Shown here: piece by piece, positions 1-64,000 of the stretch | Layout: each line of letters starts with the position of its first letter | How positions within the stretch are numbered: the first letter of the stretch is position 1 | Assembly: GCF_030684315.1 (NCBI RefSeq) | Contig: NC_081367.1 | Span: forward strand, 62,373,414-62,437,413 | Origin: Stegostoma tigrinum | Lineage: Eukaryota | DNA length: 64,000 nt | Reading direction: 5' to 3' | Notes under the pieces: model-generated | Told to the model about the DNA's origin: nothing | Database searches by the model: none | Seen by the model: the letters and a program-made list of their open reading frames with translations, nothing else | Translations under genes and position numbers: made by a program

Positions 1-181
1 AACAGCAAATTTGCACTCAACAAGGTCCTTTAAATATCAGCATCATAATGATCTGGTAAAATATTTTAGTGACATTAGTTGACGGCTAAATATTGTCTAG
101 AACACATTATTATAAGGTCACAGTTCTGATAGAATTGAGAAAGTGGGAGGCTAAATAAGATCTCAGATATATGTATTGTTG

Positions 182-187
182 TTTATT
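182..187 (-). terminator. Candidate polyadenylation signal of gene A
   Basis: AATAAA on the minus strand about 150 nt past the stop codon. Confidence 0.4.
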
Positions 188-333
188 TTCTCTTGTACAT
201 GTTCCGAGGTGTTTCCTCTATATTTCAACAATTAGAATATACAAACATGGGAAATTCTAACTTAAGCATTGCAGATTAGACCACTTACAAGCTTTGTCTG
301 TGGACAGGCCAGAGATAATTAATTTTCCCATAT

Positions 334-1244
334 TCAAAACCTGTTAGGGGATGGCCTGCCCATTACATTTCTTTTAGTGTTCAGTTCTGGTCTCAATAGA
401 ATAATATAAACCTTAGGAGCAAAAATGCAGGCCAACAAGCTAAAACTGGACGTCAATATTGCAAATATTTCAACAGCTACTGTGTACTTTCCAGAATTGA
501 TGTAAACAGGAATGAAAGTTATCCAAACTGCACAGAAGATCAGCATACTGAAGGTGATAAACTTTGCTTCATTGAAGTTATCTGGCAATTTACGAGCTAG
601 GAATGCAAAAATAAAGCACATTGCAGAAAGTAAACCAATATAGCCCAACATGCAATAAAAGGCAGTTGCTGACCCCACGTCACATTCTAATATAATGGTC
701 ACACTTTGATTTTCAGTATTCTTTGCTGGAAATGGGGGTGACAGTATCAACCACAGAATACAAATCACAATCTGAACTGATGGCAGAGGAAACACAGCAA
801 GGCCTCGTTGAAGAGGAATAAACCATTTCATAACATCATTATTGGGATGCTTTGCTCTGAATGCCACTAATACTGTAACTGTTTTTCCAAGGATGCAAGA
901 GATGCAAAGGGCAAATATGATCGCAAATGCTGTATGTCGTAACATGCAGGACCAGGTTGTCGGTTTACCCATGAAGAGAAGAGAGCAGATGAAGCAGAGC
1001 ACCAATGAAAACAAAAGAACGAAGCTTAACTCAGAATTGTTAGCTTTGACAATGGGTGTATCCTTGTAATAGTAGAAAACAACTATAACAGCCATTGATG
1101 TACAAGCACCAAATAAAGATAGTGTAGTTAAAATGATTCCTATGGTGTCTCCAAATGTCAGAAACTCAGTTTCCTTCAGGATGCATTTGTCTCTTCTTAG
1201 GTTTGGCCAGTAATCAGAGTGACATGCCAAGCAGTCCACAGAAT
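334..1244 (-). pseudogene. Gene A exon 6 (7TM domain), frame still open
   Basis: Acceptor ttcttctgcag; [44 protein letters not shown] class C 7TM motifs; lacks the Pro of SSPGK. Confidence 0.95.
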
Positions 1245-1339
1245 CTGCAGAAGAACACACAGAATGTTCTTTTCCAGTAAATTTCAAGGTAAGCCTACTT
1301 CTATTGATTGAACCAGATCATAACAAGCAGTAGAAAAGT

Positions 1340-1662
1340 TGATTCCACATGTACAGCAATCGAGAACAGAAGGTCACAGTTTCAGGGTAAGGGGTAGCAT
1401 TTAAAACGGAGCTAAAGAGCAACTACTCCTCACAAGGTGTTGTGAATCTGTGGAATTCACTAAACACAGAGTACAGTAGATACTGCCATATTAAGTAAAT
1501 TTAAGGAGGAGAATTTTTTTTTAATTAGTAAGGGGCTAAAGTGTTATGGACAGCAGATAGGAACGTAGGTTTTAGGCCAAGGTGAGATCAGCCACAGTCA
1601 TATCAAATGGTGGGGCAGGCTCCAGGGGCTGAATTACCTACCCAGTTCCTCATTCTTATGTT
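1340..1662 (+). mobile_element. CR1-type LINE 3' end fragment
   Basis: Resembles the ORF2 C-terminus and 3' UTR of the other CR1 copies in the window (gttgtgaatctgtggaattc..., ...attcttatgtt tail). Confidence 0.6.
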
Positions 1663-2989
1663 GTTAAATAAGGCAATATGTCTGGTCCTAAAATTATGAT
1701 TTCTTGACACGATTTATGATAATCAGGTGAACGAGCCCCATAGCTGGGATTTAGATAGGGTAGATCTGGGAAGGCTAACCAAGGAAAGAAGACTGAGGCA
1801 GAAAAGGGGGCAGATAGATGCTGAGGAAGGTATTAAAAAGTTAGTTTTGGTGATTTGGGTCTTTGTCCCAGCTAAAATGAAAAACATTAGCCTTTGTAGG
1901 CCTCATCCCTCACAAACCTTCATCTTCATTCACACCATGCTACATCTGTACCATCTCATGCCCTTTTACTCAAACACCATACCCCTCAACACCCCCATGC
2001 AACTTGTATACCAGCCACCTCATGCCCATGCCCCCATACTAAATTATGAGGTTTCCGTGTCCATTTATCTAGTCTACTCTGGATGGAAACAAAGTACTTG
2101 ATAGCAACATTAGAATTGCAAAACATTATTAAATAGAACTGTCATTCATTGATAATCTTCCACTTTCTGAATAACAAAGCTCTTTACTTCAGGGAAATAG
2201 AAGCATGAATCATCTAGACATTCGAAAACTTCAGTTTCAGAGATTGCAAACATCTTGTGTTCAAAACATTATGCACTTAATGAAGAAATCAGAAATCCAG
2301 AGCAATCAATCAGTCAAAGTCTTCTCTTAGGATCAGTTATTTCAACAGTCTAATGGATGTCTGGGATCCTGGCAAAGCCTCAATGTTGACTTTTAGAAAT
2401 GAATTTCTTGTGTTCATACATACCATGACACATTGCAATTTAGGAGTCATGGGAAAGAAAATCAAGCACCATGTAAAAGGGTAACCCACAGAGCTACCAA
2501 GTGTGGCCTGTGAGGAATAACCTACTTATTGACCCTCTGTTTGGGCTACTTGGCTCCTGACCTCATAAAGCTTTTGTCCAAACATGGAAAGCATGTAATC
2601 CACAGGTAAGGTAAGAATAATTGCCTTTGACATCAAAGCAGCATTCAACTGAGTGTCACATCAAGGAGCCTTAGCAAAACTGGAATCAATGAGAGTCATT
2701 TCACTGGCTTGTGCCATATCAAGGAACATAATTGTGACTAGATTTTGGATCTTATTGTCATGTGTACTCAAGTACAGAAATACAGTATTGCAGTGAGAAG
2801 TGCATAATGGCACTGAAGTACCTAGGTACAAAAAAAAGCTTAAATACAACGTAGTAAGAGAAACAAGGGTTAAAACATTAACCATTACTTTGTAAAATAG
2901 TAAAATAATAAAGATATAGGTAACAGTTTACATTTAAAGTCTTTCATAGTTTAGACTAGAGAAACAAAGGGATAAGCTATTGGTAGAAA

Positions 2990-3880
2990 TTCATCTTAGC
3001 TCCAGGCAACCTCTACAAGAGGTCTGATGTCCTAGGCCCAAACATTTTCAGCTACTTCATCAATGATACTCTCTCCATTAGAAGGCCACATGCGGGGATG
3101 TTTGCCAATGATTGCACAATGTTCAGTCCTATTCTCAGCTCCTCAAATACTGAAGAGCATATGTCTCTATGTATCCAGACTTGGTAAAGTCACAGCTTCC
3201 TGGAGCTTAAGGAAGTTCCAGCTTCCTTAAATGTGACAGGTAACATTTATATTTCACCAATGCCCTAACTATCTGGAATAATGAATCTAAACATCACCTC
3301 TTAACATTCAAACTGAACTGGACCAGCCATATAAATACTATGGCTGCAAGAGCAGGTCATAGGCTAGGAATTCAGTGTTAAGTAAGTCACTTCCTGTGTT
3401 CTCAATACTTATCTACTATCGACTTATCCACTGTGTGATGAAATCCTTCCCAGTTGTCTGGATATGTGCAGCTCCAAAAACACTCGGGAAACTTGACACC
3501 GTGCAGAGCAAATCAGCCCACTTGAACATCATCTATCAATTTTGCTTTGCTACCAATGTACTGTGGTCTGCAGAATGTACCATCTACAAGATGCTTTGCC
3601 ATAACTCATCAAGGATCCTTCAGTAGCAATTTTTAAATTCATGATCTCTGCTGTCCAGAAGGACGGGGCAGCAGATGTAAATACTACCACCTGCTAAATA
3701 TTGTACTGAGTTAGAACTGTATCACTGTTCCTTCTCTGTCACTGGTTCAAGCCCCTTCTGAACTGCAATGTGGATGTCTCCACAGGTGTCTAAGGAGACC
3801 ACTCACCACCATCTTCTTTGGGGGTACTAGAAATTAGTACTAAATGCTGGCCTAGCCAGCAATGCCCACAACCCATGATC
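2990..3880 (+). mobile_element. Degraded LINE (CR1/L2 group) RT and 3' fragment
   Basis: Decayed MFADD-like RT segment (atgtttgccaatgattgc) and a 3' portion shared with repeats near 29930, 31800 and 58330. Confidence 0.55.
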
Positions 3881-4202
3881 TTTTTTGTTTTAAAGATTTT
3901 GGACCATTGGTCTGTATTTTCTCATGTCCAATTTCTCCCTTAGAGTTTTCCATAAAACCAATGAGTATTAGTCCACATAACACTCAACATATTGTGATGC
4001 TGCTATAGAGCACTTTTTATAATGGTATTGTCCGATTAATTTAAATAGACATCATGAGATAAATTAATCCTTTACGAGCTCATCCTCAAATGTCAGAGTT
4101 ATCTAGAAAGACAGATAAAGATAAGAGATGAACAGATGATGATGTACAGATAGATAAATTATATGTACAGGCAGAGAAATGAAGGCAAATAGATATAGAT
4201 AC

Positions 4203-4327
4203 CAGTTTCATTACTAATTTCACCTTCAGCACAGGGTATACAATCAAAGCAGAAAAATTGGCTGTCCAGCTCTGACTGCTTTTCTTGTTCCAGGTAAACA
4301 AGTTTCACTGCACTGTGATTCGATGAC
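4203..4327 (-). pseudogene. Gene A exon 5 (cysteine-rich domain), broken acceptor and frameshift
   Basis: VIESQCSETCLPGTRKAVRAGQPI, then +1 nt before CFDCIPCAEGEISNET; 125 bp vs 124 bp in gene B; polypyrimidine tract ends in CCGG, not CAG. Confidence 0.88.
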
Positions 4328-5087
4328 CCGGATAGGTAAAGAAAAATAACTTTCTATTTTGTTACATGTGTGTTTTATGTTTTTTTAACTTCCTGAGAAA
4401 ATACTGAGGTTGGATCCAAAATCTGTCATGCGTACAAAAATAAACTGATGATGGATATTTTGATACAGTTTAGATTGACCGATGGATGTTTCCGATTGCA
4501 CAAATCTTTCACATGAAAATGGAATTGCAGTATCAGAAATACCAGAAGCTGATTAATCAAAATCTCTTTTTGATATAACTACCCTATCTGCATGAATCTT
4601 TCATTCAGATTCATTTTGGTTCAGTTCCTCACTGAGAGTAGAGTTCAGCTGTGTGTCATTATTGAAACAATGGTTTATGAGTTGGCAGTTCACCTATCAT
4701 TAGCATTTTTAGTTCTAACAAAGTGGAGAGACATGTAAAAAGGATGGCCAATTCATTTCTACTTGTTTCATACAAAGGACATTGCCAAGATCCTTCCAAA
4801 TACCACTTTGTACATCATCTAAATCTTTATCTTTTGTCTTTATATCCGCCTGATTTTTTTTAATCTTCTTTCCGACTGGACACCTCACAATCTGATAAGA
4901 ACACACAATCACCTGCTGCCACTCTCGTTGGCCATCTTTGTTTGTTTGTATCATGAGGTTTATCACTATGATGAAAACGAATGTAGATTTCGCTGAGATA
5001 CCCTTATAACCTTGGTGATTTGTCCGCCACTCAAACTTTCAGTTTCATCACATGAGGTATTAGCATTAATTATCTCTTGTTCCTTAC

Positions 5088-5315
5088 CATTTTCTGTCTT
5101 CCATTCCAGACTATAGCTTCCTCCTGTATCACAAGTTGGCTCTTAGGCTCAGCAGATGCATCATACTGGCCAACCTTAACATACTTAATGTTCCCATTTG
5201 GGTCCACCTACCAGTTCACGAGATCATACGCTGCAAGAGGATCACCATTGGCATCAAATCTCACTTCATCTCCAAACGCAGTTGTAAAGTTAACCTCTTT
5301 TAAATAATGCAGGAC
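5088..5315 (-). pseudogene. Gene A exon 4, with in-frame TAG at 5210-5208
   Basis: [47 protein letters not shown]|GTAAGG; 228 bp, same as the paralog. Confidence 0.9.
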
Positions 5316-5399
5316 CTTTTTTGTAGAAATGACAGAATATTCTTCCAGTTATACATAAAGATAATGTTGTGTATTTTAAAGTTGACGTGGAGTTCCCGT

Positions 5400-5700
5400 G
5401 ATGCTACCACTGACACCTACATTTGTAATAGTTGTCGGTATCTTTTCAGTATTTGCATAAATCCAGGGGGTCAAGACTCTCTCCAGAACCTGACCACATA
5501 ACTTCAAGTGACACTCCTGTCTTGTATTAAGATAGTGCTGCTTTTTGATGCCATCTTTCAGATGAAGAATTAAACCAAGGACTCTTCTGCCCTTTCAAAT
5601 GGAAATAAATGATCATATTCTACAGTTGGATAAGAACAGTGAATTGGTCTGGTACCAAGGAAATATTTATTCCTCAATCTGTGCCAAAATTAGGTGATCA
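5400..5700 (+). mobile_element. Old SINE, Deu-domain-like
   Basis: Recognised from memory of the Deu core (cagatgaagaattaaaccaagg...aatatttattcctcaa); related remnants at 1-110, 6400-6560, 31010-31130 and 63350-63520. Confidence 0.4.
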
Positions 5701-6939
5701 AATAATTTAGTCTATTACTCTCGATGATAGATTGCTGTGCATGTTGGTTGCCATGCTTCCTATATAAATAACTGTGTTTCAGTAGTACAGCATTGGCATA
5801 GCAGTGTACTGTATAAATGCAGGATCTCTTTTTGGACATATAGCATAATTTTAAAGGCCAGGTCCATTTTTCATTCTGAAATGCACTAATGCCAAGTGCC
5901 AAGATAATCAGTTTTTGAGGGGAGGGAGTTGGTGGTGGAGGTGGGGGCTGCACTGATATTCCCAGATGTTGTTATAGTTGCTTGAGGAACAATCAAAATT
6001 TTGAAACAACAGCTTTTATCTGCATTTTGTTTATGAATGTAATTTTGACTGCAATTTATATGCAGCCAGTTAGCTGCCTTCTTATTCCACTGATATTGGT
6101 TTCAATCCAAACTCTTTGTATGGTTGTAGCTAAGTTAATACATTTTAAATGTTTTAATTATATCTATTTTGTTTAAGGCATCACATTTGAAAATGCTTGC
6201 AAAATATTTATTTCATACTATGAGAAGGAAAATCAATCATTCCCTGCTAAATTCATAAAAAAAGAGAAAATCTCATTGTATCTGGCCTCCAACTGACCTC
6301 ATAATAAAGAAACCTTTCCATTTCAATACTGCTTATCACAAGACCAAGACATTTCAAACATGTGATCAGATTCATAATGTAAGAAACATGCCAGTCAAAT
6401 TGAGCACAGTGAGCTTCCACAGATGGTAACAGATGATCTGTTTTCGATATCTGTTAAAGTTATACATGTTCCAGTGCACTAAAAAGAATAGTGCAATGGG
6501 ATCTTTCATGTTTGCTTAAGAGGGCACATATACCTTGGCTTAATGAATCATCAGAAGGACAATATATTTATTTATATTATTAAGAGTCAGGCAGGCTCCA
6601 CACCCCTTACACAGAAAAATACATTATTTTTACTATTTAAGTAGCACATTGTCAAATTTACTGCAGATTACATTGTCGGAGATCAATTCCAAAAGTGATT
6701 GCATAGATTTGACTAAACCCTGTTGTGAAAATGATTAATCTTCACAATTTATATTTGTTTCTATGTAAACAATCTAACTTGAATTGCATTTAGTTTTGAT
6801 GGTCACTAATTGCATACATTACTGCCTATTGTTTGGGATTATCTAACATTCTCATCACGTACGCTGAGTGGAAGTTTACTGTCATATGATTTGAATACTG
6901 GATGCTTTAAGACGTAATTTTTATTAATAGATAACTTAC

Positions 6940-7773
6940 CTGCCAAGGTTTAAGATTTGAAATGTCTGGACATGTTTTATTGCTAAACGGCTCTTGGCTC
7001 TTTTTGCACAGCATCATATTATGGATAGAATGGGCCACAGCATAAACAGCTCTATATGTATTATAGGAAACTCTCAATTGTGATACATCAGTGAATCTGC
7101 TCTGGACGTCTTTTAAATTTTCTTGCCCAGTGCATTCTTGTTTCGAAGGCCCAAGTTCTGTTTCTCCTGTGTTGTCGCATGGTGTCCACATACAATGAAA
7201 CACAGCTTCCCAAAACTGCTTAATATATGCATTGTTTGGATACTTAGATGGATGAAGCCTAACCAGGAATTGTTTAATACCTGGAATATCAGCCCTACGA
7301 ATTGCCAAACCCAATGTCCCACCCAAAGTTTCAGAATTGCCTGCTGTTGAGAGCAGTGTTGCTGTGCTCCAGCTTTCACTTGCCAACCATCGCAACCCAG
7401 TGACATTCTGCCGCACAAGTTCTTCCACCAAGAAGCTTAGATCTATCTCAGGAGCAAAGACAAGAATAACTTTGACATTTGACCTCTGAATGAGCTTGAC
7501 TTGTTGCAGGATTTTCTCCCTGTCCTAAAATTTGGGAAGAAAGTCAGAGAAAGTAACACAGACTCCAACTTTTGTGACTTGTTCCACAAAGGTCGAAATT
7601 CCCAAGTGTCCATAATCATCATTGGATCCAAACGCTGCCAGCCAGGTCCAACCAAAATGTTTCACAAGCTGCACAAATGCCATGACTCGGAAATAATCAC
7701 TGGGTACAGTTCGGAAAAAGGATGGGAATTGATTTTTATTGCTCAAGCACATGCATGAAGAAAAGTAACTAAT
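6940..7773 (-). pseudogene. Gene A exon 3, with in-frame TAG at 7527-7525
   Basis: Acceptor ttttcacag; ISYFSSCMCLS..FPSFFRTVPSD..LPKF*DREKI..WLASESW..KPWQ|GTAAGT; ORFs 7525-7800 and 6907-7431 are in the same frame. Confidence 0.93.
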
Positions 7774-9442
7774 CTGTGAAAATATCAAAAAGAAACACAT
7801 TTTAAGTCAGTACTTTTATTATGATCAAAGTCTGTCTTCAAAATATCTATCAAGAAGTTGGGGAATAGATTTTCAATTTATGGCCACAGCTCAAAATTGC
7901 ATTAAATATTAGCCACCTCGCCCAAGTCAATTTCCATTGAATTCAATAGAAAGTAAAATCAGTGGGTTTCTATAATGGACGCCTGACTCACAAGTTGGAA
8001 GGTGACATCTTGCTATACTATTCCTTCGTACATGAGCTCACACACACAGCCTTCACACTTATGAACCATAAATGTGTCCAAATATTCAATTTAAGACAAT
8101 ATTCTCATTTAACAGTGCATTCCTTAATTTATTGAAGACCCCAATCAATGTTAAATAACAGAAGTGTGATTAGTAAAAGAATTCTTTCAGGTGTTAGCCA
8201 ACATGATTGATTACAATACTTTGTACACTGTCATCTATCTAAATTGGACAGTTTTAGGAACTATTTCAGAAATTAAAATCAAATGTTGGTACAAGGACAA
8301 CAATTTTTTTTTCCTTTCAGAATGGCAATATCAAGGCCTCAGGTTAGATACCAACCAAAGCATTGACTTAACAATATCTCTCAATGCAATCCACAAAACC
8401 AATCTGAGAAATAATAAGAACTACCGATACTGGAGCCAGCGATAACACAGTGCGGAGCTGGAAGAACATAGCAGGCCAGGCAGCATCAGAGGAACAGAAA
8501 AGTTGATGTTTCATGTCGGGACCCTCTTTTTTGCCCATGGCAGAAAATGAGTGAGATTAGCATTTGTTGCCAATTTGGACTGCAGGCTAATTCCATGAAT
8601 TGAAACTAAGAATTTCATCAAAGTAATTGTACCAAGAACTCTAAGAAGGAAGGCATTCATCCAATTTCCTTGCATTGGGCTTGAATACGGAGTCCACCAG
8701 TGCTATTTCACCTTGTCCCTGAACCCCCTCGCACATAAAGGGCAAATTGTTTTTCACAGGCATTTTCATCCTTTTGTTTTAAGTATCATTAGATTGCAGA
8801 TACCAAAGGGCAACATTGTTCATGCAATGTAGAATGCAGGATTGATTTATTTAAATTTTCCTACGTTCAGTTTCATAGCTTTGATGAATAAATTTCTTTC
8901 TTCCCATTCTTTTCCACCCACTTGTGAAAATACAACTCCAAGTCAGATGGTTGCTGTCCAATATCTCAGCTTGTGACATTTTGATTTGTTTATTTGACAT
9001 GGTGTATGTGCTAGTTGCAAGAATGTGAAACCCATCCTTCCAACATTACCTCACGCAGCCTACTAGCAAGGCCCATGCCCCAACTCTGGGCAATATTTAT
9101 TTTTCTAACCTGCTTCTAGAATGATTATTGTTGAACTCTTGACATTGCTTCAGTTTGATTAACGCAGCTGAAACAGATGATCAGACTGAATCATTTTTTG
9201 TCAATATGGCTTAGGCTGACTTCTGAATGCAAGAAACAGAAGTCCATACAAAATTTTACACCAGCTCAACATTTAATGTATTGCTACCTTAGCTCCATTT
9301 ACCTGTTGATGCTCTGCATTCCTTAAAAGTTCTGTCTGCATAAAAAATACTTGCCTCAATCTTCAAGTGCCACTACTACCCTTGACCTCCATACTATTGA
9401 GAAAGTTGATAACAACTTCATTTTAAGTGCTTCACTACTTAC

Positions 9443-9734
9443 CACTGGTATTCCAAAAGTCCCCACCGTCCTGGCAATTGCTATGGATTGTGTTGAGCCA
9501 GCATCAGCAATAAGTGCATGCACCGAAGAACCTTCATGACATTTCAAAAGTGTAACGTTTTCCTCTTGACCATTAATGATTGTCAGGGCTGCTCTAAGAG
9601 CCAATGCTGGTGTGGCACAGGAATCATAAATTTTAAAACCCAGAGTGATATTGGGAAGAAGTATTGCATCATTATTAATTTCTTCAATAGCAAAAATCAT
9701 CAACTGAGCCCAGCGAAAAGCTCTCAGGTTAAAA
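9443..9734 (-). pseudogene. Gene A exon 2
   Basis: Acceptor tttcccacag; FRWAQLMIFAIEEINN..LLPNITLGFKIYDSC; donor GTG|GTAAGT; 292 bp. Confidence 0.93.
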
Positions 9735-10204
9735 CTGTGGGAAACACAAAAGTTTTGAATCTGAAAATGCACATAGTTAAATATATTTATGTTGCAGGGC
9801 CTGACATGCACTAAGCATACAGCAACACATTCTGAGCACATGCATTTATACAATTGCAATTGCCCAAGTCAAAAAAAAATGTTGGATGGACTACATACTG
9901 AGAAAAAATACATAAATATGGTAACTTATTATTTTACTAAATTAGATAGGAATTTTCAACTATCTGAAATAAATTTAAATTAGTAATAGGTACAAGTGAA
10001 ATGTACAGTCATTGTAAGTTGTCTACATTGGTAACAGAACCTCTTTTAGCCCCAACCTTTCCCAAACCCGCAAAAGCTTTGACCACTGTCTTTTTTGTGC
10101 ATCTTTCCCCTTCTTTGTCTTCAGCCAGTTTGGACTACTCCCTGGAATTTCTTTTCACAGTCCCTTTGTTTTCTCAATAACATAATCAGGTAGACTTCAC
10201 TCAC

Positions 10205-10407
10205 TCTATACATTTTGGACTATCAGGTAGAGTTTGGTAAGAAGTCTTTGGAAGCTCTCTTTGGTAATGAATGGGGAAAACTCCACCGATGATGATGTCT
10301 CCATCTTGTGAAAGCACTGGCAAATTAAACCTTCCTTGAAGTTTACAACTTTGATCGTCTTCGGCAAATGTAGAAGCCAATAAAATAAGCAAACACAACA
10401 AATACAT
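10205..10407 (-). pseudogene. Gene A exon 1 (signal peptide, start of Venus flytrap domain)
   Basis: MYLLCLLILLASTFA signal peptide, DGDIIIGGVFPIH motif; phase-2 donor GA|GTGAGT. Confidence 0.92.
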
Positions 10408-10454
10408 TGCCGTTATTGTCTCTTGCTGGTATTTGGCATCAGAGCAGGTTTCTC

Positions 10455-10462
10455 TTCTTATA
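10455..10462 (-). promoter_or_regulatory. Candidate TATA-like box of gene A
   Basis: TATAAGAA about 50 nt upstream of the ATG; position comparable to the gene B TATA box. Confidence 0.4.
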
Positions 10463-11937
10463 TTGGATTATTATTCACAAATGAGAAAAACATAATTAAA
10501 GTACCAGAAATCCCACATGACTTTCAGGTTTAGTAACCCCTACAGCAGAGTCTGATTATCATGTGGTCAAGTCTAGGCTAGTTTAACTTTGCTCACATTA
10601 CCTTGAGTCCTTGGAAAACAATTTTGGAGATCTGTTATGACAATTAATAGTAATAATATGAGAATTGATCTTCCAAGATATCCAACCCGGACTATACAAT
10701 TGGTAGACATAGAAAAACAAATGATTTTGGTAAGTAACTAATGCATTTAACATAGTTTGTGAAGTGTGTTTACTTTTTTTGATAATGTTCTTCCCTTGTT
10801 TCTGTCTTTCATGTTAAGTGTAAACATGAAGAATCAGGGAAGAGAAATTCAATTTAGCTTAGGGGATGCCAGAAACAAAAAATATTGTCAAGTAGCAAAT
10901 AATCTGAATCTTCTGAACAAATTATTCCTGAAGGTCTTGATTTTTCCTGCCTAAAACATGGCTGAATACATTGGCAGAACTCTGTCTTAATATTGATGAA
11001 TCTTTGTGACCATTAAATAATGGACAGGCTTCCGGGAGTCTGGAGATGGATTGTTTGCCTCAGAAATCCACTGATCTGCTCTTTAAGTCACAATATTTTC
11101 ATAAATAGTTCAATTTAGTTTCTCAACAATTGTCATGACCCTCATAAAAAAAAGAGTGTGCCAGGAATCAAGCTCCACCTTTTTCAAACATTTTCTCTTA
11201 CTCTCTTTTTATCAGTTTTCAAAATATTCCCATTCATTTGGTTTACCGTTAATCTTTGCCTGCTTTTATTTCCTTTAATTTGATGTTATTAATTAACTTC
11301 CTCAATTAATCTTGGTTTGTTTCTGCACTTTTTGTTGAGAGTCATGAAAGATTTTCTTAAATATCTGCAATTGTTCATCAACCGAGTTTGCTGTGAAACT
11401 TCTTTTCTGGTCCACTCGCATCAACATTGCGTTCATTACTTTCAAAGTTCCTTTATTTAATTTTAGTGCTGTTGTTTCCAAATTAATTTACTCACTCTCA
11501 ATCTCAAAGTTAAATTCAACCATTTTATGGTTGCTATTTCCAGGAAGGTGTTTTACTCTAAGATCATTTAACACATTACACACTACCAGGCGTAAAATAG
11601 TCTGATCCCTGTTTATATCCATGATATATTCTTCCAGGAAACTCTCCTAAACATGCTCAATCAATTCAGAAATAGTAAAAACTGCAGATGCTGGAGTCAG
11701 AGATAACACAGTGTGAAGCTGGAGGAACACAACAGGTCAGGCAGCATCAGAGGAGCAGGAAAGTTGACATGTTGGGTTGGGAATCTTCTCCAGAACCATC
11801 ACGCTCTATCAATTCTTCTTCATGCCTACATCAGGCAGTTCAATTTAGCAATCTATATGGAGACTAAATTCGCCCTTGATTAATGTGCAACCTTTCATAC
11901 GTATCTTAATTATCTATTGATTGACTCTCTGTCAGAG

Positions 11938-12772
11938 AATCATTGAATCATAGAGAAGTACAGCATGTTAACACACCCTTCGGTCCAACTCGTCCATGCT
12001 GACCAGATATCTCAGGTAAATCTAGCCTCATTTGCTAGCATTTGGCCCATATACACATGTGGCAAATGTAATCCATGTTCTTGAGCACAGTTAGAGTCAT
12101 AAAGACATACAGTAGGGAAACAGACCCTTTGGTCCAACTTCTCCATGCCAACCAGATATCCTAAATAAATCTAGTCCTATTTGCCAGCATTTGGCCCATA
12201 TCCCTCTAAACCCTTCCTACTCATATACCCATCCACATGCTATTTAAATGTTACAGTTGTACAGGCCTCCACCACTTCTTCTGGCAGCTTATTCCAAGTA
12301 CACACCACCCTCTGCAAGAAAAAGTTGCCCCTTAGTTCCTTTTTAAACCTTTCCCATATAGATCAAACCCTGGCAACATCATTGTAAATCTTTTCTGAAC
12401 GCCTTCAAGTTTCACAACATTCTTCTTATAGCTGAAAGACCATGCACGCAGTATTCCAATAGTGGCCTAATTAATGTCCTGTACATTATCAACATGACTT
12501 CCCAACTCCTAAATTCAGTGCACTGCCCAATAAAGGCAAATTCCTTCTTCACTATCCTATCTACGTGTGACTCAAATTTCACAGAACTATGAACTTGCAC
12601 TTCAAGGCCTCTTTGTTCAGCAACGCTCCCAGGACTTTATCGTTAAGTGTATAAGTGCTACCCTGATTTGACTTTCCAAAATGCAATGCCTCACATTTAT
12701 CTAAATTAAACTCCATCTGCCACTCCTCAGCCCATTGACCCATCCACTCAAGAACCCATTGTACTCTGAGGG
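11938..12772 (-). mobile_element. CR1/HER1-like LINE 3' fragment with two tandem 3' tails
   Basis: ORF YRTLIRPLLEYCV; the 3' UTR occurs twice (about 11940 and 12095). Confidence 0.85.
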
Positions 12773-12789
12773 ACTACAGTATCGTTAGA

Positions 12790-14420
12790 GTTAGAAGACC
12801 AATAGACTGCTCCTGTCATGTTTTCCTTTCCTTGTTATTTCTTAAACCCATATGGATTTGACATCTTACAATCCAAGAACATTCCTCGCAATCATATTTA
12901 TTTAATCTTGTACTAACTAAACTAGCTATCACCCTTTCCTTCTTGCCTATTCTTTCAAATATTCACAAAAGCTTGTATATGTAGCTCCCAACAACAGATT
13001 GTTTTTTAGCCATGTCTCTGCTTTGGATATATGATCATATCCATGAACTGCTATTTGTGCTGTTATTCAGAATATAATGTAATTTAAGTGAAATGGAAAT
13101 TAGCTTTACTTTTTAACATTTTTTTCACCTTGTGGCCATATTTGTTGTTAGTCTTTATGTTTGCAAGTTCTTTTCCTTCCTGTCCAACTCTATACTTTCC
13201 TAAATAGCTACTTTACAATACAACCACATCATGTATGCATCTTCTCTCCACAACCCTTTCCATCCCTCTCTATTTTAAATGCCTCACTGCAGCCCATGGT
13301 TTGATTTGCCAAGACACTGGTCCCAGCATGGTTCAAGCAAAGCTCATTCCATCCTAGATAAAACCCAAAAGAACCGCGGATACTACAAAATCAGGAGCAT
13401 AAACAAAGTTGTTGGAAAAGTTCAGCAGGTCTGGCACCATCTGTGAAGGGAAAGCATCATGGATACAAATTTATGTGCTGAGTTACTGTAAACTTACTTA
13501 TGCCACACTGCATTCCACAGGACCTAGAATAAAAATAAACACAGAAGTATGTTATTAAGAATTAATAATAAAGAACAGCCCTGGAAACAGTAATACAGCC
13601 TGTTCTGAGGAAGGGTCACTGGACCTGAAACATTAACTCTGTTTCTTCTTCACAGATGCTGCCAGACCTGCTGAGCTTTTCCTGCAACAATGTTTTTTGT
13701 TCCTTCATTCCATCGCAGTACTGCTATAAATGTTATATGAATAGAAACCCATTCCTCCTGCGCCAATAGTTGTGACCTGTGTTCATCTCCTTGACTTTAT
13801 TTACTCAATGTCATTTTTGCCTATGGCTAAGGTAGTAAACCAGAGATTATTACCTTGGACATTCTGCATTTTACGAATTCATTCAGCAGAACCTCATTTC
13901 TAGTCCTATCGATGCTGTTGATACCAACGTGTGCAAGATGGTAACAGTGACCATCCCTCCCAATCCCAAATTCCTCTCCAGCTCTGAAGAGATGGCCTTA
14001 ATCATGGTGCATGGCAAGCAACACAGCTCACAGCTACAGAGAACAGTATCTATCCCCCTAATTACACTCTCTCCTACCACTACCACATTCCTATTTTTCC
14101 CCCAACTCTCCTCCCCTTGCATTACAATATTACTGTCAGTTCACTCATTCTCCATGCAGTTCCTACTCTCATCCACAAAGCTTGCAAGACTCTCTCAACT
14201 TTGGATAATTGCAGGGGCAGAAGCCCCGTGGATGCTGTTGCATTGGCTCAATGCCTGCCTCACCTGCTGTTAGACTTATCTTGGATCGCAGTGCAAATTT
14301 GAATTATCTAATCAGAGGAGTGTGAATTTCTTTAAGCTGCAATTATTTATAGCGACTGGGTTCACTCTGGATGGTGTCCAAAAGCTCCCACATGCTACAG
14401 CAACAATATATTACTAATAT
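12790..14420 (-). mobile_element. Degraded CR1 5' region including ORF1 esterase
   Basis: NVVVVGESVIRGIDT resembles the GDS esterase block of CR1 ORF1; interrupted by the 13354-13704 insert. Confidence 0.65.
13354..13704. mobile_element. Penelope-derived two-armed element with hammerhead core and internal spacer
   Basis: Inverted arms; CTGAGGA-A-GGGTC..GACCT-GAAA at 13605-13630; TSD tcattccatc at 13344-13353 and 13705-13714. Confidence 0.75.
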
Positions 14421-14859
14421 TACTAGCACCATCAAATTTCATTTAATTTTATAACTAGTTACTGTAGTTTTTTTGCACTTGGAGAATTCACTGCCCTTTT
14501 CACTTAATTTTAACAATTTGTTTATACCACTACAAATCTTACACTTAACAAACAGTAAAGAGTGAAAAAAGGACTAAACGCAAACTAAAGACCTTACTTC
14601 TACTTTAAAAGCTAGAAATACTCACCACTCCTACCAAAAACCAGAACTTATATCACATTGTGGTTCATTATGGCTTGAATGTTAGCTATACGTTTCAGTA
14701 TTTGAAACACAGAACACTGACCCCCAAAAAAAAGCTTTTCAGTGCTGCTGGTAAGTGGCCGGAGGTGATAGCCACAGCTAATGTTGAAGGACATTGTGAC
14801 CAAATGTGCATTCAATGATGGGGAATCTTTCTGCCATTGGTTCTAAGTTATTGGGTTTC

Positions 14860-16153
14860 AAGATTATGGATAGTCAACATGATTTTGTGAGTGGGAAATC
14901 ATGTCTCAATAGCTCGTTTGAGTGTTTTGAAGTAACAAAGAGGCTTGATGAGGGCAGAGCAGCAAACATAATCTATACGGACTTCAGTAAGGTGCTTGAC
15001 AAGGTTTCAAATGGTAGACTGGTTAGCAAATTTAGATCACATGGAACACAGGGAGAACCTGCCATTTCGATGCAGTACTGGCTCAAAGGTAGAGGACAAA
15101 CAGTAATGGTGGACGATTGCTTTTCAGGCTGGAGGCCTGTGACCAGAGGTGCACCTCAAGAGTCAGTGCCGGGTCCACTGCCTTTTATCATTTATGTAAC
15201 AATTTAGATGTGAACATAGGAGATATGGTTAGCAAGTTTGCAGATGACACCAAAATTGGAGATGTAGTGGAAAGCGAAGAAGGTTAACTCAGACTGCAAC
15301 AAGATCTTGATTAGATAGGGCAATGGGCAGGGGAGTGGCTGATGGAATTTAATTTAGATAAATGTGAGGTGCTGTATTTTGGAACTGCAAATTAGAGAAG
15401 GACTTATATGCTTCATGGTGAGGTCCAGGAGAATGTTACTAAACACAGAGACCTTGCGGTGCAGGTTCGTAGTTCCTTGAAAGTAGAGTCACAGGTTGAT
15501 AGGATGGTGAATTTGCTAGATTTGCCTTTGTTAGACAGTGCATTGAGTATAGGAGTTGGGAAGTTATGTGGCAGCTGTACAGGTCATTGTTTAGGCCACT
15601 TTTGGAATGTTGTGTTCAATTCTGGTCACCATGCTACATGAAGGTTGCTGTGAAATTTGAAAGGGATCAGAAAAGATTTGCAGGGATATTGCCAGGGTTG
15701 GAGCGTTTGACTTACTGGAAGAGGCTGAATAGGCTGGGGCTATTTTCCCTAGAGCATTGGAGGCTGAGGGGTGACCTTACAGAGGTTTTAAAATCAATAA
15801 GGGCATGGATAGAGTAAACAGACAAGGGCTTTCCCCTGAGGTGGGGGGAATTAAAAACTGGAGGACATAGGTTTAAGGTGAGAGGGGCAAGATTTAAAAG
15901 AGACCTAAGGGGCAACATTTTCATGCAGAGGGTGATGTGTGTGTGTGTGTGGAATGAACTGCCAGAAAATATGATGGGGGCTGGTACAATTACAATATCT
16001 AAATGGCATGTGGATGGGTATACAAATAGGAAGGATTTAGAAGGATATGGACCAAATACTGGCAAATGGGACTAGATTTATCTGGAACATCTGGTTGGCA
16101 TGGACAGGTTGGACCAAAGGGACTTTTTCCCTACTTTACGTCTCTATGACTCT
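14860..16153 (+). mobile_element. CR1/HER1-like LINE, 5'-truncated
   Basis: RT motifs QHDFVSGKSCL, YTDFSKVLDKV, GAPQESVPGP, KFADDTK, LECCVQFWSP; ctctatga tail. Confidence 0.9.
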
Positions 16154-16254
16154 AATTGTGCTCAAGAAAATGGATTACATTTGCTACATGTGCAGAAAAT
16201 TATTACTGTCATTTGGACTGATGGAATAGTAATAGAATAGAAATAGGCAACCAT

Positions 16255-16690
16255 TCCCTTCCAATTGTTCTCAGCCTATCTGCAGCCTTTGACAAAGTTT
16301 ACCACAGGCCATTCACCTCACGCTGCTATTGTACATCTGGTTTGGACCACTTTCACTTGGGTTCCATTCCTACATACCTAGCCACAGCCAGAGAACCACT
16401 TTCATCTTCAATTCCTCCTCCTATAGCTTTATTGTTGGTGTTTCTCCAAAGATCTGGCTGTTGACCCTGGCTAGGTCTCATCTAGATGCTGCTCCTCAGT
16501 GACATAATCCAAAAACACAGCATTTGTTTTAACATATACTCTGTTAACATAGTCTTCTCTACCATCATTGCTCCCAATTCTTTAAATTCAGCTAGAATAA
16601 CAGTCTGCTTATCGAACATCCAGTACGGGACAATCAAATGTCTTCAATTACTTTTGAGAAGCTTGAAGTTATTTGTTTTGCTCCCTAATT
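16255..16690 (+). mobile_element. L2-like LINE RT fragment
   Basis: ctatctgcagcctttgac = LSAAFD motif; heavily decayed. Confidence 0.5.
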
Positions 16691-19600
16691 GTTCTGATGG
16701 CTATGCCTTTATGCTCTGTAGTTTCCTCTCTGTGTCTCCTCCCTCTCCTTGTTACTTCCCACCTTTCACACATTTCATAAAAGATCATTTCATGATCAAT
16801 TTAATAGAATAGCTGCATTTGTGCATTAAATATCAAATATGCTTTCTTCAGAAAGTTAGGCTGGCACTCAAAAGCTTAAGGAAAGTTTTAAATATTAGAC
16901 TTATGTTCATTCAATGATGGTCAATCTCACTGGCCAAGGATAGTATAAAATGCACCTATAAGATCTCATTGCTGCAGGTAGTGAATTATTGCTTGACAAT
17001 TCTTCATTTTGAAATTTAGCCTTTTCTTCTTCCTTTTCCTTTCTATTTCTTTTTCTCTCTTTTTGAATCCAATTTTTGCTTCCTTAATTATTTTTCTTTC
17101 TCTGTCTAATTTAACACTAAATCACTCAATTTATTTCTCCTTAATTCTTCTTATTCTTTCTCAATGCTTTGGATCTTTGATCCTATCGCTCCTAGATACC
17201 TCATTGCCATCACTATAATCTGCTCCCATTCTCAGCTATTTGCAACACTGAATAATTTCAAATCGCAGGCTCAGAGAAAACATCTATTCAACAGGACACT
17301 CCAATAGATATCCTGCTCCAGTACATTCTGGACTTGGATGCAATTGTGCAGATTATGCATATCATATATGTTCCTACCCTCAGCATAGACCACTAGTGTT
17401 CATCAAATAAAGGTGTAGCTATGTGAACTATAGATCAGAACCCGACAGTGAAAAAACGCTTCTGGACTTTATTTGGCTCCTGCCATGTGGGAGGAGAAAC
17501 CAGGTAAAAACAGGCTGCTAACCAATAAAGGAATCTGTTCAAACTAAGAACAAGATAAGGAATAAACAAAATGCGTAGTTTGATTAGTCAACAGTTCCAT
17601 TAGTTTACCATGCAACTACCAGCAGAGGAGGAGACAAACACTAGATAGACTCTGTGCTCGTCCAAAAATTTCTCATGTTCCTATTATACCGGTATCATCT
17701 TTTCTGATCTGCATGAAACTGAAAGTGTCGCAATAACAACCTGATAAACAGTAATTGTGAACTGACTGTTCAGAGTTAAATTCAGATCGGAGGAAAAAAT
17801 GGCATTAGAATTGAAAAGAATAACTTGATAGAGCAAGTATGGAACTGATATGTTTATGCATTATACCATCATAGAGACTCTATACTAAATTTATTGAATT
17901 AAGAAGATACTAATCCAGCGTAGTGGATTTTAAAAATGCTTTGAGATAGTGCAACCATAAGTAATAATTCATGTATGCAAGTAGGTTTCTCTGCTTTCAT
18001 AAATTATGCCATGATCAAAAGACTGCTGCTGACAAGCACATCTGCAAATGTGAAATGAAAATTAAAAATCCTGTTGTCAAGTAAAGTGAGTTAATGGAAC
18101 AAGTTTGTTTAATTTGACAGAGGAATTGTACTACATCCCACTCAGTCAAGCGCACTGGCTCTCGGTACAAATGTCCTGCTATTTCACTTATGTTTAATTT
18201 TAATGTAACCTCATCTCCTCCTTGCTGCCAAACAGTTGAGTGAGTACATCAGTGACAATAACGAATCATCAGGTGTCACTGCTGGTAATGTAGAACCTTT
18301 AAATAGCGATTGATTATTGCACACAGTCATTTAGCATCTGAGTCATGATGAGAGCAAAAGGGAATTCTAAAAACTGGTTTCCACTTTGATAATTGTCAAG
18401 ATCTTTTCACTTTAGAAAGCATTTGACTTAAAGTGATGAAATATTTCCAAAAATTTACAGGATCGATCAGAAATGCTTTACATTTCCCAATATATTAAGT
18501 ACAAATCACCAAGAAAGTAGAGGCAATACATTATTAATAAACACAATTGTTCTTTCTTTCCTAATGATAGAATATTAAAAACACCAGATTCTGAGCCTTT
18601 TATACAAATGCTTTCCCCCTTCTCTAATTCCTAGTATAGGTTTTATTTTAACATGGGATACATTTTTAAAATAACTTATTATTAACTGATTTAAAAGATA
18701 AATGCGAATCTTTTATTTTCATGTTACCAATTTATTTAAAATAAATTTGTAACCCTGTGAAAATAGTTTAAAAAATTGCAAAGATATACGATAATGGTTT
18801 CTACATTTCTTATACAATGATATACACCAAAAAAATTTTTTTGTAAAACTGCTTATATAAAAAAGATCAATCGGTATTTTAAGTATGTTGGTTACGAGAG
18901 TTAAAATAAAAACAAAAATATTTCACATTCAATGCATATTCAGTTAAGCATTGACAATTAGATTGATTAAGATTGAATAGTGCATCAGCAAATTAAAGCC
19001 AGACCACTGTCGTGAGTGTAATTAAAGTGAAACCTTCGTCCAAAATGAGTAAACAACAAACTTAGTTGATACACATAAATGGCATTTTATCAAAGAGCAG
19101 TCAATTCCTCATCTATTGCAAATTTTCAGTTAAGAGCTCAGCATCAGGCAGTTTTATTGTGATGATATGCAAGGAAGGAAGCCCATATGTTTGAAGATCT
19201 GCCAGTGGTAACGTTGGTACAAATACGGGATGCTGCTTGCCTGAATCATTCTCCAAACTAGGCAGGTACTGGGAGAATCACCTGCTGTCACCTTACTAAA
19301 CAGACAATTTCACGACCACCCAAATTCTGCATCTGCTGGAGAAGGACAAACGCTGGATATTCAACAGGATAGAAACATGATGACAGTGAAGAGAAAGTCC
19401 AACTTACTTTTTGTATCTATTTAATCCTGCATTAATATACAAAGATGTATACCCAAACATGTTTACCAACGTGCTTATATAAAAATAGCAATATGTTAAA
19501 TATGTTATGTGAGTTAACATAAAAGCATTACACAAAATTTATGTACAGTTAAGTATTGGTAAGTGGATTGAATAAGATTGAATAGTATATTAACTGGTTA

Positions 19601-21507
19601 AAACCAGACCACTTTCATGAGTGTAGTGCAAGTTAAAGCTTGATCAAAAAGGAGTAGACAACAATTCAAGCCAGGATGACCAACTACTGGAGAAATAAGG
19701 GACATACTGGCATAGTGAAAGTGTACCAGTGGCACTGGGGTTAACAATGCTTGGCCTGGATGCTGGAAAAATTATAAGAGTGGGGTTGTTGCTGACTGAG
19801 TTGTAATGACTGATGGGAGTTTTTAAGATCAGAGCGCAAGGAGAAAAATGTCAGTGCATACTGCATGTGCACAGGTTTTAAAGTCCAAAGTACAGAAGAG
19901 ACTGTCACCTGGCAATAATCAGCCTAGGATGTGGGACAAACATGTTACATATGAAAATGTACATTAGACCTTGGCCTATTTCTACTCAGAAGCTTGAATA
20001 TGTAGTATCAGCCTGTCCTGTGTCAATGTAATAACTCATCAAATTTATCATGATAAAAGCAGAAAATGCTGGAAATATTCAGCAGGTCATGTGGCATCTT
20101 TGGAAATAGGTGCAGAGTTGACATTTTTGGTCTCTGGCCTTGTATCAGGCTGGGCAAAATAGAAAATGTGATACGTTTTGAGCTAATGAAAGAAGGAGGA
20201 AAACTATGGAAGGGGCTAGGTGTCGAGATGGATAAAAACAAAAGAACAAGTCTAAGGTAGAGCACAATGTGGAAGGGATAAATTGTCAAAAATATTTGTG
20301 GTTTAGCGTTAAAGTGACTGGTAATAGGACAGGTTAAAAAAACAAAATCAACATTTCTTTACAAAATAAGTACTAGTATTAGACTGTTAATGCAGAGACT
20401 CAGATAAGGCTCTGGGGACCTGGGTTCGAATCCAAACAAGTGATGTTACCATTTCTGCACAATGTTCAATCCTCTATAACATTTTCAGGACACTTTCAAT
20501 TACGTCTTTTTCTGGATAGTCTTGCTGCTCTCAGCAAATCACTTCAAGAGGTTCCAAAATGTCAACTTCACCAACATAATTTCTACTTAGCTACTTTACA
20601 AACTTTAATATCATGCTGTGGTCATCTCTAGTCAAAACAGAGAAGCTTATTCCCTGTGGCCTTATTGACAACACAGTCCTATACACTATCATGCATTTGT
20701 TCTGTGGTGATAACTGTCCCCAGAACTACAAGCATTTGCATCTGTGACAGGAATTGGAGAGAATATTCAAAGGTGGACAATGTCACTGTACAATTGGAGG
20801 ATATGGGTTGTGAAATTGGATATGGGAAAGGGTTCAAACATTGGGGGAATTGCATTGTAAGCTCATAACATGCCCTTTTTAATATTCAGTCCTATTCACT
20901 CAATAGCACCAAACTGTTAGGCAAAATACCATGCAAACAAAAAACAATCACTGTGCTTACTGTCATAGGCCATGTTAAATATCAATGCTTCTTTTAAAAT
21001 TTGCACTGCACCAGTTTAGAATTTAACCTTCAGTGTTTAATTTATCTTGTTGTTACTCTGCTGTTCATGTTAAATCAACTATTTTCATTGAAATATTTTA
21101 TTTCACGTCATTCTTTTCATTCCATCTAGTCTGAGATGAAACAAAAATGCATGTTATAGTGCTCGATAGTGCTTTAAATACCGCATGGGCTGATTAATAA
21201 GCTTGTACTTACAACTGCCTCAGGCACCATGTAATGAATCATTTGTCTTTCCATTAACTGCAGATTGACAATAGCACTGTTTAATTGCTCAATAAATCAG
21301 TAACATTCTGTTTAATTGCCTTTATTACAAGTTTAAAACGTGAGTCTGCAGTTTTAAAAATATATAAACTTGAAAGAAACCAGTAAAATACCTGGTATCA
21401 CTAGTCAAAAGCAGACCAAACACCATTTATAATTCACGCGGCTAGTCAATCAGCAACAAATAATTTGACAGGCACAGGAGAATCATGTCTGTTCAGCTAA
21501 CGTTTAT

Positions 21508-21826
21508 GATTAGATTAGATTAGATTCCTTACAGTGTGGAAACAGGACCTTCGGCCCAACAAGTCCACACCACCCCTTGTAGCATCCCACCCTACCCATC
21601 CCCCTATAACCCACACACTCCTGAACACTACGGGCAATTTAGCATGGCAGCTCCACCTAGCCTGCACATCTTTGGATTGTGGGAGGAATCCGGAGCGCCT
21701 GGAGAAAACCCACGCAGACACGGGGAGAATGTACAAAATCCACACAGACAGTTGCCCAAGGCTAGAATCGAACCCGGGTCCCTGGCACTGTAAGGCTGCA
21801 GTGGTAACCACTGAGCCACCATGCCA
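21508..21826 (-). mobile_element. HE1-type tRNA-derived SINE (V-SINE)
   Basis: A box TGGCTCAGTGG, B box GGTTCGATTC, V-domain, (AATCT)n tail. Confidence 0.9.
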
Positions 21827-22844
21827 CAGTTTCAGTGTGATTTGATACAGAAATTCGAGTTTTAACATTAAGGTCTTCAATTCTTTAATATGATTATTTT
21901 AATATTTAGCATAAGATGCACAGGAATAACATCATTTCACGTTTCACTCTAATTTGTAAACCATCTTGAATTGAAAATAAATTCCTATTCCTTTACAGTG
22001 ACTAGGTCAAATTCTGGGAATTCTCTTCTGAGCATAAGAGTAGAATACTTCATCCCATGGAATGTAATATGTCACAAAGGCAGTGCATCACTGTCTTTGA
22101 GGGCCATCGTTGGCAAGATCAGCATTTGTTGCCCATTCCTACATGACCTTGTAAAGTTACAACTCTAAGCCTGGTGGCTGTGGCTGGCAGAACACCCACA
22201 AAAAGCTCAGAATCACCAAAGGATCCAGATCACAAGTGAATGAGAGAGGGATGCTACCCACGGTGAGGAGGTTACTGAGTCAAGAGCAGAAGGGCCATTG
22301 GAAGGAAGGTCGCTCAGAAGGCATTCCTTTCCAGTACTGTGTCCTTGATCAGGCAAAGTGGCTTTGAATGAGGGACCACTCCCACACTTCCAACTATAAC
22401 CAAGCCCCAAAACCTGCCTCTGGGGAAAGGGTGTGTGTGTGTGGACTGTATGGGGAAGGGGCAATAAATTCTACTTAGTATTCATTGTGGTAGCAGTCCA
22501 TTTGATCCTAACACTGTAAAGCACACATTAATGAGCAAAGGAGGGATTTCAGAGTTCACATGTGTTCACATGCATTCTCAAAGCAGTCAAACAATTTTGG
22601 CAGTATGGCAGGATGTATATAATAGTAAATTTAATGATATAGGATGGATTAAATCAAATCATCAACTGTAATGTGGACAGTCTGATTCCCTTCTTCAATT
22701 AAGGGAATGTAAAGCAGTATTGAACACATTGCACTCTAAGTCATCAATGTGATGTTGCAACTTTTACACCAGTATCTCCACTTAAATTACAGAGCAAGAT
22801 TTACATTCTCAAGGCACTTCTATTTTTAAAGAAGTATTCTTAAG

Positions 22845-23051
22845 TGAAATAACTCCACAGAGGCTGGTGTCCCATCACCAAATCCCCCTCTACTTACACA
22901 AGAAATGTCCCTGACACTGATCCATCTTCTTCAGGCCAGCTCTCAGAGTGAGCAGAACCTTTGACACTCCTGTTTACATCTGTCAGACCAGATTAACAAC
23001 CCCGATCAGGAACTTATACTCTATGAGGCCCATCTGGCTGACCTCGTTACA
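22845..23051 (-). mobile_element. Probable solo LTR
   Basis: 207 bp bounded by TGTAAC...TTTCA; no clean TSD. Confidence 0.5.
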
Positions 23052-23269
23052 TTCATTAAATGAGATGAAATGGTCTCTGGGTACTTTATCAATCTCGAGC
23101 AAAGATGCATCTTTACCACTTGGATAGTTATATGATGGATCAAATCCTCCACCAGTTTTAAACGGTGCCTGAATTTCATTCTATTTTCCTGCAATGTTCT
23201 ATAGTGGACGGTTAATTTGCTCTGCAATATTCTTGTCTAGGCATTTAAGGTCAAAATGACACTTCTTTT

Positions 23270-25880
23270 AGAACGGGACCAGGAAGCTGCACATGGTCAT
23301 GAAGGAGAGATCACATCCGGAGTGAGGTACAACTTGAGTGAATATACAGTTCAAGAAATTTGGTGACAGTGTGGGAATTTGGTGCAGAGGGCAGGAGGTG
23401 CTTTTTACTTGCTTTATTGGTTCATAATTTGTATTATTTTTAACAGGAGAAGTTGAAGTTCAGAATCAACATAAGGAAGAAGAAACATGCTGAGGGAGAA
23501 TGAGATAACCATGGCTGACAAGGGAAGTCAGAGATAGGATAAAACAAAAAAAAGTACAATGTGGTGAAGATGAATGGGTACTGCAGCACAGGGGAGACTT
23601 TACAAACCAGCAGAGCAGAATTTAAAAAAGCAAAAGTGAGGAAATGAAATATGAGGGTGAGCTAGCCAATAATATAAAAGAAGATTGTAAGAGTTATTCT
23701 GATGGACAATGTAAGAGAGAGGCATGTTTGAATATTCGACTACTGGCAGCTGAGGCTGGAGAAGTAGTAATGGGGAACAAAGAAATAGCAGAGGAACTGA
23801 ATAAGTACTTTGCATCAGTCTTCACAGTGGAATACACCAGCATACCACAATTTCACAATTTCAAATTGGTACTTTGGCAGTAAATTTATAGCACAGCACA
23901 ACGTGTAGCTTTTCTGTAATTATGAATATAAACTTGCAGATTGGTGCAGTAATGGATAAGCTTTTGGATGTTAGCACAAATACAAAGCCTCTCTGTATCT
24001 AACCATGCCGGATGTCAGAAGTGCTGCAAAGAAAATAGAAAATGTTGCATTGATATGGCATCCCCCTGACCCTATGACAATAAAGCCAACAGTTAAAATA
24101 AAAATGCTGGAAACATTCAGGCTGTATCTGTGGAGAAGGGAACAGGCTTAATGTTTGATTGTGGTGATTCTTTGTGATTGGGTGCTTAGAGTTGTTACAG
24201 TTTCAATGCAGGACAAGAGGAGAAGAAAGAAGAGTAACAGAAGGAAGACTTGAGATAGAGTTGAAGGCAGGAGAGATTAAAAAGCAAAAAGGCCACAATT
24301 TCAAGAGAATCAGGGGCCAGATGTGAGTGTAGTAGCCAACACTAAGGACATGATGCCGTGGAAGCTGAAAAGTCTAAAGGTGGATAAACCATTTGGGCTG
24401 GACAGGTCTCCCAATGTTCTGATGCATATTGCTGATGAGATTGTGGAGGAATTCATAGTGATCTTTCAGGTATCTCTGGAGTCAGAGAGGGCACCGGAGG
24501 ACTGGAAAATGGCTAATGTAAACCCCTTATTTAGAAGGAGGGAGGGAGGAGGTGGGAAACTTTAGCTGGTTAGATTAACCCTAATCATTATTAAGCATAA
24601 GATGGGCAGTACTTGGTTGTGCTTCGTAAAGTAGGGTTGAGTCAGCATTGCATCATCAAGAGGAGGTCATGTCTGACAAATCTGTTAGAATTCCTTGAGG
24701 AGATATTGATCAAATTAGACAAAGGAGAATCAACAAATGTAGTCTATTTAGATTCCTAGAAGGCATTTGCTGCACAGGAGTCTGTTAAATAAGATAAGGG
24801 CCCATGGTGTAGGGGCAAGGTACTGGCATGGATAGAGCTTTAGCTGACTGGAAGATGTCAGACAGTTGGGACAAAGAGGTCTTTTTGAAGCCAGCAGCCA
24901 GTGACTAGTGGAGTTTCACAGGGATCTATGTTGGGTAAATTATTTACGTGATACATTAACTTTCTAGACAAAGGAACTGAGGACATTATTGCCATGTTTG
25001 CACATAGCACAAAGATAGTGTTGAGGAAGTGGGGAAGTTGTAAGCGGACTTGGACAGGGGTTTTGGACAGTGAGCAACAAGTTGCAGATGGAATGCAATG
25101 TGGGAAAATGTGAGGTTATGTAATTTGGTAGGAAGAATAGAGATGTAGAATTTATTTTTCTAAATGGGGAGAGGCTTTGGACCTGTGACAATGGGACTCA
25201 GAAGTCCCAGTTCAGGATTATCTTAAGGTTAACATGTAGGTACAATTGGCAGGTAGGAAGGCAAATGCAATGTTAACATTCATTTCAAGAGGTCAAAAAT
25301 AGAAGAGAGGAAGTGTACTGCTGATATTGTATAGGGCTCAAGTCAGTCTACATTTGAATATTGTGGGCAGTATTGGGCCCCATATTGAAGGAAGGATGTG
25401 CTGTCATTAGTGGGAGTCAAGGGGAGGTTCAGAAGAATGATCCAGGGGAAAAAAGCTTGTCATATGAGGAGCAGTTGTGAACTCAGGATCTGTACGCAAT
25501 GAGGTTAAGGGGAATTTCATTGAACCTTACAGAATGCTGTGAGGCATGGATAGAGTGGACATAGAGAAGGGAATTTGACTAGGAGGAGAGACTAGGACCC
25601 AGAGTGAAGGGGCAACTCGTAAGAACTGATACAGGAAGGAATTCCTTTGGCCCGAGGGTGATGAATCGATGAAACCTATTGCCGCAGAAGGATGTGGAGG
25701 CCAAGCGATTGAGTATATTTAAGACAGAGATGGCTAGGTTCTTGGTTAGTAAGAGATCAAGAGTTATGGGGAGAAGGCAGGAAAATAGGGTTGAGAAACA
25801 TATCAGCCATAACTGAATGGTGGAGCACACTTGATGGACTGGATGGCCTAATTCTGCTTCTATATCTTATGGTGTATGGA
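23270..25880 (+). mobile_element. Degraded CR1 LINE, interrupted at 23863-24292
   Basis: AEELNKYFASVFT, PEDWKMANVNPLF and downstream RT remnants; tcttatgg tail. Confidence 0.88.
23863..24292 (+). repeat. Copy of gene B intron 1 segment 30283-30713
   Basis: Colinear, high-identity direct repeat; flanked by ccacaatttc at 23845-23854 and 24293-24302. Confidence 0.9.
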
Positions 25881-26095
25881 TATCAGGTAATTCAGATTTG
25901 GGTGGGCACCTGACTCCAGGACCATAAGTGCCCATTCCCCAAAAACAGAAACCCCACCAAGAAATTTCACATACCTAGGTGCCTCTTCCTGATTACCATC
26001 AACATATCCTTTTTGGCAGCAGCTCCAACTATTTTTATTCATTCTCTGGAATTCACTACTTAAAATTTCCTGTCTCTGTATATCTCATAATTTAA

Positions 26096-27925
26096 GATAA
26101 CAAAGTGTGGGGTTGGATGAGCACAGCAAGCCAAGCAGCATCTTAGGAGCACAAAAGCTGACTTTTCGGGCCTAGACCCTTCATCAGAAAAGGGGGATGG
26201 GGAGAAGGTTCTGAAATAAATAGGGAGAGAGGGGGAGGCAGACCGAAGATGGATAGAGGAGAAGGTAGGTGGAGAGGAGAGTATGGGTGGGGAGGTAGGG
26301 AGGGGATAGGTCAGTCCGGGGAGGACAGGCAGGTCAAGGGGGCGGGATGAGGTTAGTAGGTAGGAAATGGAGGTGCGGCTTGAGATGGGAGGAGGTGATA
26401 GGTGAGAGGAAGAACAGGTTAGGCAGGCGGGGACGAGCTGGGCTGGTTTTGGGATGCAGTGGCGGGTGGAGAGATTTTGAAGCTGGTGAAATCCACAGTG
26501 ATACCATTGGGCTGCAGGGTTCCCAAGAGGAATATGAGTTGCTGTTCCTGCAACCTACGGGTGTCATCATTATGGCACTGCAGGAGGCTCAGGATGTGCA
26601 TGTCGTGTAAGGAATGGGAGGGGGAGTTGAAATGGTTCGCAACTGGGAGATGCAGTTGTTTATTGCGAACCAAGCGTAGGTGTTCTGCAAAGTGGTCCCC
26701 AAGCCTCCGCTTGATTTTCCCAATGTAGAGGAAGCCACACCGTGTACAGCGGATGCAGTATACCACGTTGGCGGATGTGCAGGTGAACATCTGCTTGATG
26801 TGGAAAGTCATCTCGCGGCCTAGGATGGGGGTGAGGGAGGAGGTGTGGGGGCAAGTGTAGCACTTCTTGCGGTTGCAGGGGAAGGTGCCGGGTGTGGTGG
26901 GGTTGGAGGGGAGTGTGGAGCGAACAAGGGAGTCACGGAGAGAGTGGTCTCTCCGAAAGGCAGACAAGGGTGGGGTGGGAAAAAATGTCTTTGGTGGTGG
27001 GGTCAGATTGTAGATGGCGGAAGTGTCGGAGGATGATGCATTGTATCCGGAGGTTGGTGGGGTGGTATGTGAGGACTAGGGGGATTCTCTTTTGGCGGTT
27101 ATTGCGAGGGTGGGATATGAAGGATGAGGTGCGCCAAATGCTGGAGACATGGTCGAGGGTGTTCTCGACCACTGTGAGGGGAGTGTTGTGGCCCTTGAAG
27201 AATGACGACATCTGGGTGTGCGGGAGTGGAATGCTTCATCCTGGGATCAGATGCGGCAGAGACATAGGAATTGGGAATAAGGGAGAGAATTTTTGCAGGA
27301 AGGTGCGGGGGAGGAGGTGTATTCCAGGTAGCTGTGGGAGTCGGTGGGCTTGAAATGGACATCGGTCTGTAGGTGGTTGCCGGAGATGGAGACAGAAAGG
27401 TCCAGGAAGGTAAGGGATGTGTTGGAGATGGTCCAGGTGAACTTGAGGTTGGGGTGGAAGGTGTTGGTGAAGTGGATGAATGGTTTGAGCTCTGATGGGA
27501 GCATGAGGCGGAGCCGATACAGTCATCAATGTAACGGAGGAAGTGGTGACGTTTTGGGCCAGTGTAGGTGCAAAAGAGGGACTATTCCACATAACCTACA
27601 AAGAGGCAGGCTTAGCTTGGGCCCATGCAGGTACCCATGGCCGCCCCCTTAGTCTGTAGGAAGTGGGAGGAATCAAAAGAGAAGTTGTTGAGGATGAGGA
27701 CAAGTTCGGCTAGGCGGATGAGGGTGTTGGTGGGGGGGGACTGGTCGGGTCTGCGGGACAGGAAGAAGCGGGCTGTGAGGGATGAGGTGCGGGAAATGTA
27801 GGAGACACGGTTGAGGGTGTTCTCGACCACTGCGGGTTGGAAGTTGCGGCCCTTGAAGAATGAGGACATCTGGGATGTCTGGGGCCAAGCTATGCCTGCC
27901 TCTTTGTAGGTTATGTGGAACAGGA
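26096..27925 (-). mobile_element. Penelope-like element (Neptune-like), 5'-truncated, RT plus GIY-YIG endonuclease
   Basis: QTKGAAMG, FLRYIDD, HPNLKFT, FLDL RT motifs; Cys linker CNRKKCYTC; NVVYCIRC..LYIG..R..EH GIY-YIG; frameshifted; hammerhead core at the 3' end. Confidence 0.92.
26157..26190 (-). ncRNA. Minimal hammerhead ribozyme motif in the Penelope 3' terminal repeat
   Basis: CUGAUGA-A-GGGU(CUAG)GCCC-GAAA-A-GUC; one substitution relative to the GAAACGUC copy at 61387. Confidence 0.65.
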
Positions 27926-28242
27926 ATGTGGAACATTTCAAAGTAGATACTAATTATCTTAACATTTCCAGTAGTGCTATACAACTTCACTAATGCACAA
28001 AAGGCTGCTCCAGGGAACCTCCTGTCCAGAAGGATAAAGTAAAATAAGCATCTAGTTTTTCCACATATATAGTTAATTCTGTCCGTCAATATAGATGACA
28101 CCACAGCTTGAGATTAAGCCGACTTTAATTGCACTTTCTATACTGGCTGAATATTCTCAAGGGCAGTTAGGGTTATATTTCATTCCCCTGACTTTGGGGA
28201 AATGTCATGATTTCATTGTGTTTAGCTCAAATTGTTGCTCTG

Positions 28243-28250
28243 TATAAATA
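28243..28250 (+). promoter_or_regulatory. Candidate TATA box of gene B
   Basis: TATAAATA about 40 nt upstream of ATG 28289. Confidence 0.55.
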
Positions 28251-28288
28251 GGAAAGATCCCATTCTCTTACAGTCAAATGAAGGCAAG

Positions 28289-28497
28289 ATGACTGTGTCT
28301 TTGTTTCCAGCCATGTGTTCTATACTGCTGTCAGCTCTTGTAGCAGAACCCAGCTGCAAACTTAGAGCAAACTTTAATGTCTCGACCACCTTTGAGGATG
28401 GTGATGTGATCCTGGCCGGTTTGTTTCCAATTCATTACCGAATAGTTCAACCAGATTCTTCCTTTCGACTGAAGGCAGTAACACCACAGTGTAAGGG
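28289..28497 (+). CDS. V2R/OlfC (CaSR-like) receptor gene B exon 1
   Basis: MTVSLFPAMCSILLSALVA signal peptide, DGDVILAGLFPIH; phase-2 donor GG|GTAAGT. Confidence 0.92.
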
Positions 28498-30282
28498 GTA
28501 AGTCTGCATTTGACTGAACTGCCTGTGAACCAAAACATTTCCTAGGATTAGACAATTAATATCATTCCAAGTTCCTTTCCACTGCTCACAAGATTCAACA
28601 GTTAAATATGTTGAATAATTTTGTAAAATAATAATTTTTGCAAAAAGAAATTCCTCAGCAATGTGCTTTGAACTGATTATCCGATAAGTTTCGTTTGACA
28701 TTTGCTATCATTTCATTTATTCTGAATGAAATGAATTTTAAAAATCCCATTGATACGGTTCTAAGTTCATTTATTACAACAGAATCCCTCAGTGAAGCTG
28801 TTTGACAGAACTTGTCTGTGTAAAACTTGCACGGGCTACATCTACATCAAATTAACAGTGAAAAAGTGAAGGAACATGTTAATCATTCCTCGACAGAAAA
28901 GGCTAACGGGATGTTTTCCTCTTAGGATAGTTTACTATGCTTCTCCCTGAAGCTACTTGTGTGTGTAATTGAATTGTTTACTAATAGTGACTGTTAGATA
29001 AAGCAGTACCTGATCAATAGTTAGAGATCACAGATTTAAAATGATTGACAAAAGGCTAGGAACGACATGAGAGAGCTATTTTTTAACACAGAAACCTGAT
29101 TCGATCTGAGTGAGCAGAGGAAACAGATTGAATAATAGCATTGAAAGGAGAATTGGGATAAATTTGAAGGGAAATAATTATATTTCCAACAGAAAAAGTT
29201 AGGTATAAACTAAATTCCTTGCTTCTATATGCAGTATTATTCTGTGATGCTATGATTTTATGTCTGATAATACAATACCTATTGTTAGTGGAGATATGTA
29301 CTGAATAATGGAAGGATTGATACACAACAGAATATCTGTTACAGTATTGAGCCACACACAGTGAGAAACTGTGAATCCTTATGACTTCACCACAGACAGC
29401 AATAAAATTGCTACCCTTGTCCTCATTGCTCTTAAGCAAGGGAAGCAAAAATAAACCAAGGCTGCTGGAAAGTGCGTATGTTACCATTGGCTGAGCCCAG
29501 ATCTGGAGTAGGTCCTATACACATTCAGAATGCGTTGGCTCACACATGAAGGAATTTATTGTGTCAAGGTCAAGCAAGATTCAGCCAGTAGCTTGATCAT
29601 TTCTGAGCAAGCAGTTGTTGAATCAGCACTCAGCCCAAATACATGAGCAGTTCTCAGCTGACTTTCAGGACCAGTATGAAAAGCGTGCTGCACTTCTGGA
29701 AGTATTAACTTAGGATATAAAACCCATGGCAACTTTTAAAAAAACAATGCCCTACAGTATCACAGCAAATAATTGCCCTCCCTCAAGCTCACTTCACCAA
29801 AAAATCAGATCAGTTGGTGATGCCATTCATGGGACTTAGCTGTGTGAAAATTATTATTTGTGGTCATACAACAATGATCATATTTTAAGAACACTTCCGG
29901 GAAATAAAGTGCTTTTTAAAAATATATTTGTTCATGGGATATGGGCTTTGCTGGTAATGACCGCACCTATTGCCCCAGCTTAACTGCCCTGGAGAAGGTA
30001 ATGATCAGTCGCCTTCTTTAACTGAGGCAGCCCTTAGGGCCTGCATATACCTGTAGTACTGTTGTGATGAATATTTTAGGGTTTTGACCCATTGGCAGTG
30101 AACAAGCATTTTGATATAGTTCTGACATGGGATGGTCTTGTTGTTCAGAGCGGAAATTGCTTTGGATATCCTGAGATGGAAAATTTTCAGTGAGCTAGCA
30201 AAGGGAATCTTGACATATGCAATTATTAACTAAGAGTCAGAGCTTTATGGAATGGAAAGGATTTAATTAGGAGTGGAGTAAT

Positions 30283-30713
30283 AAATTGGTACTTTGGCAG
30301 GAAGTTTATAGCACAGCACAACGTGTAGCTTTTCTGTAATTGTGAATATAAACTTGCAGATTGGTGCAGAAATGGATAAGCTTTTGGATGTTAGCAAAAG
30401 TACAAAGCTTCCCCGTATCTAACCATGCCGGATCTCAGAAGTGCTGCAAAGAAAGATAGAAAATGTTGCACTGATGTGGCAAACCCCTGATCCCATGACA
30501 ATAAAGCCTACAGTTAAAATAAAAATGCTGGAAATATTCAAGCAGTATCTATGGAGAGAGGAACAGGCTTAATGTTTGATTGTGGTGATTCTTTGTGATT
30601 GGGTGCTTAGAGTTGTTACAGTTTCAATGCAGAACAAGAGGAGAAGAAAGAAGAGTACCAGAAGGAAGACTTGAGATAGAGTTGAAGGCAGGAGAGATTA
30701 AAAAGCAAAAAGG
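30283..30713 (+). repeat. Donor segment of the 23863-24292 duplication
   Basis: Same sequence without flanking duplication, in gene B intron 1. Confidence 0.88.
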
Positions 30714-33312
30714 ATGACAATGCACAGTAGAAAGCAACAGTAACACAACAATATGTAAAATAAATGTCTGAGGATGTACAAATGGGCAAAAAATGGAATT
30801 ACCATGAACACCCGCTGCTCTGAAAGAAGGGAGCAGGGTCTATGATTTGTAAACTGTTAAACTCAATGCGATGTTTCAAAAGCTATAAAATTCCTGGTTG
30901 AAAAAAAGACTCAATGTGCCATCAGATTCTATTTTCGTTCTATTAGAAAGGTTACAGAGGCTGAGGACAGAGTGCAGTTAAGTCACAGCAAAAGACATTT
31001 GAAATGTAGCCATTGTTATAATGTAGAAAAATTAGCAGCAGATTTGTAAACACTAATCTCACTCAAACAGCAATGCGATATTTATCTAATAATTTTTTCT
31101 TGAATGATGATCTGTTGAGGGACAAATACCACATTATTTCGTGTTGGCTGTTTTATTCTTCTGTCAAGTTCATGGTTTATTGAATCTTTGTCTGATTTGC
31201 CAGGCTTCTCTAGTCACCCATCCCCCAATCCACTCTAGCTGTACAGAAGCTGGGAGAGAGATTTCAAGCAAAGTGAGCAAAGATTTGGTTTGGCTTTGGG
31301 TGTGGGTTGGTGGCTTAAAGCCCTAAAAATCAAACTTTTGACACAAATCTATGACTAAATAGCTAACTTCCAGATTTAGGCGAAGTGACAATATGATTGG
31401 AAAACTAACCAAATTCAAGGAGATGGGCTGGTATTTTAAATTTGATAAAGAAAATGTAAGCCTCATTAAAGTGTAGCTCTTTGAATTTAGCTTTGTCAAT
31501 GAAGTTTACCAAGGCTCGAATACAAGACCACTCACCGACCGACAAGGCCCCAGATACCCTTCAGGCCTTTCATCCGACCTGAGGAAGCCTCTGCAATCCC
31601 ATAGGCCAGGCGCCAACTCACAACGCATTTTATACTCCCCAGTTCTTGACAAAAAACTCGGAAGGTCTCTAATCTCTTTCTCTTCAGGCCTCTAAGCTCC
31701 CCCGCTGCTTCTAATTCATGCCTAAGCCTCAAATCACATAACCCAGATCACAATTAGCCCTCTATCTTGGTCTTTTATTTATTCTCTCATGCAACATGAG
31801 TTGTTGGTGGCTAACGGGTATTGCCTGTCCCTGGCTGTCTTTGAGAAGGTGGTAGTGAGCTGCCTTCCTGAAATGCTTGAAATCATACGCTGTCAGTGCA
31901 CCTCTAATGCTCTTAGGGAGAGAATTCCAGGATGTGGATTTAGTGACAGTGATTGAACATCCAAATCAAGATGATGGGTGAAAAACAAATCCCTGCCTAC
32001 CCAACCTCTCCTCAAAATTCAAATCTTCCAGTCCAGGTAGCATTCTAGTAATGTGTTTTTTTTGCACTGTTAGCTGTATGCTGAGCCTCGTTGAGTTTCT
32101 GGGCAATGGTAATCCCCAGGATGTTGATAGCTGGGGATTCAATGAAGGAATGCCATTGAATGTCAAGGGGCAGTGGTTAGATCGTGTCTTATTGCAAGTA
32201 GAATCTGTTAATTTAACTACCAGTCTTCAAGGCCCTGAGTAATCAGCACATCTGCACTCCTCCACTTTAGAGCACCCACCTCATTCACTGATTGACATGC
32301 TATGCCCTCACCAGAAATTGATACCCCAGCCTACAGCCTGAGATTATCATTCTTGACAAGGACTTTGCTGATCCTGCAGCATTCCTGATTCCCATTCCAA
32401 CTGCAAACCAAGACAATCAATCAACTGCCTTCTGGGAAACGGACTGATTATTGATGAACCATGGACAGCATAAGAGGAAATGCCACCTTCTGTGTTCCCT
32501 GTGTTTTACTGACCCAACCACACTTGGTGGGCCAGCTGACTAAAAATCTAAGTCTGTATCTCATAGACGACTTTACCTTTTCCACTTTCTCTCATTCTGA
32601 TTGGGTAGCTTGTGTGATTTGACCATTTTTCTTCACTTCAGCTTCTTGTAATGTATGTTATGGTGTACTCCCGCTGTTAATTCACTTCCACTGTTCTTTT
32701 ATTCCTCAAATACTGTTCTTCTATAACACTCAGATTTTGATGTGGTGCCCACAGCCTATAACATTCTGTTGGCTTTCTTCACAGACATTGCATAACCTAT
32801 TGTGTGCTTCTCCTGTTTTCTCTTTTTATTTCATTTCCAGCATTTTGCATTCTCTTATGTGGACCACATTTCCTATAGCATTAACTAAACACTTCAAAAG
32901 TACAACATTTACTATTGAGTATATTAAAACATCTGATAGTTGTAAAAAGTGCAATAAAAATATAATTCTTTCTGAATGGCCTCCTTCTGAACAATAACAA
33001 TGGGATTCTGTGATTTTATTTAATTCTTCCATTTTGCAATGAATCTCAAAGTAAGTTAACTCTGCAGTGGATTTTCAGCTTGGAATAGAAATGAACTCAA
33101 GCAATTCTGATTTTTCTTTCTTCTTTTCATTACTGGCTGGCCAGTATTCCTCACCCTTCCCTAGTTGCCCTTGAGAAGGTGGTGGTGAGTTGCCTTCTTG
33201 AGCCATTGCAGTCCTATCCATGCTTTGAAAGAACATTAGAAACCCAACTCTTAATCTCAATTTGTTTAGCTAAACTTGGAATGCAAGTTAATCATTGAAC
33301 CTTGATTCTCAG

Positions 33313-33604
33313 TTTTGATTTCAGATCTTTTCGTTGGGCCCAGACAATGATTTTTGCCATTCAAGAAATAAACAGGGATGAGATGCTTCTTCCGAATATA
33401 AAACTGGGTTTTCAGATTTACGACACCTGTGCAACACACACCCAGTCCCTCAGGTCAGCGTTAGCACTTACCAGCGGCAAGAATGAACAAATATCCGACC
33501 AAGACTGCAAGGGATTCTCTCCTATTCCTGTAATTGTTGGAGACTCGGGATCAACACAGTCCATGATTATACAAAGAACATTGGGCGCTTTCAGAATTCC
33601 GCTG
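33313..33604 (+). CDS. V2R/OlfC gene B exon 2
   Basis: Acceptor ttctcag; FRWAQTMIFAIQEIN..VGDSGSTQS; donor CTG|GTATGT; 292 bp. Confidence 0.94.
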
Positions 33605-34966
33605 GTATGTTTTGAGTTCAATGACTGCAGTTGGACATTCCCCCAGTAGTGAACAGAGTCTTTATCCAATTATATGAGGCCAAACCATACCGTACACAAC
33701 CCTAATCATGCATCTGCACCATCACCAAGGCTACACCTCAGCTCAACTATTCCTAAGATCCTCTTCTAAGCTCTCACTTTTAAAATTGACAATTTTGATG
33801 ATTGGCCCCCATCTTTTAACCTGCATAGCTTGAACTCATCTTACATTACAATGCCTGCATCCTGAATTGCACCTAATTTTCATTCACTCATCACCCTTGT
33901 ACTCATTGCCCTACATTGGCTCCAAGTTAACAATACCATGATTTTTAAAATTTTCATCCTTGCTTCCAAATCCCTCTATATCTGGCCCTTCAACCCTGTG
34001 AAATATCTGCAAGCCTTAATTCAAGCACATCAAAATTCATCGTTCCATAGCTGCCATGGTCTTAGGTTTTGTCCTTCTCTTTCTACATGTCTCTGCCACA
34101 TGACCTCTTTCATGTTCTTGCAGAGAAACTCCTCAAAACTTCCCTCTTTGACTGAGTTTTTCTAGTCCATTCCTGTCCCCTTAATTTAAGTTCACTTTCC
34201 TTTACTTTAAATATGTAGCTACAAACCCCTTAAGGTATCTTATTATTTTAAAAGATTTGTGTAAAAGGAGGCTGTGGTCACTGTTGCAAGCACTAATTTG
34301 ACAGAAAGCATAACATTGGTACTGGATATGTGAGAGGGTGGCTGGCTGTCAATTTGCCTCACATGCCCAAATGATGAGTTGGCCAGGTTAGTAATAATGG
34401 AGAATGAGGACTGCTCCATAAGTTTGAATGTAAATTCAATACCAAGTCACTGTCTATTGTCTATTGTCTATTGGTTTTCCTTTTGTTTTCTTTTTATCTT
34501 CCTACCGATATTTGAGAAAGCACCTCCACTGTAATTGGTGATATTAACATAGCTGTAAGAACAGGAGTAGGCCAGTTTGCTTTCTGAGCCTGCTCCACCA
34601 TTCAGTAAGATTATGGATGATCTAGTTGTTTCTCAGGCCCATTTTCCCTTTCAGTTAACTCAGCTGACTGGATGGCTGGTTTGCAATGCCGAGAGATGCC
34701 GAAGCACAGGTTGAATTCCTGCACTGGCTGAGGTTGTTATGAAGGACACTTCTTTTCAACATCTTACTCCACCTGATCATAGTGATCTGTGGGTTAAACC
34801 ACCACCAATTACCTCTTTCTAATGAGAGAGCAGGACTATGATGACATTATGTTTATCTAGTATCTTGATAATCTTATGCACACTAATCAGATCATTCCTC
34901 AACCTAAACTTTAACTCTGGCATTATTCCTGATTTACTTTATACCTCCTCCAAGTCTCCTTCATTA

Positions 34967-37213
34967 TAGAACATAGAACTGAGAACAATACAGAGCAGAA
35001 CAGGCCCTTCAGCCCTTGATGTTGCGCCGACCTGTGAGCTGATCTAAGCCCTTCCCCCTACACTATCCCATCATCATCCATATTCTTATCCAAGGACTGT
35101 TTAAATGCCCCTATTGTGCCTGAGTTAACTACATTGGCAAGCAGGGCATTTCACACCCTTACCACTCTCTGAGTAAAGAACCTGTCTCTGACATCTGTCT
35201 TAAATCTATCACCCCTCAAATTGCAGCTATGCCCCCTTGTACAAGGCGACATCATCATCCAAGGAAAAAGGCTCTTACTGTCTACTCTATCTAATCCTCT
35301 AATCATCTTGTATGTCTCTATTAAAACCCCTCTTAGCCTTCTTCTCTCCAATGAGAGCAACCCAAGTCCCTCAGGCTTTCCGCATAAGACCTTTTCCCCA
35401 TACCAGGCAACATCCTGGTAAATCTCCCCTGCACCATTTCCAATGCTTCCACATCCTTCCTATGATGGGGCAACCAGAACTGCACTCAATATTCCAAGTG
35501 AGGCTGCACTCACGTTTTGTACAGTTGCAGCATGACATCACGGCTCCGGAACTCAATCCCTCTACCAATAAAACCTAACACACCGTAAGCCTTCTTAACA
35601 GCACAAATCAACCTGGGTGGCAACTTTCAGGGATTTATGTACATGGACACCAAGATCCCTCTGCACATCTACACTACCAAGAATCTTTCCATTGACCTCA
35701 TATTCTGCCTTCCTATTATTCTTCTCAAAGTGAATCACCTCACATTTACCTGCATTGAACTCCATTTGCCACCCTTCAGCCCAATTCTGCAGTTTATCCA
35801 AGTTTCCCTGCAACCTGCAACATTCTTCCACACTGTCCACCACTCCACCGACTTTAGTATCATCTCCAAACTTACTAACCCATCCACCTATGCCTGCGTC
35901 CAAGTCATTTATAAAAATGACAAATAGCAGTGGTCCCAAAACAGATCCTTGTGGCACACCACTAGTAACCGGACTCCAGGCTGAACATTTCCCATCAACC
36001 ACCACTCGTTGACTTCTTACAGAAGGCCAGTTTCTAATCCAAACTGCTAAATCTCCCTCAATCCCATGCCTTCACATTTTCTCCAATAGCCTACCATGTG
36101 GAACCTTATCAAAGGCTTTACTGAAGTCCAAGTACACCACATCAACTGCCCTACACTCATCTACATGTTTGGTGACCTTCTCAAAAAACTCAATGAGGTT
36201 TGTGAGACACGACCTGCCCTTGACGAATCCATGTTGACTATCTCCAATCAAGTTGTTGCTTGCTAGATGATTATAAAACCTATCTCTTATAATCCTTTCC
36301 AAAACTTTTCCCACAACAGACGTAAGGCTCATGGGTTTATACTTACCTGGGTCATCTTTATTGCCCTTCTTGAACAAGGGCACAATATTTGCAATCCTCC
36401 AGTCCTCTATTACTAAACCTATAGACAATGAGGACTCAAAGTTCGAGGCCAAAGACTCCGCTATCTCCTCCTTAGCTTCCCAGAGAATCCTCAGAAAAAT
36501 CCCAACCGGCCCAGGGGATTTATCTGCCTTCAAACTTTCTAGAATTGAGAACACCTCCTCCTTACTTACGTCATTCATTTCAAGTCTAATGGTCTGTGTC
36601 TCAGTCTTCTCCTCTGCAATATTCTCCTTTTCCTGAGTGAAAACAAATGAGAAATATTCATTTAGCTCCTCTCCAATCTCTATCGGGTCCACACACGACT
36701 TCCCACTTCTGTCTTTGACAGGCCCTATTCCTACCCTAGTCATCCTTTTATTCCTCAGATACCTATAGAAAGCTTTAGGGTTCTCCTTTATTCTACCTGC
36801 TAATGTCTGCTCACGTCTCCTCCTTGCTCTTCTAAACTTTCTCTTTAAATCCTTCCCAGCTAATCTGTAACTCTCCATCGCCTCATCTGAACCATCTCAT
36901 CTCAATGTCACATAAGCCTCCCTCTTCTGCTTAACAGGAGATACAATTTCTTTAGTAAACCATGGTTCCCTTACCTTATCGCTTCCTCCCTGCCTGACAG
37001 GGACATACCTATCAAGGACATGCAATATCTGTTCCTTAAACCGGCTCCACATTTCGATTGTCCCCATCCCCTGCATTTTGCTACCCCATTCTATGCTTCC
37101 TAAGTCTTGCCTAATCGCATTAAAATTTTCCTTCCCCCATCTATAATTCTTGCCCTGTGGCATATTCCTATCCCTTTCTATTGCTAAAGTAAACGTAACC
37201 GAATTATGGTTAA
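34967..37213 (-). mobile_element. Young CR1/HER1-like LINE in gene B intron 2
   Basis: Long ORF2 pieces (268 aa, 136 aa) with QHGFVKGRSCLTNL, YLDFSKAFDKVPH, SGVPQGSVLGP, KFGDDTK; agaacat-type tail. Confidence 0.95.
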
Positions 37214-38084
37214 TTATGTGCGGGCTCAGGATTGAACACATTTGTCAATCTTTACGAAGCCTCTTACAACTGTAGAATAAAATTTTGTCCCAAGTCAATT
37301 TTATATACAGTGCAGAAACAAACAATTCCACCTAAACAGTCCACACCATTGCTTATGCCCCACTCAAGTTTCAACCTCACATTTTTTCATGTTCAAATTT
37401 CCATCATAACAAACATCACACTTTTTCACAGATGCTTATCTTATTTCCTCTCGAATACTTCTATAAGATTTGCTTCAATCACTCCCTGTGGTAGTGAGTT
37501 CCACATTCTTACTACTCGTTACCTAAACAAGCATCTTCTGAATTCCCTGTTGAATTTTGTTGCTGACTCTCTTATATTGATGATCTCTAGTTATGCTCTT
37601 TCCTGTGAAGAGGAATCATTTTCTCTTTATGCACTCTATCGAAAACTTCTATCATTTAAAAAACTTCAGTTACTTCATTCTGAACATATTACTAACGCCA
37701 ACTACTTTTCATCTGTGAATAAATCCCTCATTATGTTACAAAACTTGTAGAATTTTGAGGAATGAAAGGTGATGTCACTGAAATATCTCAAATTCAGTTA
37801 GGACTGGACAGACTGGATGCAGAAATAATGCTCCATAATGTTCACATAACAAATGATGTTCATCCAGCTCCACACCTTGTTATCCCGGATTCTCCAGCAT
37901 CTGCAGTTCCTATTATCACTGAAATAATGCTACTTGTCTGGGATTAGTTGTTGGAGGGGAGTGATGTGGTGGTGGTGTTAGTGGGGGGAGGGAGGTGGGA
38001 AGGGAGTTGCAGTGCTTCTCGAACATGGGGTCATGGTCCCTGGATAGGGATATACCATTTCGGGCTAAGTTAAAGAAAACTTTC

Positions 38085-38335
38085 TTCACTGGGGAGGGTG
38101 GTAGCAGCTTAATGGTATTATCCAGAAGCTATTCTGTGGTCCTGTGTCCAAATCCTACAATAGTGGATGGTGGATTTTGAATTCAACAAAAATCTGGGAT
38201 TAAGAGTCTAATGGTGACCATGAATCCATTGTCAGGAAAAAAAACCTGGTTTACTAATACCCTTGAGGAAAGGGAACTGCCACCCTAACCTGGCCTGACC
38301 TACAAGTGACACCAGACCCACAACTATAAATAAAT
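38085..38335 (+). mobile_element. tRNA-like SINE (second family) nested in a CR1 fragment
   Basis: Similar to the copy at 38665-38980 (ggtt(c/t)actaat...gactccagacccaca). Confidence 0.55.
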
Positions 38336-38664
38336 TTTGGCCGAGCCCTAATCCTGTGAAGGAATAAAAAAAATTCAGAGTGTGGTGAACATGTACTCTT
38401 TTGCCACATAAGTCTGTGGAGGCCAAGTTACTGAATATAATCATGAAAGAAATAGTCAGATTTCTAGAAACTACGGGATATGTGGAGAAAGTGGGTGTAT
38501 GGCATTGATATAGAGGATCAACCGTCATAAAATTAAATGGTGGGAAAGGTTCAATAAACTGAATGGCCTTTTTGTGCTCCTATTTTCAATGTTTCTAAAT
38601 CAGACAGACATAACTTGATCCCAAATTCATTCCTTAGTCTGTGGTTTGCCAATTCAGTTCAGGG

Positions 38665-38980
38665 AGGATAGTGACATTGTGGTAATGTTACTGGTATTAA
38701 ATCCAGACCCTCGCATTAATGTCTGGGGGCCATAGTCTGGATTCCAAAATGACAGATGATGAAATTTGAATTTGATGAAGGCCTGGAATAAAACACTCAC
38801 TTAATGGTAACTGCGTAGCCACTGTCAATTGTCATAAAAGCACATCTGGTTCACTAATATTCTCAAGGAAAACTTTAGCTGGTATGGCCTATACTTGACT
38901 CCAGACCCACAGGAATGTGGTTGTCTCTTAACTGCCCTCTGGGCAGTCAGAGTTGGGTAATAAATGTTAGCCTGGGTAGT
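38665..38980 (+). mobile_element. tRNA-like SINE (second family)
   Basis: Paralogous to 38085-38335; partial copy near 20370-20440. Confidence 0.55.
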
Positions 38981-39926
38981 AATGTGGAACTGGTTTCGCT
39001 CCTTTGGACTTTAGGTATGAAGGTACCTCTGCGAGAAAGTAAGTTTGTCAATATTGGGCGAGGATTGGGATTTGATTTGTTTGTAACTGCCCCTTGACTG
39101 AAAAGAATCTCAACAATGCACATGAAGAGGAAGTATTTGGGGGCATCAAAGATTTAGCTTTCAGGAAATGAAAGATGGTTGCATTGTTTTGCTGATCCTT
39201 AATAAAATAATGTTTCGTGGACAGCTGGAGTATTATGTCCAAATCTGGGCATTATGTTTTTGGGAGGATAGCTAGGAGATATTTTAGAACAAGAAAACAT
39301 TTAACGGCAATGAGACTCTTCAGTTTTTTGGAATGGCTCAGAGCAAAAAGATTCAGGAGAAGACAATTTAGGAGGGGCATGCAAAATGAAGAGGGGTTTT
39401 AGTAAAATAAAAATGGAGAAACTGTTTCCACTGGCAATGTGGTCATTAATCAGAAGGCACAGATTTAAGATAGTGACAAAAAACTGCAGATGCCAGAATC
39501 CAAGGTAGACAAACAGGAGGCTGGAAGAATACAGCAATCCAGGCAGCATCTGGAGTAAAGGAGCAGTCAATGATTCAGATGTTACCATTCTTCAGTAGTC
39601 CAGATTTAAGATAATTGACAAAAGGACCAGAGATAACATGAGGAAATAAAATAAGCAGTGAGTTGTAAGGATCTGGGTTACATTGCCCAAAAAAGGTATT
39701 GGAAGCTGATTCAATAATAATATCCAAAATGACATTGGAAACTGGAAAAAGAAGAGCAAAGTTACGACTATGGGGAAATAGCAGAGAAACAGGGTCAACT
39801 GAATTATTTTATCATGGAGCAACACAGACATTATGTGCTAAATGGTCTTTCAATTGTAGTACACAGTGATTCTATGAATAGGTTAATCTATGCTGCATTG
39901 CTAAATCCATTCTTGGTTTCCTCTAG

Positions 39927-40763
39927 GTCAGCTATTTCGCATCCTGTGCCTGTCTGAGTCACAGAAATGAGTTCCCAGCCTTTTTCAGAACGATGCCAAG
40001 TGATGCACATCAGGCTCAAGGTGTTGCTCAACTGGTGAAGCGATTTGGCTGGACTTGGGTTGGATCGATCGCAGGTGATGATGACTATGGCCATAATGGA
40101 ATTCAAGCATTCAGTGATGCAGTCAGAAGGCTTGGTGTTTGCATTGCTTTCACTGAAGTAATTCCAAAAGTATTGTCGAGACAAAAGATACTTCAAATAA
40201 CGGAGACCATTAAGACATCTACTGCAAAGGTCATTGTCATGTTTGCCATTGAGGGAGATGCATACCCGTTAATCAGAGAAGTTGTGAGGCAAAATCTCAC
40301 TGGTCGACAATGGATAGCGAGTGAGGCCTGGGTTACATCTGCTTTGATTGCAACAAAAGAAAATTTCCTGACTTTGAGTGGCACAATTGGGTTTGCAATT
40401 CACAAAGCTGAAATTCCAGGCCTGAGGAATTTCCTTCTACAAGTCCATCCTTTCAAATCCCCAAATAATCTCTTTGTGCGAGAATTATGGGAGACATTAT
40501 TTAAATGTTCCTTTGAAACATCAGGTACCAGCAAAGGAATTGACACATCAAAGGTCCCTCATGGACAGTGTACAGGCTTAGAGGATTTAAACAATACCTA
40601 CAGCATCTATTCAGATGTGTCTGAGCTGAGGGTTTCTTACAATGTGTATAAGGCAATATATACAATAGCACATGCTCTCCATAATCTGAACTCTTGTAAA
40701 AATGGCACAGGTCCCCTGCCAAATAACACCTGCGCCAATATTTTTAACTTCAAACCATGGCAG
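39927..40763 (+). CDS. V2R/OlfC gene B exon 3
   Basis: Acceptor ttcctctag; VSYFASCACLS..FGWTWVG..DDDYG..WIASEAW..KPWQ|GTAAGA; 837 bp, open. Confidence 0.95.
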
Positions 40764-42019
40764 GTAAGAGCTATAGGACTCTGAAAAAATTGACATTTTA
40801 ATGTGAGGATATTAATATCCATCTGATATTTTCTTGACTCCCCGTTATGTTGTTGTTTTTCTCACAACTATGTTTTACTGATGATTTACTGCATCCCTTT
40901 TGGTAAGCCTGCGTCACAGAGCAAGTCAAGCCCAATATTATCTAAGTTGGCTAAGTTGGTCTCTCCTGAGTAGTAGCGATGTTAAAACAAGTCACTGGTC
41001 TTTTGGGTTGGTGAGGTGAAAAATAATGAACCAGGATTTCTTACTGCATTTCTCAAGGGAAATAAACTTCATCTGTGAACATTAGATGAGATTAGAATAG
41101 CCTTATCCTTAAGGATTCACACCTCCAGCTGAAAATATCCAGTGGGTTCAAAAGTGACATATGGAGGTCAATTTTTAGCCATATTTTTAAAAGACAAAGG
41201 GAGAAAAAGCAACAAATGACCCATCTGTGATTTCTATCTGGTAAAAGCAAAATATTGCAGATGCTGGAAATCTAAAATAAACACAGAACATGCTGGGTAA
41301 ACTCAGCTGGCCTGGCAGTGTTTGTGGGGAGAGGAATAGAGTTAACCTTTCAAGTCCAATATGATTCTTCTTCAGAACTGCTGACTATCTGCTTGCTGCT
41401 AGTCAGCCAATCTTCTATCCATTCAAGTATATCACTTGATACACTGTGAGCCATTATTTTTATCAATAACTTTTGGTATGGCCTCTTAATAAATGCCTTC
41501 TGGAAATCTAATACATCCTCTTTCATTCACAATACATAATACTTCCTCAAATAACTCTAATAGATTGTCAAAATATGATTTTCCTTTCATAAAACCGTGT
41601 TGATTCCTCCTGATTATGCTGAACTTTTCAAAGTGCCTGGCTATACTGCTATGACAGATGTTAAGCTAAATGGCCTGTAGTTTCCTGCTTTCTATCTCTC
41701 TCTCCTTTCTAGATAAAGGTGTTAAATTTGCTACTTGCCAATCTATTTGAATCGTCCCCCATTCTAAGGAATTTTGGATAAGAATGGGAGAGATTTTCAT
41801 TTTTACCACTTGGGCAGAGAAAGTCAAGCTACAGGATGAAATTCTTAACATACCTTTGGCTTTGTCAATGTATAACAGCTGATTTATATTTTGATCAGGT
41901 ACAGTATCTTAGACATGGTGCTTCTTCTATTAATGTTACTGTATTTGTGAATATATCATAAATGCTGATGCCTAAATACTGAAACATGGCTGTTAATCTG
42001 TTCTCTAATCTTTCCATAG

Positions 42020-42247
42020 CTCCTCCATTACCTGAAAGAGGTGAGATACACCACTAAGCTAGGGGAAGAAATCTATTTTGATGAGAATGGGGATCCACTT
42101 GCATCATATGATATAATCAACTGGCACAAAAATGCAGATGGTTCTGTTAAGTATGTTCAAGTTGGCAGCTTTCATGCCACTCCAAGTTTGGGACATGAGC
42201 TTTTGATAAATGAAGAAAATATTATTTGGCACAACAATCAAATTACA
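42020..42247 (+). CDS. V2R/OlfC gene B exon 4
   Basis: Acceptor ctttccatag; LLHYLKEV..FDENGDPLASYDIINWH; donor ACA|GTAAGT; 228 bp. Confidence 0.94.
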
Positions 42248-43459
42248 GTAAGTTGAGACAATTGTTGTTTGGCTGTACAGTAACCAGTATGATTAATTGA
42301 TGGATATTGCTTTCATTACCTGTGATAGCCATCTGAATCTTCCCAACCTTGACTGCTTCATTAATGCCTTTAGCTGGTATGGCCTTTACATAATTCCAGT
42401 ATCCCTTTGAATAAAAAAAGACACAGAAGAACAGTGGATGCTGGAAATCAGAAACAAAAGCAAATCTTACTGGAAAATCTCAACAGGCCTGGCAACATCT
42501 CTCCACATATGCTGCCAGACATGCTAAGCTTTCCCAGCAATTTTTTGTTTTCATTCCAGTGTAACATCAATGTGATTGGTCCCCATTTATTACCTTGAAA
42601 TGGTCCAACCAGATCCTTATCGAATTTTTAAAGCAACTAAAGATGGAAAATAATTATAACATTAACCTGCATGTGAACACCACCTGAAACACAAGCATGA
42701 CCAAAGAAGACCATAAGACCAGAAGATACAGGATCAGAATTAGGCCATTCAGACCACCAGCTCTGCTTCACTATTCATTCATAGCTAACACGTTTCCCTC
42801 AATCTCATTTTCTGCCTTCTTCCTATAAGCCTTAATCCTTTGACTAGTTGAGAACTTATCCATCTCTATTTTAAATGTACTTAATGACTTGGCCTCCACA
42901 GCCCTCTTAGGCAATGAGTTCCACAGCCTCACCACCCTTTGGCTGAATTCAACCTCATGTCAGTTCCAAATGAGCATCCCTTCACTCTGAGGATTTACCC
43001 TCAGGTCTTAGACTCCCCCACTAGTGGAAGCAACTTCTCCACATCCACTCTATTTGGGCCTCTCATCATCTTTCTAAACTCCATCAAGTGCCGACGCAGA
43101 GTGCACAACCGTTCTTCATATGACAAGCTCTTTGTCCCCAAAATCATTCTTGTAAACTTCCTCGGGATGTCGTCTACAGCCAGCACATCTTTCCTTAGAT
43201 GCAGGACCCAAAACTATGAACAATATTCCAAATGCAGTCTGATCAGAGCCTTAGACAGCCTCTGCAATACACCCCTGTTCTTGTGACCTGAACCTCCTGA
43301 AGTGAATTCTAATATTATATTTGTCTTCCAAATTTTCAACTGAACCTGCATATTAATCTTAAGAGAACCCTGAACCAGGACTACCAAGATTGTTTGTGCT
43401 TCAGATTTAGAGGCTTTCTTCTATCACAGTCTATGGCCCTATTCTTCCAACCAAAGTGC

Positions 43460-44536
43460 TGAATGAGGTTGTTGACTTGCTTGCCGAGCTGGCTGGTTAT
43501 CATACAGATGTGTCAGCACCATGCTAGGTAACATCATCCATGTGGCAATGATGAAGCAATGTTGTTCTACTCCAATTGATATGTACATGATCCGGTCTGT
43601 TAAGTTTCTGGTTCTGTTCTGCATGAGTTTGTATTGGGGTCAAATTCCACAAGTTTGTTGATTGCATTTTGGGGTGAAAACCCAGGCCTCTAAGAATTCC
43701 TGTGTGTGTGTCTGTGGTTGGTTTGAGCTAAGATAGTCATGTTGTCCAAGCTAATTGTGGCCTTGATTCTCTGAGCACACTGAGATAAGGGAAAGTTTGT
43801 TGTGCCATTTTGTTGCTAGCTGGTGCTCATGTATCCAGATAACTAGTTTCCTTCTGTTCTGGCTGATGTAATGTTTGCTACAGTCATTGCAAGGTAATTT
43901 GTAAACTATGTTGGCCCTGCATGTCATGGTAATGGGGTCTTTGGTCTTTGTGAATGTACATTGTAGTTTGGCTGTGGATTTATGTGCGACCGTGATTCCG
44001 AGTGGTTGCAGGGGTCTTGTTGTCAGTTCTGATATGTTCTTGATATGGGGTAGTGTGGCCAGTGTATCATCATAGAATCTTTACAGTGTGGAAACAGGCC
44101 CTTAAGCCCAAAAAGTCCACAACGACCTTCCAAGCATCCCACCCAGACCCATCCCCCTATAAGCTACCTAATTTATACATTCCTGGACGCTACAGGCAAT
44201 TTAGCATGGTCAACCCACCCAGCGTGCACATCTTTGGACTGTGGGAGGAAACCGGAGCACCCAGAGGAAACCCACGCAGATACGGGGAGAATGTGCAAAC
44301 TCCACACAGGCAGTTATCTGAGAGTGGAATCAAACCCAGGTTCCTGGCAATGTGAGGCAGCAGTGTTAACGAATGAGCCACCGTGATGCTCTTATTGGGG
44401 CGCACTGTGTCCTCTTGACATTGTCTATCCAGTTGGCACCTGTAGATGAAGTTGTTGGGCTATCTGTTGTTATCAAAGATCTTGTATAAGTGTTCTTCCT
44501 TCTTGCTGCATAGTTCCAGCTTCTTTGCAAGAACCT
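43460..44536 (-). mobile_element. Penelope-like element (Poseidon-like) 3' fragment
   Basis: NIVYKLPCNDCSKHYISQ..HEH GIY-YIG at about 43825-43915; decayed hammerhead (gatgatgttacc..ggtgctgaca) near 43510-43542; TSD caaagtgc/caaagagc. Confidence 0.8.
44069..44389 (-). mobile_element. HE1-type SINE nested in the Penelope fragment
   Basis: Same family as 21508 and 62362. Confidence 0.9.
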
Positions 44537-45685
44537 CAAAGAGCATAGCCTCACGCCTTCCCACATTGTATTCCACCTGCCACTGTGTTGCTCACTCTCT
44601 AAGCCTACCCAAGTCCTCCAGCAGCCTCCCAGCTTCCTCAACACTACCTGTCCCTCCACCTATCTTTATGTCATCTGCAAACTTATTGGCAATGCCATTA
44701 GTTCCTTTATCCAGATAATGAATGTCAAATGTGAATAGCAGGGGCCTCAACATGGACCCTTGCCGGACCCCACTAGTCACTGGCTGCTATCCCAAAAAGC
44801 CCCCTTTTTTCTCTACTCTGTGCTTTCTGTCAATCAATCAACACTCTATCCATGTCTGTACCTTGCCCTGAACACCTTGGACTCTTATATTTAGTAGCTT
44901 CCTGTGCGGCCGTTTTGTCAAAGCTGCTACGGGAAGCCAAACAGATCATGCTCGCTGGCTCACCTTTGTCTATAATGCTTATTAACTCCTCAATGAATTC
45001 TAACAGATTTGTCAAGCATGACCTCCACTTGACAAAGCTATGCTGACTTAGCCCTATTTTGCCATATGTTTACAAGATATCTGCAAATTCATCCTCAATA
45101 ATGGACTCTTGAATCTTATAAACAGCCAAGGTCAGGTTAAACAGCCTATAGTTTCTTGCCTTCTGTCTCCTGCTCTTCTTAAACAGGGATGTGTTTTCCA
45201 TTCCTCTGGGGCCTTCCCTGACTCCAGTGTTTCCTGAAACATCACCACCATTTGAAATGTCCTGAGCTATCTCCTTCGGAACTTTGAAGGGTAGTCCATC
45301 TTGCCTGGGTGATTTATTCACCTTCACAACTTTCAGCTTTCCCAGAGCCTTCTCCTTAGTGATAGCTATTGCACTCACCTTTGCTCCTACTCTCTTGAAG
45401 TCCTGGTATTCTGCTGGTGCCTTCCATCATGAAAACTGATACAAAGTGCCTATTCAGTTCCTCCACTATTTCTTTGTTAGCCATTACTACTTCTTTACAC
45501 TCAGCTGCTAACGGTCCAAAGTTTGTCATTGCCTCAATCTTACCTTTTAATATATAAAAACACTGTTGCAGTCTTCCCTTGTATTATTAATTAGCTTACA
45601 CTCATAGTTCATCCTCTGCTCCTTTATTGTTTTTTTTTAAGTTACCCTCTGCTGGTTTGGAAAGGCTGCCCAATCCTTTAGCTTC

Positions 45686-46397
45686 TAGAACATAGAACAT
45701 AGAACATAGAACATTACAGCAGAGTACAGGCCCTTCGGCCCTCGATGTTGTGCCGATCTGTCATACTGATCTCAAGCCCATCTAACCTACACTATTACAT
45801 GTATGTCCATATGCTTATCCAATGACGACTTAAATGTTCCTAAAGTTGGCGAATCTACTACCGTTGCAGGCAAAGCGTTCCATTCCCTTACTACTCTCTG
45901 AGTAAAGAAACTATCTCTGGCATCTGTCCTATATCTTTCACCCCTCAATTTAAAGCTATGCCCCCTCGTGCTCGCCGTCACCATCCTAGGAAAAAGGCTC
46001 TCCCTATCCACCCTATCTAACCCTCTGATTATTTTATATGTTTCAATAAAGTCACCTTTCAACCTTCTTCTCTCTAATGAAAACAGCCTCAAGTCCTTCA
46101 GCCTTTCCTCGTATGACCTTCCCTCCATACCAGGCAACATCCTAGTAAATCTCCTCTGCGCCCTTTCCAAAGCCTCCACATCCTTCTTATAATGCGGTGA
46201 CCAGAACTGTACGCAATACTCCAAGTGCAGCCGCACCAGAGTTTTGTACAGCTTCACCATAACATTTTGGTTCGGGAACTTGATCCCTCTATTAATAAAA
46301 GCTAAAACATTGTATGCCTTCTTAACAGCCCTGTCAACCTGGGTGGCAACTTTCAAGGATCTGTGTACATAGACACCGAGATCTCTCTGCTCATCTC
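45686..46397 (-). mobile_element. Young CR1/HER1-like 3' fragment
   Basis: Open 189-aa ORF2 C-terminus (LEYCVQFWSP, TRGHSFKL); perfect (AGAACAT)n tail. Confidence 0.95.
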
Positions 46398-49364
46398 ATT
46401 AATCTTCACCATATCGTGTGCTTTTTTTGTTTTGTTTTTATGCTGTCACTGACTTTCCTTGTCAGCCATGGATACGTCAGCCTCCCCTTGTACCTTTCTT
46501 CTTCCTTGGGATGAATTTCTACTGTGCCTCCTGAATTACTCCCAGAAACTCCTACTACTGCTTCTCCACTGTCTTCCCCGCTAGGCTCCCCTTCCAATCA
46601 ACTTTGGCCAGTGACTCCCTCATGTTTTTATAGTTACGGTTACTCAACTGTTACAACTTTATATTAGTTTCTAGCTTCTCCCTCTGAGACTACATGGTGA
46701 ATTCCATCATTTTATGGTCATTGCCCTGAAGGGTTCCTTCACCTTAAACTCTGTCATCAAACCTGCCTCATCACATATCACCAATCCAGAATTTTCTGTT
46801 CCCTAGTGGGCCATACTGCAAGCTGCTCCAAAAGGCTATCTCATGGATATTTTATGAATTCCTTTTCTTAAGATCCATCACCAATCTGATTTTCCCAGTC
46901 CACCTGCATATTGAAGTTCCACACTTTTCACTTTACCTTGGTGCACATGGCAGTAATAAATCAAATGAAATTGAATTAAACCAAGGAGGTTTTTGTAATA
47001 ACGCTTTTCTTACATGCATTTTCTATCTCCCTACTTACTTTCTTTCCATCATCCTGAATACCTCTAGGAGACCAATACATAACTTCCAGCCGAGTTTTTT
47101 TTCCCTTGTGCTCCATCAACTCAATCCACACAGATTCTGACTTTATATCACTTCTTGCTTTTGATTTAACTGCATTTCTTACCAACAAGGCAGTACCATT
47201 CCCCCTGCCCATCTGCCTGTCCTTTTGACAGGATGTGTATGGGATATTTAGTTCCCAGCCCTGATTCCTCTTGCAGCTATGTCTCTGTGATACCCACAGC
47301 ATTGCACCTGCCAGTTTGAATCTGTGCTACAAGTTTATTTACCTTTTTCATATATTGTGTGCATTTAAGTAAAACACCCTCAATCCTGCATTTACGGCCC
47401 CTTTTCTCATAGTTGTCTCTTTATCTGCTGCGCCTGAAGTTAGATTCCTGACTGTCTCCATGTTGTCCATCCTTTAACTTGCTCTGGAAGCTTTAATAAC
47501 CACTGCTGAGCCTTCCTACCCTTTACCTTTTGCTCTAATACGCCATGCAACTGAACCTACGCTCCCACCATTTAGTTTAAAGTCCTATCTATAGTCATAG
47601 TTTTACATTTCACCAAGTCTCTGGCTCCAGCATGGTTCAGATCCAGCTTGTTCCATCAGAACAGTTCCCTCTTTACCCAGTCTTGGTGCCAATGTCCCAT
47701 GAATTTGAACCTGTTTCTCCCGTATCAATCTTTAAGCCACATGATTGCCTCTTTAATCTTGTTGACCCAGTGCCAATTTGTTCGTGGCTCAGATTATTAC
47801 CATTATGGTTCTGCTTTGCAATTTAGCCCCTAGCTGCTCATATTCCCTCAGCAGAATGTTTTTTCCTCTTTCTACCTGTATTGTTGGTACTTCTGTGGGT
47901 CATGACAACTGATTTTTTTCCTTCCCACTGCAAATTCTTCTACAGCCAAATGAAGTATCCTAAGCCTCAGCACCAGGCAGACGCCACAGCCTTCAGGACT
48001 TTCAATCCTGGCCATAGAGTAGTGTCTCTTCCTCTGACTCTACTATCCCTGATTTCAACAACATTTCTCTTTTCTCCTCCCATCTTGAATGGTTCCCTGT
48101 ACCATGGGGCTATGGTCAGTTTGCTCATCCTCACTACAGCCCCCACTCTAATCCACACAGAGATCAGGAATCTTAAACTTGTTGGATAGGCTGAAGGGCT
48201 GAGTCTCCTTCAGCACTACCTCCTGGGTCCCTCTACGTGCCTCAGTCCTGGTCACAGCCTCCTGTTAGTGAACACTGACCAAATTCAAGGGTTTTAATCT
48301 AAGGGCTGCGACTGCCTCATGAAACATAGTATCCAGGTAACTCTCACCCTCCCTGATGTATCATAGTGTTTGGAGCTCAGACTCCAGCTCATCAACTCTG
48401 AGTCAAAGTTCCTTAAGCAACCAACAGTTGATACAGATATGGTCACTATGAATCACAATAGGTTCCACTTCATGCAGTTGCAACACATCATCTGGCTCTG
48501 AATCTCTCTTTTAATTACTTAGTTCTTAATTTGATTTTAAACAAAAAAAAATTGTACTGGTCTTTTTTCTATGTCATCTTATATTTCCCCTATTTTCCTA
48601 CAATTTGAAAGTTACCTAAAACAAATAGTAAAACTACTGGCCATCACCAACGAATGAACTTACGGCTTACCTATGATGTCTCTCTTTTGTGCTGGGCCCC
48701 TGATCCTGAGCTTTAATTATCCTGTTGAAAAAAACTTTGTAAATTTGGAGCAAAAAACATCGAGCAAAATGCATCTCTTGGCCTCTACACTATATTCCTA
48801 CTTTACCTCAAAATTCTTCAAATGATATACTCAATCAGGCTCTGTCTCACTTTCGGTGTGATCTCTCCTTCCTGATCATGGTAAGCTTAAAGATTTAACA
48901 TTTACTGATACTCACATGTGATATTGAGATTCATAATCAGATTATAGGCCAAAACAGCTGGTGAAAGGCATAGGCTATAAGGAGCAACTTAAAGGCGGAG
49001 AGAGAGAGATGGGAAAAGTTCATGGATGAAATTCCAAAGATTTCTGTCTTGACAATTGAAGATATAGCAACCAATATTTGGGGGAATAAAAGTTAGGAAT
49101 AAGGAAATGACCATAAATGAGCTGTGACAAGATCTCACAGGGTTGAGCGGCTGAAACAGGTTACAAAAGGAGCAAAGACATGTGTTAGTGCATACATTTG
49201 AACAAAAGGGTGGGAAATTCAACATCTAAGGGTAGCTGGACCGATAACCATTGTAAGTTAGTGAGCAGATAGGGTATGGGTGAATGGGTATTATTTATTC
49301 ACATTATGTAAAAATGGATTAAAGACCTAGTTTGTGTGCATGTTTCTTGTTTTTTATCATTTAG

Positions 49365-49488
49365 TCGCCCCCGTCAGTATGCGCAGATAGTTGCCCTCGT
49401 GGCACAAGGAAAGCAATTCGACGCGGACAGCCACTTTGCTGTTTTGATTGTTTGCCTTGCTCTGATGGTGAAATCAGTAATGACACAG
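49365..49488 (+). CDS. V2R/OlfC gene B exon 5 (cysteine-rich domain)
   Basis: [41 protein letters not shown]; acceptor catttag, donor G|GTAAAT; 124 bp. Confidence 0.94.
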
Positions 49489-51007
49489 GTAAATATAATA
49501 CCTCTCCATAAAGCCTTCCCATATCCATCAGTGATGTGAATTCTCCTCCAAGCCCATTATTGATCTTACATTCAGGAGAAGAATGGAAATCTGAGATTGA
49601 TAAAAAGCATCTTTGGCCTGTATCCTGCAGTCTCTTTATCTTCATATTTTCATCTGTTTTGGTACACTTTGTTCAATATTCCTCTGAAATTTCTTCTGTC
49701 AATCTTTCCAAAAACCAAGATGACTTCATAGTCATTCTTTCTCTTCCCTATATTTGCCACTGGCTAATTAAAATATGCAGCACTTGTTCCCAATATTAAC
49801 CCATTGATAGAACAACCCAGTTAGCTCCACTCCAAAGCTCCTTTTCCAACCTTGTAAATGTATCTTTTTCTGAATGCACCTCCAATCCCCTTTTTGAAAA
49901 TCATTTTTGGAGTTATTTCATCTTCCTTTCATACAATGCAATCAAAATCACAACAAATCACTCTTTGTATAAGTTCATCCGTTTAGTCTTTGGTTCTTGT
50001 ACCAATTAGCTCAGAGTATACTCATTAGTGGATGCAATTTACCCCTCTCTATATTGTTAAGACATCATTTTATGTTGAACATTTCAATTAAATCTTATTT
50101 TTCACTGTTGATTGTAAGTAGAACAATCACACATTCACTGGTGTCTCAATGTAACTTACGTAATTTCTCAACTGTTTTCCGTTACTGTTTGGTTTCCTTT
50201 GTAATAGGTTCGGCCTTTTACTTCTCTAGAAAAGTTGTGTGGAAGATGCTGTATTCAAGATTCACACCCCTTTGAGTTGCCAGAATTTGGCACAAAGAAA
50301 CACATTATTGTAGGAATATATATCTGAATGTTCAAAAGGTTTAACTGTCGTATTATTTTTTGTTGAATAATGATCTGCCAATGAATAAACTTTGAGACGA
50401 TTGGTTATACCATAGGACTATACAGTCAAAGAGCACAGAGGAAGAGCATTCTGCCGATCAAATGTGTCCTTATTCTTTTGAGTTGCTATCCAAATTAGTT
50501 CTACTGAGCTGCTCTTTCCAAGTCAACCAAAAAAAAATTTTTGCCTTCAATTAATCATCCAATTTCTTTGGTTGTTTATTGTTGAATCTGCTTCTACCAT
50601 CCTTACAGGCAGCACTGTTTAAATTGAAGTAACATTGTCTGTGCATTTTCATGAGTCACCCTCCTTGAACACTGCTGTATTTGGCTTGGCCTATGTTCAT
50701 ACATCATCCACCAACTCCTTTACTCCATTGTCGAACTCAGCACGATTCCTCTCACTTGGTTCAAATTTTTCCAGCGGATCTACATCAAATGTAGCACTTC
50801 TTGCCAGTACATCATTATTCCTCAATTCTTCAGGAATCCATTCTTGACAGTCTCCTCTTCTATGCCAGTGCAGCATTCCTTGGTGACATTATCTCTAGAT
50901 AAGGCATCAGCTTCCATTAGTGCGTAAATGACAATGAATTCTGGTTGGGATTTTCTTATCCTGAGAAGTGGTGGCAAATGAGACAGTGAGGGCAGTTAAT
51001 GGGGTGG

Positions 51008-51215
51008 AATACAAATGGAAAGAATTACAGATGCTGTAAATCAGGAATGAAAACAAAAGTTTCTGGAAAAGCTCAGCAGGTCTGGCAGCATCTGTGAAGA
51101 AAAAAATCAGTGGTAACGTTTTGGGCCCAGTGACTTCCTGAGGAAAGGTCACGAGACCTGAAGCATTAACTCTGATTTTTCACTTACAGACGCTGCCAGA
51201 CCTGCTGAGCTTTTC
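51008..51215. mobile_element. Palindromic Penelope-derived element centred on hammerhead cores
   Basis: Inverted arms 51063-51135 and 51140-51218; 15-bp TSD cagttaatggggtgg at 50993-51007 and 51216-51230. Confidence 0.8.
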
Positions 51216-52633
51216 CAGTTAATGGGGTGGCCTGGCAGTGATAAGGTACCATATCCTTACTGCCACCAATAAATTAAGTTGCGGTCAGAAACCCCACAAT
51301 TGACCTTGCAGACACCCTACTCTTTAAGGCCTTTAAGCTATCAAGCAATGGCTGATTTAAGAACCTCTTCACCCCAGCACCTGGATTAAATGTATTCCTG
51401 AGCAGCGAGAAAATTGGCAGCCCTCTTGGCAAGGACATGGATGGGGTTGAAAGGAGTGACCATTGAAAGCCACATGCAAGTCCATGCTTTCGATCTTCCT
51501 GACCCCCTTCTCTTTATGACAGACACTCTGTGAAAATGCCCCAATCTTACCATCTTGGTTGTTGATTGAGGACTTTGTTCTTCAGAAGCAGTGCTGCTAC
51601 TTGCCTTATCTGCCACTCTCTGAATGGCTGGCAGCTTCAACAGTACAGACTTTGCTGAAATTCTCTGAGAAGCCACATGAGTCACCATTTCAAAGCCTGA
51701 TAGGTATTGATCCAACGAGCTTTCCAACTGATGGTGTCCCATACAATATGACACATGCCCTCACTTTTTAACTCAAAAATGGAACATCCAAGCCTCCAAC
51801 CCTCCAAAGCTCTCCCAGTTCATCCATCCAGTTAACATTTAGTTGTGCTAATATCTAATTGTGCTGAGCTGTGATCTCCTTTGGCTGAACAATAGGAAGA
51901 GCTCAGCCAATGTCTTACCCCATTACCACAAACTCTGATTCCAATTCTAATTTTAGTCACTCTTTCAAGCTAAAGTAGATAGTTCACCAAAACAACAAAA
52001 AGAGCAGTTGCTGGATAAGCTCAACAGGTCTGGTAGCATCTGTGGACAGAAATTGGAGTTAATGTTTTGAGTTGAGTGACTCTTCCTCAGGCCGGACTGT
52101 TCACCATGCTATTGATGCACAACTACTCTTGACCAAATACACTCTCCAAAGTAGAGATCCATTTTGCCAGCCTCCATCTGTACCTCAATCCCTCTACTGC
52201 TAAAGCACATTACATGCTTTTTATCACTTCAAAAATTTACTGCTCCAATGAAACCCCAAGCAGTATCCACTCTAAGCTGCAGCTCATTCAAATCTTTTAC
52301 GCTCATTCTGACCAAGTCTAAATTCAAGAAATCCCTTTCCTCTCCAAGATACATTTGCTCTAGACCTCCTAAAACCTTCAATGTAATGCTGTGATTCTTA
52401 AGTTTAGATCTTTTTGTCATCTTAGCCTTCCTTTTGTTCCTCTGAAATATTTTCCCACTATTGTCCCTTACAGCACACATTCCCAGTCACAATACTCTTA
52501 TGCTCTAACCTCTTGTGCAAACAACTCCATTACTTTTTCCACCAAAGGAAGACTGGCCACAAAGAGTATAAGCTTCACTTTGAGGAATTCCCTTCTTCAA
52601 ACCCTTCTGGCTCTTTTGCTCTCTCACTTTTCT

Positions 52634-52795
52634 NNNNNNNNNNNNNNNNNNNNNNNNNNNNNNNNNNNNNNNNNNNNNNNNNNNNNNNNNNNNNNNNNNN
52701 NNNNNNNNNNNNNNNNNNNNNNNNNNNNNNNNNNNNNNNNNNNNNNNNNNNNNNNNNNNNNNNNNNNNNNNNNNNNNNNNNNNNNNNNNNNNNNN
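52634..52795. other. Assembly gap (162 N) in gene B intron 5
   Basis: Run of N ending 30 nt before exon 6. Confidence 1.
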
Positions 52796-52825
52796 CATCA
52801 ATGTAAGTACTTGTATTGTTTTCAG

Positions 52826-53745
52826 ATTCACTGAACTGTATTCCTTGTGCATTGGAAGACTGGTCCAACCTACACAGAAATCAATGCATCTCAAAAGACA
52901 TTGAGTTCCTCTCATTTGAAGAGGCAATGGGAATCACGCTGACAAGCATGTCCATGCTTGGAACAGCCAGCACAGTGTCCGTTGCAGGCGTCCTTTGGTA
53001 TTACAGGAAAACTCCCATCGTTCGAGCAAACAACTCTGAACTTAGTTTCCTTCTCCTTTTCTCATTGATGTTGTGTTTCCTGTGCTCACTGAATTTTATT
53101 GGCCAACCATCAGTCTGGTCCTGCAAGCTGAGGCACACACTGTTTGGGGTCAGTTTTGTTCTCTGCATTTCATGTGTACTGGCCAAAACCCTGGTTGTAC
53201 TGATGGCTTTTAGAGCTACCCTTCCCAACAATAACATACTGAAATGGTTTGGAACTGTGCAGCAACTCCTCAGTGTCCTGGCCTGCACAATTGTCCAAGG
53301 TGTAATCTGTGTTGCGTGGCTCCTCATGTCCTCACCATTTCCTGTAAAGCAGACCAAATATTACAATGAGAAGATTATTTTTGAGTGTGATTTAGGCTCA
53401 GTGACAGCATTTTGCTGTGTGCTGGGTTACATCGGTTTGTTATCCTTTGTGAGTTTCGTCCTTGCATTCTTAGCTCGAAGGCTGCCAGATAACTTCAACG
53501 AGGCTAAATTCATCACCTTCAGCATGCTGATTTTCTGTGCGGTTTGGTTGACTTTTATCCCAGCCTATATCAGTTCTCCTGGAAAATACTCTGTCGCTGT
53601 TGAAATCTTTGCTATTTTGGCATCGAGCTTTGGTCTGCTTATCTGCATTTTTGCTCCAAAATGTTACATAATCCTGTTTAAACCAGAAACAAATACAAAA
53701 AAGCATCTCATGAATAAATCAGGCCAGTTCAAAACATATCAGTGA
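52826..53745 (+). CDS. V2R/OlfC gene B exon 6 (7TM domain and stop)
   Basis: Acceptor gttttcag; [43 protein letters not shown]; spliced total 2610 nt = 869 aa plus stop. Confidence 0.96.
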
Positions 53746-53814
53746 TCTTAATACAATTTTGATTCCAAAATTAGCATTAGGTCTCTTTCAATGTCAAGAT
53801 CACATTTGCATTCA

Positions 53815-54050
53815 CTTAAAAGCAAAATATTGTGCACTCTGGAAATCTGAAATAAAAATATTGAAGCGTTGGAGAAACTTTGCAGGCCTGGCAATGTCTG
53901 TGGAAAGAGAAACAGAATTAATGTTTCATGCCCAGTATCACTTTTCTTTGGCAGAGTTCCTAAGAAGTGCCAAATTGGTTGCAAAACACTAACACTGTTT
54001 GTCTTTCCACAGATATTACCAGACTCCTGAGGTTCTAAAGCACCCTCTAC
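53815..54050. mobile_element. Degraded palindromic Penelope-derived element in the gene B 3' region
   Basis: Arms ggcaatgtctgtggaaagagaaacag and ctgtttgtctttccacagatattacc. Confidence 0.65.
53851..53856 (+). terminator. Candidate polyadenylation signal of gene B (inside a repeat)
   Basis: First AATAAA after the stop codon, about 105 nt downstream. Confidence 0.4.
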
Positions 54051-54291
54051 TCTTAGACCAAATTTGAATATTGAGAGCAGTTGGTAATCTGATCACATAT
54101 GGCATTCCAAAGCTTGTTAATTTTCTTCATTGGACTCTGAGCAAACTACTGCTCAAATTTGCAAATTGCCACACATAAATTTTTTAACTGAACCAATGCA
54201 ATGAGCAATGTTTTTTGAAATGTACATTGCTTCTTTATTTCAAAATATCCCTTGATATAATTAAGAATGGTAATCCGGTGCAGTTTTATTC

Positions 54292-54390
54292 ATAAATGAA
54301 AATAGGAAGAGTTGGAAAATTCAACAAGTCTGGCAGCATCTGTGGAGAGAGAAACAGAGTTAACGTTTCGAGTCTGAAATGACTTCTTCA
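54292..54390 (-). mobile_element. Short hammerhead-core Penelope derivative
   Basis: CTGAAGA-AGTC..GACT-C-GAAACGTT; 12-bp TSD gcagttttattc at 54280-54291 and 54391-54402. Confidence 0.8.
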
Positions 54391-56989
54391 GCAGTTTTAT
54401 TCTTCTTGAGTTCTCTGCTCGACTGCAGGCCCCAAACACAGCAGCATGACTTCCACCATTAGGAGGCAGATCCTGAATCCATCCCAGCTGGAATTGGGAT
54501 CAAATGCCATGCTTTTGGCATCAATCTGATCTAGTACAGCCAACCAGCCAAGTGAGCAACATGGTCCTCAAAAGAGGCTTTGTTGTAGTGGCATCACACA
54601 CATGTTGCATCTGCGAGATAGCAATGGTAATTGCGGAGTCTCTGAAGTGCTTCCCACCACACAGCTGACCGGGAATCTTTCCTGTTCATTACGCCTGCCA
54701 TTGGAGTGTGTTGAAAGGGTAATCACACAGTATGACTGCATTGTAAATGTACCTTCCATGGCCATCCAGTGGGATTTAAGCCCAATAAGGCAGGCAGCCA
54801 TCCAATACTCCAGAAAAACTAATGCAGTTTTATTAACGGGACTGAAAACAAGCTTATTACAAAAATTAAGTTGTCATTTCAGAATGCCTAGTCTGTTGCC
54901 TGTCAGCTACCTGATTTGACCGTAACAGCTACAGAAGATGGTTTTCCACTTTTATTGCTATGCTTGTGTCAGTTTTTTAGTAATGTAATCAAAAGAAGTT
55001 TCCAAGGGGCCAATTGGTATCTTTGTGCTGGGGGTAAATTCATTTGAAGAGCTCAAAGAAGGGCCAGACAGAGGGGCAATTAATGAAAGAAAAATCATAC
55101 TAGTGAGTGGTTCACTTTGGATGCCTGAACACTAGGAAAAACCACCTGGGTATGTTGTAAAGCAGTGATACATTACATACAAAACCTGGAAGAACAGCGG
55201 ATGCTGTAAATCAGGGGCAGAAACAGAAGTTGCTGAAAAGGCTCAGCACATCTGTCAGCATCTGTGAAGTAAAAGACCAGAGTTAAAGTTTCACGTATGG
55301 TGACCCTTCCTCCACATAACAGATAGGCTGGAGTACATTTTGAACTTCTCACTTCAGTGTATAGTAAGGTAATGGAGATGCTGCTTGCTACAGATATCAA
55401 ACAATTTTCAATTGTTGTCATAGCAGCAAAAGACCATTCGGCCTGTTGACCCCACTGTGACATTTAATAAGAATAAGATCTGATGTTACCTTAATTCCAC
55501 TTTGCTGCCATCGTTCTTGACTCCCATGACAATTAAAGTCTAACTCAGCATTGAATGTATTCAAAGACAAGTCTCCACTCCTTGCTGGTGACAGCTCCAA
55601 AGAGTCTTGATCCACGGAGAGAAGAAATCCTTCATCTCCATCTTAAATGTCTTACTGTTAAACTGTCCCCGAGTTCTAGATTTACCCCCATGGCAAAATC
55701 ACCTCTCAGTGCCCATCCTACAAAGTTTATGTAGTAGCTACATGTTTCAATAAGATTACCTCTTAATCTTCTAAACTCAAATAGAATGATTTTCAATCAG
55801 GAAGGGAATCAAGGGTTACATGGAACATGAAGTTGAGGATTATCAGATCCACCATTATCCCATTGAAGGGTGGAGTGCACATCTTTGGCTGAATCACCTA
55901 CTTCTGCTCCCATGCCTTATGATCTAATGAGTATAGGTCCAATTTGCTCAGCTTTTCCTCATAAGACAGCTGGACTTCAAGCATCAGAGGGTTCTATATC
56001 CGAAGGTTATCTACCACATACCTCGGAGGGAATTTAAAACCTCCAGTCATGCAGCCCTTGGGCTGGATCCTACCGGGAAAAATAAAATTGGTTTGTATTT
56101 ACGTAGTGTTTTCCATGACCAACAAACTCTCCAAATTTCTTTCAGCCAATATTGTACTATACCTTCTTAAAAGAACATGAATGAGTCAAAATATTATTTT
56201 TTTCACAAAGTTCAACCAGTTTCCTGGTCACCATTACTGATATGTGTCTTTTATTCTTGGTTTTATTTTAGTCCAGCTTCATTAATTTAATTTAAATTCT
56301 CCACCTTCTATGGTGATGTTGCTGTATCATTAGTTCCTATCTCTAAATCACTGACATTCTCAAATGCATTCTGATCATTTCCTGTTTGGGAACAGGAGAA
56401 TGTTTTGGAACTGACAGAGTTCATTTTACCCAACATGTCCAACACAGATCAATCTCAGATCATCCCTCAATTCCTTCTGTTATCCATAATCACATTTGAT
56501 CGTACCTTGGAACTATTCATGTTACCTGTTAATATTAACTTTAATGTATTGTCTCAATCTGTATATTCGACATACTCATTATAGAGTATTCACAGCAATA
56601 TTGAAGTGCAAGCCATTGTACTCAATAAATACTATCCTGCTGAGGTAACTTTGTCTTATGTTTCAATTGTCAGGAAAATCTCATTCAGAATCATAGGCAA
56701 ACAGTAGGCTCATTATTCTGTTAGATAATATATTCTGATCTGTACATATGTAAATGATGTTTCCCATAGTAGACCAGTTTCATTACTGAAATACTTTTAG
56801 AATTGCTCATGGGTTCAAACTGAAGTTTTTTATTTCACTGTTTGAATTGGAAATATTTCTGGTCCCTTTGGCGTGGTGAAATCTCCATTTTTACTACTGC
56901 CTGCAACGATAGCATCTGGAAACCTGCCAACTTGTGTTGCAACATAAGATGGAAGTGTGAAAAACAGATGCATAGAAAGATCATGATAC

Positions 56990-57548
56990 ACTAGGTGACA
57001 GTTGTACAAAACTTTGGTGAGGTTAATTTAGAGTATTGTGTTCAGTTCTGATTTCCATACTATAAGAAGGATGTGGAGGTTTTAGAGAGGATGCAAAAGG
57101 TGTTAACCGGGATATTATGTGGATCGGAGTGCATTGCATATAAAGAGAGGTTGAACAAAGTTGGATTGTTTTTGCTAGCGCATTGGAAGCTGAAGGGCGA
57201 CCTTCTGGGAGTACATAAAATTATGAGAGGCGTGGATAGTTGGAGCCTTTTTTCACAGAGTAGAAATGTCAAATAGTGGGGGACATAGGTTGAAGGTGAG
57301 AGGAGAAAATTTGAAAGGAGGTGCTCGAGGTGGGTTGTTATGCAAAGGGTAGCAATTGCCAAGGGAGATGGTAGAAGCAATAACAATAGCAATGTTTAAG
57401 ATGCATTTAGAAAGACATGTGAACAGGGAGGGAATAGAGAGATGAGGACTATGTGCAGATAGATGAGATTTAATTACAATGACATCATTGTCAGATCAGA
57501 TGGGGTGGGCCAAAGGGCCTGTTTCTGTGCTGTACTGTTGCATGTATT
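56990..57548 (+). mobile_element. CR1 LINE 3' fragment
   Basis: LEYCVQF, YKERLNKVGLF, LKGDL ORF2 C-terminal motifs and 3' UTR. Confidence 0.88.
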
Positions 57549-57764
57549 AAGGAGGTTGAGCAGCCTATTGTGTCAGTGCTGGCTCCTTGGAGGAGAAATT
57601 TACCAGTCCCTGGCCCTCTCCCAGTAATCCTGCAGTTTCTTCCTTTTCAAATAATAATCCATTTCCCTCATTAATGCCTCAACTGAATGCTGTCTGCCAC
57701 ATTTAGAGGAAGTGCATTCCAAATCCCAACCACTTGCTGCATTAAAAAAAATTCAGTATCCCTG

Positions 57765-58018
57765 TGTAGAACAGATGCTACATCAACCGTCCCTTGGGTA
57801 GGTCAGGCAGTGGGCGAAACAGATGATATATAAATTAAGTGGAATGTAAAACAATCAGTATGTACTGCACCATGTTTAAAGTGAACGCCCACCACCCCTT
57901 GTTTCAGTAAAACAGATTGTTCTCTTCACTATCGACCTCTCAGTGGATTGACGGCGAGAGAGCGTCATCTTCCTCAGTGATAGAAACTGGAACTCATCCA
58001 GCTACCAGTTTCTTAACA
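57765..58018 (+). mobile_element. Possible solo LTR
   Basis: TGTAG...TAACA ends with internal TATATAAA and AGTAAA; no clear TSD. Confidence 0.3.
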
Positions 58019-58149
58019 GCTCTGCACTCAACTCAGTGCAAAAACTGAGGAATAGGTCCTGGATGTTTCTCACATTATTGTCTGTAACTATTCTGGATTA
58101 ACTACCCGATAATATGTAGGGTTTTATTAACATTATTTACGTACATAAA

Positions 58150-59398
58150 GTATATACATAAATATGTCGATTTGTATGAGGAGGTAAATCCCTGCGCTGT
58201 AGTAATATTGTTTTATTGACGTTCCTGTGCCAATGCAAAGTGGTTTGGACTGTGCCAGAGAAATCCAGAGTCATATCACACATGAAGCATTCACCCATTC
58301 CACCACTGACATGTGGTAACTGTTTCATCGACATGGCGTAGAGAAAGCAACTCACCGAAACTCCTTCAACAGCACCTTCCAAATGCACAACCTCAATTGC
58401 CTTGAAGGACAAGGGCAGTAGATGCACAGACATACTACCACTTGGGGTGGCACGGTGGCTCCGTGGTTAGCACTGCTGCCTCACAGCGCCAGGGACCTGG
58501 GTTTCACCCTTGGGCGATTGTCTGTGTGGGGTTTTCACATTCTCCCCGTGTTGACCTGGATACCCTCTGGGTGCTCCTGAGTTCTAAAGTCTATCTTTGG
58601 CAATAGTCTCGACTCCTTTACAGGATGTAAATATCACTGGCTGAGCCAGGATTGATTACCCTTGAGAAGGTAGTGGTAAGCCACCACAGCCTATTGGATG
58701 CAGTGCTGTGGGGAAGGAAGTTCCAGGAGTTTGAACCCAGTGACACTGTATTTCCAAGTCAGGATGGTGAGCAGCTTTGGGGGCAACTTGCAAGATCATA
58801 GAATCCCTACAGTGTGGAAAAATGGCCTTTGGCCCAACAAGTCCATACTGACCCTCAGCGCAAACCCATTCCCCTATAATCCACCTAATCTATACATTCC
58901 TGAGCGCTGCATGCAATTTAGAATGGCCAATTCACCCTGCACATCTTTGGACTTGGGAGGAGGCCATAGCACCCAGAGGGTACCCAGGTCAACACAGGGA
59001 GAATGTGCAAACCCCACACAGACAATCGCCCAAGGGTGGAATCAAACCCGGATCCCTGGCACTGTGTGGCAGCAGTGCTAACCACGGAGCCACCGTGCCA
59101 CCCCAAGTGGTAGTATGTCTGTGCATCTACTGCCCTTGTCCTTCAAGGCAATTGAGGTTGTGTATTTAGAAGATGCTGTTGAAGGAGTCTCGGTGAGTTG
59201 CTTCCTCTGCGCCTTGTCGATGAAACAGTTACCACATGTCAGTGGTGGAATGGGTGAATGCTTCATGTGTGATATGACTCTGGATTTCTCTGGCACAGTC
59301 CAAACCACTTTGCATTGGCACAGGAATGTCAATAAAACTATATTACTACAGCGCAGGGATTTACTTCCTCATATGAATTGATATATTTACGTACATAC
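58150..59398. repeat. Long inverted duplication (arms 58150-58575 and 58968-59398)
   Basis: Near-identical opposite-strand ORFs (58137-58433 minus, 59115-59381 plus); arms include a SINE 5' half plus its flank. Confidence 0.93.
58795..59104 (-). mobile_element. HE1-type SINE (its 5' half is duplicated, inverted, at 58444-58575)
   Basis: tRNA head, V-domain, ccacactgtagggattctatga tail. Confidence 0.88.
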
Positions 59399-60747
59399 TG
59401 CAGGTGGGACTGGATTTTCCCACGATTTCTCTGGGACCCTGGTGTCAGTATTCTGTACTCTCCAGGATGAGGCAGCCTCACAATGTTGCTGGAGGCGGCC
59501 TCTTATTTGACTGCTTTTGAACTTGTTGTCTCATTAAGGACAGAGGAATGGATGTAGACAACTGACAGCCCCAAGGTGCAGAGAAGGATGCTGCTAGAGT
59601 GACTCACACAATGTTACGGTGATCTCAAAGGAGTCAGGATATTTAAAAGAGATGGCCATTGGTGGGCCTTTCGATCAGAGGAGAATGCCTGCCAAGGCCA
59701 TAGGGCTGATGTTCCCTTGTGCAGTCATCCCCAACCCCATCCCAACTCCTCAATTTTGCTATGTAACCACTGGTCTCAGTAGTTCCCATTCCCCTCTGCA
59801 CTGCTGCTAGGAGGTGTCCATCCATGAAACTGACATCCAAAGGCATCATCCTTGATAGGGGCCTTCATGATTTAAATTGGCTGTCTTCCCCTGTACCAGT
59901 GGAAGCTGATCTACGTGCGCTCTTGCCACTGGTAAACAACTCCCATCCCACTTCCCCAGCCCAAAGTGACTGCTACATCTCAGTCCCCTCTTACTTCCCA
60001 GCCCACATTCCCAGGTCAAGGAAAATCCTGCCCTCAAATATCTGAAGCTGACTTCAGGCACACACAAATGCTGCTCTATAGGATGTAATGATTGGTATTA
60101 AGTACCTCTACATTGTTAGGTCATGGGAACATGCAATTACACTGAGAGTAACTGTTGGTAATAATGGTGATCTTTTCTGGCATGCTAAGTAATTGTTAAG
60201 CAAGTGTGGGACTGCATTGGCAAACCATGCTATTGGGCCCCAGGCTCTGGAATACACTCCTTAAACATCTGCACTTTTTCACATTTAAGAAGCTCCTTGG
60301 TACTTAACTTTTTGAGAAGGCTTTTGGTCAATTGTCCTAATTTCTCCTTATGAGCTCAGTGTGAATTTTTGCTGGAAAACATTCCCGTCCATTGATTTGT
60401 GATTTTTGAATGCATTAAATGTGTACACAATTGGAAATTGTCGCCTACAAACATATGAATTAGAGGTAGAGATAGGCCATTTAGCCCTATGGGACTGTTC
60501 CACCATATAATAAGATCATGGCTGAGCTTCTTTTGATCTCAACTCCACTTTCTCACCAACTCTAATAGCCTTTGACTCCCTTGTTCATCAAAGACTTATG
60601 ACCACTGTTCTTTTTTTTACTTTGAGAAGCATGGTACTTTACTCAGTTCGTGCTTATTGTCTTTAAAAAAAAGACTGAAGCACAAATGTTTAAAAATGTG
60701 TGATAACATCGACATTATGAGGCAAAAGTGGATTTCAGGGTTTGCTT

Positions 60748-60761
60748 TGCCATCTAGTGGC
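60748..60761 (-). promoter_or_regulatory. Candidate CTCF binding site
   Basis: GCCACTAGATGGCA matches the CCACYAGRKGGC core, in apparently non-repetitive sequence. Confidence 0.55.
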
Positions 60762-61374
60762 TGACTTGAGAAATAACGCCTTCCATGTCACCATATAAAC
60801 AGTGCAACTTGCAGATGGAATTACTATATTGTGGGTCTGTTCTGCTGTCTACTGTCAATGTAAAGTGCCTTTGTTTAGCAGGCTGTTAAAAGGTCCCACA
60901 TATGCAAAATTGAAGTACGTAGGATTAAGAGTACTGTGCTAACAGGGATAGAGTACAGGTTGGCAGACCAGAAATGAGCAGTAGGAATAAACTGCCAATT
61001 GGGGTATTGCAGGGATCAGTGCTTGGACAACAGGTTTTCACAACACATATTAGAGGTTTAGGTGAGCGAATTAAATGTAATCTTCGACATCTGTAGACAA
61101 CACAAACGTGGGTCAGAGGGTGAACTGAGAGGAGGGTAAAGAGATGCTTCAGTATGATTTGGACAAGTTGAGTGAAAGGGTAAATGCATTGTAGATGAAA
61201 CATAAGGTGGATATATGCAAGGTTATTTATTTTGGTAGCAAAAACTAGAAGGCAGATTATTATTTGAATGGCAATTAGTTGGCAAGTAGGGAGGTGCAAT
61301 GAGACCTAGGTGGCCTCATGCACCAGCCACTGAAAGTAAGAATGTAAGTGCAGCAGGCATTGTAGAAGGCAAAT

Positions 61375-61478
61375 AGCAAACCTGTTCTGATGAAGGGTCT
61401 AGGCCCGAAACGTCAGCTTTTGTGCTCCTAAGATGCTGCTCGGCCTGCTGTGTTCATCCAGCTTCACACTTTGTTATC
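61375..61478 (+). mobile_element. 104-bp Penelope 3'-end insertion
   Basis: Matches the reverse complement of 26096-26187; TSD aaggcaaat at 61366-61374 and 61479-61487. Confidence 0.88.
61384..61417 (+). ncRNA. Minimal type I hammerhead ribozyme motif
   Basis: GUU-CUGAUGA-A-GGGU(CUAG)GCCC-GAAAC-GUC-AGC: intact core, stem II, ACGU palindrome in place of stem III, 3-bp stem I. Confidence 0.72.
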
Positions 61479-61779
61479 AAGGCAAATGGTATGTTGGCTG
61501 TCAGAGTGAGAGAATTCAAGGACATGAGCATGGATGTCCTTCTGCAAAGAACAGGGCCTTATCAGCCACAATTGAATGGTGAAGTAGGTGTGATGAGCTG
61601 AATGACCTAATTTTGCCCTGATATCTCACGGATCTTATGGTCTTAGTGAGACTACAACTGAAGCATTTGTGGCATTTTTGATCTCCTTTTCTGAGAAAGG
61701 ATGTTCATACCATGGAAGGAGTGCAACAAAGGTCTACCAGCCAGATTCCTGGTGGACAGGCCTGATGAGAGACTGGATC

Positions 61780-62289
61780 AGAATTAGAGTTAGACTTAGA
61801 ATCAGCTTTACTGTCACATGTACTCAAACCACTTAGAGTGCCATTTTAGGTGCAAAGGAACTAAGGTGCAGATTCTTAAGTCCAAATTCTTACGGAAAAA
61901 GACAATTAGAAAAATAAAGAAATAAAAAGTTTAGAATAACAGTTCTTCCACTAGTCCACTCTGGGTCTTGACTCTAGACCATACCGAGATTCACCTCAGG
62001 GACCTTGAGGCCAGGGGACTGCTCTGCAATCATCTTGTGGCATGAGATCCATGCTGAGGCCACAATGGATTATTAAGAGATTGTCATGCCAGGCAGGGAG
62101 ACTGCAATGCCAGTTCACGGAGTGACCACCACACCAGGCAGGGAGATAACCACGATGAGCTGAGAGATCACTACACTACGCTGAGGGTAAGAATTCAGGA
62201 CATCACCTAGAAAAAAGAAAGGGAAACAAAGAAAAGAAATGGAAGAAGTGGACCAGTTCCAGCTGAGGACTCCTACTCCAGTGCCATCT
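61780..62289 (-). mobile_element. Unclassified 510-bp non-coding retroposon
   Basis: TSD tggatc at 61774-61779 and 62290-62295; 3' end gagtacatgtgacagtaaa plus short-repeat tail; related fragment at about 2750-2940. Confidence 0.55.
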
Positions 62290-62361
62290 TGGATCGAATG
62301 GGAATATATTTACTGGAGTTTGGAAGAGTTAGAAGGGGGGCATGGGGAGTCCCATAGAAAT

Positions 62362-62677
62362 GGGCGGCACGGTGGCTCAGTGGTTAGCACTGCAGACTGA
62401 CAGCGCCAGGGACTCGTGTTCGATTCTAGCCTCGGACAACTGTCTGTACAGAGTTTGCACATTCTCTCCGTGTCTGCGTAGGTTTCCTTCGGGTGCTCCG
62501 GTTTCCTCCCATAGTCCAAAGATGTGCAGGCTAGGTGGATTGGCCAAGCTAAATTGCCTGTAGTGTGCAGGGGTGTGTGGGTTATGGGGGATGGGTGTGG
62601 GTGGAATGCTCCAAGAGGCGGTGTGGACTTGTTGGGCCAAAGGGCCTGTTTCCACACTGTAGGGAATCTAATCTAAT
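62362..62677 (+). mobile_element. Full-length HE1-type SINE
   Basis: A and B boxes, V-domain, (AATCT)n tail, TSD catagaaat at 62353-62361 and 62678-62686. Confidence 0.93.
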
Positions 62678-64000
62678 CATAGAAATTTATAAAGTTCTAA
62701 CAGGATTCAACAGACTAAATGCATAAATGGTGCTTCCAAAGACCAGAACGCCCAACCAGGTCGCAGAGTTTAAGAATACAATTTCAAGGTAGGGAATTTA
62801 AATCTGATGTGAGGAGAAATTTCTTCACCATGAGAGTGGTGAATCTATGACATTCTCTGCCATAGAAATCAGTTGAGCCAAAACATTGAATCTTTTCAAG
62901 AAGGGGTGTGATATAGTTCTTAAGGTGAAGAGAATCAAAGGATATGGGGTGAAAGTGTGAACAGGATACTGAGTTGGATGATCAACCATAATCACGTTGA
63001 ATAGTGGAGCAGACTAGAACGGCCAAATAGCCTTTTCCTGTTCCTGTTTTCTATGTTTCCAGGCTTCATTAATTAACTTTCATAGCTAAACAATTATATC
63101 TCACCCAACAACTCTAATAATTATAACTCAAATATTGCTGCTGTTGAAAATCTGAAATAAAAACAGAAAATACTGGCTCAGCATGTCTAGCAGTATCTGT
63201 AGCAGGAAACAGAATTAAAATTCTTGTTGAATATGGCTCTATGAGGAAGTACTTTGTATCTCTATGTGTTATTCCAGCATTTTGGTCTATAAAATTATGT
63301 GATTTAAACTAATACCTAATTATTTCTTCTTAAGTTAATAATTCAAAGAAACAACTTGCATTGATATTGTGGCTTTTGGATGGTACTATGCCTCAAAGCA
63401 CTTTACTGCCGCTGATGTACCTTTGAGGTATAGCCACTGATGTAATGTAGCAAACATTCCGTCAATGATACAAGTGCTTGGGAAGTAATTTGTTCACAGC
63501 AAGATCCCACAAACAGCCATATAATACACTTGAAAACCCTGTTACTTGATCAACCAGCATCCCCTGTCTGATTGTATCCGAACTCACATTCAGGGATGGC
63601 TTTAAATTTCCATCTACCCTATCTAAACCATTAAATCCTTTAAAAGTGAAGCATTGAGCTGCAAGAGAAGGAAAATTTGTACAGGTGTGGGCCATTCACC
63701 TTTTTGAATGTCTTTATCCAGTTAACTAGGTTTTGGGAAATCCACATATTTCCTCTGATTAAGTGCTATCATTCCATTTCCTTGATATAAAAGCCTATAA
63801 ATCCAAAATTGACTGGCAGTCTCAACACCATTTTGGGTGAGTGCTCTGTTTTATGCGAAGGAGTGTTTCTGTACATCATTGTTGAATGGCTTGGGTCAAA
63901 TCTTAACATTTTGTTTCCATTTTTTGGACTCCCCCAGAAACTCCTTTAATTATTTCGCAGATAGTAGGAAATGCAGATGCTGGAGAATCTGAGACAACAA

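Follow-up and report, generated by a model that had tools for sequence, protein, structure and literature searches.

What are the many short, ribozyme-bearing inserts in this 64-kb stretch of Stegostoma tigrinum DNA (hereafter the window; positions are counted from its first letter), and do they form a mobile family of their own or represent the ends of longer elements? We consider it probable that the inserts are dead-on-arrival, truncated end-pieces of several endonuclease-positive Penelope-like element (PLE) families, likely made by those families' own proteins, with a stop favored just upstream of an uncleaved hammerhead.

Short inserts in the window

A profile built from copies within the window matched 24 arms at 20 loci, a density of about one piece per 3.2 kb, and the reversed window, used as a control, gave no profile matches. 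Training copies match such a profile by construction; the matches at 24097, 30521, and 32765 fall outside the training set. An earlier note on this DNA had reported related inserts at 16 loci, and all 16 were matched by a blastn query from another locus. The loci at 30515, 24090, and 32745 come in addition to that list, and the inverted-pair structure of four loci had also been overlooked. The anatomy of the inserts agrees with that of a published PLE end: a minimal hammerhead, about 90-100 nt, an optional tail of 30-35 nt, and, in some cases, head-to-head inverted copies. Monomers were oriented 11 versus 3, which is not significant (P = 0.057).

The long element and its relation to the inserts

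A broken, 5'-truncated endonuclease-positive PLE lies at 26096..27926 on the reverse strand, comprising a reverse transcriptase (RT) remnant, a C-x4-C-x2-C linker (in the 26419-27075 frame), a GIY-YIG domain, a pyrimidine-rich repeat region of about 230 nt, and a hammerhead (C3 at 26187). The element ends without a tail, its 5' end holds rearranged pieces (27768-27881, direct; 27879-27926, inverted), and a search for its target-site duplication (TSD) found none. The earlier description of this element as coding does not hold, as it contains stops and frameshifts and its 5' half is missing; it is a dead copy of its family. In tblastn, it matched the whale shark sequence P0001 at 68-84%, for which Pfam gave RVT_1 and GIY-YIG, both with an E of about 9e-5, the RVT_1 match falling short of the curated cut-off; the GIY-YIG of the window element itself gave E 0.054. 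Relatives at about 50% are ~890 aa long, and a search for a full-length shark relative found none. The linker was present in 101 of 123 relatives longer than 800 aa, and, judged by this CX2-5CxxC motif, the element is of the Neptune/Nematis type.

As had been proposed, the copy at 61375 corresponds to the 3' end of this element (61381-61478 is 92% identical to 26096-26193). An in-phase ATG was found at +46..+53 from C3 in 10 of 13 translated arms; when the module was compared as an ORF start with 242 protein N-termini, there was no significant match, the lone match being a C-terminal read-through of P0002. The long element has a possible splice acceptor upstream of C3, at a distance of 24 nt (cf. 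D. virilis), which was considered as a source of the short copies and rejected because the 61375 copy lacks those 24 nt.

The inserts had been treated as a single family, a view not borne out by their pairwise identities of 61-93% and their division into two groups, of which group B accounts for about half of the loci. Identity to the long element reaches 87-92% for 61375 and 37833 only and is 62-76% for the other arms compared. That the inserts were retrotransposed and derive from the end of a PLE is upheld. A distinct non-autonomous family, also part of the earlier claim, is not what the pieces of the 26096 family indicate: save for a few junction bases, these group A pieces lie entirely within the sequence of the long element, and depth does not fall upstream of the hammerhead. 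For group B, a true non-autonomous master may exist; no long partner was found in the window, and the group B motif had no matches in viral contigs or in metagenome contigs.

Insert ends, inverted pairs, and target-site duplications

Seven monomers are bounded by TSDs. In group A, the copy at 61375..61478 (forward strand; no tail; TSD of 9, 61366/61479) starts at -12 from C3 and has the sole fully intact hammerhead. Two group A-like, tailed copies on the reverse strand start at -6 (11668..11799; TSD of 16 with two mismatches; core 8/11) and -5 (39473..39600; TSD of 13; core 10/11). The group B monomers, all on the reverse strand, start at -9 (41241..41384; tail; TSD of 7; core 11/11 but damaged stems), -8 (51990..52098; no tail; TSD of 8; core 10/11), and +1 (54292..54390; no tail; TSD of 12; shortened stem II), the last reaching a core of 11/11 only when the C of the TSD is counted. 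The seventh, at 37833..37920 (forward strand; group A; tail; TSD of 11), is without a hammerhead, and a short unrelated stretch precedes homology from about 55-60 nt downstream of C3.

Thus, six of the seven begin within -12..+1 nt of core base C3, and none begins at the cut site, which lies at about +27 to +31. A truncation model of constant hazard, corrected for scanning, gave this bunching a P of about 0.01 in a conservative set (6/12) and a P of at most 5e-5 for all arms (12/21), in which the offsets of arms without a TSD were set by eye. The few bases upstream of stem I vary between copies. Truncation occurred downstream of the hammerhead in 37833, 42401, and the left arm of 13354, while the 5' end lies upstream of it in the 26096 element and probably also in 20050, 30515, and 32765. 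The portions of the PLE literature available to us describe heavy truncation, and we found no preferred 5' stop at the hammerhead edge in them. At the other end, the TSD-bounded monomers fall into two classes, ending at +91/+99/+100 or +122/+125/+134 from C3; these end points are separated by about 31-35 nt, in agreement with the two RT start sites of PLEs, between which lies a tail of 30-40 bp.

Head-to-head inverted pairs occupy 4 of the 20 loci, the other 16 being without a clear second arm, and in all four the tail is on the left arm and on one arm only. The arms of the pair at 51008..51215 (TSD of 15; right arm tail-less) join within the first core box (about 51135-51145), and those at 42401..42552 (TSD of 8) join downstream of the hammerhead position, the hammerhead itself being gone. 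At 13354..13704 (TSD of 10), about 150 nt of unassigned sequence separates the arms, the right one of which has a core of 11/11 (C3 at 13605), and in the decayed pair at 53817..54060 (no significant TSD) the arms join just upstream of both hammerheads. These structures, to which no single strand applies, agree with the "inverted 5'-truncated copy" and "dual min-HHRs in opposite strands" of the published descriptions, as far as the sections available to us go.

The remaining copies lie, with one exception, on the reverse strand. They include a group A-like, tailed monomer whose first core box is gone (8409..8535; no significant TSD), a group B, tailed monomer in which homology stops at about C3 (55180..55314; no significant TSD), and a decayed group B copy with a tail (63122..63240), possibly a fifth inverted pair reaching about 63290, for which the signal is weak. 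Further copies are found at 30515..30605 (old and decayed), at 24090..24185, a duplicate of the 30515 copy that rides in a 430 bp segment 94% identical to 30283-30713, and, on the forward strand, at 32745..32850 (very decayed; E about 1e-4). Two copies do not fit the earlier characterization of all inserts as tiny: the tail end of a group A-like copy at 63960..64000 leaves the window, and the decayed group B copy at 20052..20150 (no significant TSD, and none nearby) probably continues upstream into pyrimidine-rich sequence (pyrimidines make up 0.71 of 150 nt, for a background tail of 0.007).

The variable TSD lengths given in the earlier note were confirmed letter for letter in 10 of 10 cases (7-16 bp, including the 16-mer with two mismatches). 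De novo searches, whose boxes were drawn with the claimed boundaries already in hand, found an exact duplication of at least 8 nt at 9 of 19 loci, compared to 4.1% of 1,490 random position pairs; by itself, the 7-mer at 41234 has a P of 0.14. A farther search, up to 3 kb at nine loci, returned just 8-10-mers, which is the chance expectation over such a span. TSD AT content was 0.62 versus 0.60, showing no clear AT-richness.

State of the hammerhead

The inserts do carry a minimal hammerhead of the type reported by Cervera and de la Pena, though a decayed one. The statement that many copies retain its pattern stands for 61387, 54391, 41375, and the long element and fails for 13 of the 16 listed loci. 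The invariant core, whose 11 bases are also the majority state across 14 aligned arms, was complete in 5 of 18 hand-anchored arms, a set that leaves out the 32765 arm (2/11 core bases), which could not be anchored; 37833 and 42401 have no hammerhead whatever. Among the 18 anchored arms, 61387 is the only one keeping the core, stem II, and the C-G palindrome. Its minimal type I hammerhead (61384..61417, forward strand) consists of a 3 bp stem I, a core box (61387-61393), an extra A, a 4 bp stem II, GAAA (61407-61410), and a palindromic ACGU replacing helix III, with a predicted cut after 61414; the extra base lies between 9 and 10.1, and G10.1-C11.1 and a palindromic 15.2-16.2 are also present. 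This palindrome occurs in 3 of 18 arms, its losses being mainly CpG-type changes.

In the stems, 61% of cells were paired, compared to 20-41% with slid partners. The covariation score was reached by 348 of 500 shuffles in an alignment with several misaligned rows, in which two pairs of stem II changed on both sides. An Rfam search up to E 1 gave no matches. Folding predicts an inactive hairpin for the monomer: the predicted active dimer has -6.5 kcal/mol versus -11.4 per monomer for the inactive hairpin and -38.0 for the extended duplex, all without tertiary contacts. Whole modules did not fold better than their shuffles (z -0.22 to 1.16, five modules), and the 40 nt hammerhead had a z of -1.32.

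Read depth

In the public contig sets X1 and X9, the 26096 family had depths of a similar order on the hammerhead and upstream of it; depth here is not copy number and covers group A only. A query for RNA data sets containing 26050-27100 listed none, which has no bearing on expression. In X1, it was 16.7M and 26.4M over 26122-26183, 10.1-25.5M over 26184-26431, and 2.7-13.7M over the ORF; in X9, there was no depth cliff at the group A hammerhead edge. In a further set (X16), among the 24 loose-end rows listed of 3,316, position 26191, which lies 4 nt upstream of C3, has mixed loose ends from at least 17 contigs, which fits common short copies. In a bisulfite run (X21), reads of the module are lost to conversion, which rules out a comparison with the DNA upstream. 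This run comprises 1,938 million letters and reached a depth of about 25,000 on the G-rich strand; for an assumed genome size of 3-4 Gb, the upstream region would then be present in roughly 10^5 copies.

Origin of the inserts

If the inserts are truncated end-pieces, the PLE protein would nick the target, as in the Poseidon element studied by Frangieh 2024, assuming that this transfers to the Neptune/Nematis type. The cDNA would, again as in that element, start inside the RNA at either of two sites, which in the shark copies would lie downstream of C3 by about 90-100 or 122-135 nt, and would pass the ribozyme cut site, and a cDNA that crosses this site implies an uncleaved template. It would then halt on reaching the 5' foot of the hairpin, and the likeliest reason is that many templates end there through (i) a transcription start or (ii) 5' trimming to the hairpin or a bound protein. 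Priming from both target ends would join two cDNAs head to head, and decay would follow insertion, with most copies losing the ability to form a ribozyme. It is possible, if doubtful, that the hammerhead 5' edge is a physical end of the PLE template (a start or trim site), in which case reverse transcription from 90-135 nt downstream would yield stereotyped, SINE-sized inserts from an ordinary PLE RNA, the ribozyme would serve as a structural cap or protein-binding boundary and not as a cutter, and some group B copies might now be independent masters.

Against truncation, a short dedicated master would also give a sharp 5' boundary, a group B long partner was seen neither in the window nor in the contig searches, and the loose ends in X16 fit common short copies. 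In line with the earlier note, at least group B could be a non-autonomous, SINE-like PLE derivative, in which a 100-145 nt master beginning at the hammerhead has its own transcription and is copied in trans by PLE protein. The starts of six of the seven TSD-bounded monomers within 13 nt of one another, bunched though not identical, favor such a master, as does the lack of a long partner seen for group B, and the literature sections available to us describe PLE terminal repeats as enough for mobilization in trans and mention putatively non-autonomous Chlamys PLEs. However, group A has an equal boundary even though its long element is abundant and depth continues upstream, and the bases just before stem I differ among copies. 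Furthermore, some group B copies appear to extend further upstream, no B box was present in 17 arms, the A box had two loose matches on the antisense strand only, and no tRNA was found in the inserts. We regard this origin as unlikely.

Monomers could also stem from non-LTR retrozymes, whose tandem hammerhead repeats give unit RNAs that are circularized and reverse transcribed, and PLE-derived retrozymes with dispersed monomers are described, including in one cartilaginous fish, in the parts available to us of Li et al. 2026 (bioRxiv 10.64898/2026.07.22.740005). This is very improbable here: the window has no tandem array (a repeat scan gave one row, a 7-bp repeat), the cut site marks neither end of any copy, circular permutation was absent, the tail and the inverted pairs are hallmarks of PLE insertion, and the active dimer is predicted to be far less stable than the inactive hairpin or extended duplex. 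Least probable, with hardly any chance of being correct, is an origin from MITE-like DNA transposons, or from longer insertions reduced by deletion, with an incidental hammerhead. Four loci are indeed palindromic, but most copies are single arms, paired arms are unequal, and what they carry is end sequence of an RT element; TSDs of 7 to 16, unlike those of a DNA transposon in their variable length, largely refute this origin, and matching TSDs that flank a short piece directly argue against later deletion.

Comparison with known systems

The following comparisons hold for the parts of the cited sources available to us, except for Frangieh 2024. Canonical truncated insertions of endonuclease-positive PLEs (Craig 2021, PMC8557442; Arkhipova 2013, PMC3846280; Goubert 2022, PMC8969392) have a pseudo-LTR, a 30-40 bp tail, and an inverted 5'-truncated copy. 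With these, the shark copies share an RT partner with C-terminal GIY-YIG, variable TSDs, a tail that is optional and confined to one arm, short palindromes at head-to-head junctions, and captured sequence between inverted ends. In contrast, most shark copies are only 90-145 nt, with 5' ends bunched at the hammerhead edge. The object class is already described, and the shared start point is the sole residue that this PLE literature leaves unexplained. Palindromic copies could be misfiled as MITEs, and we advise annotating the inserts as PLE ends. The role of the hammerhead in endonuclease-positive PLEs is stated as unclear (Craig 2021, PMC8557442). A stop at the ribozyme's upstream edge and not at its cut site offers a direct test of the motif as a template 5' end; if that reading is true, shark genomes would form a natural record of PLE template ends on a very large scale.

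The minimal hammerheads of metazoan PLEs (Cervera and de la Pena 2014, PMC4209133) share the core boxes, G10.1-C11.1, a short helix I, the extra base between 9 and 10.1, and the palindromic 15.2-16.2, whereas the shark helix II has 4-5 bp and the text names no shark. That work found mostly single motifs "probably related to truncated PLEs" and opposite-strand pairs 100-700 bp apart. Non-LTR retrozymes (Cervera and de la Pena 2020, PMC7229834; Li, Clavereau and Pollet 2026, bioRxiv 10.64898/2026.07.22.740005) are likewise short and non-coding, with a type I hammerhead, kinship to PLE terminal repeats, and dispersed monomers, but they are defined by head-to-tail tandem units, of which the shark window has none.

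PAc, a Poseidon element of Anolis carolinensis (Frangieh 2024, PMC11167929), differs in that the CX2-5CxxC linker of Neptune/Nematis, present in the shark element, is missing in Penelope/Poseidon, and in that the conserved shark ATG, only a candidate ORF start, lies about 46-53 nt downstream of C3, outside the core box. PAc mainly uses RNA that is uncleaved, and in vitro it does not require cleavage. The shark copies resemble it in their two 3' end points downstream of the hammerhead and, as we interpret them, in an uncleaved template and priming from both target strands.

Short Penelope-like ends and the long element

All 16 loci listed in an earlier note were matched by a query taken from a different locus. 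A profile search recovered 24 arms (single module copies) at 20 loci, with none in the reversed window; these comprise the 16 listed loci, a longer Penelope-like element (PLE), and three new loci at 24090, 30515, and 32745, of which the 24090 and 30515 copies represent a single event duplicated within a ~430 bp segment. Most counts apply to this 64-kb window only. The inserts are real. Their description as Penelope-derived and hammerhead-bearing holds, but that of one dense family is weaker than stated, as the copies divide into two groups, with several subfamilies, at identities of 61–93%. Only 61375 (92%) and 37833 (87%), both of group A, are close to the long element. All 10 claimed target-site duplications (TSDs) were present exactly as described, and a de novo search, which left out the 63960 locus since it runs off the window, found an exact duplication of at least 8 nt at 9 of 19 loci versus 4.1% of 1,490 random pairs. 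Across the whole window, single-arm copies numbered 11 on the minus strand and 3 on the plus strand (P = 0.057). The segment at 23856–24292 (437 bp) lies within a LINE fragment, with an 11 bp duplication on either side (23845/24293). It shares 94% identity with 30283–30713, 6.4 kb away, where no such duplication occurs, and looks like local DNA that was copied to a new site together with the old PLE end at its centre.

The long element (26096–27926, minus strand) matches residues 20–462 of P0001, a whale shark relative of its protein, at 68–84% in two frames. Among named relatives of the retroelement protein, those of whale shark (85%) and zebra shark (81%) come closest, which makes a carpet shark the likely host of this vertebrate DNA. 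To call it coding was too generous: given its stops and frameshifts, and a match (P0001) that spans only the second half of the ~890 aa full-length relatives, it is a dead, 5′-truncated copy. Two rearranged pieces occur at its 5′ end. This patchwork (27768–27926) includes a 105 bp piece only 83% identical to 27112–27216, and thus derived from another copy, as well as a 44 bp piece in inverted orientation that shares 93% identity with 27582–27625; its structure suggests template switching. The hammerhead core is preceded, 24 nt upstream, by a polypyrimidine tract (26211–26240, minus strand) that ends in AG and resembles a splice acceptor; for Penelope of D. virilis, an intron is described as ending at helix I (Cervera and de la Pena 2014, PMC4209133).

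Hammerhead integrity and 5′ ends

The hammerhead at 61387 has both core boxes, the extra A, and G10.1-C11.1, while its helix III is a palindrome of four bases for which pairing is possible only between two molecules; this matches the minimal architecture as outlined by Cervera and de la Pena 2014 (PMC4209133). Many copies had been thought to retain the core. Among 18 hand-anchored arms, however, all 11 invariant core bases are kept in 5. The palindrome survives in only two of the five, 61387 and 54391, and stem II is shortened in the latter, so that a single copy (61387) is intact as judged from its sequence. In 14 aligned arms, the proposed stems were paired in 61% of cells versus 20–41% when slid, and stem covariation was not above the shuffle control (348/500). 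The intact motif is predicted to form an inactive hairpin at −11.4 kcal/mol, and its active dimer is predicted at −6.5 kcal/mol by a model that leaves out tertiary contacts. The predicted inactive fold fits both the low activity reported for minimal hammerheads (Cervera and de la Pena 2014, PMC4209133) and the protein-assisted cleavage of PAc, the Poseidon element of Anolis carolinensis (Frangieh 2024, PMC11167929).

Of the seven TSD-bounded monomers, six have their 5′ ends at −12, −9, −8, −6, −5, and +1 relative to core base C3, whereas 37833 begins only past the hammerhead, on its downstream side. The cut site lies at about +27 to +31, and no monomer of the seven starts there. Under a constant-hazard model corrected for the post hoc choice of window, this bunching gave P ~0.01 in a conservative set (6/12) and P ≤5e-5 across all arms (12/21), the offsets of arms lacking a TSD being placed by eye. 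Because the DNA upstream of 20050, 30515 and its duplicate, and 32765 is pyrimidine-rich (fraction 0.66–0.72; background tail 0.005–0.03), as in the long element (0.81), these copies probably extend further upstream than the hammerhead edge; the fraction upstream of the six TSD-bounded monomers that start near C3 was 0.37–0.64. Neither a clustering of 5′ ends at the edge of the hammerhead nor these shark families turned up in searches of the open literature, which took in neither Repbase nor Dfam.

3′ ends and inverted pairs

The 3′ ends of TSD-bounded monomers lie at +91, +99, +100 or +122, +125, +134 from C3, and these two classes correspond to the absence or presence of an optional 30–40 bp PLE tail, as described in Craig 2021 (PMC8557442), Arkhipova 2013 (PMC3846280), and Goubert 2022 (PMC8969392). 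In PAc, the tail has been mapped to the interval between two internal start sites of RT (Frangieh 2024, PMC11167929). Head-to-head pairs occur at four loci (13354, 42401, 51008, and 53815), with a tail on the left arm only. At 51008, the arms join at a short palindrome within the first core box and, as they are unequal, we infer that two cDNAs joined by microhomology fit better than one self-copying cDNA. Between the inverted arms of the 13354 locus, inside its TSD, lie ~150 nt of AT-rich DNA (13453–13600), for which the rest of the window holds no good match and which may be captured host DNA or an upstream part of a group B element.

Truncated copies or non-autonomous units

The earlier note had also proposed that the inserts are non-autonomous units, a reading now weaker than stated: group A shows no depth drop at the hammerhead edge, and no tandem units were present in the window, no tRNA was found by ARAGORN, and no B box was found in the arms. 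For group A, contigs from public runs were placed on 26060–26960. Depth in X1 was 16.7M and 26.4M over 26122–26183, 10.1–25.5M upstream, and 2.7–13.7M over the ORF; the same regions in X9 gave 0.29M and 4.8M, 1.0–3.4M, and 0.56–4.2M. As these values are not copy numbers, we read them only as showing that long group A copies are abundant. In X16, which is from another organism and RNA only by guess, at least 17 contigs depart at 26191 and at least 23 at 26095, among the 24 of 3,316 loose-end rows listed and with mixed flanks, in agreement with both boundaries. Group B, the second group, had no match among viral or metagenome contigs and may have a separate non-autonomous master.

Copy ends, TSDs, and homology are directly observed. 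In the route we propose, a PLE protein most likely nicks the target, and cDNA would begin at one of two internal sites, by analogy with PAc, a member of a different clade. Synthesis would pass through the uncleaved hammerhead and halt where its hairpin begins on the upstream side, either (i) because the template ends there or (ii) because the structure stops or shields the cDNA. Inverted pairs would arise when both target ends serve as primers.

Genes and other repeats

Two class C GPCR (V2R-type) genes with 7tm_3 and ANF_receptor matches lie in divergent orientation (~9868 to 334, minus strand; ~33311–53745, plus strand) and are ~47–61% identical in the compared exons, with a 162-base N gap immediately ahead of the last exon of the second. 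The inverted pair at 53817–54060 starts ~70 bp past the stop codon of this second gene (53745), in whose 3′ UTR it could fold into a hairpin. An unrelated dispersed repeat family of 200–350 bp occurs at 21513–21825, 44073–44385, 58149–59399, and 62362–62678, including a 356 bp inverted pair (58149–58504/59044–59399; 94%); ARAGORN detects no tRNA gene.

Relation to known Penelope-like elements

The long element carries a C-x4-C-x2-C linker ahead of GIY-YIG, which is described as marking Neptune and Nematis and as absent from Penelope/Poseidon (Craig 2021, PMC8557442); judged by this linker, it would resemble the former and differ from the latter. The four head-to-head pairs repeat an inverted arrangement already reported for PLEs, and single and opposite-strand minimal hammerheads have been tied to truncated PLEs (Cervera and de la Pena 2014, PMC4209133). 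Li et al. 2026 (bioRxiv 10.64898/2026.07.22.740005) describe PLE-derived retrozymes and monomers in vertebrates, including one cartilaginous fish, and most PLE insertions as 5′-truncated with one terminal repeat; their supplements may list these shark families. The inserts are mostly ordinary, a kind of object already known.
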